The notes under the pieces are model-generated. The model saw only the letters and a program-made list of their open reading frames with translations, made no database searches and was not told the DNA's origin. Of a stretch of 64,000 nucleotides of DNA, positions 1 to 64,000 are shown piece by piece. Numbering within the stretch: the first letter of the stretch is position 1; each line of letters begins with the position of its first letter. This stretch comes from a virus. Both the position numbers and the translations under genes were made by a program. The DNA lies in IMG/VR virus record IMGVR_UViG_3300045988_162375, positions 746 to 64,745 of that record; one strand, 5' to 3'.

Positions 1-170
1 ATCTTCAAATTCTTTCGGAGAACGATCTTTTGTAACTAAAGTATAAGAGTCTCCTAAACTAAAATTCATTTCTAAACCGTCATTTGTAATTTTTCTTAAT
101 GTAAACATAAATGTATATATTTATAAATTATTTTAAACTAGATATGTAACATAGAGTTCTTTTTAGGAGC

Positions 171-2396
171 TCACGCTACATCATTTAGTAATCTTAGTAT
201 AGTAGAATCATCAAGCCTTTCGAAAAGTTCTTCAGGCCCTTTGTAAAGATTCATGTCTATAGCTTTTTCTATGGGTTCAATTTTCTTAGGAATAGTTGGA
301 TTGTTTATATTACTTTTATAGAACTGATTCTCTGTTCTAATTAAATAATCACCTGTATGGTTCTTATTTCTAAGTTCCTGAACCTCTTCTAAGGTATATT
401 CATGATTTGGATCTAAGTTATTATTAAATCTTAATTCCATTAATCTGGAATAAATTTCTGAAGGCTTATCCAAATAATCATCATACATTATTCCTGGTTT
501 TAATCCTCATCTATCAATAATTTCTTTAACTTTGGCAATCTGTTCATAAGGTCTAGATGCATGAGTTCATTCATGAACTTCTGTACTCTTACTATCATCA
601 GAAGTGGTTATAGTTTTCTCTTTATGATTAGTCAGTCCTGTAATTTTGTCTGGGAGTTTTCCTCTTTTAAAAGAGTATTTACTCATAGATGCAGATTGTC
701 TAAAATAAGGATTTTCTATTAATCCAGGTATTGCCAATCATCCTGAATAAACAGAATTATTTTTAAGTTTATCCTTCCTCTGTGAAAGCCAATTATCAAC
801 TCATTTTCGAGTATCTGCCCCATCTTGAGCTTTAATAATTCCTCCATTACGTTCTGATACTACCTCATTTCCAAGAACACCTGCTCCAAGTATCGCAGGG
901 ACTCTTCTAAATAGTTTCAAAATGATATCCTTATTCTCTTTCCAGAAGGTTTCTTTAGCTTGTAAAGCATTAGAGCTTGTAGTTGGATAAAACATGTTAG
1001 CATCCCAACCTATATCAAAGATTTTTCTAGCTTCTGCTTCAGTTAATTCTGTAAAAGAAGATCTAATTCCAGCTTCTGCTTTGTAACTCATAATTTTGGA
1101 ATAGATATCTTTAGCACTATTTTCCTGAGTCATTGCAGATAAGAATTTCTTTGGAAACAATTCTTTCTCTGTATAAGATAATCCTCTTAATCCAAAATCA
1201 TCTTTAGTTCCAACTAATTCTTGAAGAAGCTGCTTTGATGCAGCCTTCTCTCCTGAACGTAAAGGATTTTGTGCTGCAGGATTTATTTCAAGAATTGTTT
1301 CTCCAGTCTTTGCATCTTTAAAGAATGCATAGTCATGTTTTGGATTCCCCAATCTAACTTTAGAAATTTGTTTAGGAACCTCTAATCTTTCAGCTGCGGG
1401 AATACTTCCTTTATGAGCATTTCTTAACCATTTTAAAGCACCATGAAAATATTTAGATAAATCATTTCCATAATGTTTATAAATTAAGTTAACCCCTTCT
1501 TCTGCAGCTTTTACTGTATTTTTAGCAACTTCAGATGTACCCACTACTCCAGGCAGAACAGCTAGTCTGGCCGAATCTTCATCTCCTGTTGCTGAGTAAT
1601 GGAATAAACCGTAAGGAGTAAATCCTGCTATAATATCAGCTGGAGCTGAATTTGCTCAACTACTTGAATTGTATGCAGTAGCAATATTGTCTCATTTCCT
1701 TCTAAGTCAAGATCTATTATCTGGCCTAATTTCTCCAGTCCCTCCTGCTTGAAATTTAAGAATTCCTCCATGCTTAGCAGAGGCTATTATTCTTTTTAAA
1801 GTATCTGCATACCTTGGGTCTGTTGCATAACCTCCTTTGGCCACTCTGTCTGCGAAACCAGCTATGTCTCCAGTAAAAGCCTTATATCTATTGTTATTAA
1901 GTAGAGAAATTTTATATTTTGCATAGTCTTCTAAAGAATCAAAATCTCTAAAACTATCATTAATATAAACATCTTTCCCATTAATAACTTCTCTTGTTCT
2001 TTTTACAGAGCCTTTTCCTTTAATACCTCCAAAATTGAATTTACCAGAAGGCTTAGTTCCTCAGGCAGATTCAAGTCCATCTTGTGCAACTAACGCTTTG
2101 GCATAGGCTGCATTTAAACCCATTTGAGAAAGGATTCTCTCATAAATAGGTAACATAGTAGCCTTAAATTCATTCTTACTTTTAAATGAAGATGAAGTAG
2201 TATTTGCACTAATTGTATATGTAGGTTTTGATTCTTTCTCGGCTCTAGGTTTTTCTTCTGAAGTTTCAATACTATCAATTATAGGGGAGGCAACAGTTTG
2301 AGGTCTTGGTTCTTCCCTTTCTTCAGTGTTGAATCTGGGTAAATAACCTTGGAGCTCATCTGGCTCTCTTGAAATTTTCCTATACCATGTTTTCAT
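171..2396 (-). CDS. Large peptidoglycan hydrolase with glucosaminidase (FlgJ-like) domain, probably virion-associated. A single ~742-codon gene containing ~8 in-frame TGA codons
   Basis: Track ORFs 171-488, 801-1544 and 2061-2396 (all minus) are in the same frame and separated only by TGA codons. Motifs GGYATDPRYADTLKRII and FQAGGTG match the mannosyl-glycoprotein endo-beta-N-acetylglucosaminidase family. Confidence 0.55.
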
Positions 2397-2486
2397 AATT
2401 ACATTATTTGATCGCTACAAATATAGTTATAGTTCTATTTAAAACAAAATAAAAGCAGCCTTTTTATGAAGACTGTTTTTAAGAGG

Positions 2487-3029
2487 CTATGCTTTGAAAA
2501 AATAGATTTTATTTCCCTTAGTATTTCCTATATCAATATGTAATCATGTAATTTCTCCATTATTATCTCATTTTTCTACACGTATAGGATACTTAAGTTT
2601 ATCTTGATTATTTTCGAGGATTTCTCGCATCTCTTTAGCGGTTAATTTAGCTGATATTAAATCAAAAGCTTGTCCTTTATAATGATAACCTGTAGGAGTT
2701 CCTACTCCACATCCAGGTTCTCTATAACCGCTGTAATTTCTAGAGCCTCCTGCAGCTCAATTGTTACATATAAGAGGGGCATTTAGAATTTCTCTAACGT
2801 TCTCCAATGCTTCAAGAGCTTTTGGATCTAGAAATTTTATAGCATCATCTCCATATTGATTATATATTTTAGATGATACTAATTCTTTTACTTGAAAGTA
2901 TTTATTTGCTTGCATAATTTTATACAATAAGTTATGGCTACATCATTCTCTAATTAAAGACGGAATTGGTCTTTTGAATACAATATTGTTAGGATATAAT
3001 TCTTTTAAATATTGAATTATTTTCTTCAT
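2487..3029 (-). CDS. Peptidase M15-family (L-Ala-D-Glu / D-Ala-D-Ala peptidase-like) cell-wall hydrolase, 181 codons with 3 in-frame TGA
   Basis: Minus-strand reading from ATG at 3029 gives MKKIIQYLKELYPNN...; SGYR, HxxGxAxD (HYKGQAFD) and WLHID zinc-ligand motifs; frame passes through 3 TGA; stop TAG. Confidence 0.55.
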
Positions 3030-3266
3030 TTCTTTTCTTGAAAAATGAATTGTTTTATCATATATTTTTAGTTTTTGCTAAGTTAGAAAAAATTTTGGGA
3101 AAATACAAGAAATTGTGTAGGTATTGTGAGGGAGAGGACAGTTATCTTTTTTGGCCCCCTCCCGTTTTGTTTGGAAAATTGAAAATTTTTTTGAGACTAA
3201 TTTTATGGAGTTATATTTATACAAATATCTGGGAATAATCCCAATAACAACAAAACTCTCAAAACA

Positions 3267-3833
3267 ATGGCAAAAATCATTTCATCCGTCAAAATTGACG
3301 AAACGGCGATTTTCTTCACGTCGAACAGACCGACCGAAGGCACTAAAATTCTGTTTCTTTCGACCGAAGCCGCAAACGGCATTCTTACAGGTTACGACAA
3401 AAACGAGGACGGCGCGGCAGTGTACGCAAACGGCATTCGTTGCATCCTTTGCGACGAAGTAGGCTTGCGTCCTTACGTTATCCCCGTCAACGATTTTATG
3501 GCGCAAAGTACGGCGTTAATTAACAACAAATTCACGCCGCAGGACAGCCACACAATCACAAAGCGCATCCGCACTTTTGGCACGCCTGCTTTGCAGGAAC
3601 TCGGCAATGCTTGTGCGGTTGCTGTTGTGGGTGCGACCTATCCCATGAAAGTCAAAAAGTTTACATCTGACGACACGTACAATTGGACGACGTTAGGAGT
3701 AGACGAAACAAAAGACACTTATAAACTGAAAGACGGCGTAATTACTTACGACAAGAAAACAATTACCCTTGAGGAATGCGCCAAATTCTTCGAGGAACAC
3801 CAGAAACGGCAAAACGACAGACTTAACAAATAA
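3267..3833 (+). CDS. hypothetical protein (higher-GC block, no TGA)
   Basis: 188-aa intact ORF; composition (~50% GC) distinct from neighbours; hairpin-terminator-like sequence downstream at ~3985-4020. Confidence 0.45.
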   Translation: MAKIISSVKIDETAIFFTSNRPTEGTKILFLSTEAANGILTGYDKNEDGAAVYANGIRCILCDEVGLRPYVIPVNDFMAQSTALINNKFTPQDSHTITKRIRTFGTPALQELGNACAVAVVGATYPMKVKKFTSDDTYNWTTLGVDETKDTYKLKDGVITYDKKTITLEECAKFFEEHQKRQNDRLNK

Positions 3834-4155
3834 CAATCGAGGGAGTGAGAAATCACTCCCTTTTAATACCTTTAAGACCATGAAAGACATTATCGACGAA
3901 CTTTTCGAGGATTTTTACGCAAATGCAGAAATTGCAGCGTTGAACGAGTGTGCAAACTCTCAAATCATTCAGTTTTAACCCCACAACAACGAAGAGAGGG
4001 CGTAATGCCCTTTCTTTTTTCTTATGAGGGTATGGAGTTATATTCCTACAAGTCTTTGGGCATCGTGGTATCATAGCCTCATATCATGTATATCCATTTA
4101 AAACAAAGCCCTTTTCCTGCCTAAAGTTGTAAACAATTTAAATTTAAGTTATAAA

Positions 4156-4785
4156 ATGGCAAAAGTACCTGTTCTTAAAATTAAGCAAGAGAACTTCAAT
4201 GGCATCATGGCCAATCAGGAGTTCGCAACGCTCCGCATCCAGAATCAGCTGGGTGATCGTTTCTTCATTCCGAAGCCTGAAATGCTCCTCGTCGTAGGTT
4301 CGTCGATTCCTGCACTCGATCGTGATGGCAACACCATCAAGGACGAGAAGGGCAACGAGACGTATCGTTCGGTAGGTCAGCATTTCCCCGCAGTTCGTAT
4401 CGTCGACGGCAAGCCGACGGAAGTTGTCGAGCTGTATGTCGGTCAGCTCGTGAAGCTGGACATCAACCGCAAGCTGGTCTTCCCTGGCATCCTTTCGGAT
4501 TCTCTCCGTAAGGGTTCGGATGACTTCAAGAAGGCCATCTGCGGGAAGGTTCTGGAGATCACCGAAGAAACCGAATGCGACGATCGCGTCTGGGATGCGA
4601 ACAACGCTCGCTGGATGCGCGATCCCGAGGATGACACGAAGTTCGTGTCGCAGAAGAAGCGTGCCTTCAAGTTCGAACCGAAGGCTTCGGCACTGAACGC
4701 CGCAGATACCGACGAAGCATACAAGATGCTCGAACGGTATATCACCGAGATGTACTCGGAAATCGCTGAGACCGTTGAGAAATAG
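4156..4785 (+). CDS. hypothetical protein (higher-GC block)
   Basis: 209-aa ORF with an AAGTTATAAAATG ribosome-binding context; overlapping minus-strand ORFs are likely GC-frame artefacts. Confidence 0.45.
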   Translation: MAKVPVLKIKQENFNGIMANQEFATLRIQNQLGDRFFIPKPEMLLVVGSSIPALDRDGNTIKDEKGNETYRSVGQHFPAVRIVDGKPTEVVELYVGQLVKLDINRKLVFPGILSDSLRKGSDDFKKAICGKVLEITEETECDDRVWDANNARWMRDPEDDTKFVSQKKRAFKFEPKASALNAADTDEAYKMLERYITEMYSEIAETVEK

Positions 4786-5349
4786 TCTCATCACTCTGAA
4801 AGGTAGATGTGATTGACCGTATGTAATTACTTATTACGGTAAATATCGCATCTACCTTTCAGAGATCCCAATTAAAGCATATACATATTGGGAACTAATT
4901 AAAACAAACATCAAGATTAACGGAGAGTTTTGTTACATATTGCTACGGGCGATGTAAAGCTGGCTATGTTAAAACTCTCCCCTTAATGCAGCTTTAGCGG
5001 TGACAAGCCCGTGTAAATGCAGAGTCAAGGGTTTTGTTGTTATAGGGAGAGGCGTGAGAAACCTCTCCCAAATACTTTTAAAATTATGGATACATTAGCA
5101 CTTATTGGAGCTATTGCAGCGATTATAATCATTGCATACTTACTTCGAGATTTTCTCGACAAACCTTGTAAGTTTTAAGCTTATGAAAGACACAATAAAA
5201 GCAGCTATGAAAGCTGCATTGGCAGATATGGGAGTATCTCAAGATAAATATCAAGCTCTTGAATTTTCTGTAAAAAGTTTACAGGAGATTCGAGAGAATG
5301 ATGTAGTCATTCATAAAGAAACAACAGTAGCAATTAAAATAGTTCAGTA

Positions 5350-5685
5350 ATGAATAAAAATCTGAGAATCCTTAAATGGATTTATACGGAGGGTTTAAAA
5401 GAAAACCCGATGCCATATAAAGAGTTAGCTGAGCATTGTGGAGTATGTTCTGCCACAATTGCTTCTGTGGTTCGTAAGCTTGAGGCATTTGGAATTTTAA
5501 AGATTTCCAATAAAGGTAAAAGAAATGCCAAGTATAAGTGGATTAGCTCTGTGCAGCCGAATGAAAGTTTGGCTATCAGAGTAGGTAGAACTAAACTTAC
5601 TACTATGAATTTTACCGATTTTGAAGATTCTCGGCTTATTCAGGAATTGAAGAGCCGTGGTTATGTGATTTTCAAAGAGGTATAA
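5350..5685 (+). CDS. winged-helix DNA-binding regulator (putative)
   Basis: 111 aa; HTH-like segment ELAEHCGVCSATIASVVRKLEAFGIL; small upstream ORF 5132-5350 may be co-transcribed. Confidence 0.4.
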   Translation: MNKNLRILKWIYTEGLKENPMPYKELAEHCGVCSATIASVVRKLEAFGILKISNKGKRNAKYKWISSVQPNESLAIRVGRTKLTTMNFTDFEDSRLIQELKSRGYVIFKEV

Positions 5686-5708
5686 AGAAATTGAAGAGTA
5701 AGGAGGAA

Positions 5709-6296
5709 TTAATCTTCCTTCTCTTCAACTTCTTGTTCATAAGTAGTTAGTCTTTGATGTTGGATAACATTTTCTTCCAGAGGTTCACTGTTAACTGTTT
5801 CCCAACTTTCTTTTGGAATATCTCCAATTGCATAATCTACTTGAAATCTAAGTAATTTGGATCTATCTGCAAGTTTCCCTTTAAAGAAGAATAGAGGGTT
5901 TAGTTTGTATCTAGATCTACTTACTGCATAGATTAAATGTTTTTTAAGTAAAGCAGATATTGCATTATTGACAGTTCCAAGAGATACATTAATTTCTCCT
6001 GCTCACTTTTCTTTATCTTCCTTAAGAATAGTGATGATGTTTCCTTCATTTGTTGTTCCATTATTCATAGGTACATCTCTTCATATTAATGCCATTATTT
6101 TCATTTGAGTGGCATTATCCAAATTGATGAAAGAACTAATATCATTTAAGTAGACCATAATAAATTCATCATACGTTGAAAGTTTTTTTACTTGACGTAC
6201 TGTTTCTACTACATGAATATTTGTTATTTCACCAGTTGCTTGATCTAGATCATAATGTGTATTTTGATCTTTAATTTCAACTAATCCCATATTCAT
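5709..6296 (-). CDS. RepA_N-like replication initiator / DNA-binding protein, 196 codons with 2 in-frame TGA
   Basis: Track ORF 6081-6296(-) continues in frame through TGA to a TAA at ~5709-5711; residues ...GEINVSLGTVNNAISALLKKHLIYAVSRSRYK... resemble RepA_N wHTH; direct repeats lie immediately 5' of the gene (6297-6480). Confidence 0.4.
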
Positions 6297-6480
6297 TCAT
6301 TTTAATTACTAAACAAAGATAGTAAGATTACTTATATTCACCAAATTTGATGAATATTATTTTCAGAAAAAATTTAAAATTCATCTGAGATGATATTTAT
6401 ATTCATTAATTTTGATGAATTCATTCAGGGAGTGAACATTTTTCATTCAGGGAGTGAATTAAGTATTCGTAGTGAATGAA
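6297..6480. promoter_or_regulatory. Direct-repeat (iteron-like) region upstream of the RepA_N-like gene; candidate origin/operator
   Basis: Tandem TCATTCAGGGAGTGAA x2 (~6423-6460) and TTGATGAAT x2 (~6347, ~6411), AT-rich. Confidence 0.35.
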
Positions 6481-7458
6481 TATTAAAATGGAATTAACCT
6501 CGATTTAGAGGAAATATGAAGCATTTAGGGCTTCCATTTAGATGAGATAAGAAAATTCTCTTCTTATCTTTTCAACAGCATCCAAACTTGAAAATATGTC
6601 AGAGTATTCTGCAATAAATATAACACAATCAGTACTTCCTAGTGACGATAAAAAGTATCCACTTAAAGAGAATTCTACTATAAATTGGAATATGGATATG
6701 TTAATGAGATATTTTGAGGGTGTGAAGAAGATGAAAGGTGCTAGAGGGGACAGTCAAATCCTCCCTTCCTCTCCAGAAACTTTCTCTCTTTCTTAATCTC
6801 AAAATTCATCTCTAATATCCTTCCACATGGTACTTATTCTCAATCCAAATACTAAAGAAGCTACAACTCTCAACCTTTCTGAATTTCAACTCTTTATTGG
6901 AAATCGTCATCTCTCTATAAAAGATCTCTCTGGAGATCTTACCATAGAAAATATTCCAATTAATGAAAATAGGAAATCGAGAAAGCCTCTTCAAGTTTCT
7001 ATTCAGTCATATAAATTACAAATATTCAAATAGCCATGCCTGTAGAAATGATTATTATGTTAGTGGGGCTTGGATTGGGAGGTCATTTTGGCAAAGCCTT
7101 GGAAGATTCTGGTAAAGAGAATTTTACCAAGGATGAAATTCTTTCAATTCATGCATCTTCGATTGCGAAGTTCTGTGAAGATCTCAAAAAGAAACAGCAA
7201 GAAGAGCAGCAGAAAGCCAAGGAAGCAGAGCTTTCGAAATTGGGAATTCTTCCTAAATCTGGAATTTCGTAACAAATAAAATATACGTAAAACATCTACT
7301 ATTAAATAGTAGCCATAATTAATCTACCACAGAGTAGGATCACTTGGTTTAGAATCTCTTAAATGAAAACGCGTAAGTAGTTTTTGAGAAGCTCATAGCA
7401 TCAAGTATGGTTGTGTATTTTTTCTTTTTGAATCTTTTAAGTTTAACAATATCTAAAA

Positions 7459-7719
7459 TTGTACACCATGGAATACAAAGCAATTTCCAAGAAGACGATG
7501 CGATCGAAGGATTTCAAAGCTTTCAAAGCTCTCAAAGCAAAGAAACCTGGTTATCGCATGTACATCGTGACAACGGAAAAGAACACGAGAGACGTACTTT
7601 TCCGAACTCCGCGTGGATTCTTCATGCAGGAAGATGCCTTTCCTGCAATTGAAATCTCTGTAACACAGGCTCAAGCTTTCTTCGATAAGTATGGCATCGG
7701 AGTCGAAACAGGCTGGTAG
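7459..7719 (+). CDS. hypothetical protein (higher-GC)
   Basis: 86-aa ORF; the overlapping opposite-strand ORFs are likely spurious. Confidence 0.35.
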   Translation: MYTMEYKAISKKTMRSKDFKAFKALKAKKPGYRMYIVTTEKNTRDVLFRTPRGFFMQEDAFPAIEISVTQAQAFFDKYGIGVETGW

Positions 7720-7878
7720 ATATGACCAGAGAAGAGCTCAAAGAAAGAGTATCAAAGCTCATTCAAACATTAGAGAACGTTGAGAGATCTCTTCAGTTTA
7801 CAAATATCCCTGTACACGTTCTCATCAACTATATCAAAGAAGAAACAAACATTGACATCACAAAAAACTAAAAAGATC

Positions 7879-8214
7879 ATGGCAAAGAAAGAAATCAAAA
7901 AGCAGACCATCGAAGAAATCCTTGCAGAGCACACTCCGACCTCCGACGCCGTCAAGAGCGCAGTCCAGCGTTACAACGAAGAGAAGAAGAAGAAGCAGGA
8001 ACAGATCATCATCGATACCCTCGGCGCCGTCGACTGTATCGTCTCGGACCTTGTGGACGACCTTCGCAGGATCCGTGCAGAAGAGAAACGAGCTCAGCAG
8101 CGTATCCTCGACGTGACGGCGGCCAAGGAGGCCTATCTAGCAGATCCCGATCAGGAGGTTCTGGCCCAGGGGCTTCGCAAGGCAGGCATCAGCCTGTCCC
8201 GTTATGCAGAGTAA
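7879..8214 (+). CDS. hypothetical coiled-coil protein (higher-GC)
   Basis: Track ORF 7780-8214; a more plausible start is ATG at ~7879 (MAKKEIKKQ...). Confidence 0.4.
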   Translation: MAKKEIKKQTIEEILAEHTPTSDAVKSAVQRYNEEKKKKQEQIIIDTLGAVDCIVSDLVDDLRRIRAEEKRAQQRILDVTAAKEAYLADPDQEVLAQGLRKAGISLSRYAE

Positions 8215-8741
8215 CGGGAACTCGTCTAAGCGAGTCTAAACAGATCTTTAAGCTTAGAGCGTCTCTGGTCTTTATGACCAGAGGGTAGATAGAAGAAATT
8301 TAGATTTATAAAAATTTTAAATTTCTTATAAATTTATTATTATTGTGTTAATATTAACCCACCTAATTATAAATAATATGGAAGAATTTTGAATTCGGAA
8401 ATATAATACTTAAAGGTGGGGCGGAGGATATGGCCAGTTCCCTTGAGACAGTGCCATATTCAAGTATGTTATCTAGTCAATAATGTACTTCAGAGAAGGT
8501 TTTATACGCTCTGTTCCATTGTGCTATCAAGCCTTAACCCGACTTAAACTTAGTCTATGGGACTTTGATCGGTCCCATAGGCTCTTATGTGGTAGTGATT
8601 GCCGCGTTACTTCAATTTTGTTCATAGTGTTATTACTCTCTTCGAAATTGCCACATCTTGCAAGATCTGAGGGTTTGGTTGCAATCCAAGAAGCAGAAGA
8701 AAGAAAATGGTTATAAACTAAGTATTTCAAGCAACAACGTC

Positions 8742-8816
8742 GCTCGGTTCGTCTAGTTGGCCTAGGACGCAGGATTTTCATTCCTGAAATCATGGGTTCA
8801 AATCCCATACCGAGTA
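8742..8816 (+). tRNA. tRNA-Glu(TTC)
   Basis: Cloverleaf with acceptor GCTCGGT/ACCGAGT, Glu-like D arm TCGTCTAGTTGGCCTAGGAC, anticodon loop TTTTCAT, T-loop GGTTCAAATCC. Confidence 0.8.
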
Positions 8817-9235
8817 CAACTTAAACTTAAATAAATGAAATCTTTCCTCATAACGTATCTCTTCTATAACGAAGAAGGTATTCCGATTCAAAGTTCTCTT
8901 CCTGTTCTTGCTAAAGATGAATCTGACGCAAGAAATACTATGAAGTTACTCGCATTTGGGTGTATTGAAATCATATCAATTCAAAGAAATGGATAATGAA
9001 ACTCTCGGAGGTTGCATGGGAGCAATCATCGGAATTGTTGTAATTATCGCTATTGCAGCCTTCTTTATGAGCATTTTCATTTATTTGCTCTGGCCTGTAG
9101 TGATTCCCGCAGTATTTCCCAAACTTGTAGCAGAAGGTTACATTGTAGGTAAACTTTCACCTGCGCTCTCTTTAGGAGTTGCTATACTTTGTGCAAGTCT
9201 CTTTAAGGGAACTAGTTATAAAAATTAAAATTATT

Positions 9236-9309
9236 GGTGGTTTCATCTAATTGCGTTAGGATACCAGAGTCTCAGTCTGGAAATAGAGGTTGGAGTCCTC
9301 TAACCACTA
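9236..9309 (+). tRNA. tRNA-like gene with anticodon loop GTCTCAG (CTC by canonical numbering), G1-U72
   Basis: Acceptor GGTGGTT/AACCACT, anticodon stem CCAGA/TCTGG, T arm AGAGG-TTGGAGT-CCTCT; D arm irregular; overlaps 5' end of track ORF 9290. Confidence 0.4.
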
Positions 9310-9340
9310 CAAATGTTTAACAATATCACAAATTGTACTT

Positions 9341-10069
9341 ATGACAAAAAATCTGTTCTCGAATCGCACTCCTTTTGAGAAGTGTTATCTCGTAGAAAAC
9401 GTAAAACAGCTTTTGTTCATTCCTGGGAATCGTAGTCTTAGAATGGCTCATGTCAAGAGCATTTTCAAAGCCTTCCTTAACGGAGAGTGGATTCCTCCCG
9501 TGTTTGTCACTTCCAAAGGAGAGGTACTGGATGGTCAGCATCGTATCGCAGCATTTCGTATGCTGAAGGAGAAATACCCTGACAGCAAAGCAGCTCTTCC
9601 TGTGATGGTTGTTAATGTAGACGAATCAGCTCTGCTGTCGGCAATCAAGTTTAATTCGGGACATGCCAATTGGGTGATTGAGGACTACATGAGAGCGCAT
9701 CTGGAGAAAGGTATTCATGGGTATGAGCAGCTTCGTGACTTTTTGAAGGCTTACCCTGAATTCGAAATCAAAGCTGCAATCCAGCTTATCAAGGGTAAGC
9801 ACTCTACGAAAGAGTTCAAAGAAGGAGCTCTGAAAATCTCTGATGAAGAGTACATGGAAGCTTCCAAAAAGGCTGCTGCTCTGTGTCTTATCTCAGTGAA
9901 ACTCAACACCAAGGTCGTTTTCCGTCGGGATGTCGTGGTGGCATTCTACCGTGTATGGGATAAAATCCCTAATATCCAGACGTATGTCAAACGACTGAGT
10001 CTCTTCAAAATGCCGCTCACTGAATCCCGTAAAGAATGGGAGAGAGCGTACGAGGACTTACTGCGGTAA
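9341..10069 (+). CDS. ParB-like nuclease domain protein
   Basis: LDGQHRIAAF motif (ParB/Srx fold); start moved to ATG ~9341 because the track start overlaps a tRNA. Confidence 0.5.
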   Translation: MTKNLFSNRTPFEKCYLVENVKQLLFIPGNRSLRMAHVKSIFKAFLNGEWIPPVFVTSKGEVLDGQHRIAAFRMLKEKYPDSKAALPVMVVNVDESALLSAIKFNSGHANWVIEDYMRAHLEKGIHGYEQLRDFLKAYPEFEIKAAIQLIKGKHSTKEFKEGALKISDEEYMEASKKAAALCLISVKLNTKVVFRRDVVVAFYRVWDKIPNIQTYVKRLSLFKMPLTESRKEWERAYEDLLR

Positions 10070-11571
10070 GACCTCTATAAGTCAATAAAGTTTTTACTTT
10101 ATGCCTGCTACGATTTTCGAGCGTGTGATTAAATAGAAATTCCTTTAAGGAATTCTATTATGAACGCAGGTCGGTGATGGTCACTATCTCAGCCTCGCCA
10201 CAACGAAATACGCGCTGTCTGCTGTTGTTTTCTTTTTACATAACTTGAATCAACTGGATTAAACCTTGATTTAGAGAGGGAATTAAAGGCAATCCTTATA
10301 AATAAGCCTGTATTTTACTTCTGCCGTGGTAACGCAGATGAATAAGTGTTTGGTTGATTTAAGGTGAATCGTTTTCTTCGATTGTAGGTTCTTGTCGTAA
10401 GAAGTAACCTACGGGTTGTAGAGTTCGGATTTACCAATCCTTAAACCTATTTAACCAACTCTACAAGCTTTGTAAATTTAGTCACTTTACAAAGTGTAGC
10501 TCTACCTGCTGAGCGAGTCCTCTTACGGAGTTCGAGGAAGGATGCAGGACGACTTGCGCCAAGGTCCGAAGAATGTCTACTTCGTCGACACAGCAAGAGA
10601 TCTTTACTTGAAGGCTCATACTTTCTTTGTTTGTCCAGAGAGTGTAAAGATTTTAATATTTATGTGGCCGATTAATTTATCTATATCTGTAGCCTGGCAA
10701 GCGTTGACAATGCAGATATTTTTTTAATTTGAAAATTATGATTGGAATATATATATTCTGGGGAGTGATGACTATTTTATCCTTTTCACTATGGTTCATT
10801 GCGAGAGCTGCGTGGATTAAGAATACTCCTGATAAAAATAAATGTTTTTGGGTTTGTTTAGTAGGAACAATTCTTATACAATTTTTATTATTTGCAGCAG
10901 TAGAAACCGCAAAACCTAAAACAACTCTTCCAACAGAGAAAGTAAAAGTTACTATTAATAGTAACATTCCTAGAGACTCTATAGAATTAATAGTCAATTC
11001 CAATTATGAAGCACATAGTACTGATCTCCCATAACAGCGAAAATTCTTGGAAAGGTTTTTCAAGTTATAAAGAAGCTTTACAGTATATGGATTATTTAGA
11101 GGAACAGTTTGACGATATTACTGTAGAACTGGCCTATCTTTCTGAATAAGAAATTTAATCAAACAATAAACAGTATGAAGGGTGGAAAACCTGGACTGAA
11201 TGTCCGTCGCAAAGGTGCTCTTGCTCACCTAGAAGCTACGTATGCAGCTTTCAAAAAAGCAGGAAAAGACAAGGAAATCAAAGGGAAGATCATTCCTTTT
11301 GACCATGAACTCGCTCGTATGGAGCGTGAAATGGAAGTACTCAAATCTCGAATCTACAACTAAAGAGAAAACACATGGCAATTATCGGACAAGTACATCG
11401 TATCACTGAGAAACTCAGACTGGAAGCGATGAAAAAGGAAGCACGTCGGACTCGTCATTACATTCAGAAGATCGAGTTCTTCAACCCGAAAACGAAAAAG
11501 AAAGAGATTCGGGAGATCGAACATTTCAAGCCCAAGAAGAAAAAGGAAGAAACCGCAGCGTAAAGCTGTAG

Positions 11572-11644
11572 AGAGCTATAGTATTTATAGGTAAGTACAC
11601 TACTCTGAGGAGTAGAGATAGAGGTTCAAATCCTCTTAGCTCTC
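11572..11644 (+). tRNA. tRNA-like gene with a non-canonical 6-nt anticodon loop (possible pseudogene)
   Basis: Perfect acceptor AGAGCTA/TAGCTCT and T arm AGAGG-TTCAAAT-CCTCT, but anticodon arm CTACT-CTGAGG-AGTAG has a 6-nt loop. Confidence 0.3.
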
Positions 11645-12205
11645 CAAGACTTTTAAAATTTGTATAATGGAAAAAGTGACACAAAATGTACCTGATACAG
11701 GTTGTACAGATCCTGATGAATTCGTGAATGACCCTTGTATCGAAGCCATAGAGGATGAAGAACTTCTTAACATAGAATAATATGTACATAATAACTTTAA
11801 TTTTAGGAATTGTAGGTGTCGTCCTTCTTGCTTTTGCAATCAGGGAAGATGAAGATGATCGAGCCTTCCCGTTGGGAATACTATCAGTAGTCTCTCTGAT
11901 ATGCTCAGTGATGCTCTGGTGCTATACTGACACCAAGCATGAACGAGAACAACCCTTAACAACAATTTCAACTTTTGTTGAGGAGCATTCTCAATATCTC
12001 TCTCCAACTACAGTGAGAACTATAAGTGCAGCACCTATTCGGAAAATACCTGATGGATGTTTCGTATATAATGTTATTCTGGTTGATCAGGATTCTATGT
12101 ATACGTATTCTGCAGTTCTGGACCCTGAGAACATTGAGGTAGTTAATTTTATTCTCGAAGAATCTATTCCTCGACTCGAAAATCATCAAAATAAAAAAAT
12201 AAACA

Positions 12206-12868
12206 ATGGCAAAAAATCGTCTTTTTGGTTGGATGTTCGTTGAGGACTCCAATAAAGAGTCTGAGGCAGTTAAACCTTGTCCTTCACAGGAAGCGTCTGC
12301 TCCTGCTGCGGTTGCTGTTCCCAGTCCTGTCGTAACTTCTGTGCCTGCTCCTACGATTATGGCATCAGGAGATGTAGATACCAAACTGGTGGAACTCCTG
12401 GAACGCAAGATCAACGAAGCAAATCTTCCTGGTCCTGACTATCTGGAACTTCTCCAGTCTGCGGAACAGATGAAGCAGTATATCCCTGATGAGACTACAC
12501 GTCTCAAAGCTGCTTTTGGTTCCATTCAGGGCATGGATCCTCGGATGACGAAGGATGTCGTTCTGGCATCGATTGACACCTATCTGGGTGTAATTGAAGC
12601 TGAACGAGGGAAAGCAAAGCTTCGCATGGAAAAGCTTCGTAAGGAAACTGTCGAGGATAAGGCAGAAGAGCTGAAGGCAACGAATCTTCGTATCGAGCAG
12701 CTTCGTGAGGAACTGAAAACTCTCACAGACAAGTCAATTGATCTCAATTCCGAAATTCAGAAGAATACGGCAGAGACGACCGCATTTGAAGCTAGAACGA
12801 ATGCGACCATCGACAAGGTTACGAATCGTCTGAACGAGGACAAGGTCCGACTGGCACAAATTCTGTAA
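12206..12868 (+). CDS. hypothetical coiled-coil protein
   Basis: 220 aa, Pro/Ala-rich linker then long heptad-like region; higher GC. Confidence 0.4.
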   Translation: MAKNRLFGWMFVEDSNKESEAVKPCPSQEASAPAAVAVPSPVVTSVPAPTIMASGDVDTKLVELLERKINEANLPGPDYLELLQSAEQMKQYIPDETTRLKAAFGSIQGMDPRMTKDVVLASIDTYLGVIEAERGKAKLRMEKLRKETVEDKAEELKATNLRIEQLREELKTLTDKSIDLNSEIQKNTAETTAFEARTNATIDKVTNRLNEDKVRLAQIL

Positions 12869-12870
12869 GT

Positions 12871-13905
12871 ATGATGCTGCCTGAAGGTTCAAGTCTCTCT
12901 AACTGGGAAAAACCAGGAGGCAAAACTGGTATGGTAGTTTTGGGTTTGTTAGGTGCAGGAGGGTTGATGCTTTTTTATAAAGCTCTTCCTTTCCTGATTA
13001 CTCTGGCATCTAATACACTGTACTTTGGGCTGCTCCTGGGATTAATTGCAGGAATTATCTATCTCCTGTGTGATCCCAAGTTCAGGAAAATCTGCTCTGC
13101 CACTTATTTTATGTTAATGAGAAAGCTGACTGGATTGGTTATTGAAATCGATCCTATTGCTATCGTGGAACAACGTATCCGTGATATGCAGAAAAAGTCA
13201 GCTGACATTAAAAAGGTAATGGGAGATCTCAGAGGTTGTATCATTCGTTCTAAGAACGATATTCAGAACGATACAAGGGAAATGCGTAATTGCATGGATG
13301 AAGCACAAGTGTCTGAGCGTAATGGAAACATTGCAATGGCAACAATTCAAAAGCGCCAAGCACTTCGTCTTAAAGAATCGTTAGATGATCAGTTACTTGC
13401 TCTTAAGAACTCAGAAATGTGGTTTGATAAGCTTAAAAAGCTTGAAGAGTATGCTAATCTGACGATTCAGGATGTTACTAACGAAGTAAATATTCGTAAG
13501 AAAACATTCGAGCGCATTCGTGCCCAGCACAAAGCTTTCAAATCTGTAATGTCTATCGTTAAGGGAGACCCTGACGAATTGGCAATGTTCACTGATGCTA
13601 TGGATTTCATGGCAAAGGATATCTCGGATAAAATCGGAGAGATGGAACATGTCATTGACTCTACTACGGGTATGCTGGCTGACCTGGACGCAAAGAATGG
13701 TGTTGCCAATATGAGGGCAGAAGAATTGTTGGAACGATACAACAAGTCAGGAATTGACAGTCTCTTTAATAAGTTCTCTGATGGTCGTAAGGCTATCGCT
13801 GCACCGAAAGTAGGGGAGTATGTTCAGTTCCAAGAAATTCTCAAAGTCCCCGTAAATGGTAACGAAGCCGCTCCCAAGTCCCTCGACGATTTCTGGGGTG
13901 AGTAA
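12871..13905 (+). CDS. membrane-anchored coiled-coil protein
   Basis: 344 aa; two N-terminal hydrophobic helices then a long charged helical region; adjacent to 12206 and probably operonic. Confidence 0.4.
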   Translation: MMLPEGSSLSNWEKPGGKTGMVVLGLLGAGGLMLFYKALPFLITLASNTLYFGLLLGLIAGIIYLLCDPKFRKICSATYFMLMRKLTGLVIEIDPIAIVEQRIRDMQKKSADIKKVMGDLRGCIIRSKNDIQNDTREMRNCMDEAQVSERNGNIAMATIQKRQALRLKESLDDQLLALKNSEMWFDKLKKLEEYANLTIQDVTNEVNIRKKTFERIRAQHKAFKSVMSIVKGDPDELAMFTDAMDFMAKDISDKIGEMEHVIDSTTGMLADLDAKNGVANMRAEELLERYNKSGIDSLFNKFSDGRKAIAAPKVGEYVQFQEILKVPVNGNEAAPKSLDDFWGE

Positions 13906-14641
13906 ATTCTTTCTGAATAATAGAAATATTGCTATATGTATTCTTCTGAATACTGTAGTGATATTTCTGTTGTCCTTTCATCGATTCCAACATGTCCTTT
14001 TGCCACTAGATGTGGCGTTTACCATATTCTTTATAATAGAGATGATTGTCAAGATTAGATGTCTTGGTAAATTATTCTTTAAGGATAAAGAATGTGTTTT
14101 TGATTTATTAATTGTTGTAGTTTCATCAATCCCATTATTTGGGTTATTCAGTTTAGATTGGATTCAAGTAATGCGATTGACTCGAATATTTAAGAGTCTT
14201 CGATTGTTTGAATTGATTCCTAATTACAAAAAGCTACTCATCAATTTTAGGTTAGTAATTCGAAGTTGCATTGGAATCTTAGTAGGATTATCTATTTTGA
14301 TTTTTCTATTATCAATTATTCTGTCTTCTTTATATGGAAATATAGTTCCAGAGTATTTTGGAAATCCCCTTGAAAGTATTTATTCAGTTTTCCGATTGTT
14401 TTCTATTGAGGGTTGGTATGATATTCCAAATGCTATTGCTGAGCGTAGTTCCTATGTAATGGGATATTTATCTAAGTTTTTCTTATCAGGTATAGTTCTT
14501 GTTTTTGGTATATTCGGAATGGGATTTGTATCATCTATGTTTATTGATGAGGTAACTTCAGATAATAATGATGAAGTTCTACAACGATTAAGTAAGTTAG
14601 AAGAAATTTTAAAGAAAATACAAGAAAATGGCACAACTTAA
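13856..14641 (+). CDS. 6TM voltage-gated cation channel (BacNaV/NaChBac-like) with C-terminal coiled coil
   Basis: Six hydrophobic segments; S4-like helix with basic residues every third position (MRLTRIFKSLRLFEL); pore-like FRLFSIEGWYD resembling the TLESW filter; start may be a later ATG. Confidence 0.5.
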   Translation: MVTKPLPSPSTISGVSKFFLNNRNIAICILLNTVVIFLLSFHRFQHVLLPLDVAFTIFFIIEMIVKIRCLGKLFFKDKECVFDLLIVVVSSIPLFGLFSLDWIQVMRLTRIFKSLRLFELIPNYKKLLINFRLVIRSCIGILVGLSILIFLLSIILSSLYGNIVPEYFGNPLESIYSVFRLFSIEGWYDIPNAIAERSSYVMGYLSKFFLSGIVLVFGIFGMGFVSSMFIDEVTSDNNDEVLQRLSKLEEILKKIQENGTT

Positions 14642-16154
14642 GCCAGGATTCAAAGTAGTCCTGATCATGGTCGCTGTAATTGCAGCATTTTTCGTAATCA
14701 AAGCCGTCGTCCCTTCCTCCTCGTCGTCGGGATCATCCTCTACTTCGGGTCTCGGCGACATCTTCGGAGGAAAACCGACCATCAACATCGGAGTTAACAC
14801 GTATGCGGGGTTTGCTCCCATTGTGTGGATTAATGGTGGTCTTCGTCCCAATGACGAGTCTATCCTGACTAAGGAATATGGCATTCGTGCCAATATCATT
14901 ATCCAAGATGATTTTGTTGCTGGACGTAACGCTTTCCTGAATGGGGATATCGACCTTATTTATTGTACTACGGATGTATTGGCCGTAGAGATGGGTGAAG
15001 GTTCCGCAATGAACAGTGCTAAGTATGTAATGATGCTTAACCGTTCTCAGGGGGCAGATGCAATGGTAGTTACCAAGAATATTCGTACCGTTGCAGATCT
15101 TAAGGGTAAAAAGATTGCAGTAGCTGAAGGAACTGCATCTCATACTCTTCTTCTGAATATTCTTGAAACAAACGGGATCAGTCAGCATGACGTAACACTT
15201 GTGAAAGTTGATAACGGTGGTGCTGCAGCTGACACATTCAAAGCAGGTCAGGTAGATGCTTGTGTTACATGGGCACCTGATGACCAGGCTTGTGTAGATG
15301 CTATTCCTGGTTCGAGAGTCCTCGTTTCAACCAAACATGCAAAAGACCTTGTAACAGATGGTCTTGTAGGAAAGGCAGAGTGGCTGGATAAGAATCATAA
15401 CGATGTTAAAAAACTTATTTCTGCAATTCTGTATGCAAATTCGAAGTTGAATCATGATCCTGCAACTGTAAAGGAAGCATCAAAGATTTTTGCAAAAGCG
15501 TTCGGTACTGACCCTGAGTTTGCTGAAATTGGATGTAGCAATATCTGGTTTGCAACTCTGGGAGATGAAGAGAATTTCTTTGGCATAACTTCTGATTATA
15601 TGGGAATGAAGGCTGAGGAGATCTATTCAAAGATGGCTCGGACCTATGCTAATCTTGGACTTACTAAGAGTCCTCTGGGTTGGCGTAAGGTATCGGATAT
15701 GTCGTTCATCGAGGAGCTTTCCAATGAGGGTACTGTACAAGGCAATCAGGCTCCTCAACCCGCAGTTAAGTTCTCTGCTGTAACATCAGAAGTCAGGGAA
15801 AAACAGGCAATTTCTAATAAGAAGTTGACTATTAATTTCCCTGTCAATGGTGACATCCTCGACAATGATGCTCGAGCTCTTATTGATCGAGAGTTTGTTC
15901 CGATTGCTAAGCAGTTCAACAACGCACGTGTTCGTATTGAAGGTAACACTGACAATACGGGTAATCGTGCGTACAACGAGTCTCTTTCATCTCGACGGGC
16001 TCAGGCTGTAGCTAATTATTTAATTAATGACTACGGTTTTGATCCCAATCGATTTATCATCGTTGGTAACGGTCCTAAGAATGCTATCAATGATGGTGTT
16101 CAGGGTTCCAATATCAACTATCGAACTACTGATTTCATGCTCGTAACTGAGTAG
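14628..16154 (+). CDS. ABC transporter substrate-binding protein (NitT/TauT-type) fused to a C-terminal OmpA-like domain
   Basis: 508 aa; N-terminal TM anchor and Ser-rich linker, SBP-like core, C-terminal NTDNTGNRAYNESLSSRRAQAV OmpA-family motif. Confidence 0.55.
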   Translation: MAQLKPGFKVVLIMVAVIAAFFVIKAVVPSSSSSGSSSTSGLGDIFGGKPTINIGVNTYAGFAPIVWINGGLRPNDESILTKEYGIRANIIIQDDFVAGRNAFLNGDIDLIYCTTDVLAVEMGEGSAMNSAKYVMMLNRSQGADAMVVTKNIRTVADLKGKKIAVAEGTASHTLLLNILETNGISQHDVTLVKVDNGGAAADTFKAGQVDACVTWAPDDQACVDAIPGSRVLVSTKHAKDLVTDGLVGKAEWLDKNHNDVKKLISAILYANSKLNHDPATVKEASKIFAKAFGTDPEFAEIGCSNIWFATLGDEENFFGITSDYMGMKAEEIYSKMARTYANLGLTKSPLGWRKVSDMSFIEELSNEGTVQGNQAPQPAVKFSAVTSEVREKQAISNKKLTINFPVNGDILDNDARALIDREFVPIAKQFNNARVRIEGNTDNTGNRAYNESLSSRRAQAVANYLINDYGFDPNRFIIVGNGPKNAINDGVQGSNINYRTTDFMLVTE

Positions 16155-16155
16155 T

Positions 16156-16992
16156 ATGCAGTTGTTCAAAATGGGTGGGACGATTACCCATAAACAAGCA
16201 TTGGCAACAGGTATCATAGGAGCAATAGTTCTGCTGCTTCTATGGTATCTAGTTACCATGTCAGGGGAAATCATTCGTCCTCAGATTTTACCGAATCCTA
16301 TAAATGTGCTCAAGGCATATCCAGATTTAATCTCTAACTCAGCCCTCTTTACCAATACTTGGTATACAGTAAAGCTGAACCTTATGGGATATTTCTATGC
16401 TTTAATCATTGCAATCCCTTTGGGCCTTATTATAGGATTGTTTCCTGTCACAAAAGCGTTGTTTGGTAAGTACTTTGATGCTCTTCGGTATCTTCCTATT
16501 CCTGCAGTGTCTGGTATTTTTATCGCAGCTATTGGCATAGGATTTGATATGAAGGCTAGTTTTCTTGCTTTCGGAATCATCATATACATTCTTCCTGTTG
16601 TTGTTCAACGAGTATCTGAACTTCAGAATCCCGCCAACGATAAGGATTATGTGTATTTACAAACCATTTCAACGTTAGGTGCAACAAACTGGCAGAAATT
16701 TCGATATGTTTATTTTCCTTATGTGATGCAGCGAGTTTCAACCGATGTAATCAATTTAACTGCGATTTCCTATACTTATATAGTAATTGCAGAAACTCTT
16801 AATAAAGAGGGTGGTATCGGTGCACTGATAAATATAATGAGTAGGCAGTCGAGAACTGCAGAAGTTTATGCACTTCTCTTCTTAATTATCGGTATTGGAA
16901 TACTCCAAGATGTCCTTCTAAAGAAATTGGATGTTGTACTTTTTCCTTCAAAGTACAACAAACCATCCATCAAATCCAAAATAATGAAATAA
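16156..16992 (+). CDS. ABC transporter permease (TauC/SsuC-like)
   Basis: 278 aa polytopic membrane protein immediately following the SBP gene. Confidence 0.6.
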   Translation: MQLFKMGGTITHKQALATGIIGAIVLLLLWYLVTMSGEIIRPQILPNPINVLKAYPDLISNSALFTNTWYTVKLNLMGYFYALIIAIPLGLIIGLFPVTKALFGKYFDALRYLPIPAVSGIFIAAIGIGFDMKASFLAFGIIIYILPVVVQRVSELQNPANDKDYVYLQTISTLGATNWQKFRYVYFPYVMQRVSTDVINLTAISYTYIVIAETLNKEGGIGALINIMSRQSRTAEVYALLFLIIGIGILQDVLLKKLDVVLFPSKYNKPSIKSKIMK

Positions 16993-16994
16993 GT

Positions 16995-17831
16995 ATGGGG
17001 CTCTTTGATGGTTTAACTGGATCCGTTCCAGTTCCCACATCTCGTTATGAGGCCGTGGATGTAATTAACTTAAGAAATCTTAACCAGTCTTTTGATACTC
17101 CTAAAGGAAAGTTCACTCTCTTTAAGGATTTCAGTCTGGATATAAAAGACTTCTCAGGAGAAGGGCAGTTTATCAGTATCTTAGGAAAGAGTGGTTGTGG
17201 TAAATCTCAACTGCTCAAAATCATCTCTGGGCTTACACAGCCAGATTCAGGTGAAGTTCTTGTCTATGGAAAGCCACAGACAGGAAAAATCCCTATGGTA
17301 TTTCAGCAGTATTCTTCATTTCCATGGATGTCAGTTCTTGACAATGTAAAACTTCCGCTTATTCTTCGAGGAGTTTCTGATAAAGAAGCTACAGAGAGGG
17401 CTATGGAAATGATCAAAATTGTAGGTCTGGAAGGTAATGAAACTAAATGGGGTCAGTATCCTGTGTTATCGGGAGGACAGCTTCAACGAGTTTCAATGGC
17501 GCGAGCCCTGGTTGCAGATAACAAAATTCTTTTGTTAGATGAAGCCACTGGTGCATTAGATATTGTTATGAAACGAGAGATTCAGAACACCATTTTGGAT
17601 ATCTATTATAACGCCAAATTCGATCCTACAATCCTCAATGTTACACATAGCATTGAGGAGGCTGTATATCTCTCAAATCGAATTTACATTTTAGCTCCTA
17701 ATCCCTGTAAAGTTCAGGCTGTCATTGATGTTAACTTTGACGGTAGGAGAACGGATGCAATTCGTCAAACTACAGCATTTGCAAATTATGTGAAACAAGT
17801 AGAACAAGTAATGTCAGAAACACATGAGTAA
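16995..17831 (+). CDS. ABC transporter ATP-binding protein
   Basis: Walker A GKSGCGKS, signature LSGGQLQRV, Walker B ILLLDEATGALD. Confidence 0.7.
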   Translation: MGLFDGLTGSVPVPTSRYEAVDVINLRNLNQSFDTPKGKFTLFKDFSLDIKDFSGEGQFISILGKSGCGKSQLLKIISGLTQPDSGEVLVYGKPQTGKIPMVFQQYSSFPWMSVLDNVKLPLILRGVSDKEATERAMEMIKIVGLEGNETKWGQYPVLSGGQLQRVSMARALVADNKILLLDEATGALDIVMKREIQNTILDIYYNAKFDPTILNVTHSIEEAVYLSNRIYILAPNPCKVQAVIDVNFDGRRTDAIRQTTAFANYVKQVEQVMSETHE

Positions 17832-18002
17832 AATCAATTTCAAAGCTTTTCCTATGTATTTCAAGGAGAAGGTCTATGATGCCGAGGGCAATGTAAAGCG
17901 TAACAAAGATGGCGAAATCGTTTACCAGCGCGTACAGCGTATGGTACGTCATAACGCAGCCTACTTTCCTAGCCGAAAGTAAAACGGTTCTTTGAAACTC
18001 TG

Positions 18003-18029
18003 GTCGGAGATTAAACTCTCCGACTTTTA
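18003..18029 (+). terminator. Rho-independent terminator-like hairpin
   Basis: GTCGGAG-ATTAAACT-CTCCGAC followed by TTTTAT, 3' of the ABC operon. Confidence 0.45.
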
Positions 18030-18030
18030 T

Positions 18031-18101
18031 GGTGGAGTTGTCTAGCGATTTAGGACGCCAGTTCTCAGCTGGAAACAGTAGTTTGAATCTACTCTCCACT
18101 A
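18031..18101 (+). tRNA. tRNA-like gene, anticodon loop TTCTCAG (CTC), G1-U72
   Basis: Acceptor GGTGGAG/CTCCACT, T arm AGTAG-TTTGAAT-CTACT; paralogous to the 9236 gene. Confidence 0.4.
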
Positions 18102-18305
18102 CACTATTTTAATTATTTAATTTAGTTAGGGGTGCTCCTATATAATGCACGGTAGGATATTACCTAAGTATGCCCGAGCTAGTTGCTGAGAATCTCGTTA
18201 AACTTTAGAAATGTGGGTTTCAGAATTTATAATCCCCCGCAGCTAAAAATTCCCAGATACTATCAACTGGGAGCCTAACGGTATCCTCTTTGATAGTATC
18301 TATTT

Positions 18306-18378
18306 GGTCTGTTCGTCTAGTGATCTAGGACATTATCTTCTCAAGGTAAAGACAGAGGTTTGAATCCTCTACAGACTA
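18306..18378 (+). tRNA. tRNA with Glu-like D arm and anticodon loop TTCTCAA (CTC), G1-U72
   Basis: Acceptor GGTCTGT/ACAGACT, D arm TCGTCTAGTGATCTAGGAC, anticodon stem TTATC/GGTAA, T arm AGAGG-TTTGAAT-CCTCT. Confidence 0.5.
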
Positions 18379-18394
18379 CTAATATTAGTAAACT

Positions 18395-18769
18395 ATGAAG
18401 CTTAACAAATATAAAATGAAAATAGGAATTCCTGAGTCTGTGGAATTTCTTGTATATGGAAAAGATAATTTTGAGATTCCCAAGGAGATAGAAGAGATAA
18501 CTCTTCTTCAGGAAAATCTCAATAAAGAAGAGCTGGATGCTAACTTTGATCTTCCTATATATGAATTTACTGATTTTATGATTCTTTTCCTTCCTTTTAA
18601 AGGGAAACAGAAGAGAACTAGGGACAAAATTCTAAATGAAGTAGGAATTGTTTGTTGGGGAGACTTAGAAGTTGCGTATTACAACATTCGAAAACATGGA
18701 AGTGCTCTTTCTAAAAAACAGCGGGAGCTAGTTATTGAAAAATACTCAGAAATAATCAATGGAATATAA
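18395..18769 (+). CDS. hypothetical protein
   Basis: 124-aa ORF, AT-rich, no TGA. Confidence 0.3.
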   Translation: MKLNKYKMKIGIPESVEFLVYGKDNFEIPKEIEEITLLQENLNKEELDANFDLPIYEFTDFMILFLPFKGKQKRTRDKILNEVGIVCWGDLEVAYYNIRKHGSALSKKQRELVIEKYSEIINGI

Positions 18770-20340
18770 ACGTGTAAAACTCACAAAAGTAGGACTCACT
18801 GGTAGAATTCCTGATGGATTGCATCCTAACGGAATTGAAGTGGGTTATATAGAGGAAGGTTATATGGTAGAGCCTCCTAAAGTTGGAGAAATGTTTCTTC
18901 TCTATCCTCACAATAAAGTAGCCTTTAGTAATACTCCCTATTTTCATACTTCTCTTGTAACAGAGGTAATCTCAGCTACTGAATTCAGAACGTTAAACAG
19001 TTTATATAAAATCGAAGTAATATAGAAGGATTAGGTTGGTGGATATACTTGTGTTCTGTTGCTGGAGGGATATCAACTGTCTCATTGATATGCTCCATAG
19101 TATGCTTAGCTGCTTTTTTATTACTTCTGTTTCATATTGTAGTGATGAATGTGAATTGACTTATCTATAAACCTAATGCTATAGGAGAAATATTTATTAA
19201 AGGAATTTCATAATGAAACAACAATTGTATAGAGAAGTAAATGATGGTGTAGGAACTAAACTTATAGAAGTTTCTGAGGAAGAAGTCAAAGCTGCTAAAG
19301 AAAAGTATGCTAAGACAGGTGAATGTGATTGTATTTACATTTATGATGAATCTAGTTACTGTGGTTGGGATCTAAGATATTGTGGTATTTGTGGGAGCTT
19401 AGTTAGCCTCGTTTAAACATATAATACAAAATATGAAAGTTCGATTCAACAACAAAAAGAAATATTGGTATAAACCAGGGAAAATTTAACAAAGGGCTAT
19501 ATTACCGTATCCAAACCAGAGCCCTTGAGGCTAAAAGGAGCCATGGATTTTACCATGAGGAAGCTCAAAGTCAACAGTCTATTGGGTAATTCCATAGGAG
19601 TGCTGTTAGGGATACATTTTTAATTTAACTGGATAGAAGGGTAACTATGTATGAACAAATTGAGTTTACAGTTACGTTGGTAGTGTAAAAGCAACACATT
19701 TAGGATTACATTAGGGATAAGGGTACTGAAATGTACAACAGATTGAGGATGAGAAAACTCATGGCTGCATAAAAACAGTGAAATTCTGTAACTAATGTGA
19801 GAAGTAAGTTAAGTTAATTTTATAGACTTTCAGGCTTAAGTAAAAGACCAAGTGAATTCTGTTTCATGTCACTAATATCATAGATATTCTTAAAGGTAAT
19901 CTTTAGTGACCGCTGGCCTTCCGTGGGTACAGGTTGTGCTTGAAAAGAGGAAGTATAAGAATAGGCAGATACTTGCATACTTGAGAGTCATTACATCTCC
20001 TCAATGACTTGGTAAGAGAGGAGATTTTTGCATAATTATATCTCGCGGAAATGATAAGAGTACGGATGTTTACCTGTTCTCTGATATGATTATGTTTAGA
20101 CTATAGGAGTTTGATCGCTCCTATAGTCACCGTTTGCTTCAGAGGCTTAAGTCATACTAAGTAAATCTTGCTTGAATCTAATAAGCTGGAGTTCGAACCT
20201 ATTCAATGACTTAGTAAAGAGAATAGGATTTTTATATAGTATATGAAAGAAATCAAAGAATATCAAATATTAGGGATAGGATTTTTAGCGATAGCTATCC
20301 TTGCAGGGTTAATCCTAATTCTTATGTAGTTTTTATTTTA

Positions 20341-20413
20341 GGGCCTATAGTTAAAAGGTTTATAACGCACGACTCATAATCCTGTATTCCTGGTTCGAGT
20401 CCAGGTAGGCCCA
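20341..20413 (+). tRNA. tRNA-Met(CAT)
   Basis: Acceptor GGGCCTA/TAGGCCC, anticodon loop CTCATAA, T arm CCTGG-TTCGAGT-CCAGG. Confidence 0.8.
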
Positions 20414-21555
20414 CTAATTTAAGATATAAGCAATGAATGTAGATAAAGAACATATTATAAGTTATTTCCAAGATATTATTCATATATGTGAGAAGACGAC
20501 AACTGGAAATGTTTCTCATCAAATGAGTAATATTAGGATTACTTATAGTTATATTGCTGATAAAGTAAAGGAGCAATATGGAGAGAACATAGCATATAAT
20601 AATCTTATGCACGTTGTAGAGCTAGCTTCTGGAGCCACAACTGGTAACATTACTCATAAAGTTGCAACTATAAAGGGTTTATGCCGAAGATGTATTGATT
20701 TTATTAATGAATACGGATTAGAATAATCATGGGATTTTTAATTTGGATAGTGGCAGGTTCAACAATTCTATATATTTTAACGGTAGATGATTGTGAAGAT
20801 TTTTTCAGTAAAGTTTTTGTATCTATAATATATTTTAGTATTTTTGTAGCAATAGTTCTCTTTGTTAAGAGTGATGTAGTGTGTAATATACACATGGAAG
20901 CTTATGAAAAGGGGAAGCTTGAGAAAGTATATACTATAAGAGATTCTGATACAACATATAAATGGACCTACCGTGAGAAGAATTAGTTTTGAAACAGCTA
21001 ATTTAGCTGCTGAGAAAGGATATGATGAGGACTGTGATTCTGTTTATGATATTTATGGAAATATTATAGATATAGACAACTATGGTTTAGGTATTATTCC
21101 TGAATATTGTTGTCCAGCTCCATATCAGGCGGAGTTACAAGAGTGGCTGAGAAACGAGCATGGAGTAAGTGTATTAGTCTATTTAGATGAAACACTATCA
21201 TATATATGGACTATTACTTGTTTGCATCCTAGAGCCTCAATCATGGAATATCATCAGTCTAATGAGGTATGGTGTGGACATTATGAGGATTGCTTAGAAG
21301 CAGGCTTACAGGCAGCTTTAAAGCTATTGTAAATATTTAAAATCCTAATATGACGATATTAGGTCGCAAGTGCTCTCACTATCGGAGAAAGTAATGGTAG
21401 TTAGTAGTTATACTAGTTTAACGTGAATGAAAATAATCTATCGTTGTAGGTTTAATAGTAAAATCCAGTAACCTAACAAAGGCAGGAAAATGCAAAAAGT
21501 GCTACAGTTTTGTGAAGAGTCAAGGATAACTTGAGAAAGCTAGTCAAAACAAGAT

Positions 21556-21640
21556 GCCGAGATGGCGAAATGGCAGCCGCAGGGGACTTAAAATCCCCTG
21601 GTCAGTAATGGCCGTGCGGGTTCGACTCCCGCTCTCGGTA
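21556..21640 (+). tRNA. tRNA-Leu(TAA), type II
   Basis: Anticodon arm GGGGA-CTTAAAA-TCCCC, long variable arm GGTCAGTAATGGCCGT, T arm GCGGG-TTCGACT-CCCGC, A73. Confidence 0.8.
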
Positions 21641-22089
21641 CAGCAGTTATTTGATTACGCAACTAAGACAATAACAGCTTATGCACGAATGCGTCGTGAC
21701 GATAGGCAGGTGATAGTGAGGAAGACTACCGTAGGAAATGACGGGGCAGACTGTAAAGTTCTATCCAGATACTTACCTCCAGCAGTGGCTAAAAGAGTAT
21801 CATTTTTATTGAAATATTTTAATATATGGAAATTGTAAATATTATAGCAGCTTGTATAGTTGCTTACTTTCTTCAACTTGGTATGGGTGCTGTATTGGGA
21901 ACTAATCAAAATAAGTGGCTAAAGATTGGATTTATTATTCCTGGTATTGGCCTCCTTGTACAGCTCGTATATTTATTTTATTGCATGTTCTATATAATGT
22001 TTGATGAGGAGTAAGGTAATAAGGTGACATACAGCAATCTTTTTAAATTATTGCATTTGGGTAAATATGAACGTCACCTACCATTGATA

Positions 22090-22161
22090 GGAGTATGGCG
22101 CAATTGGTTAGCGCACCTCCCTGATACGGAGGGGGTTTCTGGTTCGAATCCAGATACTCCT
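22090..22161 (+). tRNA. tRNA-Ile(GAT)
   Basis: Acceptor GGAGTAT/ATACTCC, D arm GGCGCAATTGGTTAGCGC, anticodon arm CCTCC-CTGATAC-GGAGG. Confidence 0.8.
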
Positions 22162-22176
22162 ACTAATTACTTTTAT

Positions 22177-22617
22177 ATGTATAAAATCTTACTTTGTTTA
22201 CTTTTAGCATTTACTACTAATTATGGATATTCCCAATTAAAGTATAATCAAATAGATATCGAAATCGGGTTAAGTAGTAGTATTGATGAGCCACATATAA
22301 ACATGTTATATGTTGGAGGAACTATTTATAATGCATATTTAGAGTTTCAAACCAATGCATTTACAAAAGGAATGGGGTGTAACAATCTTATAGATATGAA
22401 AGCTATAAATGTTGGAGCTGTCTTCCCTATGTATCAAACTAATAAATTTTCATATATTATAACTCCTAAAATTGGTATATGGACTACTAATCCAAATACA
22501 TATTTTTGTGGAGGATTGAATTTCAGTGTAGTATATAAGTTTATACGAATATCTTTGCTTACAACATTTGTAAGAAGTGAGCAATTTATAGGAATTGGCT
22601 TAGGAGTTTCATTATAA
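22177..22617 (+). CDS. secreted/outer-membrane-like hypothetical protein
   Basis: Track ORF 22024-22617 overlaps tRNA-Ile; plausible start MYKILLCLLLAF (signal-peptide-like) at ~22177. Confidence 0.35.
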   Translation: MYKILLCLLLAFTTNYGYSQLKYNQIDIEIGLSSSIDEPHINMLYVGGTIYNAYLEFQTNAFTKGMGCNNLIDMKAINVGAVFPMYQTNKFSYIITPKIGIWTTNPNTYFCGGLNFSVVYKFIRISLLTTFVRSEQFIGIGLGVSL

Positions 22618-22624
22618 GTCCAAT

Positions 22625-22699
22625 TGGGGTGTGGTGTAGTGGCGGCACGTTGGATTTTGATTCCAAAAGCATCCGTAGGTTCGATTCCTACCACCCCAA
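22625..22699 (+). tRNA. tRNA-Gln(TTG)
   Basis: Acceptor TGGGGTG/CACCCCA, anticodon arm TTGGA-TTTTGAT-TCCAA, T arm GTAGG-TTCGATT-CCTAC. Confidence 0.75.
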
Positions 22700-22908
22700 C
22701 AATAATTAAAACAACAGTTATGATTTGGTATATTATCTTAGTAATTTTTATCATCTATCTTTTGGTAGTTTCAGGAATTATGTTTTTCTTTGCAACTAAG
22801 TTCGGATTGGTAAATACTATTGTTCAATGGGAAAAGAAAGATACTTTTTATATCTTTTGCCCCATTGTGCATTTATTTACATTGTACTATTTCTGGACTC
22901 TCAAATAG

Positions 22909-22982
22909 GACGCCTTGCCTGAATTGGTTAAAGGAGCTGCCTGCAAAGCAGTTTTGTGTGGGTTCGAGTCCTACAGGCGTCT
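22909..22982 (+). tRNA. tRNA-Cys(GCA)
   Basis: Acceptor GACGCCT/AGGCGTC, anticodon loop CTGCAAA, T-loop TTCGAGT. Confidence 0.75.
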
Positions 22983-22998
22983 CATTATAAATTTATAT

Positions 22999-23820
22999 TG
23001 CGGGGTAGAGCAGAGGCCAGCTCGTCAGCCTCATAACGGACTTATGTCTAAGATGAAGCTTGTCTACTTATTTATACGAACCTTTGTAAAGTTCGAAATT
23101 TTTTGTATATTTGTAGTATAAATTAATAATTAATACTATGAATAAATACTCAAAACAAGAACTAGAAACGTATATTTTAAAGGATAAACTTTCATATACA
23201 GCAATTGGAGGTATTTATGGAGTAACTGGAGCAGCAATAAAGAAAGCTGCTTTAAGGTATGGAATTATATTACCTAAAAAGAGAACCATAAATGCGAAAG
23301 AGAACTTTAGTCACAAAGGGAAATCTAAAGTAGACTCTTTTTCAGATTCAGAATTTATAGAAATTATTTCTAGTAACATTGGTTGGAAAAATATTGGATT
23401 TGCGCTGGGATATACTAACCGCCCATCAAGTGATGTTGTTTCAAATATAAAAAGTAGATGCTCGAAGTTAGGTATTGAGCCTATTATTGAACAACCTTCT
23501 CCAATACTATTTAAAACTAAGGGAGAATTATTATCTTCTAGAAAAAATTACCAAAGTTATAGAAGTTCTATTAGAAAACATGCTGAGTTAACCTATTTTA
23601 GATCAACTAAGGTTAAAAAATGTGCAATATGTGGATATGATAAACATATAGAAATTGCACATATTAAATCAGTAGCAGAGTTTGATGATTCTGTAACAAT
23701 TGCTGAAATCAATTCCGTTGATAATCTCATAGCTTTATGCCCTAACCATCATTGAGAATACGATAATGGATTGATTACGATATAAGCTGAAGGTCGGGGG
23801 TTCGAATCCCTCTCCCGCTA
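22999..23820 (+). tRNA. Split initiator-like tRNA(CAT): 5' part 22999-23036, 3' part 23786-23820, interrupted by a ~750-nt insertion encoding an HNH endonuclease
   Basis: 5' part TGCGGGG-TA-GAGCAGAGGCCAGCTC-G-TCAGC-CTCATAA closely resembles bacterial tRNA-fMet including the 1:72 mismatch; 3' part GCTGA-AGGTC-GGGGG-TTCGAAT-CCCTC-TCCCGCT-A supplies the complementary anticodon-stem strand, T arm and acceptor strand. Confidence 0.5.
23138..23755 (+). CDS. HNH homing endonuclease (inside the split tRNA(CAT))
   Basis: 205 aa; C-terminal HNH motifs (CAICGYDKHIEIAHIKS...LIALCPNHH); paralogous to the two HNH ORFs at 28.7 and 29.7 kb; contains no TGA. Confidence 0.65.
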   Translation: MNKYSKQELETYILKDKLSYTAIGGIYGVTGAAIKKAALRYGIILPKKRTINAKENFSHKGKSKVDSFSDSEFIEIISSNIGWKNIGFALGYTNRPSSDVVSNIKSRCSKLGIEPIIEQPSPILFKTKGELLSSRKNYQSYRSSIRKHAELTYFRSTKVKKCAICGYDKHIEIAHIKSVAEFDDSVTIAEINSVDNLIALCPNHH

Positions 23821-23878
23821 GAGTATACAGATAGTATACCTCCACGTGGTTATACTCGGGTAACGCTAAATTACTATC

Positions 23879-24523
23879 ATGGTTTGCATATATCGTATAA
23901 TAAATAAAATAAATAATAAACAATATGTAGGTAAAACTACAGTAGGAATCTGAAGAAGATGAAAGACTCACATAAGGGATTGTGAGAAAAGGGAAGAAGA
24001 AAGTCGTCCGCTGTATAGAGCTTTTCACAAGTATGGAATTTCTAATTTTAGAATTGAAATTTTAGAAGAATGCACTTTAGAAAAGTTATCAGAAAGGGAA
24101 ATCTATTGGATAAGTAAGCTTAATACTTATAAATTTGGGTATAACGCTACCAAGGGTGGAGATGGTTCACAGCTGTACAATTATGAGGAAATAGTAGCTC
24201 TTTATAAAGAAGTAAAGTATGTATGTAAAGTTGCAGAAATTGTGCAATGTTCAACCGATACTGTTAGTAAATGCTTAAAACTTTATCAAATTCCAGTATA
24301 CCATCATTTATCAGGTAATGTTAATTCTCCAAGAAAGATTCAGCAGTACTCTTTAGAAGGTGATTGATTATGTGAATTTAATTCAGTGCAGGAAGCTGCG
24401 GAGTGATTATATAATAATGGAAAGGTTAAAACTTTGAGTTCTGGAGTCCGAGGTCATATATCGGATGCCGCTAGAGGTAAAATAAAATCCGCATATAAAT
24501 ACACATGAAAATATAAACAATAA
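23879..24523 (+). CDS. GIY-YIG homing endonuclease, 215 codons with 5 in-frame TGA
   Basis: N-terminus MVCIYRIINKINNKQYVGKTT (GIY-YIG), YWISKLNTYKFGYN; track shows no ORF here because the gene is broken by TGA codons. Confidence 0.55.
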
Positions 24524-24591
24524 GGTGTCAAACAGCAAACTTTTACAATCGAATGACTTTTAATCATTAAATGATGTAGGGATACCTTTCT

Positions 24592-24665
24592 GGAACATAT
24601 GGTGTAATTGGCTAACATATCGCCCTGTCACGGCGAAGTTCGGGGTTCGAATCCCCTATGTTCCG
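24592..24665 (+). tRNA. tRNA-Asp(GTC)
   Basis: Acceptor GGAACAT/ATGTTCC, anticodon arm TCGCC-CTGTCAC-GGCGA, T-loop TTCGAAT. Confidence 0.8.
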
Positions 24666-24679
24666 CAAAATTATGATTT

Positions 24680-25066
24680 ATGGATGTAAAATGGCTATCT
24701 GATAAGTCTTTTGTAGTTAGGGGTACTACATATACTGTACAAGCTCCTGTTACTTTAGAGGAAGCTTTGGAAGAGATGCAAACTGCACTTTCCGAGATAA
24801 AAAAGAAAAAGGAGTATTATAAAGGTTTATTGGAAAAACTAAATTTCTCTGATTCTTTTTTGAATAAAGCTCCTATCAAAGTAATAGTAGATAAAATTAA
24901 AATTGAGGAAGATACATATAAAATGTTATTCTTTCTTAATGAAGAAGAATATAAATATACCTTGCATTTAAAAATCATTTTAAGAGTACTTGATTTTGTT
25001 AACCTAGCATATCAGGAACTTGACTATAAAATGAAACATAAATTAATTCCTGAAGATTTAGACTAA
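24680..25066 (+). CDS. hypothetical protein
   Basis: 128-aa ORF between GIY-YIG gene and tRNA-Ser. Confidence 0.35.
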   Translation: MDVKWLSDKSFVVRGTTYTVQAPVTLEEALEEMQTALSEIKKKKEYYKGLLEKLNFSDSFLNKAPIKVIVDKIKIEEDTYKMLFFLNEEEYKYTLHLKIILRVLDFVNLAYQELDYKMKHKLIPEDLD

Positions 25067-25134
25067 ATGATAGGTGCTGATCCTTTATAAATGTGAAAGG
25101 CTCTCAAGATATATCTAAATAATAGGAATGATTC

Positions 25135-25223
25135 GGAGGGTTGTCAGAGTTGGTTTATTGTGTCACTCTTGAAAAGTGATGTACGTGATGAGCGTACCAG
25201 GGGTTCGAATCCCTTACCCTCCG
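25135..25223 (+). tRNA. tRNA-Ser(TGA), type II
   Basis: Acceptor GGAGGGT/ACCCTCC, anticodon arm TCACT-CTTGAAA-AGTGA, long variable arm, G73. Confidence 0.8.
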
Positions 25224-25294
25224 CGCGGTAGTAGTTCTTTGTGAAATTCTCTGCGGTATACAGTTAGTGGAAGCATAAAAGAATTTCACTTTAA

Positions 25295-25366
25295 GCACCT
25301 TTGGTGTAATTGGTAACACGATGGTCTCCAAAACCATAGTTTAGAGTTCAAGTCTTTAAGGGTGTG
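25295..25366 (+). tRNA. tRNA-Trp(CCA)
   Basis: Anticodon arm ATGGT-CTCCAAA-ACCAT, T arm TAGAG-TTCAAGT-CTTTA, acceptor GCACCTT/AGGGTGT with G1-U72. Confidence 0.7.
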
Positions 25367-25423
25367 CATAGTTTTATTATTATTTATTACAAAGTCTCTT
25401 CAGCAAAATTTATAGCATGGGGG

Positions 25424-25495
25424 CACTACGGTCACAGGTTCAATTCCTGTTTAATAGAAAAGTTCTATTAATAGCTCAGTTGGTAGAGCATAGTT
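25424..25495 (+). tRNA. Inverted-order tRNA halves (3' half 25424-25458 immediately upstream of a complementary 5' half 25465-25495): candidate permuted tRNA gene or remnant
   Basis: 3' half: CACTA-CGGTC-ACAGG-TTCAATT-CCTGT-TTAATAG-A; 5' half: CTATTAA-TA-GCTC-AGTTGGTA-GAGC-A-TAGTT; acceptor strands are perfectly complementary and anticodon-stem strands pair 4/5. Confidence 0.3.
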
Positions 25496-25516
25496 AAAAA
25501 TATAGAGACTTTATAT

Positions 25517-25607
25517 CTGGGTATGGAGGAGTCAGGTCAACCTCGCTGGTTTTGGGAACCAGAGCAAGCTGTAATGGCGGGCGCAAGTTCGAATCTTGCT
25601 ATCCAGA
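25517..25607 (+). tRNA. tRNA with anticodon TGG (Pro-like, G37) but an unusually long (~20 nt) variable region, 91 nt
   Basis: Acceptor CTGGGTA/TATCCAG, D arm GAGG-AGTCAGGTCAA-CCTC, anticodon arm CTGGT-TTTGGGA-ACCAG, T arm GCAAG-TTCGAAT-CTTGC. Confidence 0.4.
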
Positions 25608-25623
25608 CAATATTTAAAAATAT

Positions 25624-26199
25624 ATGAATAAGATAGATAAATATTTAAGAAGGTTTGCATACAAAATTGAAACCTCTGAGACAAAGGAATCTAGGTATTA
25701 TACTATTGGGGATTTAATCGTTAGAGTATCTAATCATATTGGGAAAAATTCTTCTGGGAATATATCAATAATTATTGACAGAAATAATTATATACTTTAT
25801 GTTCCATCAACTAATAAAGTAAGTCTTATTTCTTATGAGGAGTGTAAAACTTTAATCAGAGGTATTGTATTACATGCTTCTTTATTTTTGGTTGGAGATT
25901 CTACATATCAAAAAAGTCTTGTTAAGGAGAATGAAGAGTTAAAATTTCAGATTAGTAATTTAAAGCAGAAAATAAATATTCAGGAAAGACAATTAATTCC
26001 GAAGAAAAAACCAAATGATACGTCTATCAAAGTAATTCGAGCTATTTTAATAAATTTAGAAAAGTGCAAAAAGAAAAAAATTAAAGTTAAGTATGGCTCT
26101 TGTGAATTTCAAACGTTACCTGACAGTACGATTTATGAAATTTGGAAAGATCCAGAAATTCGAAAATATGTTAAAGAACTTAAAATTAATTTAATATGA
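25624..26199 (+). CDS. hypothetical protein
   Basis: 191-aa ORF. Confidence 0.35.
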   Translation: MNKIDKYLRRFAYKIETSETKESRYYTIGDLIVRVSNHIGKNSSGNISIIIDRNNYILYVPSTNKVSLISYEECKTLIRGIVLHASLFLVGDSTYQKSLVKENEELKFQISNLKQKINIQERQLIPKKKPNDTSIKVIRAILINLEKCKKKKIKVKYGSCEFQTLPDSTIYEIWKDPEIRKYVKELKINLI

Positions 26200-26981
26200 A
26201 ATTAAATGTATTGCTCGCAAAACTGGAGCAGGGTGCTTCCCAGTTTAAAGCTCTCCTTCGAGATTATACAACCTTCTTTAAGAAGGAGTCAGACAACTTT
26301 CGAGGTGTTAAAAATACCTACGAACCTCGTCCTGACACTGTAGATCTTCCCAGTGAACGTAAACTCATTGCGGTTGTAACAACTGTAGATGAGAAATTCG
26401 ACTATTTCACTAATATGGTAAAAAGCTATATCAGTGAGATGTTTAATTGTGAAGCAACTAATGCATCGGGAACTGCTCGTGCAGATCTGGTTGTGGATGG
26501 TAATGTAATTGCTAATCTGAGCAGTCTGGAGCTTCTTAAGCTCAAGTCATTTCTGGAAAATCCTCAGCTTCAGGAGATGTTCCAGAACATTCCCGTTCGT
26601 AAAGATTCTGAGATCTGGGAACCATGTACTGAAGAAATGTATGCAGGTCGAGCAATTATGCAGTCTCCCCTTCTGAAAGGTACTAAAAAGTCTATCACTA
26701 AGACTCAGTACATTTTGGAAGATCCGAATGTTCAGAAGCTCGGCAATGCAACTCACTATCAGCCCCAAATTGCAGTAAAAGATACTGTGATGGAACTTGG
26801 TGATTATACCATGCAGCGTTTCTCTGGTGAGTGGACCCCTCGTCAGCGAGCATTAGCTCTTCAGCGTAGAAGTACTCTTCTGTCAGCAACTATTGCTGCA
26901 CTGAAAGTAGCAAATGAGGTAGAAGCAGTAAAATCCAATCTGGATTCAGAATGGCTGCTGAACTATCTCCAAGGTAGGTAA
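26196..26981 (+). CDS. hypothetical protein
   Basis: 261-aa ORF, moderately higher GC, start overlaps upstream stop. Confidence 0.4.
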   Translation: MKLNVLLAKLEQGASQFKALLRDYTTFFKKESDNFRGVKNTYEPRPDTVDLPSERKLIAVVTTVDEKFDYFTNMVKSYISEMFNCEATNASGTARADLVVDGNVIANLSSLELLKLKSFLENPQLQEMFQNIPVRKDSEIWEPCTEEMYAGRAIMQSPLLKGTKKSITKTQYILEDPNVQKLGNATHYQPQIAVKDTVMELGDYTMQRFSGEWTPRQRALALQRRSTLLSATIAALKVANEVEAVKSNLDSEWLLNYLQGR

Positions 26982-27148
26982 TAAAACAAACAAAATATTT
27001 GACGATAGACTTAGCTTCAGACTTAGACTAAGTAGCAAAGAGCTGTAATATCCTAGATAAATTACAAGGAGCTACATAAGATTTAGTGTCGCGTCAAAAG
27101 CTTTAGTCTCAAAGTTAATAAGGATGTGCTAATTCACTAATAAAAAAA

Positions 27149-27232
27149 TCATAAGACTGGGGGTTCGAGTCCCCCATTCGCCGCTAATTAAATCACTATA
27201 TGGCGAATTGGAGAAATGGTTAACTCGTATGA
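27149..27232 (+). tRNA. Second inverted-order tRNA half pair (3' half 27149-27183, 18-nt spacer, 5' half 27202-27232)
   Basis: 3' half: TCATA-AGACT-GGGGG-TTCGAGT-CCCCC-ATTCGCC-G; 5' half: GGCGAAT-TG-GAG-AAATGGTTAA-CTC-G-TATGA; acceptor and anticodon-stem strands are perfectly complementary. Confidence 0.3.
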
Positions 27233-27342
27233 ATACAATAAGTTAAAGTGAATTAGATGCACATTATCGTACAATATTTAAAAATACTGTAATTCATCAA
27301 TGAAGGAGAAGTAAGCGGGCCATGCTTGCTTCTCCATTTTAT

Positions 27343-27422
27343 GGCCCTGTAAGCAAATTGGTAAAGCTGCTTATATATTCTAGGTTCATAAGTGTGTGGA
27401 GGTTCGAATCCTTCCATGGCCA
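27343..27422 (+). tRNA. tRNA-like gene with a 13-nt anticodon loop (anticodon undetermined)
   Basis: Acceptor GGCCCTG/CATGGCC, U8, D arm AGC-AAATTGGTAA-GCT, stem CTTAT/ATAAG enclosing ATATTCTAGGTTC, T arm GGAGG-TTCGAAT-CCTTC. Confidence 0.3.
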
Positions 27423-27522
27423 CATGGTTTTCGTAATTTGATTTGTTTTAGTGAAAGGTAACTTACAGCAAATTTAAGTATAATTCGTCTGTTAATTATT
27501 CATAGTTACCTAGTTTTAAGGA

Positions 27523-27609
27523 GCGGGTATGGCGCAATTGGTAGCGCAGAGCACTTTTAATGCTAAGGGAGCCGAAAGGCCGTTCAGGGTTCAAGTCCCT
27601 GTGCCCGCA
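27523..27609 (+). tRNA. Type-II-fold tRNA (19-nt variable arm, A73) with anticodon loop CTTTTAA (TTT, Lys-type)
   Basis: Acceptor GCGGGTA/TGCCCGC, D arm GCGC-AATTGGTA-GCGC, anticodon stem GAGCA/TGCTA (one mismatch), variable GGGAGCCGAAAGGCCGTT, T arm CAGGG-TTCAAGT-CCCTG. Confidence 0.45.
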
Positions 27610-27801
27610 CTATTTTTTGGATATATAAAATAAAGTTATTATCTTTGTAACACAAGGTTACTTCAGCAAGCTTCTTCTACTGAATTGTATTTTGTTGAAC
27701 AGCGATCTGGGTTCGAGTCCCAGTTATAGGAAACTTCAGGGCTGAGAAGTACTATAGTCGTCTAATGGTAGGATGTAAATTAGAGTAACCTAGCCCAATA
27801 T

Positions 27802-27885
27802 GTACAGATGGCCGAGTGGTCGATGGCACAAGACTGTTAATCTTGCAGATTTATCTCACCGTAGGTTCGATTCCTGCTCTGTACG
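27802..27885 (+). tRNA. Ser-like type-II tRNA (G73, 15-nt variable arm) with anticodon loop CTGTTAA (GTT, Asn-type; one change from Ser GCT)
   Basis: Acceptor GTACAGA/TCTGTAC, D arm GCC-GAGTGGTCGAT-GGC, anticodon arm CAAGA-CTGTTAA-TCTTG, variable CAGATTTATCTCACC, T arm GTAGG-TTCGATT-CCTGC. Confidence 0.5.
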
Positions 27886-27903
27886 CTTAAACTTTAATGA
27901 AAA

Positions 27904-28362
27904 ATGATAAAGATTTATCTTGCAGGTCCGTTTTTCAATGAAAAAGAACGGCATCTTGTAGAAACTGCAGCACTCATTCTGCGTAATCAAGGATATGAAG
28001 TTATAGTTCCTATGGAACACTTCATTGAAAATGGTGAAAAGTTAACTAATGAAGAGTGGGCACGTAAAGTATTTGAATATGATGTAGAGCAAATCAGAAA
28101 TGCAGATTGTATACTTGCAATTTATCATGGTCATTACTCTGATAGTGGTACTGCATGGGAAATAGGCTTTGCATTTGCACATGATACAACTTGTATTGTT
28201 GCTCATGTTGATCCAAGTATTACAGCAAGTATCATGCCTGTTACTGGATGCTACTACAATATTAAATTCTCAGATATTGGTAAGATAGATCTGAAGAATT
28301 TACTTGATAATGAAAGGCCTTCTTCCAGAGGATTGAATGCTTGGATAGTAGAGCAGAAGTAA
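27904..28362 (+). CDS. nucleoside 2-deoxyribosyltransferase-family protein
   Basis: N-terminal IYLAGPFF motif and GTAWEIGFA region typical of Nuc_deoxyrib_tr/DNPH1-like proteins. Confidence 0.5.
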   Translation: MIKIYLAGPFFNEKERHLVETAALILRNQGYEVIVPMEHFIENGEKLTNEEWARKVFEYDVEQIRNADCILAIYHGHYSDSGTAWEIGFAFAHDTTCIVAHVDPSITASIMPVTGCYYNIKFSDIGKIDLKNLLDNERPSSRGLNAWIVEQK

Positions 28363-28576
28363 CACAACTAGGATTTGTAGTGAAATGTAAAGCCGAGAGT
28401 GCGGTATGGACATTGCAGGCTCTGATATGAAGGCACTCTAATCTATCAGTATTAGTCCAGAGATCAGAAATGATTCAAAGCGAAAATTTCATAGTTGTGT
28501 TTTTACAAGGTCTCTTACAGCAACCTTTATTTAGCAATAGACTTTTAATCTACGGAGCTTTATAGAGACCTTTTAT

Positions 28577-28648
28577 GAGGTATTGGTGTTAGTGATAGCA
28601 TATGTGACTTCCAATCACAAGGGGAGAGTTTGAATCTCTTATACCTCT
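28577..28648 (+). tRNA. tRNA-Gly(TCC)
   Basis: Acceptor GAGGTAT/ATACCTC, anticodon arm TGTGA-CTTCCAA-TCACA, T-loop TTTGAAT. Confidence 0.75.
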
Positions 28649-28683
28649 CAATTGTAACTAATAATTATTAATAAACTAAATTA

Positions 28684-29418
28684 ATGAAACGTTTTAAAGA
28701 ACTTTCAGATGATATAATCAGAACTGTGTGAAATAACAGTAAAAGTTTGTTTGAAATTTGTAAAAAGTTAGAAATTCATGATAATATTTCTAATAGAAAT
28801 AAATTAAAAGAATGGGCAGTTAAAAATAAAGTGGAGATTCCTGTTACTAACATACTTACAAAAGATAGTTATGAAAAGAATCCTAAACTATGTAAACAAT
28901 GCGGAAGTGCAATTTCATGAAGTAAGAGAGCCAATGACTTTTGTTCCCATTCATGCAGTGCTACATATATAAATTTAAAAAGAGGCGCTAAGTCAAGTGG
29001 TAAGTATGTTCGTGGTGCTACTTCTATCTGTGTAAATTGTGGAAATGTAGTACCTGCAAGAAATCAATATTGTAATCACAAATGCCAAGCTGAATATGCC
29101 TACAAGGAATTTATCAAACGCTGAAAAGAAGGTAAAGAATTAGGAATGGCAGGTGAAGATGGATTATCTGCACATATTCGACGATATTTATTAGAGAAGG
29201 CTAATTATACCTGTGAAATTCCAGGATGTGGATGTAATTTCATTAATTCTTATACTAATTTATCCATTCTTCAGGTACATCATATTGATGGAGATGCAAC
29301 TAACAATAAAGAAGAAAATCTCCAGGTTTTGTGTCCAAATCATCATGCAATGACTGAACATTTTGGATCAAGGAATAAAAATAGTACTAGACGATATCGA
29401 TACTCTAAAAATAAATAG
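28684..29418 (+). CDS. HNH endonuclease, free-standing between tRNA genes, ~245 codons with 3 in-frame TGA
   Basis: Frame from MKRFKELSDDIIRTV-W-NNSK... runs through 3 TGA into track ORF 29146-29418 (HHIDGD...NLQVLCPNHH); N-terminus paralogous to the 23138 HNH. Confidence 0.55.
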
Positions 29419-29644
29419 TTTATAGGCTAGCTCAAAGCCTATTCGAACAAACTACCGAAGTACAAGGTAATGAGCACTCCCTAAATGTTAGGGTAAAGTC
29501 GATGCTGATAGACAATAAAGAAACAAGTTAGTTTCATTCAGCAATTTTAGCGGCGTAATAACTCTTAACATATAAATTGATCATTTGTATGGAGTTTCTG
29601 TGGCAATAAAAAATCAGACGTGCAAACTACGATAGTGTTTATAA

Positions 29645-29726
29645 GCCTCCTTGGCACAGCGGCGACTGCAACGGTTTTGTAATCCGTCTTCATTTGAACG
29701 CGTCGGTTCGAGTCCGACAGGAGGCT
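29645..29726 (+). tRNA. tRNA with 14-nt variable arm and anticodon region TTTTGTAAT (TGT by canonical numbering, ambiguous)
   Basis: Perfect acceptor GCCTCCT/AGGAGGC, T arm GTCGG-TTCGAGT-CCGAC, variable CTTCATTTGAACGC, anticodon stem ACGG(T)/(T)CCGT with a 31-39 mismatch. Confidence 0.4.
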
Positions 29727-29742
29727 CTAAAATACTATAATT

Positions 29743-30309
29743 ATGAAACAATCAAAATATGATTATAATTTATTAAATAAATGAATTAATGAGGAGAATC
29801 TCAGTTATGAAGAAATAGGTCGTAAGTATGGAGTTACTGGGAATGCTATTAAGAAAGCAGCTAAACGTATTGGTGTTACTTTAACTCCTAGGAAAGCTCT
29901 AAAGACTCTTAAGAGTGTAAGAATCAGGAAATGTATAAATTGTGACAAAGTGCTCGATTATACCGCTGCTAAATTTTGTTCAAAACACTGTCAATGAGAT
30001 TTCCAATACAAAAAATATATTTCTTTGTGAAAAAGTGGCAAAGTAAACGGAATTACTGGGAAAGCTGATATTTCATCACATGTTAGACGTTATTTATTTG
30101 AAAAATACCATTCAAAATGTCAAATATGTGGATGATCTCAAATAAATCCTGTAACTGGTAAGATCCCTTTACAAATTCATCATATAGATGGAGACTGTTT
30201 AAATAATAAAGAAAATAATCTTCAATTGTTGTGCCCTAATTGCCATTCTTTAACTTCAACTTTTGGAAGTCTAAATCCCAATAGTAAAAGGAGTTACAGA
30301 AGACATTAA
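29743..30309 (+). CDS. HNH endonuclease, free-standing, 189 codons with 4 in-frame TGA
   Basis: MKQSKYDYNLLNK-W-INEENLSYEEIGRKYGVTGNAIKKAAKRIGV..., C-terminal HHIDGD...LLCPNCH; paralog of the 23138 and 28684 genes. Confidence 0.55.
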
Positions 30310-30321
30310 ATTTTATAGATG

Positions 30322-30394
30322 GGGGAGCATGTACCAAGGCTGGCGATAGACACTTGCAATGTCTGTGTGGTGAGTTCGATTCTCATCTTCTCCA
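30322..30394 (+). tRNA. tRNA-Ala(TGC)
   Basis: G3-U70 pair in acceptor GGGGAGC/CTTCTCC, anticodon arm AGACA-CTTGCAA-TGTCT, T-loop TTCGATT; D arm irregular. Confidence 0.6.
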
Positions 30395-30513
30395 CAATCT
30401 TCTATAAACTAGAGTTCTATATAGAAAGAGTACTGTAATCTGTTAAGGGCTTATAAATCAGACGTTAAAGAAAAAAGTCTTCGGGGCTGAAGAGCCCTGC
30501 TATGAACTTAATT

Positions 30514-30540
30514 CCAGTAGAAATACTGGAATTTTTTATT
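30514..30540 (+). terminator. Rho-independent terminator-like hairpin
   Basis: CCAGTA-GAAA-TACTGG followed by AATTTTTTATT. Confidence 0.45.
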
Positions 30541-30613
30541 GGGACTGCGGTGTGCGTGGTGCGCTCGTTGGACTGAAAATCCAAAGGTGAACGTTCGACT
30601 CGTTCCAGTCCCA
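30541..30613 (+). tRNA. tRNA-Phe(GAA)
   Basis: Acceptor GGGACTG/CAGTCCC, anticodon arm TTGGA-CTGAAAA-TCCAA, T arm GAACG-TTCGACT-CGTTC. Confidence 0.8.
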
Positions 30614-30700
30614 CTAATAGGCTACATACAGCAATTAGCTTCTTAATGTATTTTTTTGGATGATAGTGCAGCCTTTCTTTGAAATTAATTATTACAAAAT

Positions 30701-31189
30701 ATGACTTGGTATTTAATTTTATTAGTAATCTCTGCTTGTATCTTAATTGGACAGACAGTCTTATCCTTTATTGGAGGAGAGATTGATGTTGATATGGATA
30801 CAGACATAGATTCGAGTGACATGTTATCTTTTAAGGGTATTGTTCACTTTGTATTTGGATTTTCTCTAACATTGACTACAATGGGAGGAGTTTCAGTACT
30901 ATCTACTTTCGTAGCTGTTTTGGTAGGATTGTTATTTACTATGATTCTGTTCTATCTTTACAGATACATATATAAGCATCTTCGTCAAGAAATCATCTAT
31001 CAAGATGAAATTAAGGATACTCCCGCACAGGTTTATTATTGGGACTCCGAGTTAAATAAAGGAGAGGTAGTAGTAAAGCTGGAAGGAAGATTAGTATATG
31101 TGGATGCAACATCCACAAAGAATGTTAACTATCAACCTGGAGAATCAGTTATAGTGGAAGGTACACGACATCAAGTAACAATTAAATAA
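30701..31189 (+). CDS. NfeD-like membrane protein (partner of SPFH protein)
   Basis: 162 aa; N-terminal TM helices and C-terminal beta-rich soluble domain; immediately upstream of a flotillin-like gene. Confidence 0.45.
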   Translation: MTWYLILLVISACILIGQTVLSFIGGEIDVDMDTDIDSSDMLSFKGIVHFVFGFSLTLTTMGGVSVLSTFVAVLVGLLFTMILFYLYRYIYKHLRQEIIYQDEIKDTPAQVYYWDSELNKGEVVVKLEGRLVYVDATSTKNVNYQPGESVIVEGTRHQVTIK

Positions 31190-31196
31190 TTAAAAG

Positions 31197-32810
31197 ATGA
31201 CTCTATTTATCATTCTCGGTGCAGCACTACTGTTAGTGTTGCTCTCAGTAGTGGGAATTCTCTCACGGTACAGAAAATGTCCTTCTGACAAGATTCTTGT
31301 AATCTTTGGTAAGACAGGGGGCGAAAAATCTGCTAAGTGCATTCATGGAGGAGCAGCTTTCGTGGTACCTATCGTACAGGGTTACAGTTTCATGTCACTT
31401 AAACCTTTGCAGTTTGAGTGTAATCTTCAGAAAGCTCTGTCTTCACAGAATATCCGAGTAGATGTTCCAACTACTGTGACTGTAGGTATTTCTACAGAAC
31501 CTGAAGTAATGCAAATGGCTGCAGAGCGATTGCTTGGATTGACTACTGACCAGATTGAAGATCTCGTTAAGGATATTGTATATGGTCAGATGCGTCTAAT
31601 TGTGTCTAATATGACCATTGAAGAGCTGAACTCTGAACGAGACAAGTTCCTGGAAGAAGTGAAGAATGTTGTTGGTGGAGAGCTTCGTAAGATTGGCCTG
31701 CATCTTATCAACGTCAATATCACTGATATCAGGGATGAGGCAGGTTATATCATCGCATTAGGTCAGAAGGACAAAGCAATTGCTCTTAATAAGGCAAATG
31801 TTGAAATCGCTAAGGCTGAAAAGGACGGTGCAACTCAAACTGCAGAGCAGAACAAAATTAAGAACTCTGAAGTTGCTGTAACCCAACGTGAGGAAGCAGT
31901 TGCGGTCGCAGTGGCAAATGCCGAGCGAGATTCCAAGGTTGCAGAAACTCAGCGTACTCGTGATATCAATGTGGCAACTGCTAAAGCAGAAGGTGAGATT
32001 GGTAAAATCGAAGCTGAGAAGACTGTAACAAACAAGAATGCTGAGTTGGAAGTTGTGCGAGCAGATGCTGAAAAGGCTGCAAACACAGCTCGTGTAAAAG
32101 CAGAAGCTGAAGTCGCTAAGGAGAAAGAGCTTGCTCAAGTAGAAGTTGTTAAGGCTGAAGCAAAAGTGCTGCAAGAGCAAGAACTCGCTCAGAAGACTGC
32201 AGAAGAAGCTCGTGCTCAGCGTCAAGAAGCAGCCTTACATGCTGATAAGATTGTACCTGCAGAAATTTCTAAGAAAGAGAGTCTGCTGCGTGCTGAAGCT
32301 TATCAGCTGGAACAGGAGAAAATCGCAGAAACTAATGCTAATAAGACTAAAATCGAAGCTGATGGTAAAGCGCAAGCTGAAGCTCTCAAGGGTGAAGGTG
32401 AGGCTAAAGCCATTACTGCTAAAGGTCTTGCTGAAGCAGAGGTTGTTCGTCAGAAAGGTTTGGCTCAGGCAGAAGCAGAGAAAGCTTCTCTTAAGGCTCA
32501 GGCAGATGGTTTCCGTGAGATGATCGAAGCTGCCAAAACTGATCCTGCGATTGCAATTCAGTTCAAGATGGTTCAAGAAGGAACCTACGAAAACATTGCT
32601 AAGCAACAGGTTGAGGCTTACAAGCACATGAACTTCGGTAATGTGACCATCATGGACACTACGAAGGGTGGAGGCCTCACAAATGTGATGCAAAGCCTTC
32701 TGTCTCAAGTATCCCCCATGCTGAATGTTATGAAAGAAATGAAAATTCCTGGAGTATCAAAGGCATTGGAAGAGAAAACTGAGGATGCTAAATTTCCTGA
32801 AGTTAAGTAA
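31197..32810 (+). CDS. SPFH/band-7 (flotillin-like) protein with long Ala/Glu/Lys-rich coiled coil
   Basis: 537 aa; N-terminal TM, SPFH-like region, ~250-aa EA-repeat coiled coil (AEAEVAKEKELAQVEVVKAEAK...). Confidence 0.6.
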   Translation: MTLFIILGAALLLVLLSVVGILSRYRKCPSDKILVIFGKTGGEKSAKCIHGGAAFVVPIVQGYSFMSLKPLQFECNLQKALSSQNIRVDVPTTVTVGISTEPEVMQMAAERLLGLTTDQIEDLVKDIVYGQMRLIVSNMTIEELNSERDKFLEEVKNVVGGELRKIGLHLINVNITDIRDEAGYIIALGQKDKAIALNKANVEIAKAEKDGATQTAEQNKIKNSEVAVTQREEAVAVAVANAERDSKVAETQRTRDINVATAKAEGEIGKIEAEKTVTNKNAELEVVRADAEKAANTARVKAEAEVAKEKELAQVEVVKAEAKVLQEQELAQKTAEEARAQRQEAALHADKIVPAEISKKESLLRAEAYQLEQEKIAETNANKTKIEADGKAQAEALKGEGEAKAITAKGLAEAEVVRQKGLAQAEAEKASLKAQADGFREMIEAAKTDPAIAIQFKMVQEGTYENIAKQQVEAYKHMNFGNVTIMDTTKGGGLTNVMQSLLSQVSPMLNVMKEMKIPGVSKALEEKTEDAKFPEVK

Positions 32811-32854
32811 TTAACTTCTTTATGAGCTGTATAGTTAATATGCAGCTCTTTTAT

Positions 32855-32940
32855 CCCGACGCGGCTACGATGGTGGAGTGGCGCAGCACTGTAAATGCTG
32901 TACATCAGAAACTCATGAGGTTCGAATCCTCACGGCGGGA
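32855..32940 (+). tRNA. tRNA-Tyr(GTA), type II
   Basis: Anticodon arm CAGCA-CTGTAAA-TGCTG, 15-nt variable arm, T arm TGAGG-TTCGAAT-CCTCA, A73. Confidence 0.65.
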
Positions 32941-32956
32941 CTAATTTATATTGACA

Positions 32957-33426
32957 TGAAAATTGTAGATAATTTTATATTCTTCTGGGGAGGTTGGTTA
33001 AGTAACTTTCATCCTTGTAGAATAGTATTTGGCTCTAAAGTTTTTAAATCATCTGAACAGCTTTTTATGTATCTTAAAGCTTTGCATTTTGGTGATATAG
33101 AAACAGCAGAGAGGATTCTATTAGCAGAGACTCCAAAGGAAGCTAAAACCCTTGGTAGGGAGGTTAGAAACTTTGATGAAAAATCCTGGAATGAGGTTAA
33201 GATTCAGAAAATGTATCTTGCCTTGGAAGGTAAATTTAGCCAAAATAAAGATTTAATGGATAAACTTAAAGACCCAGCATTAAATGGGAAATTCTTTGTT
33301 GAAGCATCCCCCTTTGATAGAGTCTGGGGTATAGGCTATGATCAAGATCATGCACTTCAAAACCAATCAAATTGGGGAGAAAATCTACTTGGTAAGACTC
33401 TTACCTTTTACAGAGGATCTTTATAA
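32957..33426 (+). CDS. NADAR (YbiA-like) domain protein
   Basis: FFWGGWLSNFHPC...FKSSEQLFMYLKALHFGD...PKEAKTLGREV...ASPFDRVWGIGY match NADAR family conserved blocks; track start 32878 overlaps tRNA-Tyr, so start moved to ATG ~32957. Confidence 0.6.
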
Positions 33427-33433
33427 ACAATTT

Positions 33434-33470
33434 GCGGATATTGACATCGCTCAATATCCGCTTTATTTTT
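33434..33470 (+). terminator. Rho-independent terminator
   Basis: GCGGATATTGA-CATCGC-TCAATATCCGC followed by TTTATTTTT. Confidence 0.55.
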
Positions 33471-33483
33471 AAAACTTAATAAG

Positions 33484-35175
33484 ATGTTTGAAGCAAAAAA
33501 GAAAACATTATTTGCTGTTGATAGCAGTAAATCGGCATCTAAATCAGCCTTTATTCAGGCAGGATTAAAAACTGCAGCAGAAACCACTACAGGTAACGGT
33601 GGTAAAGCCTATTCCAGTACAGGGGATCCCTTCGTTGACCAGTTTGGTAGTACATCTAAGTACAGAGAGATTCGCCCATTTGCAGAAATTGCAAAAGATT
33701 GTGAAATTCTCTGGGCAGAAAATAAAGAAGATACTGTTAAATTTATCTTTTTCTTGCGAATGATTTGTCGTAAGATTAATGATAAAGAGTATGGTACCAA
33801 AGAAGCACAGAAGGGTTCTGAACTTCGTCATGAAGGTATTATGCGTCTCATCTGGCTGCATATCAAAGATAAAGAAGTGTTCTGGAAGAATGCTTGGTTG
33901 ATTCCCTTAGTGGGTTCTTGGAAAGATCTCTTCGTTATGCTTCGTTATGACTTAGTTTATAACGGCTGGGAACACCGAGTTCTGGATTGGCGCCGTTTTG
34001 CAGATCTGATTACTGCTGGCCTTAGTTCTGATTCCCAAACGAATCTTCTTCGTAAGTATCTTCCTCAGATCAAGGCACATTCCAAGTGTACTACAGTAGA
34101 GGCACAAGCAAATTGTATGATTGCAAAATGGCTGTGTTCAGAACTTTACGGTGCGTCAGGAGCAAAGACAGATGCTGAAAAGTATCAGGTATATCGTTCT
34201 TATGCAAAGATGAAAGCCGCAGGGACAGCACATAGCTGGCAACAGCTTATTTCAAAGCAACGATATACAGAGATTGACTTTGATAAGATTCATGGTCGTG
34301 CCTTAAACCTTCTTGTACACTCCAAGTTCTTAGAGAATCATAATCTCAAAGAGAAGTATCAGGAATGGATAGGAGCTCCAGAGACAAAGAAGGTGAAGTA
34401 CACAGGTTTTGTACATGAGCTCTTTAAACCTATTTGTAACACTGCTCCTTATAATATAGAGCAGCATATCAAAGATACTATTAATAAGCAGTTTATGACT
34501 CTTGTTAATAAGTGTAAGGAAGAGGGCAATACTACAGATCTAATTGTAGTACGTGATACTTCTGGTTCAATGGGTGCAGAAGCAACTGGAACTTCCATGT
34601 CTTGTTACAATGTAGGTAAGGCAATTGCTCTGTATTTCTCTTACTTCTTGAGAGGAAGGTTTCAAAATGCATGGATTGAGTTCAACTCGAAAGCTATGAT
34701 GCATGAGTGGAAAGGAGAAACTCCTCTGGAAAAATGGTTTAATGACCATTCAGGGTACTATGGAAGTACAAACTTTGAGGGTGTTATTAACCTCTTTACT
34801 CAGTTGAAACTTGAAGGTGTTCCAGAAGAGGAATTTCCTAAAGGAATTCTTTGTATCAGTGATTGTGAGTTTGATGCTTCAAGTCTGAATAAGACTTCAG
34901 TTGAAAGAGTTCATGATACATTGACAGCTGCAGGATTTTCTAAAGAGTATGTTGATAATTTTGTCATTTGCCTTTGGAATTTGAGAAATGATTACTACGG
35001 ACATAATGTACAAAATCGTGTTCCATTCCAAACTTATGGTGACGTCAAGAATGTCTACTATATGTCTGGATATTCAGCACAGATTGTATCTTTCTTAAAT
35101 GGGAAGGTGCAGACTACACGGGATCTGTTTGATGAGGCTATGAATCAAGAGATTCTGTCTCTCATTAAGATGTAA
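33484..35175 (+). CDS. vWA-domain protein with N-terminal helical domain (Ro60/TROVE-like or DUF2828-like architecture)
   Basis: 563 aa; C-terminal MIDAS-type motif LIVVRDTSGSMGAEATG; large N-terminal alpha-rich domain. Confidence 0.45.
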   Translation: MFEAKKKTLFAVDSSKSASKSAFIQAGLKTAAETTTGNGGKAYSSTGDPFVDQFGSTSKYREIRPFAEIAKDCEILWAENKEDTVKFIFFLRMICRKINDKEYGTKEAQKGSELRHEGIMRLIWLHIKDKEVFWKNAWLIPLVGSWKDLFVMLRYDLVYNGWEHRVLDWRRFADLITAGLSSDSQTNLLRKYLPQIKAHSKCTTVEAQANCMIAKWLCSELYGASGAKTDAEKYQVYRSYAKMKAAGTAHSWQQLISKQRYTEIDFDKIHGRALNLLVHSKFLENHNLKEKYQEWIGAPETKKVKYTGFVHELFKPICNTAPYNIEQHIKDTINKQFMTLVNKCKEEGNTTDLIVVRDTSGSMGAEATGTSMSCYNVGKAIALYFSYFLRGRFQNAWIEFNSKAMMHEWKGETPLEKWFNDHSGYYGSTNFEGVINLFTQLKLEGVPEEEFPKGILCISDCEFDASSLNKTSVERVHDTLTAAGFSKEYVDNFVICLWNLRNDYYGHNVQNRVPFQTYGDVKNVYYMSGYSAQIVSFLNGKVQTTRDLFDEAMNQEILSLIKM

Positions 35176-35183
35176 ACTTAATA

Positions 35184-35215
35184 GGCTCTAGTAGAAATAC
35201 TAGAGCCTTTTTATT
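35184..35215 (+). terminator. Rho-independent terminator
   Basis: GGCTCTAGTA-GAAA-TACTAGAGCC followed by TTTTTATT. Confidence 0.55.
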
Positions 35216-35645
35216 AATAATCTAATTATGGGTAAGTACCTTAAAGATTATCAAATTCCTGATTATTGCGAGGAGGATAAACCTAGAATGCCAAAGCGGC
35301 CTAAGAAGTTTAAAGACCAAGAGGGAGGAAAACCTTTAGTAAAGAAAAAGTTCAAGCGATGAAGAGATGATTCTTAAGAGTATTTAGAAGGTTTAATGAA
35401 CCATCAACTGATAGTTCAAAAGAATTTCCTAAAAAAGTAATTGACTTAGAACAATTTGACGATGTATTCATAGTTACTAATAAAAAAGTATATAAGGCCT
35501 GGGTTATGAAAAGAACCAGTAGACTTTTACAGATTTTTATTTGGGAGTCTAAAAAGGAGGTAATTATAAATACAATTGGACAAGCTAATTCTAGTGTTAT
35601 TCCTTTTGGCAAGGATAGCTATTTAATTATAAATAAAAAAGATAT

Positions 35646-36227
35646 ATGCGATTACTTGTAGTAGTTGATATGCAAGAAGACTTCATCAGAGGTGCATTAA
35701 CGGTTCCTGGTGCTGAAGAAATAATTTCTCCTATAGAGAAATTAGTTAAAGAGTATATAACAGCAGATGATGCTGTCCTTTTTACTCGGGATACTCATTA
35801 TGAGCATAGTGATACTAGGGGATTCAGCTATGCTATGACTCGTGAAGGTAGAAATCTTCCAATTCTTCATTGCGTTTGTGGAACTGAAGGTCATAAGCTT
35901 ATTAAGGAATTTAAGCCTTATCTTCGTTCCTGCTATGTAATGGATAAACTAAATAGGTTTGGATTTATCCAGGATGAGTTTAATGATGCCAAGATAGATG
36001 ATGGAGAATATTTATTCGACATCGCTGATTGCATTACAGAAATTACTTTGGTTGGTGTAGTAACTAATCTTTGTGTTATTTCATGTGCTGTAAGTTTTCA
36101 GCAAATATTCCCTGATGCAGATATCATCATAGATGCTTCCTGCTGTCGTTCCAATAACAATGAACTTCATAACAAAGCTTTAGATGTTATGGAGGGTTTA
36201 CAAATGACTATAATTAATCGTTATTAA
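35646..36227 (+). CDS. pncA: nicotinamidase / isochorismatase-family cysteine hydrolase (PncA-like)
   Basis: N-terminal LLVVVDMQEDF (catalytic Asp), TNLCVISC (catalytic Cys), 193 aa. Confidence 0.55.
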   Translation: MRLLVVVDMQEDFIRGALTVPGAEEIISPIEKLVKEYITADDAVLFTRDTHYEHSDTRGFSYAMTREGRNLPILHCVCGTEGHKLIKEFKPYLRSCYVMDKLNRFGFIQDEFNDAKIDDGEYLFDIADCITEITLVGVVTNLCVISCAVSFQQIFPDADIIIDASCCRSNNNELHNKALDVMEGLQMTIINRY

Positions 36228-36228
36228 T

Positions 36229-37713
36229 ATGTTTAAACCTTGTGGAGCTCTACTGACTGATTTTTATAAGCAGGATCACCAGCGTCAATATGACCCTAGC
36301 ATCACTAAGGTAGTTTCTTACTATGTACCTCGTAAAACTAGGATTCCTGAATTTGATAAGGTAGTAGTTTTTGGTATTCAAGCATTTATTGAGGAGTATC
36401 TGATTGAGTACATGAATGAAACTTTCTTTAACCGTCCCTTAGAAGAAGTTATTGCAGAATATGAATTTGTGATTTCTTCTACTATGGGAGCAGACCGTGT
36501 TAACTCGGATAAAATTAAAAACCTTCATGAATTAGGATATCTTCCTATCGAAATTTGGGCACTTCCTGAGGGATATAAAGTAGGAATGAATATCCCCTGT
36601 ATCGAGATTTCTAATACTAATCCAGAATTTGCATGGTGTACTAATTTCATTGAAACCTTGATGCTCTCTGAGCTTTGGTATCCAATGTGTGTTGCAACTG
36701 CTGTAACTAAATATCGTAGTATCGTAAATGATTTTTATTCTAAAACTTCTGATATTTCTGGTCGTTCTGCTATTTCTGAGTTCGGATTTAGAAGTTTAGT
36801 TGGACTTCATGGTGCTATTAAAGCTTCGTGTGGATTTTTGCTCTCTTTTAATAAGACTGCGACTATTCCTGGCATTATGTATGCTTCAAAGTATTATCAT
36901 ACCCCAATGTCTGTAGTAGGTGGAGGTATGGCTTCTACTGAGCACTCCGTAATGTGTAGTTCTGCTGCCATTGATGGGGATGAAAAAGTTATGATTCGAC
37001 GCCTCCTTACTGAGGTCTATCCTAATGGATCATTCTCTATGGTAAGTGATTCCTATGATTACTGGAATGTTGTCGATGAGATTCTCCCATCTCTTAAGGA
37101 AGAAATTCTCAGTAGAAATGGTACTTTGTATGTTCGTGGTGACTCTGGAGATCCTGTAGAAATTGTAACTGAGACGGTTTTTTCTCTTTGGGAGACTTTT
37201 GGAGGCACTGTCAACTCTAAGGGATATAAAGTCTTAGACCCTCATGTTCGAGCTTTATATGGTGATGGCATCACTCAGTTACGTGCAAAACAGATTTATC
37301 AGATTTTGTATGATAAAGGATTCTCTGCAGAGAATGTTGCACTTGGTGCAGGAGGATTTTCCATGCTTTCTTACATGGATGAGTTTGGGAATGTAGATAT
37401 GTTCTCTCGCGATACATTTAATGTAGCAATTAAATGCAGCTATGTAGAACAAACCATTGATGGAAAAACTAAATCTATCATGGTCTACAAAGATCCTAAA
37501 ACGGATTCAGGAATGAAGAAATCCCACAAAGGATGTTGTGCTGTTTTCTACAACCATGTAACTGGTGAGTTTGATTGTGATGAAGGTATGACACTGAAAG
37601 AAGCTCATAATGAGCCTTTCAATTTACTTCGTCCTATCTTTTCAGATGGAAAAATGAGAGAGCAAACTACTCTCACAGAAATTCGTAGAACTCTTTGGAA
37701 CGGGAAATTCTAA
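36229..37713 (+). CDS. NAMPT/NAPRT-family phosphoribosyltransferase (NadV or PncB, or Namat-like)
   Basis: 494 aa; N-terminal LLTDFYKQDHQRQYDP characteristic of the nicotinamide/nicotinate PRTase family. Confidence 0.55.
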   Translation: MFKPCGALLTDFYKQDHQRQYDPSITKVVSYYVPRKTRIPEFDKVVVFGIQAFIEEYLIEYMNETFFNRPLEEVIAEYEFVISSTMGADRVNSDKIKNLHELGYLPIEIWALPEGYKVGMNIPCIEISNTNPEFAWCTNFIETLMLSELWYPMCVATAVTKYRSIVNDFYSKTSDISGRSAISEFGFRSLVGLHGAIKASCGFLLSFNKTATIPGIMYASKYYHTPMSVVGGGMASTEHSVMCSSAAIDGDEKVMIRRLLTEVYPNGSFSMVSDSYDYWNVVDEILPSLKEEILSRNGTLYVRGDSGDPVEIVTETVFSLWETFGGTVNSKGYKVLDPHVRALYGDGITQLRAKQIYQILYDKGFSAENVALGAGGFSMLSYMDEFGNVDMFSRDTFNVAIKCSYVEQTIDGKTKSIMVYKDPKTDSGMKKSHKGCCAVFYNHVTGEFDCDEGMTLKEAHNEPFNLLRPIFSDGKMREQTTLTEIRRTLWNGKF

Positions 37714-38483
37714 TGAAAGAAGTATATGAAGGAATAGTTTCCTTTCTTAAGAATTATCAAGAACGTACCCATGTGAAAGGGTATGTTCTTGGTATTTCTG
37801 GAGGAAAGGATTCTACTGTAGTGGCCAAATTATTGGTAGATTCTATAGGTAAGGAAAATGTATTAGGTGTGCTAATGCCTAATGGTAAGCAAGCTGATAT
37901 TGAGGATAGTTATACAGTATGTGACTTTCTTGATATTAACTATACTGTTGTTAATATAGAAAATGCGTTTGATGAACTTATTCATCAAATTGATGTTTCG
38001 AAAATAACTACAGTGGAAGGGAATGAAGAAAACATTCCAGTAACGGAAAAGGCTCTTACTAATGTTCCTCCTCGTATTCGTATGACTATTCTATATACTA
38101 TAGCTCAGTCTGTAGGATATCGAGTAGCGGGGACTAGTAATGCTTCAGAATTATTTATTGGTTGGGGAACTAAATGGGGAGATTTGGCATCTGATATTAA
38201 TCCTATTTCTCAATTAACATGTTCTGAAGTTATTTCTTTAGGAGACTATATGGGACTCCCATATGATCTTATACATAAGACTCCTGCAGATGGATTAACA
38301 GGAAAGTCTGATGAAGAAAATTTTGGTTTTACATATAAAGAACTTGACACTCTTATTGTAAAGCAGCGAAATCTTACTTGCACAGGTAGAATACAATGTG
38401 CTTTTACTGAACAAGAATTAAAAATCTTAAAATTACATGAAGCTGCGTATCACAAAGATCATGTAATTAAAATACATTATTAA
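37695..38483 (+). CDS. nadE: NH3-dependent NAD+ synthetase (NadE-like PP-loop ATP pyrophosphatase)
   Basis: PP-loop YVLGISGGKDSTVVAKLL; 262 aa. Confidence 0.6.
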   Translation: MEREILMKEVYEGIVSFLKNYQERTHVKGYVLGISGGKDSTVVAKLLVDSIGKENVLGVLMPNGKQADIEDSYTVCDFLDINYTVVNIENAFDELIHQIDVSKITTVEGNEENIPVTEKALTNVPPRIRMTILYTIAQSVGYRVAGTSNASELFIGWGTKWGDLASDINPISQLTCSEVISLGDYMGLPYDLIHKTPADGLTGKSDEENFGFTYKELDTLIVKQRNLTCTGRIQCAFTEQELKILKLHEAAYHKDHVIKIHY

Positions 38484-38484
38484 T

Positions 38485-39375
38485 ATGGGAAGCGGATCAT
38501 GGAGTTCTAACACATATAAAGCTTTTGCTGATAGCTATACTAAAAAATCCAGAGAAGAAATCTTTCATCAAAGATCTCTACACGAAGAAATGGATCTTAC
38601 AAAAAGTAAGACGCATATTCGAGAATCTAGAGATTCTGAGGAACACCCAGAATCTCTTCCAGTTTTCATTGCATTAGATGAAACTGGTTCAATGGGCTCA
38701 ATTCCTGATAAGATGATCAGGGATTATCTTCCGAAGTTAATGGATTCTATTATTGATTCTATTGGAGTTAAACACCCTCAAATTCTTTTTATGGGAGTAG
38801 GAGATCATGAATGTGATTACTGCCCGTGTCAGGTAGGTCAATTCGAATCTTCAACTGTTGCAATTAATCAATGTCTCTCTAAAATCTATTTGGAGGGTCG
38901 TGGTGGAGGTAATAGTGGAGAATCCTACTTACTTCCTTGGATTATTGCAGGAAATCACACGTCAATTGATAGCTGGGAAAAGCGAAAGCAAAAAGGATTC
39001 CTTTTTACAGTTGGTGATGAACCTACTTTGACAAGAATAAGTAGGGGAACTTTGGCATCCCTCACTGGAATGGAGTATGAGCGTGATTATACCTGGCAGG
39101 AGGCTTATGAACTTGCCTGTGAGAAATATCATGTGTTTCATATCCATGTTCGACATGGAAGTGAACATTATGATGAGGTAGTAGCTAAACAAATGAAAGA
39201 AATTCTTAGAGAAAACTTTATTGTGTGTAAACCTGATGAAGTTGTAGAAGCCATTTGTGAAGCTATGGGTAAAACTCTAAAAGGTAGCTCTTCAGTAATT
39301 GAAGAGGTTTCTGCAGAAAAAACTGTAGAAAATACAGAATCAAAACCTAATATATTTGACATACATCGACGATAA
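38485..39375 (+). CDS. hypothetical protein, possible vWA-like fold
   Basis: 296 aa; motif VFIALDETGSMGS resembles a MIDAS variant. Confidence 0.3.
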   Translation: MGSGSWSSNTYKAFADSYTKKSREEIFHQRSLHEEMDLTKSKTHIRESRDSEEHPESLPVFIALDETGSMGSIPDKMIRDYLPKLMDSIIDSIGVKHPQILFMGVGDHECDYCPCQVGQFESSTVAINQCLSKIYLEGRGGGNSGESYLLPWIIAGNHTSIDSWEKRKQKGFLFTVGDEPTLTRISRGTLASLTGMEYERDYTWQEAYELACEKYHVFHIHVRHGSEHYDEVVAKQMKEILRENFIVCKPDEVVEAICEAMGKTLKGSSSVIEEVSAEKTVENTESKPNIFDIHRR

Positions 39376-40469
39376 TGTATAATATTGTAGTGGGTTGTAC
39401 GTTTGGCGACGAGGGTAAGGGTCAAGTGACTCATGCCCTTTGTTGCGACGCTAAAAGAAAGCGTTTAAAACCTCTGGTTGTTAGATTTTCTGGAGGGCAT
39501 CAAGCAGGGCACACAGTAACTACTTCATCTGGAACAATGCATATATTTTCTTGCTTTGGATCTGGAACATTTGCTGAAGCACCTACCTATTGGATGAAGC
39601 AATGTGTTATGGATCCACTACAATGGATGCGGGAACGAGAGGAGTTGGATTTCTTAGGATGTAATATCCCTATCCAATATTTTGATCCATATGTACAAGT
39701 AACAACTCCTTTTGACGTAATGCTGAATTCTGAAAGGAGTAAAGGTTTTACAGTAGGAAAAGGGATATGGGAGACTGTTCAGAGACAAAGAGAAGGACTA
39801 GCTTTATATGTAAAAGATTTAGCTTTTCCTCAAGTTGTAAAAATGAAGCTCCGATTAATTAGAGAATGGGCGGAAGATAGACTCCAGTTTAAGGAAACTT
39901 ATTCAAGATTTGCTCATGTTTTCGATAACTTAGATTCTTTAGTACATACTTATTGTAAGATTTTTTATCCCAATATAGTATTGGAGGATACGTTATCTAA
40001 ATTAGCATGGAAAGAAAAGACTTCTGTGATATTTGAGGGTTCTCAAGGAGTACTTTTGGACCCTAATATTGGATTTTCACATGAATATACTACCCCACTT
40101 CCATGTTGTCCATCGTGGGACAATCTCCCATTCTTTTTAAGTGATGATCAACTAATATTTAATTTTGTATATAGATCTTATTTAACAAGACATGGTAAAG
40201 GGCCTGTTGGAGGTTCTATATTCAAGGAGATTAATAATCCTTATGAAACAAATTTAAATAATCCTTTTCAAGGGGAATTTCAAACTTATGAATTCAATAA
40301 GGAATTAGTCTTGTATGGAATTGATCATGTTAAATCACACTTTAATCCTGAATATAAGGTAAGGTTGATTGAAACATGTTGTGACATATGTGCAGGACAT
40401 GACTTAGGAATCCCTTATAATTACTCTATCAAAACCTGCAAAAAGAATTTTGACTCTGTATGCAAATAA
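39375..40469 (+). CDS. Adenylosuccinate synthetase homolog, short form (PurA-like, or possibly PurZ-like)
   Basis: N-terminal VGCTFGDEGKGQV and VVRFSGGHQAGHTV match the PurA P-loop/GDP-binding signatures; 364 aa, shorter than bacterial PurA (~430 aa). Confidence 0.55.
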   Translation: MYNIVVGCTFGDEGKGQVTHALCCDAKRKRLKPLVVRFSGGHQAGHTVTTSSGTMHIFSCFGSGTFAEAPTYWMKQCVMDPLQWMREREELDFLGCNIPIQYFDPYVQVTTPFDVMLNSERSKGFTVGKGIWETVQRQREGLALYVKDLAFPQVVKMKLRLIREWAEDRLQFKETYSRFAHVFDNLDSLVHTYCKIFYPNIVLEDTLSKLAWKEKTSVIFEGSQGVLLDPNIGFSHEYTTPLPCCPSWDNLPFFLSDDQLIFNFVYRSYLTRHGKGPVGGSIFKEINNPYETNLNNPFQGEFQTYEFNKELVLYGIDHVKSHFNPEYKVRLIETCCDICAGHDLGIPYNYSIKTCKKNFDSVCK

Positions 40470-41281
40470 TTAACTTTTTATACCCAGAAAAGTCAGAAAT
40501 AAAGTATCGAATTGATACTTATCCTGATTCTCAATCTCATCTTGTACTTGAGTCTGAAATGGATAGACGAAAGTCTTTGTCGATATATACTAGACTGTCC
40601 AATTTGAATGATATTTGGATCCTAATGCAATTAGCTGATATTTGTCATCGTCAAGGTATCCAGATTTCCTTTTTACGAATAGCTTATTTATTTGCAGCAC
40701 GAACTGATAGATTATTTTCTTTTAACGAAGCATTAGATTTGGAGCTTGTTAAAAAATGTCTTATCTTTGTACAAGCAGATCAAATTCTAATATTAGATCT
40801 TCATTCTAATCGTTTAATTGTAGAAGGAATAGGTGATAATGATTGGCCTACATTTTTTACCTTAAACCCAGGTTTTAATATTCCAGAGAGTATTTTATTC
40901 CCTGATGAAGGCGCTTATCATCGTTACAGTGAGCTTTTAGACTTTAATATAAAATATCGTACTACAACGTATGTTGCTACAAAGCATAGGATCTCAAGGG
41001 ATAAGTTAGAGGTAAAATTACCTTCTGAAATAAAGCCAAATACTTCTATTCTAGTTTTTGATGATTTATGTGATGGTGGGGGAACTTTCTTTGCAATTCA
41101 TAAAGCATTACAAGATATGGGAGTAACTGATGTGCATTTACGTGTTACGCATGCTATCCAAAAAGAACCTTTAGTAAAGTTATCAAAACTTTACAAAACA
41201 ATAACAATTACCAATTCTTATAAGGATTGGGATAAAGAAGAACTTCCAAACAATATAAAAGTAATAAGAGTTTATGAATAA
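40460..41281 (+). CDS. Ribose-phosphate pyrophosphokinase (Prs) family protein; possibly an ADPR-PP synthetase-like enzyme
   Basis: Prs motifs LRIAYLFAARTDR (cf. PYFGYARQDR), DLHS, LFPDEGA, ILVFDDLCDGGGT (PRPP-binding loop). Confidence 0.55.
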   Translation: MQIINFLYPEKSEIKYRIDTYPDSQSHLVLESEMDRRKSLSIYTRLSNLNDIWILMQLADICHRQGIQISFLRIAYLFAARTDRLFSFNEALDLELVKKCLIFVQADQILILDLHSNRLIVEGIGDNDWPTFFTLNPGFNIPESILFPDEGAYHRYSELLDFNIKYRTTTYVATKHRISRDKLEVKLPSEIKPNTSILVFDDLCDGGGTFFAIHKALQDMGVTDVHLRVTHAIQKEPLVKLSKLYKTITITNSYKDWDKEELPNNIKVIRVYE

Positions 41282-41624
41282 ATTTAATGAAATTCTGAGT
41301 GCTACTGGAACTGCGGTACTCAAGAAACGTGCTGAAATCATCAATGCTGATGCCCGCGAAGCAGCTAAGGATCAGGTTAATCTCATTGAGAAAGAGATTC
41401 GTCAGATTAAGTCCAAGATTATGAATCTGGAGGATCTGTCGATTAAATCGACCGAATCACTGGTTGTAGGTACGGATTTTAAGGCAGATGAGTGGGTAAC
41501 TCAGATGTTCAAGCTTCGTGATGACTTGCGCAACGCTGAAATCTGTCTGGAAATTGCTCAGAATATTTATAATGAGTATTTCACGGAACTTCCTGAAGTA
41601 GACTGTGATAAGAAAGCAGAATAG
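41274..41624 (+). CDS. hypothetical coiled-coil protein
   Basis: 116 aa. Confidence 0.3.
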   Translation: MNKFNEILSATGTAVLKKRAEIINADAREAAKDQVNLIEKEIRQIKSKIMNLEDLSIKSTESLVVGTDFKADEWVTQMFKLRDDLRNAEICLEIAQNIYNEYFTELPEVDCDKKAE

Positions 41625-41631
41625 CTTCATA

Positions 41632-41652
41632 GGCGGATTTACTCCGCCTTTT
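41632..41652 (+). terminator. Rho-independent terminator-like hairpin
   Basis: GGCGGA-TTTAC-TCCGCC followed by TTTTAA. Confidence 0.45.
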
Positions 41653-41654
41653 AA

Positions 41655-41728
41655 GGGCCCTTAGCTCAATTGAATAGAGCATCTGACTACGAATTAGAAG
41701 GTTACAGGTTTGAGTCCTGTAGGGCCCA
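41655..41728 (+). tRNA. tRNA-Arg(ACG)
   Basis: Acceptor GGGCCCT/AGGGCCC, D arm TAGCTCAATTGAATAGAGC, anticodon loop CTACGAA, T arm ACAGG-TTTGAGT-CCTGT. Confidence 0.75.
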
Positions 41729-41924
41729 CATATGAAAACTGTTTTATATAGAATACAATCAATTGAAGCCCCAGAAAATGAAGGGTTTCGGTATGGCTCA
41801 TTAAGAACACTATCTAAGACAAAGGTAGATGAAGAAATGTGCTTAAGGAATGAGTTTGGAAGTCATTATCTAATTAATGTTCCAGATTATTGAATTTGTG
41901 AGATTTTAAAAGAAATAGAAGAAG

Positions 41925-42986
41925 ATGATGTATAGTTTAGATGAAATAGGTATTTTACCTAGTTCAAAAGCCACGGATATTACAAGTCGTAGTGAGTGTA
42001 GTCCTTTAGGAGACTTAGGAACATATCCTATTTTTGTTTCTCCTATGACATCCGTTATTGATGAATCAAATTATCAACTTTTTACAAAGGCTGATGTGCT
42101 TCCAATTATTCCAAGACGTGTAGATAATTTACAGTTTAGACTTAATGCATGTAACCATGTTTGGTGTGCATTTAGTTTAAAGGAATTTGAAACATTCTTT
42201 TGTGAAGGAGAACCTTCTGATGAGTGTCCTCTGGTACTTATTGATATGGCTAATGGCCACATGAAGAAAATTTATGACCTGGTTAAGAAGGCTAAGGAAA
42301 AGTGGAGCACGATTATTATCATGGTAGGTAATATAGCTCATCCAGATCTTTATTGGGAATGCTATGATGCAGGGGTGGACTATGTTCGTGTAGGTATTGG
42401 AACTGGCAGTGTATGTACTACAGGAGTAAAAACTGGAGTACATGCTTCTATGGAATGGCTATTGCAACAATTAGTTAAGCGTCGATCCATGATTAAAGAG
42501 TCTCCTAAACCTAAAAAGGCTCCAAAGATTATCGCAGATGGAGGAATTTCTACAATAGATCGAGCTATAAAGTGTTTAGCTTTGGGCGCCGATTATGTAA
42601 TGATGGGTAAAATGTTTGCTCAATGTAACGAAGCTTGTGGGTATGTTAGAACAAAGTGGCCAGATGATAATGATACTATACTTAAATATTTTGCATCTTT
42701 AACTAAAGCAGAAAGTGATCGAATCATTGAAGTGTATCCTAAAGAGCGATTATACTACGGAATGGCAAGTGAACGTGGTCAAAAGGATATTTCAAACACT
42801 AAAAAGGCCGAAGAAGGAATTGAAATTTGGGTTCCTGTTGAATATACTCTTGAATCTTTACTTTCTCAATTTGATTCTGCATTAAGGTCTGCTATGTCTT
42901 ATACAGGATGTAGGACTCTTGAAGAATTCAAAAATGTAAAATGGGAGTATATGTCTCCCTCTGAAAGAAATGCTTATTACAAATAA
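41925..42986 (+). CDS. GMP reductase / IMP dehydrogenase-family enzyme (GuaC-like)
   Basis: 353 aa TIM-barrel; catalytic-Cys loop VGIGTGSVCTTGVKTG and C-terminal KIIADGGISTIDRAIKCLALGADYVMMGKMFA match the IMPDH/GMPR family. Confidence 0.55.
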   Translation: MMYSLDEIGILPSSKATDITSRSECSPLGDLGTYPIFVSPMTSVIDESNYQLFTKADVLPIIPRRVDNLQFRLNACNHVWCAFSLKEFETFFCEGEPSDECPLVLIDMANGHMKKIYDLVKKAKEKWSTIIIMVGNIAHPDLYWECYDAGVDYVRVGIGTGSVCTTGVKTGVHASMEWLLQQLVKRRSMIKESPKPKKAPKIIADGGISTIDRAIKCLALGADYVMMGKMFAQCNEACGYVRTKWPDDNDTILKYFASLTKAESDRIIEVYPKERLYYGMASERGQKDISNTKKAEEGIEIWVPVEYTLESLLSQFDSALRSAMSYTGCRTLEEFKNVKWEYMSPSERNAYYK

Positions 42987-43174
42987 AATGAATAATCTTG
43001 ATTTATACACAGTAATAGTTTTTGGAATCTTTGTTTTATGTTTATTATTAGGACTTGGATTTGCATTAACTATGTGGTCTGCTCCTTGGGGAATATTCTA
43101 CTTCGGAGGAATGATCGTGCTTACTATTTATTATCTTAATATATTAAAAGATAGGATAGAGTAATTAAAGGTTT

Positions 43175-43259
43175 GCGGAGGTGACCAGAATGGATAATGG
43201 ACCAGTCTTCTAAACTGGCGGCTGAATAGCCATTGTGGGTTCGAGTCCCACCCTCCGTA
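43175..43259 (+). tRNA. Type-II-fold tRNA (3-bp D stem, 16-nt variable hairpin, A73) with anticodon loop CTTCTAA (TCT, Arg-type)
   Basis: Acceptor GCGGAGG/CCTCCGT (G1-U72), D arm CCA-GAATGGATAA-TGG, anticodon arm CCAGT-CTTCTAA-ACTGG, variable CGGCTGAATAGCCATT, T arm GTGGG-TTCGAGT-CCCAC. Confidence 0.5.
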
Positions 43260-43911
43260 CTAATAACATTATAATATGGCATGGATATACAGAGATAAAA
43301 ATGGAGACTTAATGTTCTCCAAAGTAAAACCTGAAAAAGTTTATATTTTCAGATTTAAAAATTATGAAATTCATAAAGAATCAGAAAGTAAATATTTTAT
43401 TGGGGATCGTAATTATATTTTTACAGTTAAAATATTAGAATCTTATTTTCAACATCCTGGATATTATGAACTAAAAAGTTTTGATGGAGAGGAAGTATTA
43501 AGAAAAATTTATATTCAAGATGTTATTTTTGAAGGAGACTACACTATGGGTTTTCCTGTAGAATTTAAACCTGAGACTATTTCTGCTTTAAAATCTATTG
43601 TTGATTTAGAGAATCTTACTATTGAGGATGGATTAATTGAACTATAATGAAAGAGATTAAAATTAACAATAACATTGAAGAAGATCATGTTCCTTTATAT
43701 AATCCTGAAGGTAAGTTAGTTGGAATTATAGAAAATGAACTAGCTTTTAATGATGTTCGTATTCAAATCATGGAAAACAAACTAAGAGGGTACTATATTG
43801 TATATAAAGGTCAGGTATGTCGAATAGATATTCATGGAGAATTAGATATTTGGCCTAATGACTTATATAGGACAAATGTAGACCAACTATCAAAATTATT
43901 ATGCTTTTAGT

Positions 43912-44100
43912 ATGAAACAAATAAAAACATACTGTCCAAATTGTGGTAGGGAAACTATTCATGTTATTTATACAGAAGATGGATATGGGGCTTCTGGTGT
44001 AGCAAGAATTTTTTCAAGTTTACTTTCCCTTGGAACGTCTAATTTAGCTTGTACTACATATAGTAAGTGTATTAGTTGTGGAAAGACTAAAGAATTATAA
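43912..44100 (+). CDS. small zinc-ribbon protein
   Basis: 62 aa with CPNCG...CISCG. Confidence 0.3.
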   Translation: MKQIKTYCPNCGRETIHVIYTEDGYGASGVARIFSSLLSLGTSNLACTTYSKCISCGKTKEL

Positions 44101-44504
44101 CTAAATATGGGAACTATAGTAAAACCTTGTGATGATTACCTTCATATGTTAGAGATTCGTAAGTTACTTGAATCTAAAATAAAGGAGTTACATAATCCAT
44201 GTATTCCCAGTATGTGGAGCCCTTTATCTATTTTAAGTGTACTTAATCATAAACTATTTTGTAGAGTTATATACAATGCTGTTTGCTATAGTATAGCAGA
44301 ACGTAATCAGAAAAATATATCATCTAAATATCTTGTGGCAGACATTTCTGTTATTGATGCTTTGTGTATGCATTTAACTGAAGAATGTCCTGGATTTGAA
44401 ACTCCTAGATATTTATATAAAGTAAATATTCTTGGAACAGTACTAGAGGTTATTCAGGACATTCCAAGACCAAATAAAGATAAATATAATTTTTTAATAT
44501 TATA

Positions 44505-44936
44505 ATGAAAACACTTCTTTGGGTAGATGATGCTCGTAATCCAATGGAAGATGATTGGATGAATTTTAGTCCAATTGGTAGAAATTGTAAAGTTGTATGG
44601 GCTCAATCTTACCAAGAAGCGATTGATTTTCTTGAGAAAGAATGGCCTGATGCAATTTGTCTAGATCATGATTTAGGGGAAGAGAAATCTGGATATGATA
44701 TAGCTAAGTATATTGTGGATCGGTGTATTGATGAGGATAAAAAACTTCCTGAGTTTGCTAGTCAGTCTGCTAATCCTGTTGGAAGGGAAAATATTATTAC
44801 ATTATTGAGCAATTATAAGAGACATGAACTTCTAGATCATATTCAAAAAGTTATTGATTATAAACATGATTGGCGGAAAGCAGTACAAGAAGGAAAAAGT
44901 TTGCCAAAATGGAATGGAAAAATTAAAGTCAATTAA
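44505..44936 (+). CDS. hypothetical protein with receiver (CheY-like)-type N-terminal pattern
   Basis: LLWVDDARNP ... ICLDHDLG pattern; 143 aa. Confidence 0.3.
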   Translation: MKTLLWVDDARNPMEDDWMNFSPIGRNCKVVWAQSYQEAIDFLEKEWPDAICLDHDLGEEKSGYDIAKYIVDRCIDEDKKLPEFASQSANPVGRENIITLLSNYKRHELLDHIQKVIDYKHDWRKAVQEGKSLPKWNGKIKVN

Positions 44937-45281
44937 TTTATGACACAGTATATTTATATACATACAAACAAATTTTCTAGGTGATTCCTTTTAAGATATC
45001 TTAAAAAGAAAGGTTATACTTTTAGAAATAACATGACTCAGGAACATATTTTTATTCATCCTTATGGCAGATATGCTTTTTGCATGTGTGAGAAAATCAT
45101 AGCCTATGAGGAAGTATGGGCTTGGGTTGTTTTTAACAGTATATTTAAATAATTTCAACAATGCTTTACTGTAATATATGTGGATCTCCTTTACGATATA
45201 TAGGAGAAACTAAGGATGCTAGTGGAAATGTTATAAGCATCTATTCATGTCCAAAATGTAACAAGTTAGTTTATATTTAGT

Positions 45282-45662
45282 ATGTTCTTTCTTAATTTAG
45301 CTGTATTAATTTTTTGTGGAGCAGTTCTTGGATATGAGAGACAAAAAACTAACAAGGTAATTGGAATTCGTTCCGTTGTTCTACTGATGTTAGGATCTTT
45401 TATATTTACATATATCTCTACAAGAATAGGTGGAGATCCTTCTAGAGTAGCTGCCCAGATAGCTTCTGGAGTTGGCTTTATTGGTGCTGGAATCATTTGG
45501 AAGGATAAATCTACCAATATAGCTAACTTAACAACAGCAATTCTCATTTGGGTTATTGCAGCTTTAGGAAGCATGATTTCTATTGGATTACTTGCTGAAG
45601 CAGTAGTAATAACAGGAGTAATTTACATTGTCCTTAGATTTAATTTTTTGAAGGACGTCTAA
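45282..45662 (+). CDS. mgtC: MgtC/SapB-family membrane protein (N-terminal domain only)
   Basis: GYERQKTNKVIGIRSVVLL, AAQIASGVGFIGAGII, LTTAILIWVIAALG are conserved MgtC-family blocks; 126 aa. Confidence 0.55.
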   Translation: MFFLNLAVLIFCGAVLGYERQKTNKVIGIRSVVLLMLGSFIFTYISTRIGGDPSRVAAQIASGVGFIGAGIIWKDKSTNIANLTTAILIWVIAALGSMISIGLLAEAVVITGVIYIVLRFNFLKDV

Positions 45663-45668
45663 AGGTTT

Positions 45669-45753
45669 GGAGAGTAATCCTTGATGGTGATAGGGCTTGC
45701 CTGCTAAGCAATGTGTGCCTTTCTGGCATGTGGTTCGATTCCACTGCTCTCCG
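45669..45753 (+). tRNA. tRNA-Ser(GCT), type II
   Basis: Acceptor GGAGAGT/GCTCTCC, anticodon loop CTGCTAA, long variable arm, G73. Confidence 0.65.
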
Positions 45754-45977
45754 CAAATAAACTAATATTAGAAGGGTATGGAATTTAAAGTAATCAGAAT
45801 TATCTTTGATAATGGAACAGAACAGGTTTTTAATTTTCAACATGTAAGAGATTTCAGTTACAATGAGAAAAATAAATCTGCAGTTATAACTATAAAAGGA
45901 AACGGACCAAATTGGGATACTCAGCTATTTGATAATATTACTGAATTATATATTTCGAATTTAGAGTAATTAAGGAT

Positions 45978-46060
45978 GCCCCTGTGGCGTAATTTGGTAG
46001 CCGCGCTAGACTTAGGATCTAGTGAGGAAACTCGTGCAGGTTCGAGTCCTGTCAGGGGTA
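45978..46060 (+). tRNA. tRNA-Leu(TAG), type II
   Basis: Anticodon arm CTAGA-CTTAGGA-TCTAG (G37), variable TGAGGAAACTCGT, T arm GCAGG-TTCGAGT-CCTGT, A73. Confidence 0.7.
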
Positions 46061-46089
46061 CTTAACAATGTTTAAAATTATTAATACCA

Positions 46090-46656
46090 ATGAATATTGA
46101 AAATTTTTCAACGATAAATCTTCCTGGTCTAGCAGACCTAGGAGATACTAAAAATTGGGCAAGTATTAAAGGGGATGATCCAGGGCCTAAAGGGCCTATA
46201 GGTTCTGTGGGATATTCAGCAACAGGTGTAGGCAGGGGAAATCTTACTTCTACTACCTCAACTGGAATCGGTACTAATAGTATCACTATAAGCTCTAGTA
46301 ATCCGTATGCATATGGGCCAATTAAAACAGAAAGATTTCCTATGAGTGAAGAACTTTATTTATATATAACTGGTGGTAAAAGTTGTATTTCTACAGCACC
46401 TCCTACTTGGAATAGTCAAGAGAACTGTCTTTGGCATGCAAAAGGTTCCCGAGTATTTTCAATAGAAGGTGATTATGGACTATCTCGTCTTATAAAATCT
46501 TATATTGGTTCTGAACTAGATATAATTTACACATATCTTACTATAAATGGATTTAATGTTTATGCTACTATTTTAGGACCTTCTGGAGAATTATTTGTAG
46601 AAAAGGCACCTATTAAAGGTAAAGAAGATCTAATTCATAGAAATCGAAAGAAATAA
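46090..46656 (+). CDS. hypothetical protein (Gly-rich N-terminus; possible fibre or structural protein)
   Basis: 188 aa; GDDPGPKGPIGSVG collagen-like triplets. Confidence 0.3.
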   Translation: MNIENFSTINLPGLADLGDTKNWASIKGDDPGPKGPIGSVGYSATGVGRGNLTSTTSTGIGTNSITISSSNPYAYGPIKTERFPMSEELYLYITGGKSCISTAPPTWNSQENCLWHAKGSRVFSIEGDYGLSRLIKSYIGSELDIIYTYLTINGFNVYATILGPSGELFVEKAPIKGKEDLIHRNRKK

Positions 46657-46667
46657 TAGAAAGGATG

Positions 46668-47364
46668 GGGATGTAGTGTAATGGTAGCACAGCGGTCTTT
46701 AACTGAATAAAATTATGAGTGATTGAAAAACAATTGAAAAGGGTTACTTAGGTAGCCTACTAGTAGAACAGAAATTTATTGAAAATGGGTATAACCTATT
46801 TAAACCTGTTTTAGAGAATGGGAAAGTAGATTTAATTGCAGAAAAAGATAATAAATATATTAAACTGCAGATTAAAACTATACAAATAGAAAGTAATGGT
46901 AGAAGAATAATTCCAGTGAGAAAAATATCTCATAATATGGGAGAATATAAAGTAAAACTGTATACTGAAAAAGATATAGATTATTTTATTGGAGTTGACT
47001 TAGATACTAAAGACTTATATATTTTACCTGTACATTTCTCTTCTCAGTATAGAAGTTCTATTGGTGTAAACAGTTGTCAAGATTACAAAAATAATTTTAA
47101 ACAAATGGAGCCTATTAGTGGAAACACTAATAGTGGACACGATGATAACGTTGAATCCTTAACAGATAATGCTGATGGTAACGACGTCGGAATAGAAGAA
47201 ATTCTAGCCGCGAACGAGTAGATAATCGTGCACCTAAGTCGAAAGATATGGTGAAGACGTACTCTAGACTACAAACGAAAGGCAGTGAAAACTGTAGTGG
47301 TAAGCAAAACCGTAAACGGGGGTCTCCAAAACTCCAGGTGTGGGTTCGAATCCTGCCATCTCTG
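46668..47364 (+). tRNA. Split tRNA-Trp(CCA)-like gene: 5' acceptor/D-arm part 46668-46693, 3' part 47318-47364, separated by a ~620-nt insertion containing an ORF
   Basis: 5' part GGGGATG-TA-GTGT-AATGGTA-GCAC-A; 3' part G-GGGGT-CTCCAAA-ACTCC-AGGT-GTGGG-TTCGAAT-CCTGC-CATCTCT-G. Acceptor strands pair at all 7 positions (3 G-U). No 5' acceptor lies adjacent to the 3' part. Confidence 0.4.
46715..47221 (+). CDS. ORF inside the split tRNA-Trp; putative PD-(D/E)XK-type endonuclease, 169 codons with 1 in-frame TGA
   Basis: MSD-W-KTIEKGYLGSLLVEQKFIENGYNLFKPVLENGKVDLIAEKDNKYIKLQIKT... restriction-endonuclease-like pattern; joins track ORF 46916-47221 in frame. Confidence 0.35.
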
Positions 47365-47885
47365 CTATAAAACTTAAAAATATGACTTATAAACAAATTT
47401 TTATTGGAGGGATTACTATTCTGGGTATGTATATGCTACTGGGTTTGATGTTAAATTTCCCATGTAAATCAGAAGTGCCTCCAGTAAACTCTCCTGTAAT
47501 TATTACAGAAGATTGTGATTCTCTTACAGAGTGGCAAGTTTTTATCATGGCACTTGTTGAAGTAGAATGTGAGAGAAATCCAAAAGTAAAATCTAGTAAA
47601 AATGCAATAGGCCCATTCCAAATTACTAAAATTTATGTTGATGAAGTTAATAACTTATATAACACTAATTTTGTGTTAGAGGATGCTTGGGATCTTGATA
47701 AAGCTTTAACTATGTTTGAAATGATGAATGACCATTATAATCCAACTAGAGATATTGATAGAGCAATTAAACTACATAATCCTGGGGCTGGTAAATGGTA
47801 TGGGAAAAGAATAAAAGATCGTATGGAACTAATTCGATTTAGTGAAGCACTAAGATTCAAAATTGTTGAACTTTACGATAATTAA
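47340..47885 (+). CDS. lytic transglycosylase (SLT-domain) with N-terminal membrane anchor; candidate endolysin
   Basis: ALVEVECERNPKVKSSKNAIGPFQITK matches the SLT catalytic Glu region; N-terminal hydrophobic helix; track start overlaps the tRNA 3' part, true start probably ~47382. Confidence 0.45.
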   Translation: MGSNPAISAIKLKNMTYKQIFIGGITILGMYMLLGLMLNFPCKSEVPPVNSPVIITEDCDSLTEWQVFIMALVEVECERNPKVKSSKNAIGPFQITKIYVDEVNNLYNTNFVLEDAWDLDKALTMFEMMNDHYNPTRDIDRAIKLHNPGAGKWYGKRIKDRMELIRFSEALRFKIVELYDN

Positions 47886-48034
47886 TATGTGGTGGTTGAT
47901 TGGATTACTATTAGCTATTGCTATCATACTTAGTCCTATGTTATGGGCTATTTATAAACATATAACGTATGAGAAGTTGAATAACTAAAATTTTAAGTGG
48001 AGTTGCAATTATTTTAGGAATAACTGTTTACTTC

Positions 48035-48580
48035 ATGAATGTAAGGATAAATGATTTAAATAAATCATTAGATATATCCGTTAATAATGAAAAAGCATAC
48101 TCGGCTGAAAACTCAGCCTTGAAAGAGAGTAATATAGTTTTTAGATTTGAGTTAGCTCAAATGACCCACATGAATGATTCAATTCTTGTGAAAATGCGAG
48201 AAGTAGCCCAAGAACTCAAAATAAAGGATAAGAAATTAGAATCTTTACAATATCAGTTAGAACATATTTCTAAGTCAGATACTATTTTTATTAGAGATAC
48301 TATATTTAAAGATCCTGGTTTTAAACTTGATACGTGTATTCAAGATAAATGGGCTAGAACTTGTCTGCATCTTGAATATCCAAATGAAGTAGGAGTGTCA
48401 AGTGAGTTTAACAATGAAAAATATATTATTACTTCCTGGAAAAAAGAACCAATTAAGCAAAGGAAGTGGTTCCTTCCAAGATGGTTTACGAAAAAACAAA
48501 AAATTATAACTGTTGACGTAGTAGATAAGAATCCTTATGTAACTACAGAAAGACAGAGATTTGTACAAATTGTAGATTAA
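48035..48580 (+). CDS. hypothetical protein
   Basis: 181-aa ORF. Confidence 0.3.
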   Translation: MNVRINDLNKSLDISVNNEKAYSAENSALKESNIVFRFELAQMTHMNDSILVKMREVAQELKIKDKKLESLQYQLEHISKSDTIFIRDTIFKDPGFKLDTCIQDKWARTCLHLEYPNEVGVSSEFNNEKYIITSWKKEPIKQRKWFLPRWFTKKQKIITVDVVDKNPYVTTERQRFVQIVD

Positions 48581-48833
48581 ATGATTACAACAATACCTAC
48601 AAAATATGATATAGGGCAGAAAGTATATTTAAAGAAAACTGCTCTTGACTTTTCTCGAGGATATTTCATTGATGTTGAAGTTCCAGATCCAACTCCTTAC
48701 ATAATTACATCTATTAGAATTCATGTATATCCTGATTATACAAGTATTTATTATCGTATCGATGGAAAACAGGAATCTATTAGGGAGGATAAAGTATTTA
48801 GTTCTTTAGAAGAGGTGGAAGCCCATTGTAAGC

Positions 48834-49328
48834 ATGATTCAGAATAGTTTTTTGGAAAAAGGTAAAGAGAAAGAATTAGAATTTGCCTTAGCTCTTTGCA
48901 AAGCTAAAAGTCTTTCGTCCTCTATAATAGAAGAAGCTAGCAAGGAAGATGACATTTATCGTCATATTGATATCTGGGTAGGAGCAAATAGTTTCGATGT
49001 TAAAGCTGCAAAGAAAATTAACCGCTCTGATTTACTTCCTAACTATGATATTCATTGGATAGAACTCAGAAACGTTCATGGAGACAAAGGCTGGCTATTC
49101 GGGCAAGCTGATTATATAGCCTTTGAGTTGAAAACTACTTGGTGTATCTGTCCAAGAATTTCTTTAATACGGTCTCTAAAGGGTAGAATTGATTTTTCCA
49201 ATTTTACTACTAATAGGGATGATATGTTTAGAGTATATAGACGTAAAGATAGATTAGATGCTATTGTTAAAGTCGATAGTGATTTTTTGACCAAGGTTAC
49301 GTCTAGTTTTTTAATTCCTAAAGAATAG
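48834..49328 (+). CDS. hypothetical protein
   Basis: 164-aa ORF. Confidence 0.3.
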   Translation: MIQNSFLEKGKEKELEFALALCKAKSLSSSIIEEASKEDDIYRHIDIWVGANSFDVKAAKKINRSDLLPNYDIHWIELRNVHGDKGWLFGQADYIAFELKTTWCICPRISLIRSLKGRIDFSNFTTNRDDMFRVYRRKDRLDAIVKVDSDFLTKVTSSFLIPKE

Positions 49329-49525
49329 ACTATGATTTTCTCTTTAGTGTATTACTTGATTTGTGTAGGTATTATTTTTGGATCTGATGATGGAAAACCT
49401 TGGAAGTTTTCAGATTATGTTCTTTTATTATTTGCTGGCATTTATGCTCCTTTAAGTGTAGGAATGTATATTGGTCGATTTTTAAAAGAAAATAAGGTAT
49501 ATAAGGAAGAGTAATCTTCCTATAT

Positions 49526-49601
49526 GGTGCGTATAGCTCAGTTGGTTTAGAGCGCCAGATTGTGGCTCTGGAGGTCACCGATTCGAATTCGGTTATGCAC
49601 C
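49526..49601 (+). tRNA. tRNA-His(GTG) with encoded G-1 and C73
   Basis: G-1 then acceptor GTGCGTA/TATGCAC, D arm GCTC-AGTTGGTTTA-GAGC, anticodon arm CCAGA-TTGTGGC-TCTGG, T arm ACCGA-TTCGAAT-TCGGT. Confidence 0.75.
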
Positions 49602-49899
49602 CTTAAATTATTTTTATGAAGACATTTACTGAGTTTAAAAAACTTATTCCCAATAATAAATTGGGTGTTATTTCTCATCCTTGTAATAATTCAGTAACAG
49701 AGCCAAATATCTTAAAATGTTTGAATTACAAGATGCAATTTTCACTTCGAAAATGTAATCTTATCTATTGGAATATGCTGAAACAGCTTTATATATCATC
49801 TGATGATATGTTTAAATTTCTTAAAGGAGGAGTAAGTTATAGAGAAAGTATGACTGCCTTAATGGTAAGAGTACTAAGAGAAAATGTAGCTAAAAACGT

Positions 49900-50388
49900 A
49901 TGAAAAAACTAAATATAGCACTCGTTGCACATGATACACGAAAACAAGAATTAATTGATTGGGTTAAATTTAATAAACACTTATTATATAACCATCATAT
50001 TACTGCTACTGGCACTACAGGCAGATTACTTGGTAATATCATGGTTAAACAAGTTGCAGAAACAGACTGGAAAGGAAATGAATATTTTGTAAATAAATAT
50101 TTAAATGTAACCTCTGTTCTTTCTGGACCTCTTGGAGGAGATCAAATGATTGGTGCAATGATTGCACAAGGTCAAATTGATGTATTAATCTTCTTCTGTG
50201 ATAATCTTATTACACAAGGACATCAAACAGATATTTCTGCATTAACTCGATTGGCATCCTTATATAATATTGCATTTGCAACAAATAGAACTACAGCAGA
50301 CATGATTCTTACTTCGTCATTATTTGCGAATGAAGAATATTGTCCTGTAAAAGCGGATTTTAGTAGTTATTTAAATCGCAAACTTTAG
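49900..50388 (+). CDS. mgsA: methylglyoxal synthase-like protein (MGS domain)
   Basis: IALVAHDTRKQELIDWV...LYNHHITATGTTGRLL...GPLGGDQMIGAMIAQGQIDVLIFF follows the E. coli MgsA motif order. Confidence 0.55.
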   Translation: MKKLNIALVAHDTRKQELIDWVKFNKHLLYNHHITATGTTGRLLGNIMVKQVAETDWKGNEYFVNKYLNVTSVLSGPLGGDQMIGAMIAQGQIDVLIFFCDNLITQGHQTDISALTRLASLYNIAFATNRTTADMILTSSLFANEEYCPVKADFSSYLNRKL

Positions 50389-50774
50389 TTATGTCAAAAA
50401 GTCGCAAACTTCCAATTTTTAAAGATAAAGGTCTTAAAGGCATTTATCACAGAATCGTTAAAAGGAGAATAAAAAATTATTTAAAGAGTAATTTTTTAAG
50501 ATTACAAGATGAGGATTTTGATTGTAATATTCCAAATCCTAAAACAATAGTTAGCGACTACAATTATAGCGATTATACAATCGATTTACGTTATGAAAAA
50601 GGTAAAAGATGGGGAGAAGAGTGGAAAGCTAAATTCTCTAGAAAATAAACGTATCTTAGATTACATAAAGGCTGTAAGGAAGAAATCAAGGGAAGAGGAG
50701 ATCCAATTGTATGGAAAACCTCTTCCTAAAACTAAGATTAAAGAATCAAAAAAGATATATAAGAGAAATAAAAA

Positions 50775-52151
50775 ATGACTGCATTAGATTTTTTTTATGA
50801 TGAGTTTGTTGCATTTTGCAATAAGTATGATCTAGTGGAACAATTTAATAAAGGGTTGCAGATAAAAGGTTTTCCTTACGAGTTAAGCTGTAAACCCTTT
50901 ATTTTATCTAGGTTATCTCCAGAAATATTTAATTACTCTTTACATTGGGCAGAAACTCCTACCCCAAAATCACATTCATGGAGAGAAATTCATGATCTTT
51001 GGGCAGAAAAAAGTGCAAAGATAGAAAATAGCTTCAAGAAGAAATCAAAAGTATTTGAATCATTTCCAGTATACTACTTTAAGTATAAAGGATATGATTA
51101 TTTAGACTATGTTTCCGATTATATTAGGCAGTTATACTATGCAGATCAGTTAATTCCAGTAAGAGTTATAGATGTAGAACAAGTAGACGTAAAAAATGGA
51201 TGCCCAGAAGGTGTACATATTATTTCAAATATGTCCATGTGGGCATTAAAAATGGTGACTAAGTATAAGGGGGTTGTTGAATATAAGGAGTATGACTTAG
51301 GAAAGAACATTATTAGAATGTCTGATAAGTTTGCATCTATTATGAAAGCATTCCCAGCTGGATTATCTGCCATTCTAGAACTAAATCCTTCTAAAAAGGT
51401 CAATTATCTAGATATTGACTATAATACAGGCAAAGTTTCTTATCTTCCTATAGAGAAAACTCTTAAAAAGGATTTTGAGTCTGTACGTGCATATGCAGAT
51501 AGTAATAGGAAAACAACTACTATAGGACGATTACTCAATAAGTTCAATTGGGCCCCTTATCTAGATAGATGTGATATCGAAAGGATATCTAATTTTGTTT
51601 CTGGATATGGAGAAACTCTTAGTGTAGAAATTTGGGAACCTGAAAAAATACGTATAGCATATTTAGAAGATAATTATGCAGAAGAACTAAGATGTATAAA
51701 ATCTACATTGCATAATTCTTGTATGCGACATGCTGAGTGTCAAGATTTTTTTGAGTTTTATGAAAAAGCTGATGCAAAGATTGCTGTAGCACTTGATGAA
51801 AAAGGTAAAGTTTGTGCCAGAGCAATACTTTGGCAAATCAATGATTCTTTATACTTTCTGGATAGGATTTACTCAATTAGTCCTTTTTACTATGTAAAGT
51901 TTGCAAAAGCTGTTGCAAGTAAGGTTCCTATAGACTTTTATAAAGTAGATAGAACTATATACAATATAAAAACTCTCACTGAAGCAGAAATGCCAGTTTA
52001 TAGATTATTTAGACCGAAGTTAATAAATTATGAAGGATTGGTTCCCTATGTAGATACTTTCTATATATTTGATTCTACTTGTGGAGAACTATTGACTGAT
52101 GCAAAAATTTTTAAACTTCAAACTACTGAAGGAAATTTAATACATATATAA
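50775..52151 (+). CDS. hypothetical protein
   Basis: 458-aa ORF. Confidence 0.4.
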   Translation: MTALDFFYDEFVAFCNKYDLVEQFNKGLQIKGFPYELSCKPFILSRLSPEIFNYSLHWAETPTPKSHSWREIHDLWAEKSAKIENSFKKKSKVFESFPVYYFKYKGYDYLDYVSDYIRQLYYADQLIPVRVIDVEQVDVKNGCPEGVHIISNMSMWALKMVTKYKGVVEYKEYDLGKNIIRMSDKFASIMKAFPAGLSAILELNPSKKVNYLDIDYNTGKVSYLPIEKTLKKDFESVRAYADSNRKTTTIGRLLNKFNWAPYLDRCDIERISNFVSGYGETLSVEIWEPEKIRIAYLEDNYAEELRCIKSTLHNSCMRHAECQDFFEFYEKADAKIAVALDEKGKVCARAILWQINDSLYFLDRIYSISPFYYVKFAKAVASKVPIDFYKVDRTIYNIKTLTEAEMPVYRLFRPKLINYEGLVPYVDTFYIFDSTCGELLTDAKIFKLQTTEGNLIHI

Positions 52152-52152
52152 T

Positions 52153-52518
52153 ATGAAAAATGCACGTTTTTATTACAGTGTTCCGCTGAGCACTGTAAAG
52201 GTTTTAGTTGTAGGAACTCAAGATTTTATTCCTGATGATGTTGCTGGTTTTTACAAATCTTCAATTCAGCCTATGCCTCGAATTACTATTTGTAGTCTGC
52301 TTAATGAGGATCGTACAAAATTATCTTTTGGAGTAGCTGTATGTTCAGCTAAAGATCGTTTCGTAAAGAAGATTGGTCGTGAGTTAGCTTACAAAAGAGC
52401 CCTTGAACATCCTTTCAAAGTAGCTGAAGTTACTAAAGATAATATTCGTGAAGTACGAATGAATGTATCTCAGGCTATTGAAGGAGAAATATGGGCAATG
52501 CATCCTAAGAAATTCTAA
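52153..52518 (+). CDS. hypothetical protein
   Basis: 121-aa ORF. Confidence 0.35.
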   Translation: MKNARFYYSVPLSTVKVLVVGTQDFIPDDVAGFYKSSIQPMPRITICSLLNEDRTKLSFGVAVCSAKDRFVKKIGRELAYKRALEHPFKVAEVTKDNIREVRMNVSQAIEGEIWAMHPKKF

Positions 52519-52668
52519 TGGAGTACGAAATTATAATTCATGGTAAAGTTTCTACTAAAAATGTAGATAAATTCAAAGAATGCTTCGGAAAAGCATTAAC
52601 AGATAGTGAATCCACCTTTAGGGGGAATACTTATATCTATGAATTTACAGAATACGAAGAGGTAAAAG

Positions 52669-53082
52669 ATGATACAGAAAGCTAGGGAATTTACTGTTCC
52701 TATTCTTAATGTCAAAGTGTCAATCTTAATTGGAAGTCCACTATCCGTAGAAAGTTACCTTCAGGATGTTCATAACAAAGTATTCGGACATAGTGCACCA
52801 AATGTAGTTGCAGAAACCTTTTATTCTACTGAATCAGATGCTGATGAGTTTTTGTATATTGCATTATACGATGATACAGATATAAAAGATTCTGCATATA
52901 ACGTTATACATGAATGTCTTCATGCTGCTCATAAAATCTGTACTTTCAGAGGAGTTGAGTTAGATGAAGAGTTTCTATGTTATTTGCAGGGATTCTTAAT
53001 TAACAAAGTATTTGAATGTTTGAATGCTGAACTGATGGTAGTTACAAACCATCAATTGACTGCGGAGGATACTCTGCAATAA
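52669..53082 (+). CDS. hypothetical protein
   Basis: 137-aa ORF; 3' end overlaps RNase H gene in another frame. Confidence 0.35.
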   Translation: MIQKAREFTVPILNVKVSILIGSPLSVESYLQDVHNKVFGHSAPNVVAETFYSTESDADEFLYIALYDDTDIKDSAYNVIHECLHAAHKICTFRGVELDEEFLCYLQGFLINKVFECLNAELMVVTNHQLTAEDTLQ

Positions 53083-53459
53083 TAACTCAAAATGGTGAAG
53101 TTATAAAAAAACTTTACAGAGGTTATAGAAACACTACTAACAACCGTATGGAACTTCTAGGGGTCTTAGAATGTCTTAGATATTTTACAAACCCTGAACA
53201 AATAACCATATATTCGGATTCTCAATATGTAGTATCGAGTATTAACAACAAGCATCTTACCAAGTGGGTTGAAGACAATGATCAATCCAAAAAGAATCTT
53301 GATTTGTGATATCCAATTTATGAATTATTGAAGTTTCATACGGTTACTTTTGTGTGAGTAAAAGGCCATAATAATAACAAATTTAATGAGTTAGCGGATT
53401 TATTTGCAACTCATGCAAGTGATTGTTTAGATCTACCAGAAGATAATGGTTCATTTTAA
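53016..53459 (+). CDS. rnhA: Ribonuclease H (RnhA-like), 148 codons with 3 in-frame TGA
   Basis: MFEC-W-TDGSYKPSIDCGGYSAI...TNNRMELLGVLECL...IYSDSQYVV...NLDL-W-YPIYELL...VTFV-W-VKGHNNNKFNELADLFA. TGA falls at the two Trp positions conserved in E. coli RNase HI (DLW, EWVKGH). No ORF in track because of TGA. Confidence 0.6.
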
Positions 53460-53958
53460 GATTAAAAAAGTCGGAAACCACTGGTATCCATGTGTTAATC
53501 ATGAATATGACAGTGACATATCGTTGGATCCAAAAATTGAGAAATATCTCAATAACTACTCTGTAAAATCTGGATATGTGGATGAAGTTACAATAGAGTT
53601 GGAAGAGATTCCAATGATAACAGAAGATATTAATTTAATCTTCTTTAACGAGTCTGATATTACAAGATATTATACTACTGATGACGATTTCAATCTTAGG
53701 TTTGAAATCAATGACCATGAATTTGAGATTGATGCATATTTATTTGGATGCTTTGAATTGCAATTCAATTTAAATTTTCATGAAAATCTCTATAAATTAC
53801 ATATCTGGTAATGAAATATGAAATCAGGATAGTGCAGATTACTCCCAATGGTTGTTGTTTAGTATATGCTAAAGACTATGAGACCGATGAGGAAATTGAA
53901 GAGATGACAGTGTATAATAAGAAATTACGCTGTTTCATGACAAAGGAACGCAAAAACG

Positions 53959-54534
53959 ATGAAATTAAAAACTGAGGCACAGGAATCAACAGAGAAATTA
54001 GATATTAAGAGAAGGAAGTGTACTTTATCTGAGAATATTCAAAAACTTTTACTGCGGCAATTAAAACACGAGCTGTATAATCATAACCTCTATATGAGTT
54101 TTTCTAACTTTTATGGAGTGCAAGGATTAGCTGTTCTGGAACAGTATTATAAAGAACGTGCAGATGAGGAATATCATCATCATTCATGGATTCGTACATA
54201 TATGAATGAGAATGATGCAGCATATATTTACCCTGATATTCCTGCCATTAGTGAAACTTTTGAAGATAATGTAACGCCATTTAAGTTAACTGTAGATAAG
54301 GAGATTCAAACAACTCAACTTATTTATGAAATTGTGGATGCAGCTCTTGAAGAGGGGGACTGGGCCACTTTTAATTGGCTAAATGGAGATAACGATGAAA
54401 CTGGACGACTTGTTCAAGAACAAGTTGAAGAAGAATCAATCTCACGTACTGCTCTAGATATTGCTATGGAGGAAGGTTCTTGGCTTCGTAAGGAGAAATC
54501 CATTATGAATGCTTATAAAGGAGATGTTGATTAA
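53959..54534 (+). CDS. hypothetical acidic protein
   Basis: 191-aa ORF. Confidence 0.35.
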   Translation: MKLKTEAQESTEKLDIKRRKCTLSENIQKLLLRQLKHELYNHNLYMSFSNFYGVQGLAVLEQYYKERADEEYHHHSWIRTYMNENDAAYIYPDIPAISETFEDNVTPFKLTVDKEIQTTQLIYEIVDAALEEGDWATFNWLNGDNDETGRLVQEQVEEESISRTALDIAMEEGSWLRKEKSIMNAYKGDVD

Positions 54535-55264
54535 GTTACCCGAAGACATTAATGATCTATATTTCTGTGGTGATATTCATGGTAATTTAGATTATTTAAA
54601 GTATTTTATAAATACAGGAGTTGGATTCCCACAAAAGATATTTAACTCCTGTATTGTTTTATGTGGAGATGTAGGATTAGGATTTTCTCCTGATCTTGAA
54701 AGTATGAAGATCTCTTTCTTAAATAAGCTCTGCGAAAAAACTAATAATTATATTATCGCCATAAGAGGGAATCATGATGATCCTCAACAGTTTAAAAACC
54801 TTTATAACAAGAGATTCAAAGCGGTTGAAGATTATTCTGTAATTCAATATAAAGATAAAAATATCTTGTGTATTGGAGGTGGAACTTCTATAGATAGAAT
54901 CTATAGAAAAAATAACAAATGGGGATATTGGGAAGATGAAAAGATTGTTGAGTTGGATAATTTTGATTCAATTCCATATTGTCAAATTATCGCATCCCAT
55001 TGTGCTCCTACCTGTGCATACCCTTATGGAATAGGAAAGTTAGTAATGGAATTCTGTGATGGAGATGATTCATTACTGGAAGAATTACTTTGGGAGAGAA
55101 ATTATCTTCAAACTTGCTACGAAGAAATGTCTAAAAAAGGACCAGTAGAAGATTGGTATTATGGGCATTACCATAGTACTATGGATACTACTGTAGATAA
55201 TACGAGGTTTCATTTACTTGGTATTAATTACCTTTCTAGATATTGTTATAATGATTACAATTAA
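54509..55264 (+). CDS. calcineurin-like metallophosphoesterase
   Basis: LYFCGDIHGN, VLCGDVG, IRGNHDD motifs. Confidence 0.55.
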   Translation: MLIKEMLIKLPEDINDLYFCGDIHGNLDYLKYFINTGVGFPQKIFNSCIVLCGDVGLGFSPDLESMKISFLNKLCEKTNNYIIAIRGNHDDPQQFKNLYNKRFKAVEDYSVIQYKDKNILCIGGGTSIDRIYRKNNKWGYWEDEKIVELDNFDSIPYCQIIASHCAPTCAYPYGIGKLVMEFCDGDDSLLEELLWERNYLQTCYEEMSKKGPVEDWYYGHYHSTMDTTVDNTRFHLLGINYLSRYCYNDYN

Positions 55265-55570
55265 ATGTTGTTTAGTTGCAGTTCAGACTGGACAATATTC
55301 TAAATTGGTGTTTGAGGACCTTAATAGGGATCCTTGCGATGATTTAAAATATGTCACTGTTGTAATGCTTCCAAATTGAGACTATAAAGATACTCTCAAA
55401 ATTGGAGATACTGGATATCTGCAATTTGAAAGTGTAAAAGCTGGAGAAACTCAGTGATATAATAGAGAAATACAAGATTTTGCAGTTTATAAATTTAATG
55501 CTAATTATTTTATAAACTTCATTAAACACAAAGAGATAAATAATATGAAAGAATTTAAGTTTGATTAAAT

Positions 55571-56401
55571 ATGGATACAGAATTTGGAGCTAAGTTAAAG
55601 GAAGCTATAACGGCTAAAGACAATGATATTAATAGCTTGGTATGAAAAGACAAAACTGGTGTAAACATTCGTTTAATGGATATTTCCCAGAATGAACTAA
55701 AGCGATATCATCGTCATTGCGAACAAATGCTAACTAACAGGGACATTTACAAACCTGGTAAATTAGTAATTCGTGAAAACATCCAAAAATGTTGAGATTC
55801 TTGTAATGCTGAATTGTTTGCAAGATATTTAATGCATGATTGTGAGACAGATATTAAAACCAATAAAGATCTACTTGACTTTATCAATGTCCAAAGAAAA
55901 GCAAATAATGTAGATGTGGAAGACAGTATTTCAGTTTTATTTACTGGACTTCCTCCTATCTATGAGAAAGTTACTGTAGGGAAGTTAATGGATGTATGTT
56001 TTGATAAGCTTGATGTACTTAACAAAAAGATGATTACAGACAAGTTTATTATTGCGCAGGGAATCTGACTCACAGACGAAGAAAAACAAGAGCTCACAGA
56101 ATTAGAAACAGGGGGTAAAATTAGAAATCGAATGGAAGTTATCAAGGAAAGACTTTGTCTTAATCCTGATATTAGACTGCGTGTAAGTCCTACAGGACTT
56201 TCATTTGCTGAGTTTAGAGCTTTAATTCAACTTTCTGATCTCCCTAAAATATCTTCCTTGTCTACAATTGCTCTTAAAACTCTTAGAGACAAAGTTTTAC
56301 TGCTTTTGGACAATGATCTTGATTATCATATCAATAAATGGATGAAAATTAAGAAGGATATTGAACGAGTAGCAGAATATAAAAACTGGAATTTAGATTA
56401 G
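55571..56401 (+). CDS. hypothetical protein, 277 codons with 3 in-frame TGA
   Basis: Frame from ATG 55571 runs through TGA at ~55640, ~55784 and 56066, joining track ORFs 55814-56068 and 56132-56401; contains both TGG and TGA codons. Confidence 0.4.
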
Positions 56402-56426
56402 GTTCTGAAAATTAATTTTAGTAATT

Positions 56427-57356
56427 TTGGAACAAGTAAATACAACACTATTAAAAGCTCTATGCGAAATAGTACATCCTTCTAGACAGGAACAGTCCAT
56501 GATAACTTATATACTTAACTTCTGTTATACAATAGAAGGTATACAATTTGAAATGGATGATGAAAATAATCTTTTTATTACAAAAAATACTACTAATCCA
56601 GCGGTATATCCTTGTCTAGTAGCACATATGGATGAAATTCTACATTATACAGGTGTAAAATGTGCAAAAATTAAAGGAAATAAAATTTATGGCTATTATA
56701 AGAAGACAGGAAAACAATGTGGACTTGGGTTAGATGACTGTTTTGGCATCTATATTTGTCTACATTGTTTATATTGCCTTCCAGACCTAAAAGTTTGTTT
56801 CACAACTCAAGAAGAAATGGGTTGTATAGGAGCAGAAATTGCAGGTTTAAATATTGATTTCTTTGATAATTGCAGATTCCTGTTACAAGCTGATAGAATG
56901 GGAGGTCAAGATTTGATTACACATACTAATGGCATAGACATTACTTCAGATGAGTTTCTAGAAGATATAGATAGTCTTTTAGAAAAATATAAGTACAAAG
57001 AGGCACGAGGTACAATGACAGATGTTGGAACTTTAAAAGAAAACATTAATCTGTCTGCAGTTAATATTTCGTGCGGATATTATTGTGCTCATACACACAA
57101 AGAATATGGAAATTTAACGGAGTTAAATAATTGTTTAAATTTTATCTTAGAGATTATTAGGCTTAATGATAAAGTTTATGAACATACAGCTGATCTTTCT
57201 GGATCATATGCAAGGTATTCAGATTTTGATTGGCCTCCTGGAGAATCTAGGCATGTTTATGCTTACCAAGATTCTGATGAAGCTTTCTATGAAAATCTTG
57301 CAGATAAGTGTTCCAACTGTAAGACTTATAGATGTGATGAGTGCGGTTACTATTGA
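56427..57356 (+). CDS. putative M42/M28-type metallopeptidase-like protein with C-terminal zinc ribbon
   Basis: LVAHMDEI (H-x-D) and TTQEEMGCIGAE (EE-x-G) resemble co-catalytic metallopeptidase motifs; CSNCKTYRCDECGYY at C-terminus. Confidence 0.35.
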   Translation: MEQVNTTLLKALCEIVHPSRQEQSMITYILNFCYTIEGIQFEMDDENNLFITKNTTNPAVYPCLVAHMDEILHYTGVKCAKIKGNKIYGYYKKTGKQCGLGLDDCFGIYICLHCLYCLPDLKVCFTTQEEMGCIGAEIAGLNIDFFDNCRFLLQADRMGGQDLITHTNGIDITSDEFLEDIDSLLEKYKYKEARGTMTDVGTLKENINLSAVNISCGYYCAHTHKEYGNLTELNNCLNFILEIIRLNDKVYEHTADLSGSYARYSDFDWPPGESRHVYAYQDSDEAFYENLADKCSNCKTYRCDECGYY

Positions 57357-57364
57357 CGTGGCTA

Positions 57365-58585
57365 ATGGACAAAACTCAACGTCAACGATTAGGCGTTCAA
57401 AAATGAATTAATAATAAAGGAAATGGGATTTGGGTTTGAAGTACTGGTGTTGGTAAATCATTTGGAGCTTTAATGGCTTGTGTGAAATTACTAAAAATTA
57501 GACCAGATGCTAAAATTCTAATTTCTGTACCTACAACAATTCTCAAGGAACAATGACTAAGAGACGTAGCTAAAACTAAATTCTTTGGAAATGTTACTGT
57601 TGAGGTTATTAATTCTATTTTAAAAAAATCTTGAGAAGTTGATTTTCTAATAATTGATGAGCTTCATACTGCGGTATCGGAGCAGTCAATAAAAATATTT
57701 GATCAAGTTAAGTATGATTTCTTTCTGGGGCTTACAGCTACTTTAGAAAGACTTGATGGAAGAGAGGAATTACTATCTTTATATACTAGAGTAATTGATG
57801 TCATTACAACTGAAGAAGCAATAAAAAATGGATGATTATCGCCATTTAGGTATTACAAAGTTCTTGTGGAGGTTGATGACATGGATACTTATTATGTAAT
57901 GAACCAAAAGTTTAATTCAGTTTTTGCATTCTTTAATTTTGATTTCAGTTCTGCAATGAAATGTGCAACTGATCGAAAGTTCCGTAATAATTACGCTTAT
58001 AAGATGGGATATGATAGAAAGCAGGTTTTAAATGCTGCTATGGCGTGGATGCAATTAATGCAGAAGCGCAAAAAATTTGTTATGTCCCACCCTAAAAAGT
58101 TTGAAATAGCGAAAAAAATTATAGAAGCAAGAAAAGATAAAAAAATTATTACTTTTTCAGCCACTATTAAAGATGCGGAATCTTTAAAAGTTGGATATAC
58201 TCTTCATAGCAAAAAGAAAAAACAAGAAAACTCAGAAACTATTGCATTGTTTAAGTCTCAATCTTCAGGGGTTCTTAATACATCTAAAGCAGCTAATGCA
58301 GGATTGGATTGCCCTGATATAAATTGTGAGATTAGAATTAGTGGAACTAGTTCTGGAATTGATGCAAGGCAGATTTTGGGAAGGGGATTGCGTTATGTTA
58401 ATAATAAGATAACTGAAGTTTTTACTTTGGTTGTTAAAGGCACTAATGAAGAATCCTGGTTTAATAAGGCCCATCAAGGCATTTCATATATTACTATCAC
58501 TGAAGATCAACTTGACTTAGTTTTAAAAGGAGAAGAAGTAATCACAAGAAAACGAGATGATGTAATTACTAACTATAGATTTTAA
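57365..58585 (+). CDS. SF2 DEAD/DEAH-box-type helicase, 407 codons with 5 in-frame TGA
   Basis: MDKTQRQRLGVQK-W-INNKGNGIWV-W-STGVGKS (Walker A), LIIDELH (Walker B), continuing in frame into track ORF 57866-58585 with QILGRGLR motif VI. Confidence 0.55.
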
Positions 58586-58650
58586 ACAGTACTAAGTATC
58601 GTAATAACTGTAGGTACTTAGATTTGAATTTAACTTCCAAAACTATATAA

Positions 58651-59250
58651 ATGGAGTTAAATACAATACTTAACATAATGGCAGAATATCATATTAGTGC
58701 AGACGAACTGTTACTAATATGATTAACTCTCTATGCTCGGGATGAAGAAGGCCATTCTGAGCTTTTCTTAAAGTGGTGGACAGATTGTGAGGGAAAACAG
58801 AAACTGAAAACCATGTTTGAGAACCTAAAAGAAAAATCCATAATCAAGAAGAATTATAATCCAGAATCTTATGTTCCTAATGATATTGAATTTAATAAAA
58901 ATTTTCTAAAGAAGTATTATAAACAATCAGGAGTTCTTGGAAAAGAGCTATTTGATAACTATGAACCATTTATCCAAATTAATGGAAAGATGGCCAGTCT
59001 TAGAAATATTGCTAAGAAATTTTATACTTTAGAGGAATTTTACTTTTATTATTCTTCTCAAATAGGACATAATCCAGAAAAGCATAAAGAGGTGATGGAA
59101 ATTTTACGATGGGCTCGTGAAAACAAGCTTTGTAAAGTTTCTATTCTTGAGTTCGTTGCTTCTCATAAATGGAATGAATTTGCACAGATGAAGGCTGAAG
59201 GATTTAGTCCTGATGTTGGTACTTCTTTTGATGTTTATCAGGATTTTTAA
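58651..59250 (+). CDS. hypothetical protein, 1 in-frame TGA
   Basis: ATG 58651 in frame with track ORF 58813-59250 through one TGA. Confidence 0.35.
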
Positions 59251-60344
59251 TGGAGGATCTAAATTTACTTTGGCATTTAATTGAGCAAGGCAGAAAAGGG
59301 GAAAATAAAGGTTTGTCTGTAGGATTACCTAAATTAGACAAGATTATAGGTGGAATACAACCCTCGAGATACTATTGTATATCTGGAGCATCTTCTGCAG
59401 GTAAAACTGCTTTAGTTCTGTATTTCATATATCGGCTTTTTAAGGATTATCCTAAAGAACCTATATATCTTGTTTATTTTAGTTTGGAGATTGGTTCTGA
59501 AGTGCTACTAGCGAAGCTTATGGCTTTGTATTGTGCAGAAGAATTTGGAGTATATCTTACTATAAATGATATCCTTTCCTTTGATTCTATTCTCAGTGAT
59601 TCTGATTATCAGTATCTAAAGAAGGCAAGAGACTGGATTGCAACTCTTGGTTCCAGGTTAATTATTCTTGATAAGGGTCTTAATGCTCGCATTCTATATA
59701 AAGAGATTTGTGAGCTTATGAAGAAATTAGGTTCTATAGAAAATGTAGGAAATAAAGAAGTTTATGTTCCAAAACATCCTAGGCAAAGAGTAATTGGAGT
59801 TATTGATCACATGTCATTAATTAGACCAGAAGAAGGAAGAACCTTAAAAGCTGAAATTGATTTAACTTCGTCTTTTATGGTTACACTAAAACGTAAGTTT
59901 TATCTTTCTTGAATGGCTTTAATGCAGCAGAATAGAGAATCTTCTTCTATGGATAGAAGAAAAGCAGAACTTAATGAACCAGGTTTAAATGACGTAAAGG
60001 ATTCAGGAGGACCTGTTCAAGATAGTGATGTGGTTCTTCAACTATATTATCCTGCAAGAGACAAAATTCCAACATACCGAGAGTATAAAATTCTCGGACC
60101 TCATAGTTTAGCTGGAAGATTTAGAAGTATTATTGTATCTAAGAATAGATATGGTATTGCAGACAGAGTAATAGGATGTGGATTTTATGGAGAAGTTGGA
60201 TGGTTTAAAGAACTTCCACTAGGAAGAGATATTACTGACTTCACAAAATATTTGGACATTAACGCTAACATTAGAGGTATAGATACAACTGTAGTAGGTA
60301 CAGTAGAAATAGATAAGAACAACATCGTATATAGTTTATCATAA
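59250..60344 (+). CDS. DnaB-family replicative helicase (RecA-fold C-terminal domain), 1 in-frame TGA
   Basis: Walker A GASSAGKT; track ORFs 59250-59912 and 59913-60344 are joined by a single TGA; H4 region LMQQNRESSSMDRRKAELNEPGLNDVKDSGGPVQDSD matches DnaB. Confidence 0.55.
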
Positions 60345-60345
60345 T

Positions 60346-61083
60346 ATGTCTATTGTATTACCAACAGCGAAGGTTCCCGCTGAAACTCAGGATCCTAAAA
60401 ACTTAATTCTATTTGGACTTCCTAAAGTAGGAAAAACTACCATTCTTAGTACACTGGAAAATAATCTTATTCTTGACTTTGAAAATGGTTCTACATATGT
60501 AGATGCTCTTAAAGTTAAGGTTTCTAGTTTAAAAGAGCTAAAAGAGGTTATTAAAGCTATCAAGGATGCAGGAAAGCCATATACTTATATTACAATTGAT
60601 ACAATCACAGCCTTAGAAGAAATGACCAAAGATATGGCTCTTAAAATGTGGCAAAATTCTCCTCAGTTTACTACAAAGTATGAAATTAAGGACGTTACAC
60701 AAATTCCTAATGGAGCTGGATATAGTTTTTGAAGGCAGGCACTGGAAACAGTTATTGACTTAATTGCCTCTGCTGCTCCTAACTTAATTATTTGTGGTCA
60801 CGTTAAAGATACAGCATTATCTGAAGGTCTTGATGGATCTGTAAAAGATCTTGATCTTGTAGGTAAAACTAAAAGGGTATTATCTGCTAAATCTGATGCA
60901 ATTGGATTTGTTCATCGTGATGAAGAATCTAATTTGTGTATCAATTTTGGTATGAATGGAGAAGTACTTTGTGGTGCTCGTCCTGCTCATTTGGCAAATA
61001 AAGATATCATTGTAGCTGAGTATCAAGAAGATGGTACATTTGTATCTCATTGGGAGAGAATCTATCCCTCTCTGTCTAAATAA
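60346..61083 (+). CDS. RecA-like/AAA ATPase (Sak4-like?), 246 codons with 1 in-frame TGA
   Basis: LILFGLPKVGKTT Walker A; the ORF continues past TGA at 60730 to TAA at 61081. Confidence 0.45.
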
Positions 61084-61088
61084 ATCAT

Positions 61089-61589
61089 ATGTTTAAAGTA
61101 ACATTTGAATTTGATGAAACAACTAAGTCTATTAGTAACTTAAAGTGTGAGGAACTTAAGTCTTCAAAACCAAAGGTTAACTCTAATGGGCAACCAATCA
61201 TTGAAGTAGGAGAAAATAAGTTAATTATTTCTCCTGAAGCAGCCGCTCTAATCGGAGCAACTGCTGGAGATAGAATCTCAATTGCTTATTCTCAAAAATC
61301 TAATGAGGTAACTATTCCTCTTATTGGCAAATCTGAAATGTTTGCGGATAAAGATGCTGGGAACAAGCTAACTAAATCAAATACTGTTTCCTTTAAAGGT
61401 AAGCAAAGAACTATGCTATTACAGTATGGTTCTATATTCAAACTGGAACAAAGTACTAGAGATCAGGTATTTGACCTGATAGCAGTTACTGAAGATTCTA
61501 GTACAGAATTGGCTTCAGAGGAATTAAAAGAAGAGACTCTTGATTTAGATATAACAAATTTTGAAGAATTAGATAAATTACCTTTTTAA
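61089..61589 (+). CDS. hypothetical protein with acidic C-terminal tail ending LPF
   Basis: 166 aa, ...EELDKLPF. Confidence 0.35.
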   Translation: MFKVTFEFDETTKSISNLKCEELKSSKPKVNSNGQPIIEVGENKLIISPEAAALIGATAGDRISIAYSQKSNEVTIPLIGKSEMFADKDAGNKLTKSNTVSFKGKQRTMLLQYGSIFKLEQSTRDQVFDLIAVTEDSSTELASEELKEETLDLDITNFEELDKLPF

Positions 61590-61604
61590 TAAAAAATAAA
61601 TAAT

Positions 61605-62294
61605 ATGGGAATGTATGATGCTACCAGCGCGGCTCGTGCTGAGGTTAAACCCGCAGCGAGTTATTTGCGTGCAGGTATTCACAATGTAAGATTCACTGGT
61701 GTTGAGAAAGGAACTAGCGAATATTCAACAATTGATTTTTCCTTTGAGGGTGTTGATGAAGGAGAAGTAGGTGCTCTTCATAATGAGCGTATGTTCGAGC
61801 CTAAGTCCTCAGAACGTATGCCTAATCGTTTCAATTCAGCTATTACTGATCCTTCTCAGGCAGAACAGTTTATGTGTAAACTTATGCATATTATTGCTGC
61901 ACTAAATCCTGCTGCACATAAAAAGATTCAAGATGGGACTGCCAAGTTTGCACCAAGTGATTTCGACACTCTTATTAAACTGGTTAAGAAGATTCTCGAT
62001 CCAGTAGTTGGTACAGAGGTTCAGATTAAACTTCTGCCTAATGGTCGTTTCTGTGGTTTTCCAGGATTTCCTGCAAGAATCAGCAAGAATGGAGATCTCT
62101 TCTTGAGTACTTCATTCATTGGGCAGGATCTAACTTTATCTGCCTATGAAAAGGCACAAATTGATAAAGCAAACGCTGCTCAGCCTACTAATATGACTAA
62201 TACTGGTTCTGAACTCGACAGCATGCGTCGTGATATTGATGAATTGGAAGAAGAGAGTTCCAGTTCAATTGATGACGACGATTTGCCTTTCTAA
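61605..62294 (+). CDS. putative ssDNA-binding/annealing protein with SSB-like acidic tail
   Basis: 229 aa ending ...SSSIDDDDLPF (cf. SSB C-terminal DDDIPF). Confidence 0.35.
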   Translation: MGMYDATSAARAEVKPAASYLRAGIHNVRFTGVEKGTSEYSTIDFSFEGVDEGEVGALHNERMFEPKSSERMPNRFNSAITDPSQAEQFMCKLMHIIAALNPAAHKKIQDGTAKFAPSDFDTLIKLVKKILDPVVGTEVQIKLLPNGRFCGFPGFPARISKNGDLFLSTSFIGQDLTLSAYEKAQIDKANAAQPTNMTNTGSELDSMRRDIDELEEESSSSIDDDDLPF

Positions 62295-62308
62295 ATTTAG
62301 AAGTTTAG

Positions 62309-63352
62309 ATGCAATTTACATTAGGACCGACCACTGTTACTAAAGAACTAATTCTGAACAGTGTAAGTGAAGAAACTTTAATGGAGCATTATTTAGGAGT
62401 CCCTGTGAAAAAGGGACTCCTAAAATCTCCGTTAAGACAAGATAATAAACCCACTTGTGCTTTTTATAGAAACAAGAAAGGAGATCTTATATTTAAGGAC
62501 TTCCGTGGTGATTTTTCAGGTAATTTCATTTCGGTTGTAATGTATAAATTTCAATGCTCTTACGGAAAAGCCTTAAATATTATTGCTAATGACTTTGGAA
62601 TAGTCTCTCGACCTAAACTGCAAGTTAATCCCCCTCTTATTAAATATACAAATAAAAAGTTTGAGGAAACACAAGAAGCTATTATACAAATAGAAGTGAA
62701 GGATTTTGAACAGTATGAGTTAGATTGATGGCTAAAATTTGGAGTTACTAGAAAGATATTAAGGAAATTTAGAATATTTTCCTGTAAGAACGTTTTTCTA
62801 AATGGAAACATATTTCATCTTCATAAAGATAAACAATTAGTTTTTGGATATTTTGGAGGTATTCGAGAAGATATTGAACGCTGGAGAATATATTTTCCTG
62901 GCAATACAAAGTATAAATTTATATCTAATTGAAAATCTTTTAGGTTGCAGGGAGCACATGCTCTTCCCAAAGAGGGAGGAGAATATCTTGCAATTACTAA
63001 ATCTTTAAAAGATGTTGCATGTTTATATAGTTGTGGTATTACAGCTATAGCCCCAATTTCTGAGAACTGTTTTGTTACAGAGGCTCAATTTGAAAGGCTA
63101 AGTAAAAAATTTAAAAAAATTATTCTTTTTTACGATAATGACTCTGCTGGAATAACTCACATGAATAAGTTTAGAAAACAATTTCCAGATGTTTATGTGT
63201 TATGAATCCCCCGTCATTTTGGCGCGAAAGATATTTCTGACTATTATAAGAAGTATGGTAGGGAAAAAACACTGAACTTAATCGAACAAGCTAAACTTAA
63301 GGTTAATGCCGAAGAAGAAAGAAGAAGAAAGTCCAAAGAAAAAGAGGTCTAA
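62309..63352 (+). CDS. DnaG-type primase (Toprim domain), 348 codons with 3 in-frame TGA
   Basis: Track ORFs 62309-62728 and 62945-63205 share a frame through TGA; Toprim ILFYDNDSAGITHM; putative zinc-binding N-terminal region. Confidence 0.45.
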
Positions 63353-63701
63353 ATCATACTCTAGAACTAAAGGACATTCATATGAAACTAAAATAGCTAA
63401 GGAACTTAGGGAATTAGGATACGAAGGAATTGTTACCTCCAGATCTGAATCTAAATCTACTGATGATAAGAAAGTAGATTTGATTGATACTCAAAACCAA
63501 TTTCCTTACTATGTTCAGTTAAAGTGTACCCAGAATACTCCAGCATATCATCAAATAAGTGCAGAGTGTCCATTAAAGGATAAACCATTTATTTTAATCT
63601 GAAATAAACAAGTTAAAAAGCAGACTAATATTTGCTCAGCTGGAGAAGTTGTTATTATTCCTAAAGAAGAATTTTATAAATTAATTAAATTGAAAGAGTA
63701 G
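63306..63701 (+). CDS. hypothetical basic protein, possible PD-(D/E)XK nuclease, 1 in-frame TGA
   Basis: ...VDLIDTQNQFPYYVQLKCTQ...; the frame continues through TGA at 63600 to TAG at 63699; overlaps the primase 3' end in another frame. Confidence 0.3.
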
Positions 63702-63730
63702 AAGAGGGATCTTCTGCTCTTTTTTGTTAT

Positions 63731-64000
63731 ATGAAAACATTATTTGTATTTCAAATTCAATCATTTACTGATGTGGTTACAAATAGTTCTAGTGAGCTGT
63801 TTGTATTTACTGGAACCACTGAAGTTGTAAGTGATATATTAGATTCTAATGTTCCAGGATGGGAACACGAATATGATGACCCACAGTCAGTACAGGATTT
63901 AAGTCCCAGCTCTTTAGAAACTTATCTTTCTTATGCTTACAACAATTATGATTGGAACTGGGACAATAAACGAATAACTAGAGAAACAAGTAGACAAACT
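63731..64000 (+). CDS. hypothetical protein (truncated by window end)
   Basis: ATG at 63731, open to end of window. Confidence 0.3.
   Translation, partial: MKTLFVFQIQSFTDVVTNSSSELFVFTGTTEVVSDILDSNVPGWEHEYDDPQSVQDLSPSSLETYLSYAYNNYDWNWDNKRITRETSRQT

Follow-up and report, generated by a model that had tools for sequence, protein, structure and literature searches.

A candidate intron-split tRNA(UCA) with a second anticodon-like hairpin in an uncultured phage predicted to translate UGA as tryptophan

The gut phage clades Jade, Sapphire and Agate use code 4, with TGA read as Trp (Borges et al. 2021/2022), and have large, low-GC genomes in which the lysis genes are the most recoded, replication genes are variably recoded and homing-endonuclease genes are rich in TGA, together with a phage suppressor tRNA and many other tRNAs. 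UCA tRNAs were found in only 35% of code-4 phages, and non-canonical structures were suspected (10.1101/2021.08.26.457843). UGA is read as Trp by UCA tRNAs that descend from tRNA-Trp, and 13 of 13 phage tRNA(UCA) inserted Trp in E. coli extracts as determined by mass spectrometry (Seki et al., PMC12636597); as described, these suppressors are ordinary 75-nt tRNAs, and the paper makes no mention of a long variable arm or of an intron. We examined a 64,000-nucleotide stretch (the window; 35% GC) of a phage genome of about 175 kb that resembles the Borges et al. clades in size, GC content, recoding pattern and tRNA content, with its terminase gene outside the window, but whose candidate suppressor tRNA gene is split by an intron and encodes a second anticodon-like hairpin, neither of which is mentioned in that paper.

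TGA is a sense codon in the window, and in no gene is it required as a stop. Self-trained gene calling raises the coding density of the window from 0.751 (101 genes) under code 11 to 0.835 (97 genes) under code 4, and controls with TAG or TAA as sense (0.748 and 0.677, respectively) give no gain. The code-4 genes contain 61 in-frame TGA and 190 TGG codons, and the stop codon is TAA in 74 and TAG in 22 of the 96 complete genes, and TGA in none. With doubtful N-terminal extensions set aside, 24 genes on both strands have an internal TGA, in agreement with the initial annotation, which had counted at least 20 genes that are continuous only if TGA is translated; the RNase H gene, missed by the call set, is an additional case, and 73 of the 97 genes have no TGA at all. 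Pfam domains span TGAs in 11 proteins (Glucosaminidase, Peptidase_M15_3, RepL, GIY-YIG, HNH, RNase_H, ResIII/Helicase_C, DnaB_C, AAA_24 and Toprim), and dozens of independent assemblies, 82-100% identical, have the same TGAs, which excludes sequencing errors. In six genes the sole TGA lies within the last 6% of the ORF, where it may act as an occasional leaky stop. Two assignments change (Table 1): a recoded gene thought to be RepA_N-like scores instead as RepL (PF05732), and there are three HNH-type ORFs rather than two, the third within a split tRNA-Met.

Table 1. Features of the window, with the support for each and codon counts where available.
Feature	Position	Strand	Support and codon use
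Lysin, N-terminal glucosaminidase domain, 752 aa	138..2396	-	Pfam Glucosaminidase 1.4e-17 spans TGA; 9 TGA, 5 TGG
Peptidase_M15-like lysis gene, 180 aa	2487..3029	-	PF08291 E = 5e-4, below curated cut-off; 4 TGA, 0 TGG
RepL-like protein	5709..6296	-	Pfam RepL 1.7e-6, residues 11-150, spans both TGAs (2)
Higher-GC block, almost TGA-free	9290..17831	+	Pfam: ion channel, ABC transporter binding protein with OmpA domain, permease, ATPase
Split tRNA-Met(CAU), 749-nt insert	22998..23821	+	ARAGORN with intron search
HNH-type ORF inside split tRNA-Met insert	23138..23785	+	1 TGA
GIY-YIG homing endonuclease	23879..24523	+	Pfam GIY-YIG 2.4e-9; I-TevI alignment; 5 TGA, 1 TGG
Ordinary tRNA-Trp(CCA)	25295..25367	+	ARAGORN; Rfam tRNA 59.1 bits
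HNH endonuclease	28684..29418	+	Pfam DUF2116, HNH_3; 3 TGA
HNH-type endonuclease	29743..30309	+	Translation motif HH...N...CPNCH; 4 TGA, 0 TGG
Almost TGA-free block	30701..53811	+	Pfam: SPFH, NADAR, nicotinamidase-like, NAPRTase, NAD synthase, adenylosuccinate synthetase, IMPDH-like; small ORFs
tRNA(UCA) exon 1	46667..46699	+	ARAGORN -i; intron-less IMG/VR homologues
tRNA(UCA) intron, 605 nt	46700..47304	+	Boundaries common to all alleles
Intron-encoded PD-(D/E)XK homing endonuclease, 168 aa	46715..47221	+	PF11645 PDDEXK_5; TGA at codon 4
tRNA(UCA) exon 2	47305..47364	+	ARAGORN; family alignment A1
RNase H, 147 aa	53016..53459	+	Pfam RNase_H 5.8e-28; 3 TGA
Replication-module ORF, no assigned function	55571..56401	+	3 TGA, one being TGG in a relative
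XPB/Rad25-like SF2 helicase, 406 aa	57365..58585	+	Pfam ResIII, Helicase_C; 5 TGA
DnaB-like helicase	59250..60344	+	Pfam DnaB_C 5.3e-20, residues 21-307, spans its 1 TGA
AAA_24 ATPase	60346..61083	+	Pfam AAA_24 3.2e-22 spans its 1 TGA; TGG in a relative
Toprim-domain primase	62309..63352	+	Pfam Toprim_2; 3 TGA; two-way TGA/TGG swaps in relatives

Three independent lines, namely alignment with homologues, interchange of TGA with TGG, and a density gain under code 4 only, support the prediction that TGA stands for Trp (code 4) rather than Gly (code 25), as had been proposed. Of twelve TGA positions aligned with solved (PDB) homologues, six correspond to Trp and two to Phe/Tyr, and Gly is never the counterpart. 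The RNase H TGAs at 'DLw' and 'w-VKGH' coincide with the two conserved Trp residues of E. coli RNase HI, as the initial annotation had noted, and the third aligns with a Phe/Tyr position. The helicase TGAs in 'vqkW' and 'keqW' align with Trp in archaeal XPB, the lysin TGA in 'LESAwG' with the Trp of FlgJ 'LETGWG', and the GIY-YIG TGA in 'rrW' with the Trp of I-TevI 'KRWKRH', another TGA of that gene being at Phe. The correspondence does not extend to the DnaB-like helicase, whose TGA aligns with Val/Ile in DnaB structures. Among 46 related contigs (155 covered codons), a TGA/TGG exchange is seen at 18 codon sites and other changes number 5, with several swaps in the XPB/Rad25-like helicase and one in the Peptidase_M15-like gene, where a relative has TGG.

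The extent of recoding differs between modules (chi-square p = 4e-16). Of the Trp codons, TGA accounts for 72% in the two lysis genes (13 of 18), for 54% in the island of homing-endonuclease and tRNA genes, for 42% in the replication module, for 7% in 3267-22908, which includes the higher-GC block, and for 4% (4 TGA, 98 TGG) in the metabolic and small-ORF block. The initial observation that replication genes are recoded too is confirmed, and the pattern agrees with that described for recoded phages, in which recoding is biased towards lysis genes and varies in replication genes (Borges et al., 10.1101/2021.08.26.457843). The description of sense use as genome-wide holds in that any TGA is read in the new way, whichever module it belongs to, but how often TGA is used depends on the module, and hardly any occur in the metabolic and small-ORF blocks. 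Likewise, the higher-GC genes never use TGA as a stop, but they do not entirely lack it as a sense codon, those with GC of 0.37 or above having 2 TGA against 53 TGG.

A tRNA gene with a UCA anticodon is located inside the window, from 46667 to 47364, where ARAGORN with intron search identifies it as a split gene (46667-47365); default tRNA finders miss it because the intron interrupts the anticodon loop. Exon 1 contributes the acceptor 5' strand, the D arm, the anticodon stem 5' strand and C32-U33-U34, and exon 2 completes the anticodon with C35-A36, supplies the 3' strand of the anticodon stem and then runs through a variable region of 27 nt and the T arm to the acceptor 3' strand and G73. 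The spliced tRNA is predicted to be 93 nt long, with 7/5 acceptor/T stems and a 4-bp D stem, and its variable region contains a hairpin (GGGGU-CUCCAAA-ACUCC, 47318-47334) whose 7-nt loop replicates the anticodon loop of tRNA-Trp(CCA). At least 22 phage tRNAs make up the family to which it belongs, among them intron-less homologues of the same five-helix design in IMG/VR contigs of 80-180 kb. In the family alignment (A1), 98.8% of cells are paired, compensatory changes are present in 22 of 26 pairs, and covariation is seen in all five helices, a level reached by 0 of 500 shuffles. The first loop, left unconstrained in the search, reads CUUCAAA in 19 of 19 real tRNAs. The U-C-C-A of the second-arm loop is invariant (22/22) while the stems of that arm covary freely, which argues for selection on the loop sequence. 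The acceptor end is of Trp type: G73 is invariant, A1-U72 is present in 19 of 22 members (the window allele has G1.U72), and the commonest pairs are G2-C71 (15/22), G3-C70 (19/22) and G4-C69 (15/22). G73 and the four base pairs A1-U72, G2-C71, G3-C70 and G4-C69 are given as Trp identity elements for E. coli and B. subtilis (PMC9976931). At several family loci an ordinary tRNA-Trp(CCA) adjoins the UCA tRNA, as in the tandem tRNA-Trp(UCA)/tRNA-Trp(CCA) genes of Mycoplasma, and linkage of the double-hairpin tRNA with TGA recoding in short flanks is suggestive (p = 0.058).

Class II tRNAs (Leu, Ser, Tyr, Sec) similarly have a base-paired extra arm between the anticodon and T arms, and 7/5 geometry is common to class II and tRNA(UCA). 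The acceptor end, however, is Trp-like and not that of Leu, Ser or Tyr, and the extra arm has a full stem of 5 bp that closes a loop of 7 nt containing the invariant U-C-C-A. tRNA-Sec is ruled out by its 8/5 stems and 6-bp D stem. Hairpins that copy a cognate anticodon loop and bind aminoacyl-tRNA synthetases are found in the thrS operator and other mRNA tRNA-like structures, and a synthetase could likewise recognise the tRNA(UCA) hairpin, although those mimics reside in mRNAs and regulate translation (PMC9976931), whereas here the mimic lies within a tRNA. One hypothesis is that it has a role in charging. We found no description in the literature of a suppressor tRNA with a long variable arm bearing an anticodon-loop copy.

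Bacterial group I introns are known in the anticodon loops of tRNA-Leu(UAA), tRNA-fMet and tRNA-Ile. As in these, including the Synechocystis tRNA-fMet intron with I-Ssp6803I, the tRNA(UCA) insertion is in the anticodon loop (between nt 34 and 35), follows an exon U and ends in G, with every intron allele reading CTT/...G/CAAA (slashes marking the boundaries), and has a compact core with GNRA-capped hairpins and an optional PF11645 ORF. The conserved 3' core of approximately 200 nt (about 47105 to 47304) has 56 predicted pairs, 9 of them covarying. The ORF is variously a PDDEXK_5 gene, an unrelated ORF, or absent (a 210-nt form at locus L110), and a syntenic but more distant relative (L046) carries an intron-less allele. 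The acceptor stem, to which each exon gives one strand, is 100% paired in the eight alleles that have the intron, with four of its seven pairs covarying across the intron. The endonuclease scores 55.2 bits with PF11645 (cut-off 26.1) and its best PDB match is 2ost (E = 0.005), both of which are linked to I-Ssp6803I. The differences from group I tRNA introns are that the host gene is a phage suppressor tRNA, that the endonuclease ORF carries an in-frame TGA, and that the Rfam group I model matches neither the intron nor its ORF-less 210-nt form at E up to 10; the boundaries are group-I-like, and the class is accordingly putative. The boundaries of the split tRNA-Met insert are at odds with the group I rule.

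Several other explanations merit consideration. It is extremely improbable that TGA specifies Gly, selenocysteine or some other residue, or that the TGAs reflect pseudogenes, programmed readthrough or assembly errors. A tRNA-Gly is present, though with a UCC anticodon, and no aligned TGA falls on Gly, while exchanges are with TGG and never with GGN; ARAGORN labels the UCA tRNA 'SeC' owing to its anticodon and long arm, but its stems are not those of tRNA-Sec; and about 60 TGAs in about 24 genes recurring in dozens of assemblies argue against decay or error. Alternatively, an ordinary phage or host tRNA-Trp(CCA) could read TGA near-cognately (Hirsh-type or short-stem), the split UCA gene being a dead relic. 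Decoding of UGA in this way is known from CCA tRNAs of other systems (PMC13092985), and both the tRNA-Trp(CCA) in the window and the lack of an Rfam group I match would fit, but the TGA load of the two lysis genes would demand very efficient readthrough. Moreover, a relic is hard to reconcile with exons that covary across the intron in eight alleles, a conserved family with compensatory changes in all helices, and intron boundaries kept exactly while the ORF is swapped or lost, and we regard this explanation as very unlikely.

The initial annotation had left a choice between a host that natively reads UGA as Trp and a phage suppressor encoded outside the window; the suppressor is the likelier, although it lies inside. 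A native code-4 host, as among Mollicutes and some reduced symbionts, with the phage sharing the code and its UCA tRNA topping up supply, is consistent with TGA never being required as a stop and with recoding of replication as well as late genes. AT-rich native code-4 genomes, however, strongly prefer TGA. We consider such a host unlikely because TGG outnumbers TGA 3:1 despite the low GC, most genes lack TGA, the acquired-looking metabolic genes are essentially free of it, and the phage has its own UCA tRNA; a Mollicute-sized host genome would also be an unusual setting for a phage of 175 kb that has at least 27 tRNAs. Weak hints as to the host conflict, RepL being a Firmicute-plasmid family, whereas the DnaB-like helicase has distant relatives among the helicases of crAss-like Bacteroides phages and an OmpA domain is present in one binding protein. 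As to the tRNA itself, the second hairpin could be the real anticodon arm (CCA, reading UGG) with the UCA hairpin inserted, or a neutral leftover of duplication with no identity role. When run in local mode, the Rfam tRNA model takes the CCA hairpin for the anticodon arm, the tRNA resembles B. subtilis tRNA-Trp over its 3' two-thirds, and short-variable-arm UCA tRNAs with the same D arm (L083, L091) indicate that the arm is dispensable in some phages. Both versions are nevertheless doubtful: the UCA hairpin directly follows nucleotide 26, the normal place of an anticodon arm, and the CCA hairpin occupies that of a class II variable arm; the first loop is constant; ordinary tRNA-Trp(CCA) genes adjoin it at several loci, in genomes that use TGA as sense; and the UCCA loop is invariant while its stems change.

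The scheme that we favor, and consider likely as a whole, is that the window is part of an uncultured phage translating UGA as Trp, with the phage tRNA(UCA) as decoder. The roughly 90 kb of the genome that hold the structural genes may encode a second suppressor, a TrpRS or a release factor. The mobile intron, with its I-Ssp6803I-type PD-(D/E)XK endonuclease gene, would have to be spliced out to yield the 93-nt tRNA. The Trp-type acceptor end (G73 and the G-C pairs 2-71 and 4-69), together with the CCA-loop copy, makes charging by host TrpRS probable. We infer splicing, charging and host identity from sequence, and a standard-code host is probable. In that case, full-length products of the TGA-rich lysis, homing-endonuclease and replication genes would have to await the suppressor, and the TGA-free metabolic and small-ORF genes would be readable from the start. 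TGA-to-Trp recoding in gut phages is already known, and a post-transcriptional timing model of this kind has already been proposed for them; the new parts are the architecture of the tRNA and its intron.

When the window was called with a self-trained codon-bias caller, run with TGA as a stop and with TGA, TAG or TAA as a sense codon, the standard code (translation table 11) gave 101 genes at a coding density of 0.751 and table 4 (TGA as Trp) gave 97 genes at 0.835; the controls with TAG or TAA as sense brought no improvement (0.748 and 0.677). Under table 4 there are 61 in-frame TGA and 190 TGG codons, and all 96 complete genes end without TGA, 74 of them in TAA and 22 in TAG. Pfam domains cross in-frame TGA codons in eleven proteins of the window, including a lysin, an M15-like peptidase, RepL-like, GIY-YIG, HNH and RNase H proteins, XPB-like and DnaB-like helicases, an AAA_24 protein and a Toprim primase, and the same TGAs are found again in dozens of independent assemblies. 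Recoded phages of this type are recognised by conserved genes that are broken by in-frame TGA codons together with a density gain of about 5-10% or more under table 4, and both are present here. TGA is thus never needed as a stop in the genes of the window. In six genes the sole TGA lies within the final 6% of the ORF and could be used as a leaky stop; one of these is TGG in a relative.

The meaning of the codon was examined by aligning the recoded proteins to solved structures from standard-code organisms. At the 12 aligned TGA positions the counterpart is Trp in six, Phe or Tyr in two and Gly in none. Two RNase H TGAs ('DLw' and 'w-VKGH') coincide with conserved Trp residues of E. coli RNase HI and a third with Phe/Tyr, two of five in the XPB-like helicase fall on Trp conserved in archaeal XPB ('ERW' and 'EQW'), the lysin motif 'LESAwG' aligns to 'LETGWG' of FlgJ, and of the TGAs in the GIY-YIG enzyme one is aligned to the Trp in 'KRWKRH' of I-TevI and one to a Phe. 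The lone TGA of the DnaB-like protein aligns to Val/Ile, and the PDB search yielded no usable homologue of the M15-like lysis protein. In a codon-by-codon comparison with 46 related contigs (82-100% identity; 155 covered TGA or TGG codons), TGA and TGG are swapped at 18 sites as against five other changes, two of which lie upstream of true start codons, and TGA is therefore synonymous with TGG. A reading as Gly (table 25) or selenocysteine, and an origin of the in-frame TGAs in pseudogenes or sequencing errors, are ruled out for practical purposes by these swaps, the alignments and the recurrence of the codons. In this phage, TGA encodes Trp. The initial annotation, which had proposed sense use of TGA across the genome, most likely as Trp rather than Gly, and had named re-calling of genes and alignment of recoded positions as checks, was correct in this; its placement of the RNase H codons is confirmed by the structure-based alignment and the helicase agrees in part, but the DnaB-like protein does not.

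The reassignment has one meaning throughout and is used unevenly, with the TGA share of Trp codons differing between modules (chi-square p = 4e-16; see the table). Replication genes are recoded too, as had been noted from the sequence. The accompanying claim that higher-GC genes never use TGA holds for stops, but not for sense codons, since genes of GC >= 0.37 contain two TGA versus 53 TGG. The TGA-poor blocks carry auxiliary functions, among them an ion channel, an ABC transporter, an SPFH protein, NAD salvage and purine enzymes. Within them, the compact auxiliary-metabolism block encodes NADAR, a nicotinamidase-like isochorismatase, NAPRTase/NAMPT and NAD synthase, as well as adenylosuccinate synthetase and phosphoribosyltransferase-like and IMPDH/GMP-reductase-like proteins. 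These auxiliary genes look as if they were acquired from standard-code donors; none terminates in TGA, which is consistent with a purge of TGA stops from the genome. The overall pattern agrees with the published model of recoded gut phages, where recoding is strongest in lysis genes and variable in replication genes (10.1101/2021.08.26.457843). A concentration in lysis and structural genes marks such phages, and of these two groups the window covers the lysis genes.

Features of the window discussed in the text (window positions)
Feature	Position	Strand	Remarks
Lysis genes	138-3029		TGA 72% of Trp codons, highest of any module; structural genes outside window
TGA-poor block	3267-22908		TGA 7% of Trp codons
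High-GC gene used in host search	4156-4785
Pistol ribozyme	8220-8290	+	intergenic
tRNA-like gene	11572-11645	+	abnormal anticodon loop
Split tRNA-Met(CAU)	22998-23821	+	749 nt between halves
tRNA-island block, mostly homing endonucleases	23138-30309		TGA 54% of Trp codons
HDV-like hit (HDV-F-prausnitzii)	23821-23876	+	weak
tRNA-Trp(CCA)	25295-25367
YrlA-like stretch	25405-25515	+	sub-threshold
tRNA-Pro	25517-25608		long variable arm
tRNA-like gene	27343-27422	+	abnormal anticodon loop
tRNA-Lys	27523-27610		long variable arm
tRNA-Asn	27802-27886		long variable arm
tRNA-Thr	29645-29727		long variable arm
TGA-poor block	30701-53811		TGA 4% of Trp codons
Auxiliary-metabolism block	32878-42986	+	all genes TGA-free
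tRNA-Arg(UCU)	43175-43260		long variable arm
tRNA(UCA), exon 1	46667-46699	+
tRNA(UCA), intron	46700-47304	+	605 nt
Intron endonuclease gene	46715-47221	+	in-frame TGA at codon 4
tRNA(UCA), exon 2	47305-47364	+
Replication module	53811-63701		TGA 42% of Trp codons
Strain-variable insertion	54571/54572		between ferritin-like and Metallophos genes
Strain-variable insertion	about 60413-60433		near AAA_24 gene start

Besides phage-type genes, the window, with a GC content of 35%, carries 27 or more tRNA genes, and no further tRNAs were found in flanks of 5.8 kb upstream and 8.3 kb downstream. A nucleotide search of GenBank phages gave short weak matches or none, and no close relative. Many metagenome contigs, about 173-178 kb in length, and viral contigs of IMG/VR carry identical or nearly identical sequence. 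The window is therefore a piece of an uncultured phage that is widespread and has a genome of about 175 kb; cohort-style sample names suggest human stool as its habitat. Among these contigs, ERZ1310345 NODE_6 (176 kb) is identical to the window across the 8.6 kb compared (42090-50656). Searches for the host gave no match for a high-GC gene in a protein scan of GTDB genomes; the tRNA pattern described below had no matches beyond a few MAG contigs and two genomes of Flavobacteriales, in which the arm differs, and with tblastn the DnaB-like protein matched uncultured faecal phages and crAss-like phages alone, at 25-33%. The excess of TGG and the TGA-free, acquired-looking genes suggest a standard-code host.

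Strain-variable insertions were seen (loci L002, L004, L005 and L006 on related contigs). In some contigs a LAGLIDADG ORF lies between the ferritin-like and Metallophos genes, and others have an insertion close to the AAA_24 gene start, which in L004 contains a LAGLIDADG ORF; many homing elements are therefore mobile between strains. A strong full-length Pistol ribozyme (Rfam RF02679, 73 bits versus a gathering score of 34.5) lies upstream of tRNA-Glu(UUC), and between tRNA-Trp(CCA) and tRNA-Pro there is a sub-threshold resemblance to YrlA, a Y RNA-like family (31.8 bits versus a gathering score of 69, E = 0.004).

A UCA tRNA was not found in the window by default ARAGORN or by Rfam at the gathering score. 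Once introns were allowed for, ARAGORN called a tRNA with the anticodon UCA at 46667-47365, interrupted by a 605-nt insert between nucleotides 34 and 35, such that the putative suppressor, which the initial annotation had placed outside the window as one of two options, is inside it as a split gene. The extra tRNAs reported by Rfam do not qualify as the suppressor, one being Gly(UCC) and the other an odd tRNA with a 13-nt anticodon loop. When the exons were joined in silico, the junction had uninterrupted matches in IMG/VR, and two further search anchors that left the second arm unconstrained added more members, giving at least 22 distinct tRNAs of one design: acceptor stem, D arm, two arms each of 5 bp with a 7-nt loop, T arm and G73. 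The first of the two arms has the loop CUUCAAA, with the anticodon UCA, and a short A-rich linker precedes the second; a search that put no constraint on the first loop still gave CUUCAAA in 19 of 19 real tRNAs. The stem of the second arm covaries freely, and its loop, which duplicates the anticodon loop of tRNA-Trp, has an invariant U-C-C-A. In the alignment of this double-hairpin family, 98.8% of cells are paired and 22 of 26 pairs show compensatory changes, a result equalled by none of 500 shuffles. Thermodynamic folding of the spliced tRNA was no better than that of shuffles (z = -0.16), so support for it rests on covariation, and with that support the phage encodes a putative suppressor tRNA(UCA). 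Further suppressors, a TrpRS or release factors may lie in the other roughly 90 kb of the genome. An association of the family with local TGA recoding is no more than suggestive (p = 0.058, in flanks that are short and tRNA-rich), and an ordinary tRNA-Trp(CCA) adjoins the double-hairpin tRNA at several loci, the window having its own copy.

One phage with the double-hairpin tRNA(UCA) (L088, IMG/VR 3300033463_006083) has in the same tRNA array an amber suppressor, a tRNA with the anticodon CUA to which ARAGORN gives the label 'Pyl', and at some family loci the gain in coding density is larger with TAG as sense than with TGA. UCA tRNA-like genes with the same D arm are present in a Riemerella anatipestifer chromosome (L114) and a Flavobacterium MAG (L118), where the long extra arm differs, with a CUCCA loop in the former and the arm CCUCCAUUAAG in the latter.

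The insert in the tRNA(UCA) gene has the boundaries CTT/...G/CAAA in all 11 alleles read (8 distinct), and thus lies in the anticodon loop, follows a 5' exon that ends in U and itself ends in G, as do group I introns. The interior differs between alleles: some carry a PDDEXK_5 gene, L107-L109 have an ORF unrelated to it, L101 contains an additional insertion, and the 210-nt intron of L110 lacks an ORF. About 200 nt towards the 3' end form a conserved core. RNAalifold applied to five core sequences predicts 56 pairs, nine with compensatory changes, including two GAAA-capped hairpins and a motif, AGACUACA, resembling the conserved group I 'R' sequence. The Rfam group I model RF00028 gave no match at E up to 10 in either the ORF-bearing intron or the ORF-less L110 intron, and a group I core (P3-P9 with a G-binding P7) was not recognisable by covariance model. 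We therefore describe the intron as no more than group-I-like, given its boundaries, position, endonuclease family and compact structured core; group I introns self-splice with a guanosine cofactor, as this one may. The acceptor stem formed between exon 1 and exon 2 is 100% paired in eight distinct intron-bearing alleles, with four of seven pairs changing on both sides, which would be hard to explain unless the exons act jointly in one RNA. In a syntenic but more distant relative the allele is free of the intron, which is thus a mobile addition; a search with the core for more distant copies found it in the same phage group only. The UCA tRNA gene of the window is structurally conserved, and a mobile intron interrupts it.

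The protein of 168 aa that is encoded in the insert belongs to PF11645 (PD-(D/E)XK endonuclease; 55.2 bits versus a gathering score of 26.1), a family for which the copy of the gene in locus L017 has a precomputed hit, and its best PDB match is 2ost (E = 0.005). We take this to be the family of I-Ssp6803I, the endonuclease of a cyanobacterial tRNA-fMet group I intron. The final 45 codons of the ORF overlap the 3' core. The TGA at codon 4 is conserved in relatives, and synthesis of the endonuclease would therefore require the spliced suppressor that its own intron interrupts.

Other tRNA genes of the window are also unusual. The halves of a split tRNA-Met(CAU) are well formed, with an HNH-type ORF between them and an ATAA repeat on both sides of the junction. 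A second group I intron was considered here and rejected; no possible boundary yields an intron ending in G, and the insert is therefore not a canonical group I intron. A weak HDV-like ribozyme hit (20.3 bits, E = 0.34) begins at the final base of this tRNA call, a position that recalls the theta ribozymes beside phage tRNAs. With lengths of 83-92 nt, the tRNAs for Pro, Lys, Asn, Thr and Arg(UCU) carry long variable arms, which is unusual for such isoacceptors in bacteria, and some have small hairpins, such as a GAAA-capped one in tRNA-Lys. Two tRNA-like genes score above the Rfam tRNA gathering score in spite of abnormal anticodon loops, one of 6 nt (CUGAGG; a two-base anticodon according to ARAGORN) and the other of 13 nt (possibly Ile-UAU with a mini-insert).

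How the tRNA(UCA) would be charged can be considered from its identity elements. ARAGORN labels it 'SeC' because of the UCA anticodon and long arm, and nothing more; tRNA-Sec is defined by a 13-bp acceptor/T branch (8/5 in bacteria) and a 6-bp D stem, and this identity was rejected as the stems here are 7/5 with a 4-bp D stem. The Trp identity set of E. coli and B. subtilis comprises G73, A1-U72, G2-C71, G3-C70 and G4-C69 (PMC9976931), and the acceptor end of the family matches it, with G73 invariant and the four pairs present in 19, 15, 19 and 15 of 22 members, respectively; the window allele has G1.U72, G2-C71, G3.U70 and G4-C69. The anticodon element C34-C35-A36 is absent from the decoding arm, which has U34-C35-A36, and a CCA loop is found only in the extra arm. 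It is possible, if somewhat doubtful, that the host TrpRS recognises this variable-arm loop as a surrogate anticodon while the other arm decodes UGA. Anticodon-loop mimics that bind synthetases exist in mRNAs (PMC9976931), and we found no report in the literature of one inside a tRNA.

TGA-to-Trp recoding of large gut phages is already established, UCA suppressors were detected in only 35% of table 4 phages, and non-canonical structures were suspected (10.1101/2021.08.26.457843); the split double-hairpin tRNA is a concrete case of such a suppressor. UCA tRNAs of phages have been shown to insert Trp in extracts of E. coli (PMC12636597). Recoding is thus a known phenomenon, and the suppressor architecture and intron appear to be new; in the literature, as far as it was covered, we found no phage tRNA(UCA) described as having an intron or a variable arm that is anticodon-like. 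It is these two features that make the window worth following up. In the mechanism that we propose, the intron would be removed at the RNA level, the TrpRS of a host on the standard code would charge the spliced tRNA, and the TGA-rich lysis, endonuclease and replication genes would be fully translated only after the suppressor had accumulated.

An anticodon-loop intron and a non-canonical long arm, as here, can allow suppressors to evade detection, and annotation of these phages needs table 4 gene calling and intron-aware tRNA scanning. The presence of a Trp anticodon-loop copy on the same tRNA suggests a mechanism, testable by mutagenesis, for how host synthetases charge phage suppressors, and such a tRNA could be useful for genetic-code expansion. 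If the surrogate anticodon is real, codon reading would be separated from synthetase recognition, the phage would rewrite the code of a standard-code host without a synthetase of its own, and the intron in the decoding loop, with an endonuclease that needs UGA suppression, would add a further layer of timing or selfish-element feedback.

Follow-up and report, generated by a model that had tools for sequence, protein, structure and literature searches.

A phage-encoded candidate voltage-gated cation channel related to BacNaV and carrying a calcium-type selectivity filter

A 64-kb stretch of phage DNA (64,000 nt, hereafter the window) contains an open reading frame (ORF) for which sequence and model evidence supports a BacNaV-like, six-transmembrane (6TM) voltage-gated cation channel, as the original prediction had proposed. 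The putative selectivity filter is of the calcium type rather than the sodium type that had been expected, and the gene is under purifying selection.

RESULTS

The ORF matches bacterial voltage-gated channels in sequence and predicted fold

At 261 aa, the predicted protein (Table 1) falls within the ~230-290 aa range of single-domain BacNaV channels. A search with the Ion_trans profile (PF00520), which had been suggested as a check, returned a match at E 2e-20 (73.5 bits vs a cut-off of 25) over residues 25-220, and the topology is channel-like: five strongly hydrophobic segments, an amphipathic S4 and a pore loop follow one another in 6TM order, in agreement with the earlier reading of the hydropathy pattern. 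Together with an intact S4 and a charge-transfer centre, described below, this match argues for a 6TM voltage-gated cation channel. The BacNaV likeness was borne out by comparison with the PDB, where NavAb, NavMs and NaChBac were the best phmmer matches (E 7e-17 to 1e-13). The AF2 monomer model (pLDDT 87) has its helices in the expected order, with an S1-S4 sensor followed by an S5-P-S6 pore, and ranks 1-30 of a Foldseek search with this model were all NavAb, CavAb or NavMs chains or NavAb chimeras (TM 0.54-0.75; BacNaV alignments of 216-274 columns), with the CatSper complex entering the list only from rank 33.

An alternative GTG start at 13898 is disfavoured because the codon at that position is Ile in the related locus L014, while the ATG at 13856 is retained there. 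Stop-codon recoding was also considered and rejected: ARAGORN found no suppressor tRNA in the window, and code 11 leaves the ORFs intact.

Table 1. Coordinates of the putative channel gene, its predicted parts and its neighbours within the window
Feature	Position	Strand	Basis
220-aa coiled-coil protein, first gene of the module	12206-12868	+	ORF; weak coiled-coil Pfam matches only
344-aa protein, N-terminal long helices and long coiled coil	12871-13905	+	ORF, Pfam, phmmer, AF2/Foldseek
Putative channel gene, 261 aa, single-domain, ATG start	13856-14641	+	ORF, Pfam, PDB phmmer, AF2, dN/dS
Predicted voltage-sensor domain S1-S4, aa 22-120	13919-14215	+	AF2 helices, conservation, NavMs alignment
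Putative S4 gating charges R107, R110, K113, R116 (RLTRIFKSLR)	14174-14203	+	Motif scan, NavMs alignment
Predicted pore domain	14225-14545	+	AF2 secondary structure, hydropathy, Foldseek
Putative selectivity filter S183-I-E-G-W-Y-D189	14402-14422	+	Sequence; homologue comparison
Predicted cytoplasmic neck, then short heptad helix (aa 240-259)	14546-14632	+	Invariant columns, heptads, AF2
Substrate-binding protein (NMT1/SsuA-type) fused to OmpA-like peptidoglycan-binding domain	14628-16154	+	Pfam NMT1, NMT1_2, OmpA
ABC importer permease	16156-16992	+	Pfam BPD_transp_1; NCBIfam SaoP/TauC-like, below cut-off
ABC importer ATPase	16995-17831	+	Pfam ABC_tran E 2.5e-27; phrog_293
Terminator-like hairpin, nine-pair stem and T-rich tail, TTTATGGT	18002-18025	+	

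A complete voltage sensor is predicted

The AF2 model places the sensor helices at residues 22-39 (S1), 42-70 (S2), 78-95 (S3) and 100-120 (S4). As had been claimed, S4 carries Arg or Lys at every third position (R107-x-x-R110-x-x-K113-x-x-R116), and these four residues align with R1-R4 of NavMs (RxxRxxRxxR); when the protein sequence is shuffled, a run of four basic residues with this spacing arises in only 1.2% of cases. S2 bears F59, E62 and K66, and S3 bears D83, with F59, E62 and D83 aligning to their NavMs counterparts, the S2 F-x-x-E and the S3 D. Across 74 homologues, five of these positions (F59, E62, D83, R107 and R110) do not vary. Judged by these residues, the voltage sensor is complete, comprising four S4 charges and an F59/E62/D83 charge-transfer centre.

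The putative selectivity filter is of the calcium type

In the AF2 model, the pore domain consists of the S4-S5 linker and S5 (residues 124-160), pore helices P1 (171-181) and P2 (184-197), and S6 (200-230). A TLESW-like pore loop had been predicted, but the actual loop reads F-S-I-E-G-W-Y-D. When F179-R-L-F-S183-I-E185-G-W187 is set against the BacNaV pattern F-x-x-x-T-x-E-x-W, the only difference is Ser for Thr, and this first filter position alternates between Ser and Thr among relatives; of the canonical sodium filter, only E185 and W187 are retained. Position 4 is a glycine (G186) that is nearly invariant across homologues, position 6 is Y188 rather than the Val of CavMr, and position 7 is D189, with Asp or Glu in homologues. 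Nearly all homologues that retain the pore in their sequence have a [ST][IV]EGWY[DE] filter.

These positions can be read against published mutants. In CavMr, a native calcium channel of Meiothermus ruber (filter TLEGWVD), Ca2+ selectivity depends chiefly on Gly4: G4S or G4D brings PCa/PNa down to about 8-12, G4S (~12) also permits K+ and Cs+ through, and D7M, in which Gly4 is retained, still has a PCa/PNa of 144 (PMC7041947). In NavPp, the substitution D4G takes PCa/PNa from 0.3 to 41; CavMr V6T falls to 40, such that Val6 is needed besides Gly4 for high Ca2+ selectivity (PMC7041947). By its residues, the phage SIEGWYD filter belongs to the CavMr/AnclNav calcium type and not to the TLESW sodium type. 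Since Gly4 and an acidic position 7 are also found in CavMr and in domains I and III of animal Cav channels, the permeant ion would most likely be Ca2+ (with Na+), and not Na+ alone; the degree of Ca2+ preference is uncertain because the phage filter has Tyr6 and Ser1, while CavMr needs Val6 as well as Gly4.

Beyond S6, the residues D231...D236-N237-N238-D239 of the predicted neck are invariant among the 74 homologues. The polar neck is followed by VLQRLSKLEEILKKIQ, which has hydrophobic residues at a spacing of 3-4 over about two heptads, and the monomer AF2 model has a single unbroken helix from residue 200 to 259. Where the original prediction had a C-terminal coiled coil, the model has a short helix with about two heptads.

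The window is phage DNA, most likely from a phage of Bacteroidales

The window contains at least 24 tRNA genes (24 by ARAGORN) interspersed with small ORFs on one strand, and 38 of its 44 ORFs of at least 150 aa lie on the + strand. PHROG matches include DnaB, primase, Sak4, UvsX and NAMPT. The channel gene is set in a tRNA-rich region along with genes of NAD salvage and nucleotide metabolism, and the window also has phage replication genes. No hallmark structural genes (capsid, portal, terminase) were found within the 64-kb window. Nine IMG/VR viral contigs of 35-178 kb encode a channel protein that is 89-98% identical, with near-identical viral contigs measuring 100-178 kb, and an identical protein is found on contigs of up to 175 kb from many samples, among them the logan contigs SRR12234540_380 and ERR9880717_660. 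The window is phage DNA: tRNA genes, one-strand gene order, replication genes and viral relatives all bear out the claim that the channel is phage-encoded. The host is most likely Prevotella or another member of the Bacteroidales, because the nearest cellular homologues (at most 42% identity) are mostly from Prevotella, Paludibacteraceae and other Bacteroidales, and because the importer encoded next to the channel is 53-57% identical to that of Prevotella Lak megaphages.

The channel gene is rare in phages, conserved by selection and dispensable in some lineages

The gene had been described as rare in phages, and database searches agree. PHROGs contained no match to the channel, tblastn against 50,697 INPHARED phage genomes found no relative, and there was no match among BFVD structures; only 21 channel loci were found among 2.9 million IMG/VR contigs. 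In the searchable literature, we found no relevant paper linking phages with BacNaV, with a voltage-gated channel or with PF00520. We read the blanks in phage databases as a sign of rarity and not as an argument against the gene.

Purifying selection acts on the gene, with a dN/dS of 0.06-0.23 across intact copies (0.084 at a dS of 0.68). At least one further clade of jumbo phages retains divergent copies (43-53% identity) in intact form. Some lineages can dispense with the gene: in L020 an internal stretch of 225 nt is deleted, in L103 a deletion of 92 nt is out of frame, and in L104/L105 the gene call is truncated on an indel-rich copy that is 85% identical. Many truncated protein clusters occur among close relatives; they do not give a reliable count of pseudogenes, since fragments and full-length copies are pooled in the cluster sizes, and the three cases above were examined at the DNA level instead.

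The GC content of the channel gene is 31%, vs 42-47% in flanking genes, which suggests separate acquisition. In a neighbour-joining tree without support values, the phage copies cluster with one another and separately from most cellular copies. The best cellular homologue (42% identity) lies among housekeeping genes such as RecR, ThyA, DHFR and DPP7. More generally, cellular channel genes stand alone amid unrelated housekeeping genes, an arrangement that gives no functional hint.

The channel gene sits in a module shared with Lak megaphages

The channel gene is co-oriented with both of its neighbours and overlaps them, by 50 nt with the gene for the 344-aa protein and by 14 nt with that for the substrate-binding protein. 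An ABC transporter had been noted downstream, and Pfam identifies its substrate-binding protein, permease and ATPase between 14628 and 17831. The substrate-binding protein, for which the NCBIfam SsuA_fam match is below cut-off and phrog_25518 matches at E 5e-55, is 53-57% identical to its counterparts in Prevotella Lak megaphages; permease and ATPase are each 53% identical to those of Lak-A2. The last small ORF (17824-17982) is followed by the hairpin and then by a tRNA-Glu at 18031, and the hairpin is likely the end of the operon. A sigma-70 promoter scan was uninformative, since sites were no more frequent than in shuffles. PADLOC gave no defence-system match for the channel; its neighbours drew no more than trivial MotB/OmpA and ABC ATPase matches.

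The two proteins encoded upstream had been called coiled-coil and membrane-associated. Of the two, the 344-aa protein alone has predicted membrane helices; in the 220-aa protein no long hydrophobic stretch was seen on reading the sequence. In the AF2 model of the 344-aa protein (pLDDT 69.5), residues 17-92 form two long helices that precede the coiled coil, and Vipp1 or PspA make up 12 of the 13 best Foldseek matches (E 4e-4 to 5e-2), the best being Vipp1 at E 4e-4. The Pfam match to PspA_IM30 (E 0.013, 15.6 bits) is under the cut-off of 33.9, the sole phmmer matches in the PDB are weak ones to Vipp1 (E 0.2-0.5, over residues 88-283), and a profile of the family found generic coiled coils and no PspA in the PDB. 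On the evidence of fold, we tentatively regard the protein as Vipp1/PspA (ESCRT-III)-like.

Lak megaphages have a module with the same gene order, namely a 220/231-aa coiled-coil protein, a 344/354-aa protein tentatively likened to Vipp1, a substrate-binding protein with an OmpA domain, a permease and an ATPase, at 31-57% identity (31% for the 220-aa and 38% for the 344-aa protein in Lak-A2). Lak phages lack the channel; in Lak-A2 an unrelated 109-aa ORF occupies its place, and an extra 150-aa ORF lies ahead of the permease. In the second jumbo-phage clade, the channel gene is flanked by a dNMP kinase gene and a NUDIX gene, without the coiled-coil/ABC module. We therefore rejected obligatory coupling of channel and importer: the ABC transporter and coiled-coil proteins are not obligate partners of the channel, and as channel and neighbours can occur apart, context says little about the role of the channel.

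DISCUSSION

We think it reasonably probable that the channel gene was derived from a host and serves a phage of ~175 kb as a functional accessory gene, and that its product is a voltage-gated, likely Ca2+-type channel used in host takeover. For this protein we infer tetramer formation, voltage gating, a preference for Ca2+, expression timed to infection and a benefit to the phage. Judging from its homologues NavAb, NavMs and NaChBac, the protein would form a tetramer in the cytoplasmic membrane of the host, with S1-S4 serving as voltage sensor, S5-P-S6 as pore, and the cytoplasmic neck and short helical bundle holding the four subunits together. Because bacterial resting potentials are strongly negative, the channel would be closed in an energised cell; upon depolarisation it would open, and cations, most likely Ca2+ (with Na+), would flow inward. 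Expressed during host takeover, such a channel could reshape the ion balance and membrane potential of the infected cell. We do not think that it acts from the virion or as a lysis device. A more specific proposal, which we consider rather unlikely, is that a depolarisation-gated Ca2+ channel turns a drop in potential into a Ca2+ signal for a phage decision. Such a drop might be caused by superinfection with another phage, by an abortive-infection pore of the host or by the programme of the phage itself, and the decision might be to accelerate or abort the cycle, or to seal the membrane with the Vipp1-like partner.

Bacteroidales depend heavily on Na+ gradients, and the channel could instead be a classical Na+-selective BacNaV, through which depolarisation-activated Na+ entry would short-circuit the sodium-motive force of the host. 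Sodium channels are its best matches in the PDB, E185 and W187 of the T-x-E-x-W core are retained, and at position 6 a Tyr replaces the Val on which the highest Ca2+ selectivity of CavMr depends. The PDB, however, has no CavMr-type structure that could rival sodium channels as a match, and position 4 is Gly rather than the canonical Ser, with Asp at position 7. Given the effects of exchanging residue 4 (PCa/PNa of ~12 for CavMr G4S, and 0.3 to 41 for NavPp D4G; PMC7041947), we consider Na+ selectivity unlikely, while giving it some weight. An intact sensor could also serve a device for lysis timing or superinfection, opening at the onset of depolarisation by a holin, by DNA injection from a second phage or by a host abortive-infection effector, and so amplifying the collapse. 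Depolarisation-activated gating is the defining behaviour of the BacNaV family and is consistent with such a use, and a competitive role that is not essential would fit with some lineages having lost the gene. Yet the gene lies in a tRNA-rich region with metabolic genes and not beside an endolysin or holin, PADLOC gave no match, and its neighbours in the second clade are a dNMP kinase and a NUDIX protein; we regard this role as improbable.

Two further explanations would deprive the channel of a function in the phage altogether. A decaying passenger gene (moron) would account for the deleted or frameshifted copies in L020, L103 and L104/L105, the many truncated clusters among close relatives and the low GC content (31% vs 42-47% in the flanks). 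It is very hard to reconcile with a dN/dS of 0.06-0.23 and intact copies up to a dS of 0.68, with invariant functional residues (F59, E62, D83, R107 and R110), with an identical protein in many samples, or with divergent intact copies (43-53%) in another jumbo-phage clade, and we give it very little credence. That the window might be a bacterial chromosome or a mis-binned fragment, with the channel an ordinary host gene, is suggested by the lack of capsid, portal and terminase genes within the 64 kb and by the homologues on Bacteroidales chromosomes. We consider this highly improbable given the 24 or more tRNA genes amid small one-strand ORFs, the PHROG replication and NAD-salvage genes, the relatives listed as viral in IMG/VR, the neighbouring module common to Lak megaphages, and a best cellular homologue that is only 42% identical and lies among housekeeping genes.

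To our knowledge, the virus-encoded channels described to date are either K+ channels that consist of a pore only or small viroporins. A predicted full voltage sensor and calcium-type pore are retained by purifying selection in two or more lineages of large gut phages, and such retention would imply a payoff from controlling membrane potential or Ca2+ entry in Prevotella-like anaerobes. For gut phage biology, ion flux would join the host functions that large phages reprogram, and the channel also provides a link to a membrane module (a tentative Vipp1-like protein and an ABC importer) common to Lak megaphages. For channel biophysics, the family would offer compact, natural Gly4-filter proteins in many divergent copies, with Gly4 being common to domains I and III of animal Cav channels. 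Were the Ca2+-signal proposal true, the phage protein would be the first known viral example of a voltage-gated calcium channel, and would provide direct evidence for electrical and Ca2+ signalling in the conflict between phages and bacteria.

Like the putative phage channel, chlorovirus Kcv and the K+ channel-like proteins of phages are virus-borne, tetrameric P-loop cation channels that act on the host membrane; Kcv is a pore-only 2TM K+ channel without a voltage sensor. Some phages are listed with K+ channel-like proteins in a catalogue of viral transport proteins, in which the word "voltage" is absent (Greiner et al. 2018, PMC6163359). The phage protein has in common with NavAb, NavMs and NaChBac the four S4 charges, the F/E/D centre, the P1-filter-P2 architecture and a C-terminal helix, but identity to these channels is only 20-25%, their filters are TLESWSM or TLESWAS rather than SIEGWYD, and the invariant D...DNND neck is a motif of the phage channel's own family. 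CavMr and the "ancestor-like" BacNaV group, AnclNav (Shimomura et al. 2020, PMC7041947), are likewise single-domain 6TM channels and share Glu3, Gly4, Trp5 and an acidic position 7. Within the filter, Thr1, Leu2 and Val6 in CavMr correspond to Ser1, Ile2 and Tyr6 in the phage channel, and CavMr is encoded by a bacterium, the present channel by a phage. In Prevotella, Paludibacteraceae, Dysgonomonas and other Bacteroidales, uncharacterised "ion transporter" proteins encoded on the chromosome have the same length, the [ST][IV]EGWY[DE] filter and the DNND neck. At no more than 42% identity to the phage protein, they are probably the family from which the phage channel was drawn.

A six-transmembrane channel gene

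The original prediction, a phage-encoded 6TM voltage-gated channel of BacNaV type, is supported, with two refinements: chiefly, the pore is probably of calcium type, and in addition the adjoining transporter module, common to Lak megaphages, does not depend on the channel. The open reading frame lies exactly where predicted (13856-14641, + strand, ATG start, 261 aa). Residues 25-220 match the Pfam Ion_trans family (PF00520; E 2e-20, 73.5 bits, cut-off 25), and a hydropathy scan agrees with the proposed topology, with S1, S2, S3, S5 and S6 hydrophobic and the charged S4 and pore loop correctly placed. S4 has the sequence R107-L-T-R110-I-F-K113-S-L-R116; when the protein is shuffled, such a run of four basic residues spaced by three turns up 1.2% of the time. 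The suggested C-terminal coiled coil corresponds to the tail VLQRLSKLEEILKKIQ, in which hydrophobic residues follow a 3-4 pattern for roughly two heptads.

When the protein was compared with all PDB chains using phmmer, voltage-gated channels were the sole matches, led by NavAb chimeras, NavMs, NaChBac and NavAb (E 7e-17 to 1e-13) and followed by eukaryotic Nav domains. In these alignments the four S4 charges lie opposite the four Arg of NavMs, F59-x-x-E62 and K66 pair with S2, and D83 pairs with S3. Across 74 aligned homologues F59, E62, D83, R107, R110, E185 and W187 are invariant, and conservation is 90% or higher at G186, Y188 and K66. An AlphaFold2 model built from the same alignment (pLDDT 87.2) has helical S1-S6, P1 and P2, with one continuous helix from S6 to the C-terminus; its Foldseek matches in the PDB are NavAb, CavAb, NavMs and a CatSper subunit (E about 1e-7 to 1e-5, probability 1.0, TM up to 0.75). 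The PDB matches, conserved residues and model together identify a single-domain member of the BacNaV superfamily with a complete voltage sensor. Directly after S6, D231 and D236-N237-N238-D239 are invariant or nearly so in phage and bacterial homologues alike; in a tetramer, D231, D236 and D239 would line the cytoplasmic mouth as an acidic ring, possibly a divalent-cation site.

Features of the window (window coordinates)
Feature	Position	Strand	Remarks
Pistol self-cleaving ribozyme	8220-8290	+	Rfam RF02679
tRNA genes (at least 24)	8742-49602	+	Scattered among small ORFs; ARAGORN/Rfam
tRNA-like gene	11572-11645	+	Rfam tRNA, 49 bits
344-aa coiled-coil protein	12871-13905	+	Two long N-terminal helices and long coiled coil in model
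D231/DNND stretch	14546-14572		aa 231-239 of channel; 74-homologue alignment
Binding protein fused to OmpA-like peptidoglycan-binding domain	14628-16154	+	phrog_25518; Pfam
Terminator-like hairpin	18002-18025		Ends stretch 12206-17982
Flotillin/SPFH protein	31197-32810	+	Pfam Band_7, E 1e-26; NCBIfam FloT-like, E 6e-44, below cut-off
Ro60/TROVE-like RNA-binding protein	33484-35175	+	phrog_850, E 3e-32; DUF7788/DUF2828
NAD/nucleotide metabolism block	36229-42986	+
NAMPT	36229-37713	+	PHROG match
NAD synthase	37695-38483	+
Adenylosuccinate-synthetase-like enzyme, PurZ-like	39375-40469	+	phrog_1211
Ribose-phosphate pyrophosphokinase	40460-41281	+
IMPDH/GMP reductase	41925-42986	+

Phage origin of the window

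The assignment to a phage holds, on several grounds. ARAGORN detects 24 tRNA genes, every one of them on the + strand; Rfam counts 22, including two beyond those of ARAGORN (27343-27422 and 28577-28648). Nineteen amino-acid specificities could be read, Gly and Val being absent, and no suppressor tRNA was found. Among the 44 ORFs with 150 aa or more, 38 also lie on the + strand. PHROG matches include a DnaB-like helicase, primase, Sak4 and a UvsX-like recombinase, together with NAMPT, NAD synthetase, ribose-phosphate pyrophosphokinase and an adenylosuccinate-synthetase-like enzyme. At least 23 contigs from many samples (the largest 173.7 and 175.4 kb) encode an identical channel protein, and copies 89-98% identical occur in nine IMG/VR UViGs of 35-178 kb. 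The window lacks a structural hallmark gene across its 64 kb, which is the one gap in the phage assignment and would fit a bacterial chromosome carrying a bacterial channel; that reading is poorly supported, being contradicted by the tRNA array, the one-strand ORFs, the PHROG genes and the IMG/VR relatives.

Other elements include a full-length Pistol ribozyme match (73 bits, gathering score 34.5) and, just upstream of the channel operon, a tRNA-like gene for which ARAGORN returned no readable anticodon ("ga"). The window encodes a Ro60/TROVE-like protein; no Y RNA was detected in it at Rfam gathering thresholds. The NAD/nucleotide block might serve to rebuild NAD+ in the face of host defence, or be linked to a modified purine.

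A channel inserted into a module shared with Lak megaphages

Genes at 12206-17982 share one orientation and are tightly packed; the channel gene overlaps that of the 344-aa protein by 50 nt and that of the binding protein by 14 nt. The ABC transporter noted downstream is a complete importer of the sulfonate/taurine/nitrate-type family, scoring below NCBIfam cut-offs. Its binding-protein/OmpA fusion, which is seen at L106 5839-7428 as well, has counterparts at 53-57% identity in each of the 15 Prevotella Lak megaphage records. In one of these megaphages, Lak-A2, the entire five-gene module is shared, in the order 231-aa coiled coil, 354-aa protein, binding protein, permease and ATPase, and an unrelated 109-aa ORF occupies the channel's position. 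Since this order is intact without the channel, the gene comparison indicates that the module is older and the channel a clade-specific insertion; the transporter module is common to Lak megaphages yet independent of the channel. GC content (30.8% for the channel gene, GC3 25%, versus 42-47% for the coiled-coil genes and 43% for the binding-protein gene) is consistent with separate insertion, a phage lineage richer in AT being one possible source.

We tentatively place the 344-aa neighbour with Vipp1/PspA in the ESCRT-III superfamily, on mixed evidence. Its only PDB sequence matches are weak ones to Vipp1 (phmmer, E 0.2-0.5), and Vipp1/PspA are the best Foldseek matches of its model (pLDDT 69.5; E 4e-4 to 5e-2); a family profile searched against the PDB did not retrieve PspA. 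Many homologues, 40-50% identical, are labelled "hypothetical" and a few Bacteroidia or Candidatus Azobacteroides; the Lak-A2 copy is 38% identical. The flotillin/SPFH protein is a further membrane-organising gene of the same phage genome.

Relatives, selection and loss

The channel is rare in phages, as had been proposed: it belongs to no PHROG family, matches none of 50,697 deposited phage genomes by tblastn and has no structural counterpart in BFVD. A motif scan of 2.9 million IMG/VR contigs, based on the alignment of the family, left only 21 confirmed loci, mostly from the window's clade and a second one. Contigs of that second clade (215-380 kb) carry copies 49-50% identical in an unrelated context, ordered ClpX-like, thioredoxin, dNMP kinase, channel, NUDIX, tail-fibre-like protein and ClpB; judged by eye from one of them, L017, the clade looks AT-rich. 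Another locus, L108, provides a third phage-like context. Among 185,579 species genomes, at least 556 contain relatives, the best 80 of which are 31-42% identical and come mostly from Prevotella, Paludibacteraceae, Dysgonomonas and other Bacteroidales of rumen and gut. There the gene is chromosomal and stand-alone, among housekeeping neighbours (RecR, ThyA/DHFR, peptidase S46, MFS transporter). All phage copies cluster together beside a small Prevotella/Dysgonomonas branch, a grouping that is tentative because the neighbour-joining tree has no support values.

Disrupted copies could suggest a decaying passenger gene. L020 (5460-5983) has a 225-nt internal deletion; L103 (1501-2100) has a 92-nt out-of-frame deletion past the filter, with 7-nt microhomology; and L104/L105 (L104, 1501-2019) carry an indel-rich copy, 85% identical, with a shortened 172-aa gene call. 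The binding-protein gene call reaches further upstream in L103 and L104. Some lineages have thus lost the gene. Decay is contradicted by dN/dS of 0.06-0.23 among intact copies (0.084 at dS 0.68), in which substitutions spare S4, the filter and the charge-transfer residues. Purifying selection combined with loss in some lineages therefore indicates a useful, non-essential gene, the pattern expected of an accessory gene.

The intact gene, its family and fold, the conserved sensor and filter residues, the phage context and purifying selection are established here. On the best-supported reading, the phage would, during infection, place a homotetrameric channel in the host inner membrane, where it may open on depolarisation and favour Ca2+, or carry both Ca2+ and Na+. 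There it would act beside a putative scaffold protein of the membrane and the importer driven by ATP; its presumed time of expression and benefit to the phage are likewise predictions. Less probably, the channel might amplify lysis or superinfection, or be a sodium-selective BacNaV.

Comparison with known channels

The pore loop had been described as TLESW-like; its actual sequence is F-S-I-E-G-W-Y-D, with the filter at S183-I-E-G-W-Y-D189, and [ST][IV]EGWY[DE] occurs in nearly all recovered homologues retaining the pore, phage and bacterial alike. CavMr, a native calcium channel of Meiothermus ruber, has the filter TLEGWVD, in which Gly4 is a key determinant: PCa/PNa falls to about 12 in G4S and about 8 in G4D, and D4G raises that of NavPp from 0.3 to 41 (Shimomura et al., PMC7041947). 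Val6 contributes too (V6T, PCa/PNa = 40), Asp7 is dispensable (D7M, 144), and Gly4 is likewise conserved in animal Cav domains I and III and in CatSper (PMC7041947). The phage channel differs from CavMr at Ser1, Ile2 and Tyr6 and shares E3, G4, W5 and D7, and on this likeness to one characterised relative it is probably a CavMr-type, Ca2+-preferring channel rather than a canonical sodium channel. Full-text literature searches linking phages to BacNaV, voltage-gated channels or PF00520 returned nothing relevant, and the word "voltage" is absent from a catalogue of viral transport proteins (Greiner et al., 2018; PMC6163359). The superfamily itself was already known; among virus-encoded channels, this one is a variant set apart by its combination of a full voltage sensor with a Cav-like filter.

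Follow-up and report, generated by a model that had tools for sequence, protein, structure and literature searches.

An initiator-like tRNA(CAT) gene of a gut bacteriophage is divided within its anticodon loop, between C34 and A35, by a mobile insert of 749 nt that carries an HNH endonuclease gene. The window, i.e. the whole stretch of DNA that was analysed, is 64,000 nt long. We consider it probable that the insert is a selfish, non-spliced disruption by a mobile homing-endonuclease cassette, leaving a "tRNA gene in pieces". As the insert shows no feature of a self-splicing intron, the tRNA must be dead unless some repair route exists that is not known from bacteria or phages. The main components of the locus are as follows.

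22999-23032, plus strand: 5' part of the initiator-like tRNA(CAT), tRNA positions 1-34 (read directly and by ARAGORN; equal to 8605-8638 of the sister phage L134).
23033-23781, plus strand: mobile insert of 749 nt, comprising the leader and the HNH ORF without the final coding base and the stop codon (from the L134 empty site and comparison of junctions between lineages).
23138-23785, plus strand: HNH endonuclease ORF of 215 aa, with an in-frame TGA (Trp) at 23753-23755 (PF13391, HNH_2).
23782-23820, plus strand: 3' part of the same tRNA, positions 35-73 (read directly and by ARAGORN; equal to 8639-8677 of L134).

The 5' part reads T-GCGGGG, a D arm with GAGC/GCTC, the anticodon-stem strand TCAGC and then CTC, contributing the loop bases C32, U33 and C34. 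The 3' part resumes with ATAA (A35 T36 A37 A38), followed by the stem strand GCTGA, the variable loop AGGTC, the T arm GGGGG-TTCGAAT-CCCTC, the acceptor strand TCCCGCT and the discriminator A. Joining the halves gives the loop CUCAUAA with a CAU anticodon, and the exon-exon sequence expected across the junction of a ligated mature tRNA(CAU) is GTCAGCCTCATAAGCTGAAGG. With its intron search, ARAGORN calls a tRNA-Met(cat) at 22998-23821 with an insert of 749 nt. Bacterial initiator tRNAs are identified by a CAU anticodon, a 1:72 mismatch, A11:U24 and three consecutive G:C pairs at 29-31:39-41. The mismatch (T and T) and A11:U24 (in the D stem GAGC/GCTC) are present here. The three consecutive G:C pairs were not found in the window, where the corresponding pairs are A29-U41, G30-C40 and C31-G39, and "initiator-like" is therefore the safe term. 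A GGG/CCC anticodon stem occurs in L006 and L311.

The bases ATAA stand at both junctions, making the boundary ambiguous over 4 nt from the window alone. When junctions are compared, C34|A35 is the only boundary that yields CAT in all lineages. A preliminary description of this locus had recognised an HNH gene lodged in the anticodon loop of an initiator-like tRNA(CAT), and this is borne out by ARAGORN, by direct reading and by the uninterrupted allele of L134. The two halves stand, but their limits, given there as 22999-23036 and from 23786, shift to 22999-23032 and 23782-23820 with the junction at C34|A35. The HNH assignment also holds, but the ORF had been ended at 23755 with 205 aa. The TGA at that point encodes Trp, being the invariant W206 of an HHW motif that is TGG in other lineages, and the frame runs on to 23785. 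Since it does so, the non-coding sequence of the insert is 105 nt rather than the ~130 nt first estimated; it lies entirely on the 5' side, where it forms the leader, and there is none on the 3' side.

The protein matches PF13391 with E 6e-12 over residues 162-215, and 41 sequences all share C162, C165, H175, N196, H204, H205 and W206. Its last codon, ATA, ends on A35 of the tRNA, and its stop TAA is T36-A37-A38. Gene callers using table 11 cut the ORF short at the TGA, and standard tRNA finders overlook such split genes. Homologues number 681 at E<=1e-10, and protein variants of the family run into the hundreds among gut and environmental phages. No relatives of the element were found among GenBank phages by DNA or by protein, and a search of solved structures gave only a marginal match, to the HNH domain of TagI. 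A fixed 6-residue tail ends the protein in 95 of the 120 best matches. We rejected this tail as proof of a split-tRNA location, as it also occurs beside intact tRNA-Met genes or with no tRNA part nearby.

Comparison with an intron-less homologue, suggested in the preliminary description, is provided by the sister phage L134. It has an uninterrupted tRNA at the same position that is 100% identical to both halves joined, and the upstream flank is 98.7% identical to that of the window over 1037 nt. The joined 27-mer GCTCGTCAGCCTCATAAGCTGAAGGTC is uninterrupted in 86 IMG/VR stretches. Together with the intact tRNA of L134, this rules out a chance resemblance as well as the idea that the halves are unrelated tRNA fragments. 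The cassette has also moved between alleles. L001 has this cassette, 98% identical, in another tRNA allele; between it and the window, identity is 98-100% through the upstream flank and cassette but 89.5% for exon 2 and about 88% beyond it, which places a breakpoint at the 3' junction. The interrupted gene is common to L022 and L326, whose flanks are unrelated. The cassette recurs at one exact nucleotide position in about 16 diverged tRNA-fMet alleles.

Free-standing homologues of the HNH gene lie directly upstream of an intact tRNA-Met in L003, L027, L032, L036, L329, L358, L367, L434, L439, L440 and L445, and downstream of one in L009-L019. The tRNA genes adjoining free-standing relatives have odd, long variable arms. 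In L025 and L003 such relatives sit between or beside tRNA-Met genes, which is consistent with the two parts being remnants of two different tRNA-Met genes, one on either side of a free-standing HNH gene. The leader moreover starts with the remainder of an anticodon loop (ATAA-C) and includes TTCGAAC, which resembles a T loop. The leader may be what is left of a tRNA 3' part, and might be a trace of how the arrangement first arose. Yet a single uninterrupted gene in L134 equals both parts joined, and in every intact lineage the stems pair across the insert with covariation. The empty site refutes a two-gene arrangement for the present-day element; overall we judge it exceedingly improbable, and possible only as an origin story.

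Group I introns are found in the anticodon loops of bacterial tRNA genes, including Synechocystis tRNA-fMet (with the PD-(D/E)XK endonuclease I-Ssp6803I), cyanobacterial tRNA-Leu(UAA) and Azoarcus tRNA-Ile. The 5' exon of a group I intron ends in U, which forms the U-G pair of P1, the intron ends in omega-G, and its P3-P9 core includes a guanosine-binding P7. Group I introns of bacterial tRNA anticodon loops have been reviewed (PMC3984707). The insert shares with them an anticodon-loop position, a homing-endonuclease ORF, and presence/absence polymorphism between close relatives. The favoured reading of the preliminary description was such an intron with its catalytic core overlapping the HNH coding sequence, and the combination of a tRNA-fMet-like gene with an internal endonuclease ORF does recall the Synechocystis intron. 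In the window, AUGA(AGCU) of the leader can pair with UCAU of the 5' exon in a P1-like manner, and three subfamily-A relatives can do so weakly.

The reading nevertheless fails on the boundaries and on the core. As the empty site of L134 and the CAT-giving junction indicate, the 5' exon ends in C34 and not U in all lineages. The boundaries have the form C|A...T|A in the lineages compared, and the insert lacks a terminal G, its last base being T in 16 of 17 lineages (in L022 it is A); its final 10 or more nt contain no G. Unlike the tRNA group I introns, the insert is filled by an ORF that reaches across the 3' junction and ends in the exon; there is thus no non-coding 3' segment and no room for P7-P9. 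The P7-type block AGACYACAAA is not in the insert, occurring only at 47266 in another intron. Subfamily B lacks the P1-like pairing, which we therefore rejected as a general feature. A covariance-model check, also proposed at the outset, covered 13 lineages and gave no match to Rfam Intron_gpI (RF00028), with a cut-off of E<=10 for the window and of E<=1 for the 12 others. Nor did any intron or ribozyme family of Rfam match within the insert of these 13 lineages, whether thresholds were gathering or permissive. Against an overall synonymous-codon identity of 0.56, the last 30 codons reach 0.65-0.73, and the first 20 are raised too. This is not strong constraint, and an RNA element hidden in the 3' end of the ORF was rejected because the rise is too weak for a catalytic core. 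The Rfam model is not fully sensitive: it found the group I intron of L046, our positive control, at 61 bits, and did not report that of L044, which presumably resembles the Azoarcus intron. Taking both sides together, we regard a group I intron as very improbable. Insertional disruption, the fallback named in the preliminary description, is the better supported reading, there being no U/G boundaries, no core and no Rfam match.

The window does contain a genuine group I intron, in a second split tRNA gene, tRNA(UCA) at 46667-47365. It was classed as such by its U...G boundaries and by the alignment of its 3' block with the introns of L046 and L044; Rfam gave no group I match for it, even with the 3' part alone.

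The leader of the HNH cassette folds into only three simple local hairpins, two of which appear in the consensus fold.

23038-23049, plus strand: leader hairpin 1, GGAC-TTAT-GTCT, directly 3' of the 5' junction (compensatory changes).
23077-23095, plus strand: leader hairpin 2, CGAAC...GTTCG, conserved in sequence (comparison of subfamilies B and A).
23114-23140, plus strand: leader hairpin 3, pairing the HNH start codon, ATG 23138-23140 (fold of the window).

Hairpin 1 is present in every lineage, with the compensatory variants CAGT/ACTG, CGG/CCG, CGGTG/CACCG and GAAGTAC/GTACTTT; in the RNAalifold consensus its pair 13:26 is A-U in eight sequences and G-C in five. Hairpin 2 is invariant in 13 subfamily-B sequences except for a change from C-G to U-G in two, and is found in subfamily A as well. 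On the opposite strand its TTCGAAC reads GTTCGAA, the motif of the T arm. Hairpin 2 was also considered as a terminator: a run of T lies 3' of it in subfamily B and not in subfamily A, and a consensus scan for terminators found none in the leader. Of 16 lineages, 13 have the HNH start codon base-paired in their minimum-energy fold, the stems differing in sequence. In phage T4, a hairpin masking the start region controls translation of I-TevI, and a similar regulatory role is predicted for the start-codon hairpin here, although I-TevI sits inside a true group I intron.

Two further elements follow the interrupted tRNA.

23821-23876, plus strand: candidate HDV-like (theta-type) ribozyme, beginning right after the tRNA discriminator (Rfam HDV-F-prausnitzii).
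23879-24523, plus strand: GIY-YIG homing-endonuclease ORF of 214 aa with five in-frame TGA codons (PF01541).

Ribozymes of the theta type have a nested double-pseudoknot fold, lie beside phage tRNAs and cut themselves at the 5' terminus. The candidate ribozyme scores 20.3 bits with E 0.6, below the gathering score of 44. L005 has the same core, CCTCCACGTGG...GGGTAACGCTAA, with P1 and P2 strands that by eye have changed compensatorily, and the element is missing from L134. HDV-like ribozymes of the theta type have been described as a family (PMC10879173). The match to PF01541 agrees with the earlier identification of a GIY-YIG endonuclease at 23879-24523; this ORF is missing as an indel from L134 and L002.

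The insert might instead be a ribozyme-free tRNA intron that is removed by a protein endoribonuclease and an RNA ligase, restoring a working initiator-like tRNA. The precursor would take the shape of a tRNA from whose anticodon loop the 749 nt protrude, cuts would be made before A at CUC|AUA and xU|AUAA, and a ligase of the RtcB type (for cyclic-phosphate ends) or the Rnl type (for 3'-OH/5'-P ends) would join C34 to A35. We think this unlikely, though with an appreciable probability; it would be new biology. Slightly less probable still is its full form, an intron of a kind new to bacteria and phages, in which an ORF-filled, ribozyme-free intron at 34/35 is cut at two N|AUA junctions, sealed by a ligase and provides a cost-free home for the HNH gene.

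Several observations argue for splicing by proteins. Across a deep HNH radiation, with identities as low as about 45%, some 16 diverged lineages retain two intact halves that complement each other; the anticodon stems, of which there are six kinds, and several variants of the acceptor, D and T stems all pair across the insert. The position of the junction does not vary, and A35 is always the final base of the last codon, with ATA in 9/9 Ile codons at this column compared with mixed ATT and ATA at others. The conserved, covarying hairpin 1 abuts the 5' junction. In 13 of 17 lineages both cuts would fall directly before AUA, as expected for the site of a sequence-specific RNase. Several anticodon nucleases cut at 34|35, and RNA-repair ligases of phages and bacteria seal breaks in anticodon loops. 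Four of our findings correspondingly count against disruption: the retained complementarity of the halves, the hairpin right at the 5' junction, whose role disruption leaves unexplained, the recurrent AUA, and the candidate 3'-processing ribozyme directly 3' of the interrupted tRNA in four lineages.

Against protein splicing, a Pfam search of 20 ORFs from the window revealed neither an RNA ligase nor a splicing endonuclease; the window is 64 kb of a roughly 150-kb genome, and such genes could be encoded outside it. In archaea, introns of tRNA and rRNA genes are cut at a bulge-helix-bulge, some are filled by an endonuclease ORF, and Nanoarchaeum has split tRNA genes. These introns provide the only known splicing model for such an insert, since they too contain no catalytic RNA, are largely ORF and are removed by proteins. 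But here the termini form no helix of the bulge-helix-bulge type. In 17 lineages, the first 50 nt of the insert pair with its last 50 nt at duplex energies that do not surpass those obtained after shuffling, and a bulge-helix-bulge was rejected on this ground; four exon bases lie between the 3' junction and the anticodon stem. The insert is moreover at 34/35 rather than 37/38, in a bacteriophage that reads TGA as Trp, and no EndA-like gene was found among the 20 ORFs searched. ACA or UUA replaces AUA at the 5' junction in four lineages, and L313 is without half of the leader. No ORF-less derivative of the insert was found when one was sought with the subfamily-B 5' junction pattern, and a gapped DNA pattern search of a metagenome collection gave no match; the 15-mer TTATGTCTAAGATGA proved too unspecific as a query. 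We know of no protein-dependent tRNA splicing in bacteria and their phages.

Decay of the tRNA also speaks against its repair. At least five lineages have a decayed tRNA remnant beside an intact HNH gene, which would be unexpected if the tRNA were useful. With the HNH ORF intact, the anticodon loop is lost in L026/L334, the 5' tRNA half is lost in L300/L459, only a tRNA remnant is left in L303, the T loop and stems are lost in two diverged relatives, L306/L461, and no tRNA remnant is found in L463. L343 has a 9-nt loop, but its HNH ORF is broken as well. The intact halves elsewhere can be accounted for by continual homing of the cassette into fresh, intact alleles, which needs no splicing, and equally well by selection on a restored tRNA. 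Compensatory exon differences between close copies of the cassette are no guide to selection after the insertion, since divergence is lower in the cassette than in the exon and flank downstream of it.

Disruption by a homing-endonuclease cassette thus remains our preferred reading. The cassette would consist of a 105-nt regulatory leader and the HNH_2 gene, sitting in the presumed cut site between C34 and A35. In a mixed infection the HNH enzyme would cut uninterrupted tRNA-fMet genes of related phages, and repair off the cassette-bearing genome would copy the cassette in. The interrupted allele would be immune, because its site is split. The leader may limit endonuclease production, mainly through the hairpin that hides the start codon, and the ORF would take the UAA of the anticodon loop as its stop. 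As there is no catalytic RNA, the interrupted gene most likely gives no working tRNA, and the remnants would decay afterwards. The loss would be tolerated because the host supplies initiator tRNA.

Free-standing homing endonucleases are known in phage tRNA clusters, such as SegB of T4 (GIY-YIG) and F-TflI/II/IV of T5 (HNH). By analogy, the HNH and GIY-YIG genes of this tRNA array may target the tRNA genes of related phages. Unlike those genes, however, the HNH gene lies inside a tRNA gene at a fixed nucleotide, with tRNA bases providing the last base of its final codon and its stop. Genes in pieces are exemplified by nrdA of phage Aeh1, split by mobE, and by topoisomerase genes 39/60 of T4, split by mobA. 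In these, as here, an endonuclease ORF lies directly in its target gene without a self-splicing element, and persists and spreads. The protein parts of nrdA and 39/60 assemble after translation, whereas a tRNA broken in its anticodon loop needs ligation in order to decode.

To our knowledge, homing-endonuclease genes have been thought to persist inside genes only by means of self-splicing introns, inteins or, rarely, split proteins that reassemble. If the tRNA is restored, these phages have a protein-dependent route of tRNA splicing not known in bacteria. If it is destroyed, this would be, as far as we know, the first "tRNA gene in pieces" to be described, and a clean system in which to study endonuclease drive against its cost and the counter-moves of its target. 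The long variable arms of tRNA genes beside free-standing relatives are one possible counter-move.

We searched the window for intron-containing tRNA genes using ARAGORN, which returned a tRNA-Met(cat) with a 749-nt insert at 22998-23821. Direct reading of the element gives the following features.

22999-23032, + strand: tRNA positions 1-34 (exon 1)
23138-23785, + strand: HNH ORF of 215 aa, reading through TGA at 23753
23782-23820, + strand: tRNA positions 35-73 (exon 2)

The two tRNA parts are one gene, because the uninterrupted joined 27-mer is present in 86 viral stretches and the sister phage L134 (98.7% identity to the window across the upstream kilobase) has in the same place an intact tRNA identical at every base to the two window parts put together. 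This comparison with intron-less homologues bears out the preliminary description of a split initiator-like tRNA(CAT). The tRNA has the initiator-like marks of a 1:72 mismatch, A11:U24 and CAU; in the window copy the three anticodon-stem G:C pairs are not present. The HNH ORF as first described (23138-23755, 205 aa) was too short. Its last codon ATA finishes on A35 and its TAA stop is T36-A37-A38, and the non-coding sequence of the insert is 105 bases rather than ~130 nt, entirely on the 5′ side. The protein is a member of Pfam HNH_2.

TGA is decoded as an amino acid, almost certainly Trp, since the invariant Trp of the HHW motif of the HNH protein is encoded by TGA in the window and by TGG in other lineages, the GIY-YIG ORF contains five in-frame TGA codons, and there are 48 in-frame TGA against 160 TGG in the 65 main + strand ORFs of the window.

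The window has a G+C content of 35%. Its tRNA genes number at least 24 and all lie on the + strand, with small ORFs between them. Matches of the window to GenBank phages are confined to short segments of two uncultured phages from the human gut, cr108_1 and cr111_1, which we take to be crAss-like. A metabolism block of nucleotide and NAD genes lies at 32956-42986. It contains a Pfam-confirmed NADAR domain (32956-33426) and a 563-aa DUF7788/DUF2828 protein (33484-35175). Judged by N-terminal sequence alone, the rest resemble nicotinamide phosphoribosyltransferase, NAD synthetase, adenylosuccinate synthetase, PRPP synthetase and IMP dehydrogenase/GMP reductase.

The junction in the window is ambiguous because ATAA stands at both ends of the insert. 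In four other split copies the insert starts with ACA (L006) or TTA (L020, L302 and L312), and ATAA invariably precedes the 3′ stem strand. Comparison of the sequences places the junction at C34|A35, the sole position that gives CAT in all these initiator-like bodies, and the insert is therefore (A/T)(T/C)AC...T, with a final A in L022. The empty site in L134 and two pairwise comparisons point to mobility of the cassette. The window and locus L001 share 98-100% identity in the upstream flank and cassette, against 89.5% in exon 2 and ~88% in the downstream flank, with the break in similarity located at the 3′ junction. L022 and L326 have 92% identity in the interrupted gene and nothing else in common. 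The exon differences are all compensatory (27:43 and 51:63 for the window and L001; 5:68 and 7:66 for L022 and L326). We rejected these as evidence of selection after insertion. Since divergence is lower in the cassette than in the exon and flank downstream of it, the best reading is that they are alleles of functional tRNA genes that existed before the cassette entered them.

It had been proposed that the insert might be a group I-like intron, which we now consider very improbable. The insert lacks two defining properties of such introns. The last base of the 5′ exon is C instead of U; the insert terminates in T, and its last 10 or more bases have no G. As there is no non-coding 3′ part, there is no place for P7, P9 or a terminal G. 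Rfam found no match to group I or other ribozymes in the insert at the gathering threshold or at E≤10 in the search of the window, nor in 12 other lineages at E≤1, and a 202-nt group I intron in the tRNA-Arg of L046 served as positive control (61 bits). No pairing of the insert termini with each other was found. Synonymous-site conservation is 0.65-0.73 in the last 30 codons compared with an average of 0.56, and is similarly mildly raised in the first 20. The insert likewise lacks the bulge-helix-bulge motif of archaeal introns.

Elsewhere in the window lies a genuine group I intron, assigned from its boundaries and alignment.

46667-47365, + strand: tRNA(UCA) split by a 605-nt group I intron
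46715-47221: PD-(D/E)XK_5 endonuclease (PF11645, Pfam) within that intron

T34 is the last base of the 5′ exon and G that of the intron. The last 60 nt of the intron align with the group I introns of L046 and L044, including GTCYAGACYACAAA, which occurs in the window only here; Rfam gives no report of this intron in the window. PF11645 is presumably the family of I-Ssp6803I, and we take the L044 intron to resemble that of Azoarcus. The tRNA(UCA) has a long variable arm and its anticodon reads TGA, so that the TGA-recoding tRNA must itself undergo splicing.

Overall, the 105-nt leader resembles a region that controls expression of the endonuclease gene, not a catalytic RNA. A consensus fold computed from 13 leaders of subfamily B has two hairpins only, and a third lies at the start codon. 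Hairpin 1 adjoins the 5′ junction and covaries. Hairpin 2 (CGAAC...GTTCG) is conserved in sequence, and its TTCGAAC is the reverse complement of the T-arm motif GTTCGAA. Possibilities for hairpin 2 are an RNA element, what is left of a tRNA 3′ part, or an operator that the enzyme binds and that imitates some of its target. In 13 of 16 lineages the start codon is paired within hairpin 3, whose stem sequences are unrelated from lineage to lineage. In phage T4 a start-codon hairpin delays synthesis of I-TevI.

The HNH family comprises 681 proteins at E≤1e-10. Loci fetched from IMG/VR, metagenomes and the assembly index (L numbers) fall into three arrangements.

HNH inside the same split tRNA, leader subfamily A: window, L004, L312, L314, L465
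HNH inside the same split tRNA, leader subfamily B: L006, L020, L022, L023, L302, L304, L308-L311, L313, L323, L326
Free-standing HNH ending a few bases 5′ of an intact tRNA-Met: L003, L027, L032, L036, L329, L358, L367, L434, L439, L440, L445
Free-standing HNH downstream of an intact tRNA-Met: L009-L019
Intact HNH, tRNA parts decayed or absent: L026/L334, L300/L459, L303, L306/L461, L463

The split arrangement spans ~16 diverged lineages with protein identity as low as ~45%. In L343 the HNH ORF is broken and the tRNA parts are decayed too. Among 53 distinct ORF variants with the typical 6-residue tail, 23 are intact split copies, 8 are partial and 9 lie directly 5′ of an intact tRNA-Met, the remainder having remnants or nothing. 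The most widespread cassette variant sampled, L456/L457 (protein cluster P0079, at least 24 contigs), has a CCC|ATAA loop, with C33 replacing the nearly universal U33, in an otherwise intact tRNA. Searches of GenBank phage records found no relative of the element.

Two more HNH ORFs lie between tRNA genes of the window, at 28684-29418 and 29743-30309. In its N-terminal helix-turn-helix segment (LSYEEIGRKYGVTGNAIKKAAKRIG) the latter matches the split-tRNA HNH, but its nuclease domain is different (HNH/HNH_3). The motif (A/G)NACAGCAA, e.g. GTCAAACAGCAAAC, is intergenic and follows closely on tRNA genes in many contigs that are unrelated to each other (window ~24527-24545; downstream of tRNAs in L002, L004, L023, L302, L310, L311 and L312); it could be a promoter or processing signal.

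Long variable arms are found on tRNA species that normally lack them, and further tRNA-like matches lie in the window.

25517-25608, 27523-27610, 27802-27886, 29645-29727, 43175-43260, + strand: tRNA-Pro, Lys, Asn, Thr and Arg(tct) with long variable arms (such arms also in L003, L025, L038)
11572-11645: tRNA-like gene with two-base anticodon "ga" in ARAGORN, i.e. an odd anticodon loop (Rfam 49 bits), kept in L134 at 383-456
27343-27422 and 28577-28648: tRNA matches with no ARAGORN call (Rfam 44 and 50 bits)

The tRNA-Met genes beside free-standing HNH relatives have long variable arms as well. One idea is that the extra arm shifts the DNA spacing between anticodon loop and T arm, and so shields the gene from the endonuclease. 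tRNA-Pro is 75 nt in L134 and 92 nt in the window, but the alleles differ throughout.

Two ribozyme matches were obtained in the window.

23821-23876: candidate HDV-like (theta-type) ribozyme (Rfam 20.3 bits, E 0.6)
8220-8290: pistol ribozyme (73 bits; gathering 34.5)

The pistol ribozyme lies between small ORFs, upstream of a tRNA-Glu at 8742. The HDV-like candidate begins one base past the tRNA discriminator, and is also directly 3′ of the split tRNAs of L005, L006 and L022. The window and L005 have a common core with flanking helices that differ compensatorily. L134 and L002 are without both this candidate and the GIY-YIG gene.

On balance we favor a disruption of the tRNA that is not spliced. 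Excision by a protein, restoring the tRNA, is the less likely course. In favor of a restored tRNA, many halves are intact and mutually complementary, the junction is conserved exactly with a hairpin sitting at it, AUA follows both cuts in most lineages, and in four lineages the candidate HDV-like ribozyme is positioned for a 3′-end cut. Yet catalytic RNA is absent, neither a splicing enzyme among the scanned window ORFs nor an ORF-less derivative was found, and at least five lineages have decayed tRNA parts with the HNH intact. These include L306 and L461, diverged relatives that have their tRNA decay in common.

The element behaves like a homing-endonuclease gene, every test of that family that could be run having agreed. 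Among known systems the split-tRNA element is closest to endonucleases that stand free in phage tRNA clusters and to endonuclease-split protein genes. In the literature we found no description of a ribozyme-free endonuclease ORF directly in a tRNA anticodon loop; a preprint on Lak megaphages (10.1101/356790) refers to short tRNA introns as "enigmatic", and introns go unmentioned in the paper on theta ribozymes (PMC10879173). For a non-spliced element, repeated homing into fresh alleles would generate the intact split copies, and decay would give rise to the remaining copies. Such homing and decay is the life cycle expected for a selfish endonuclease gene with a dispensable target.
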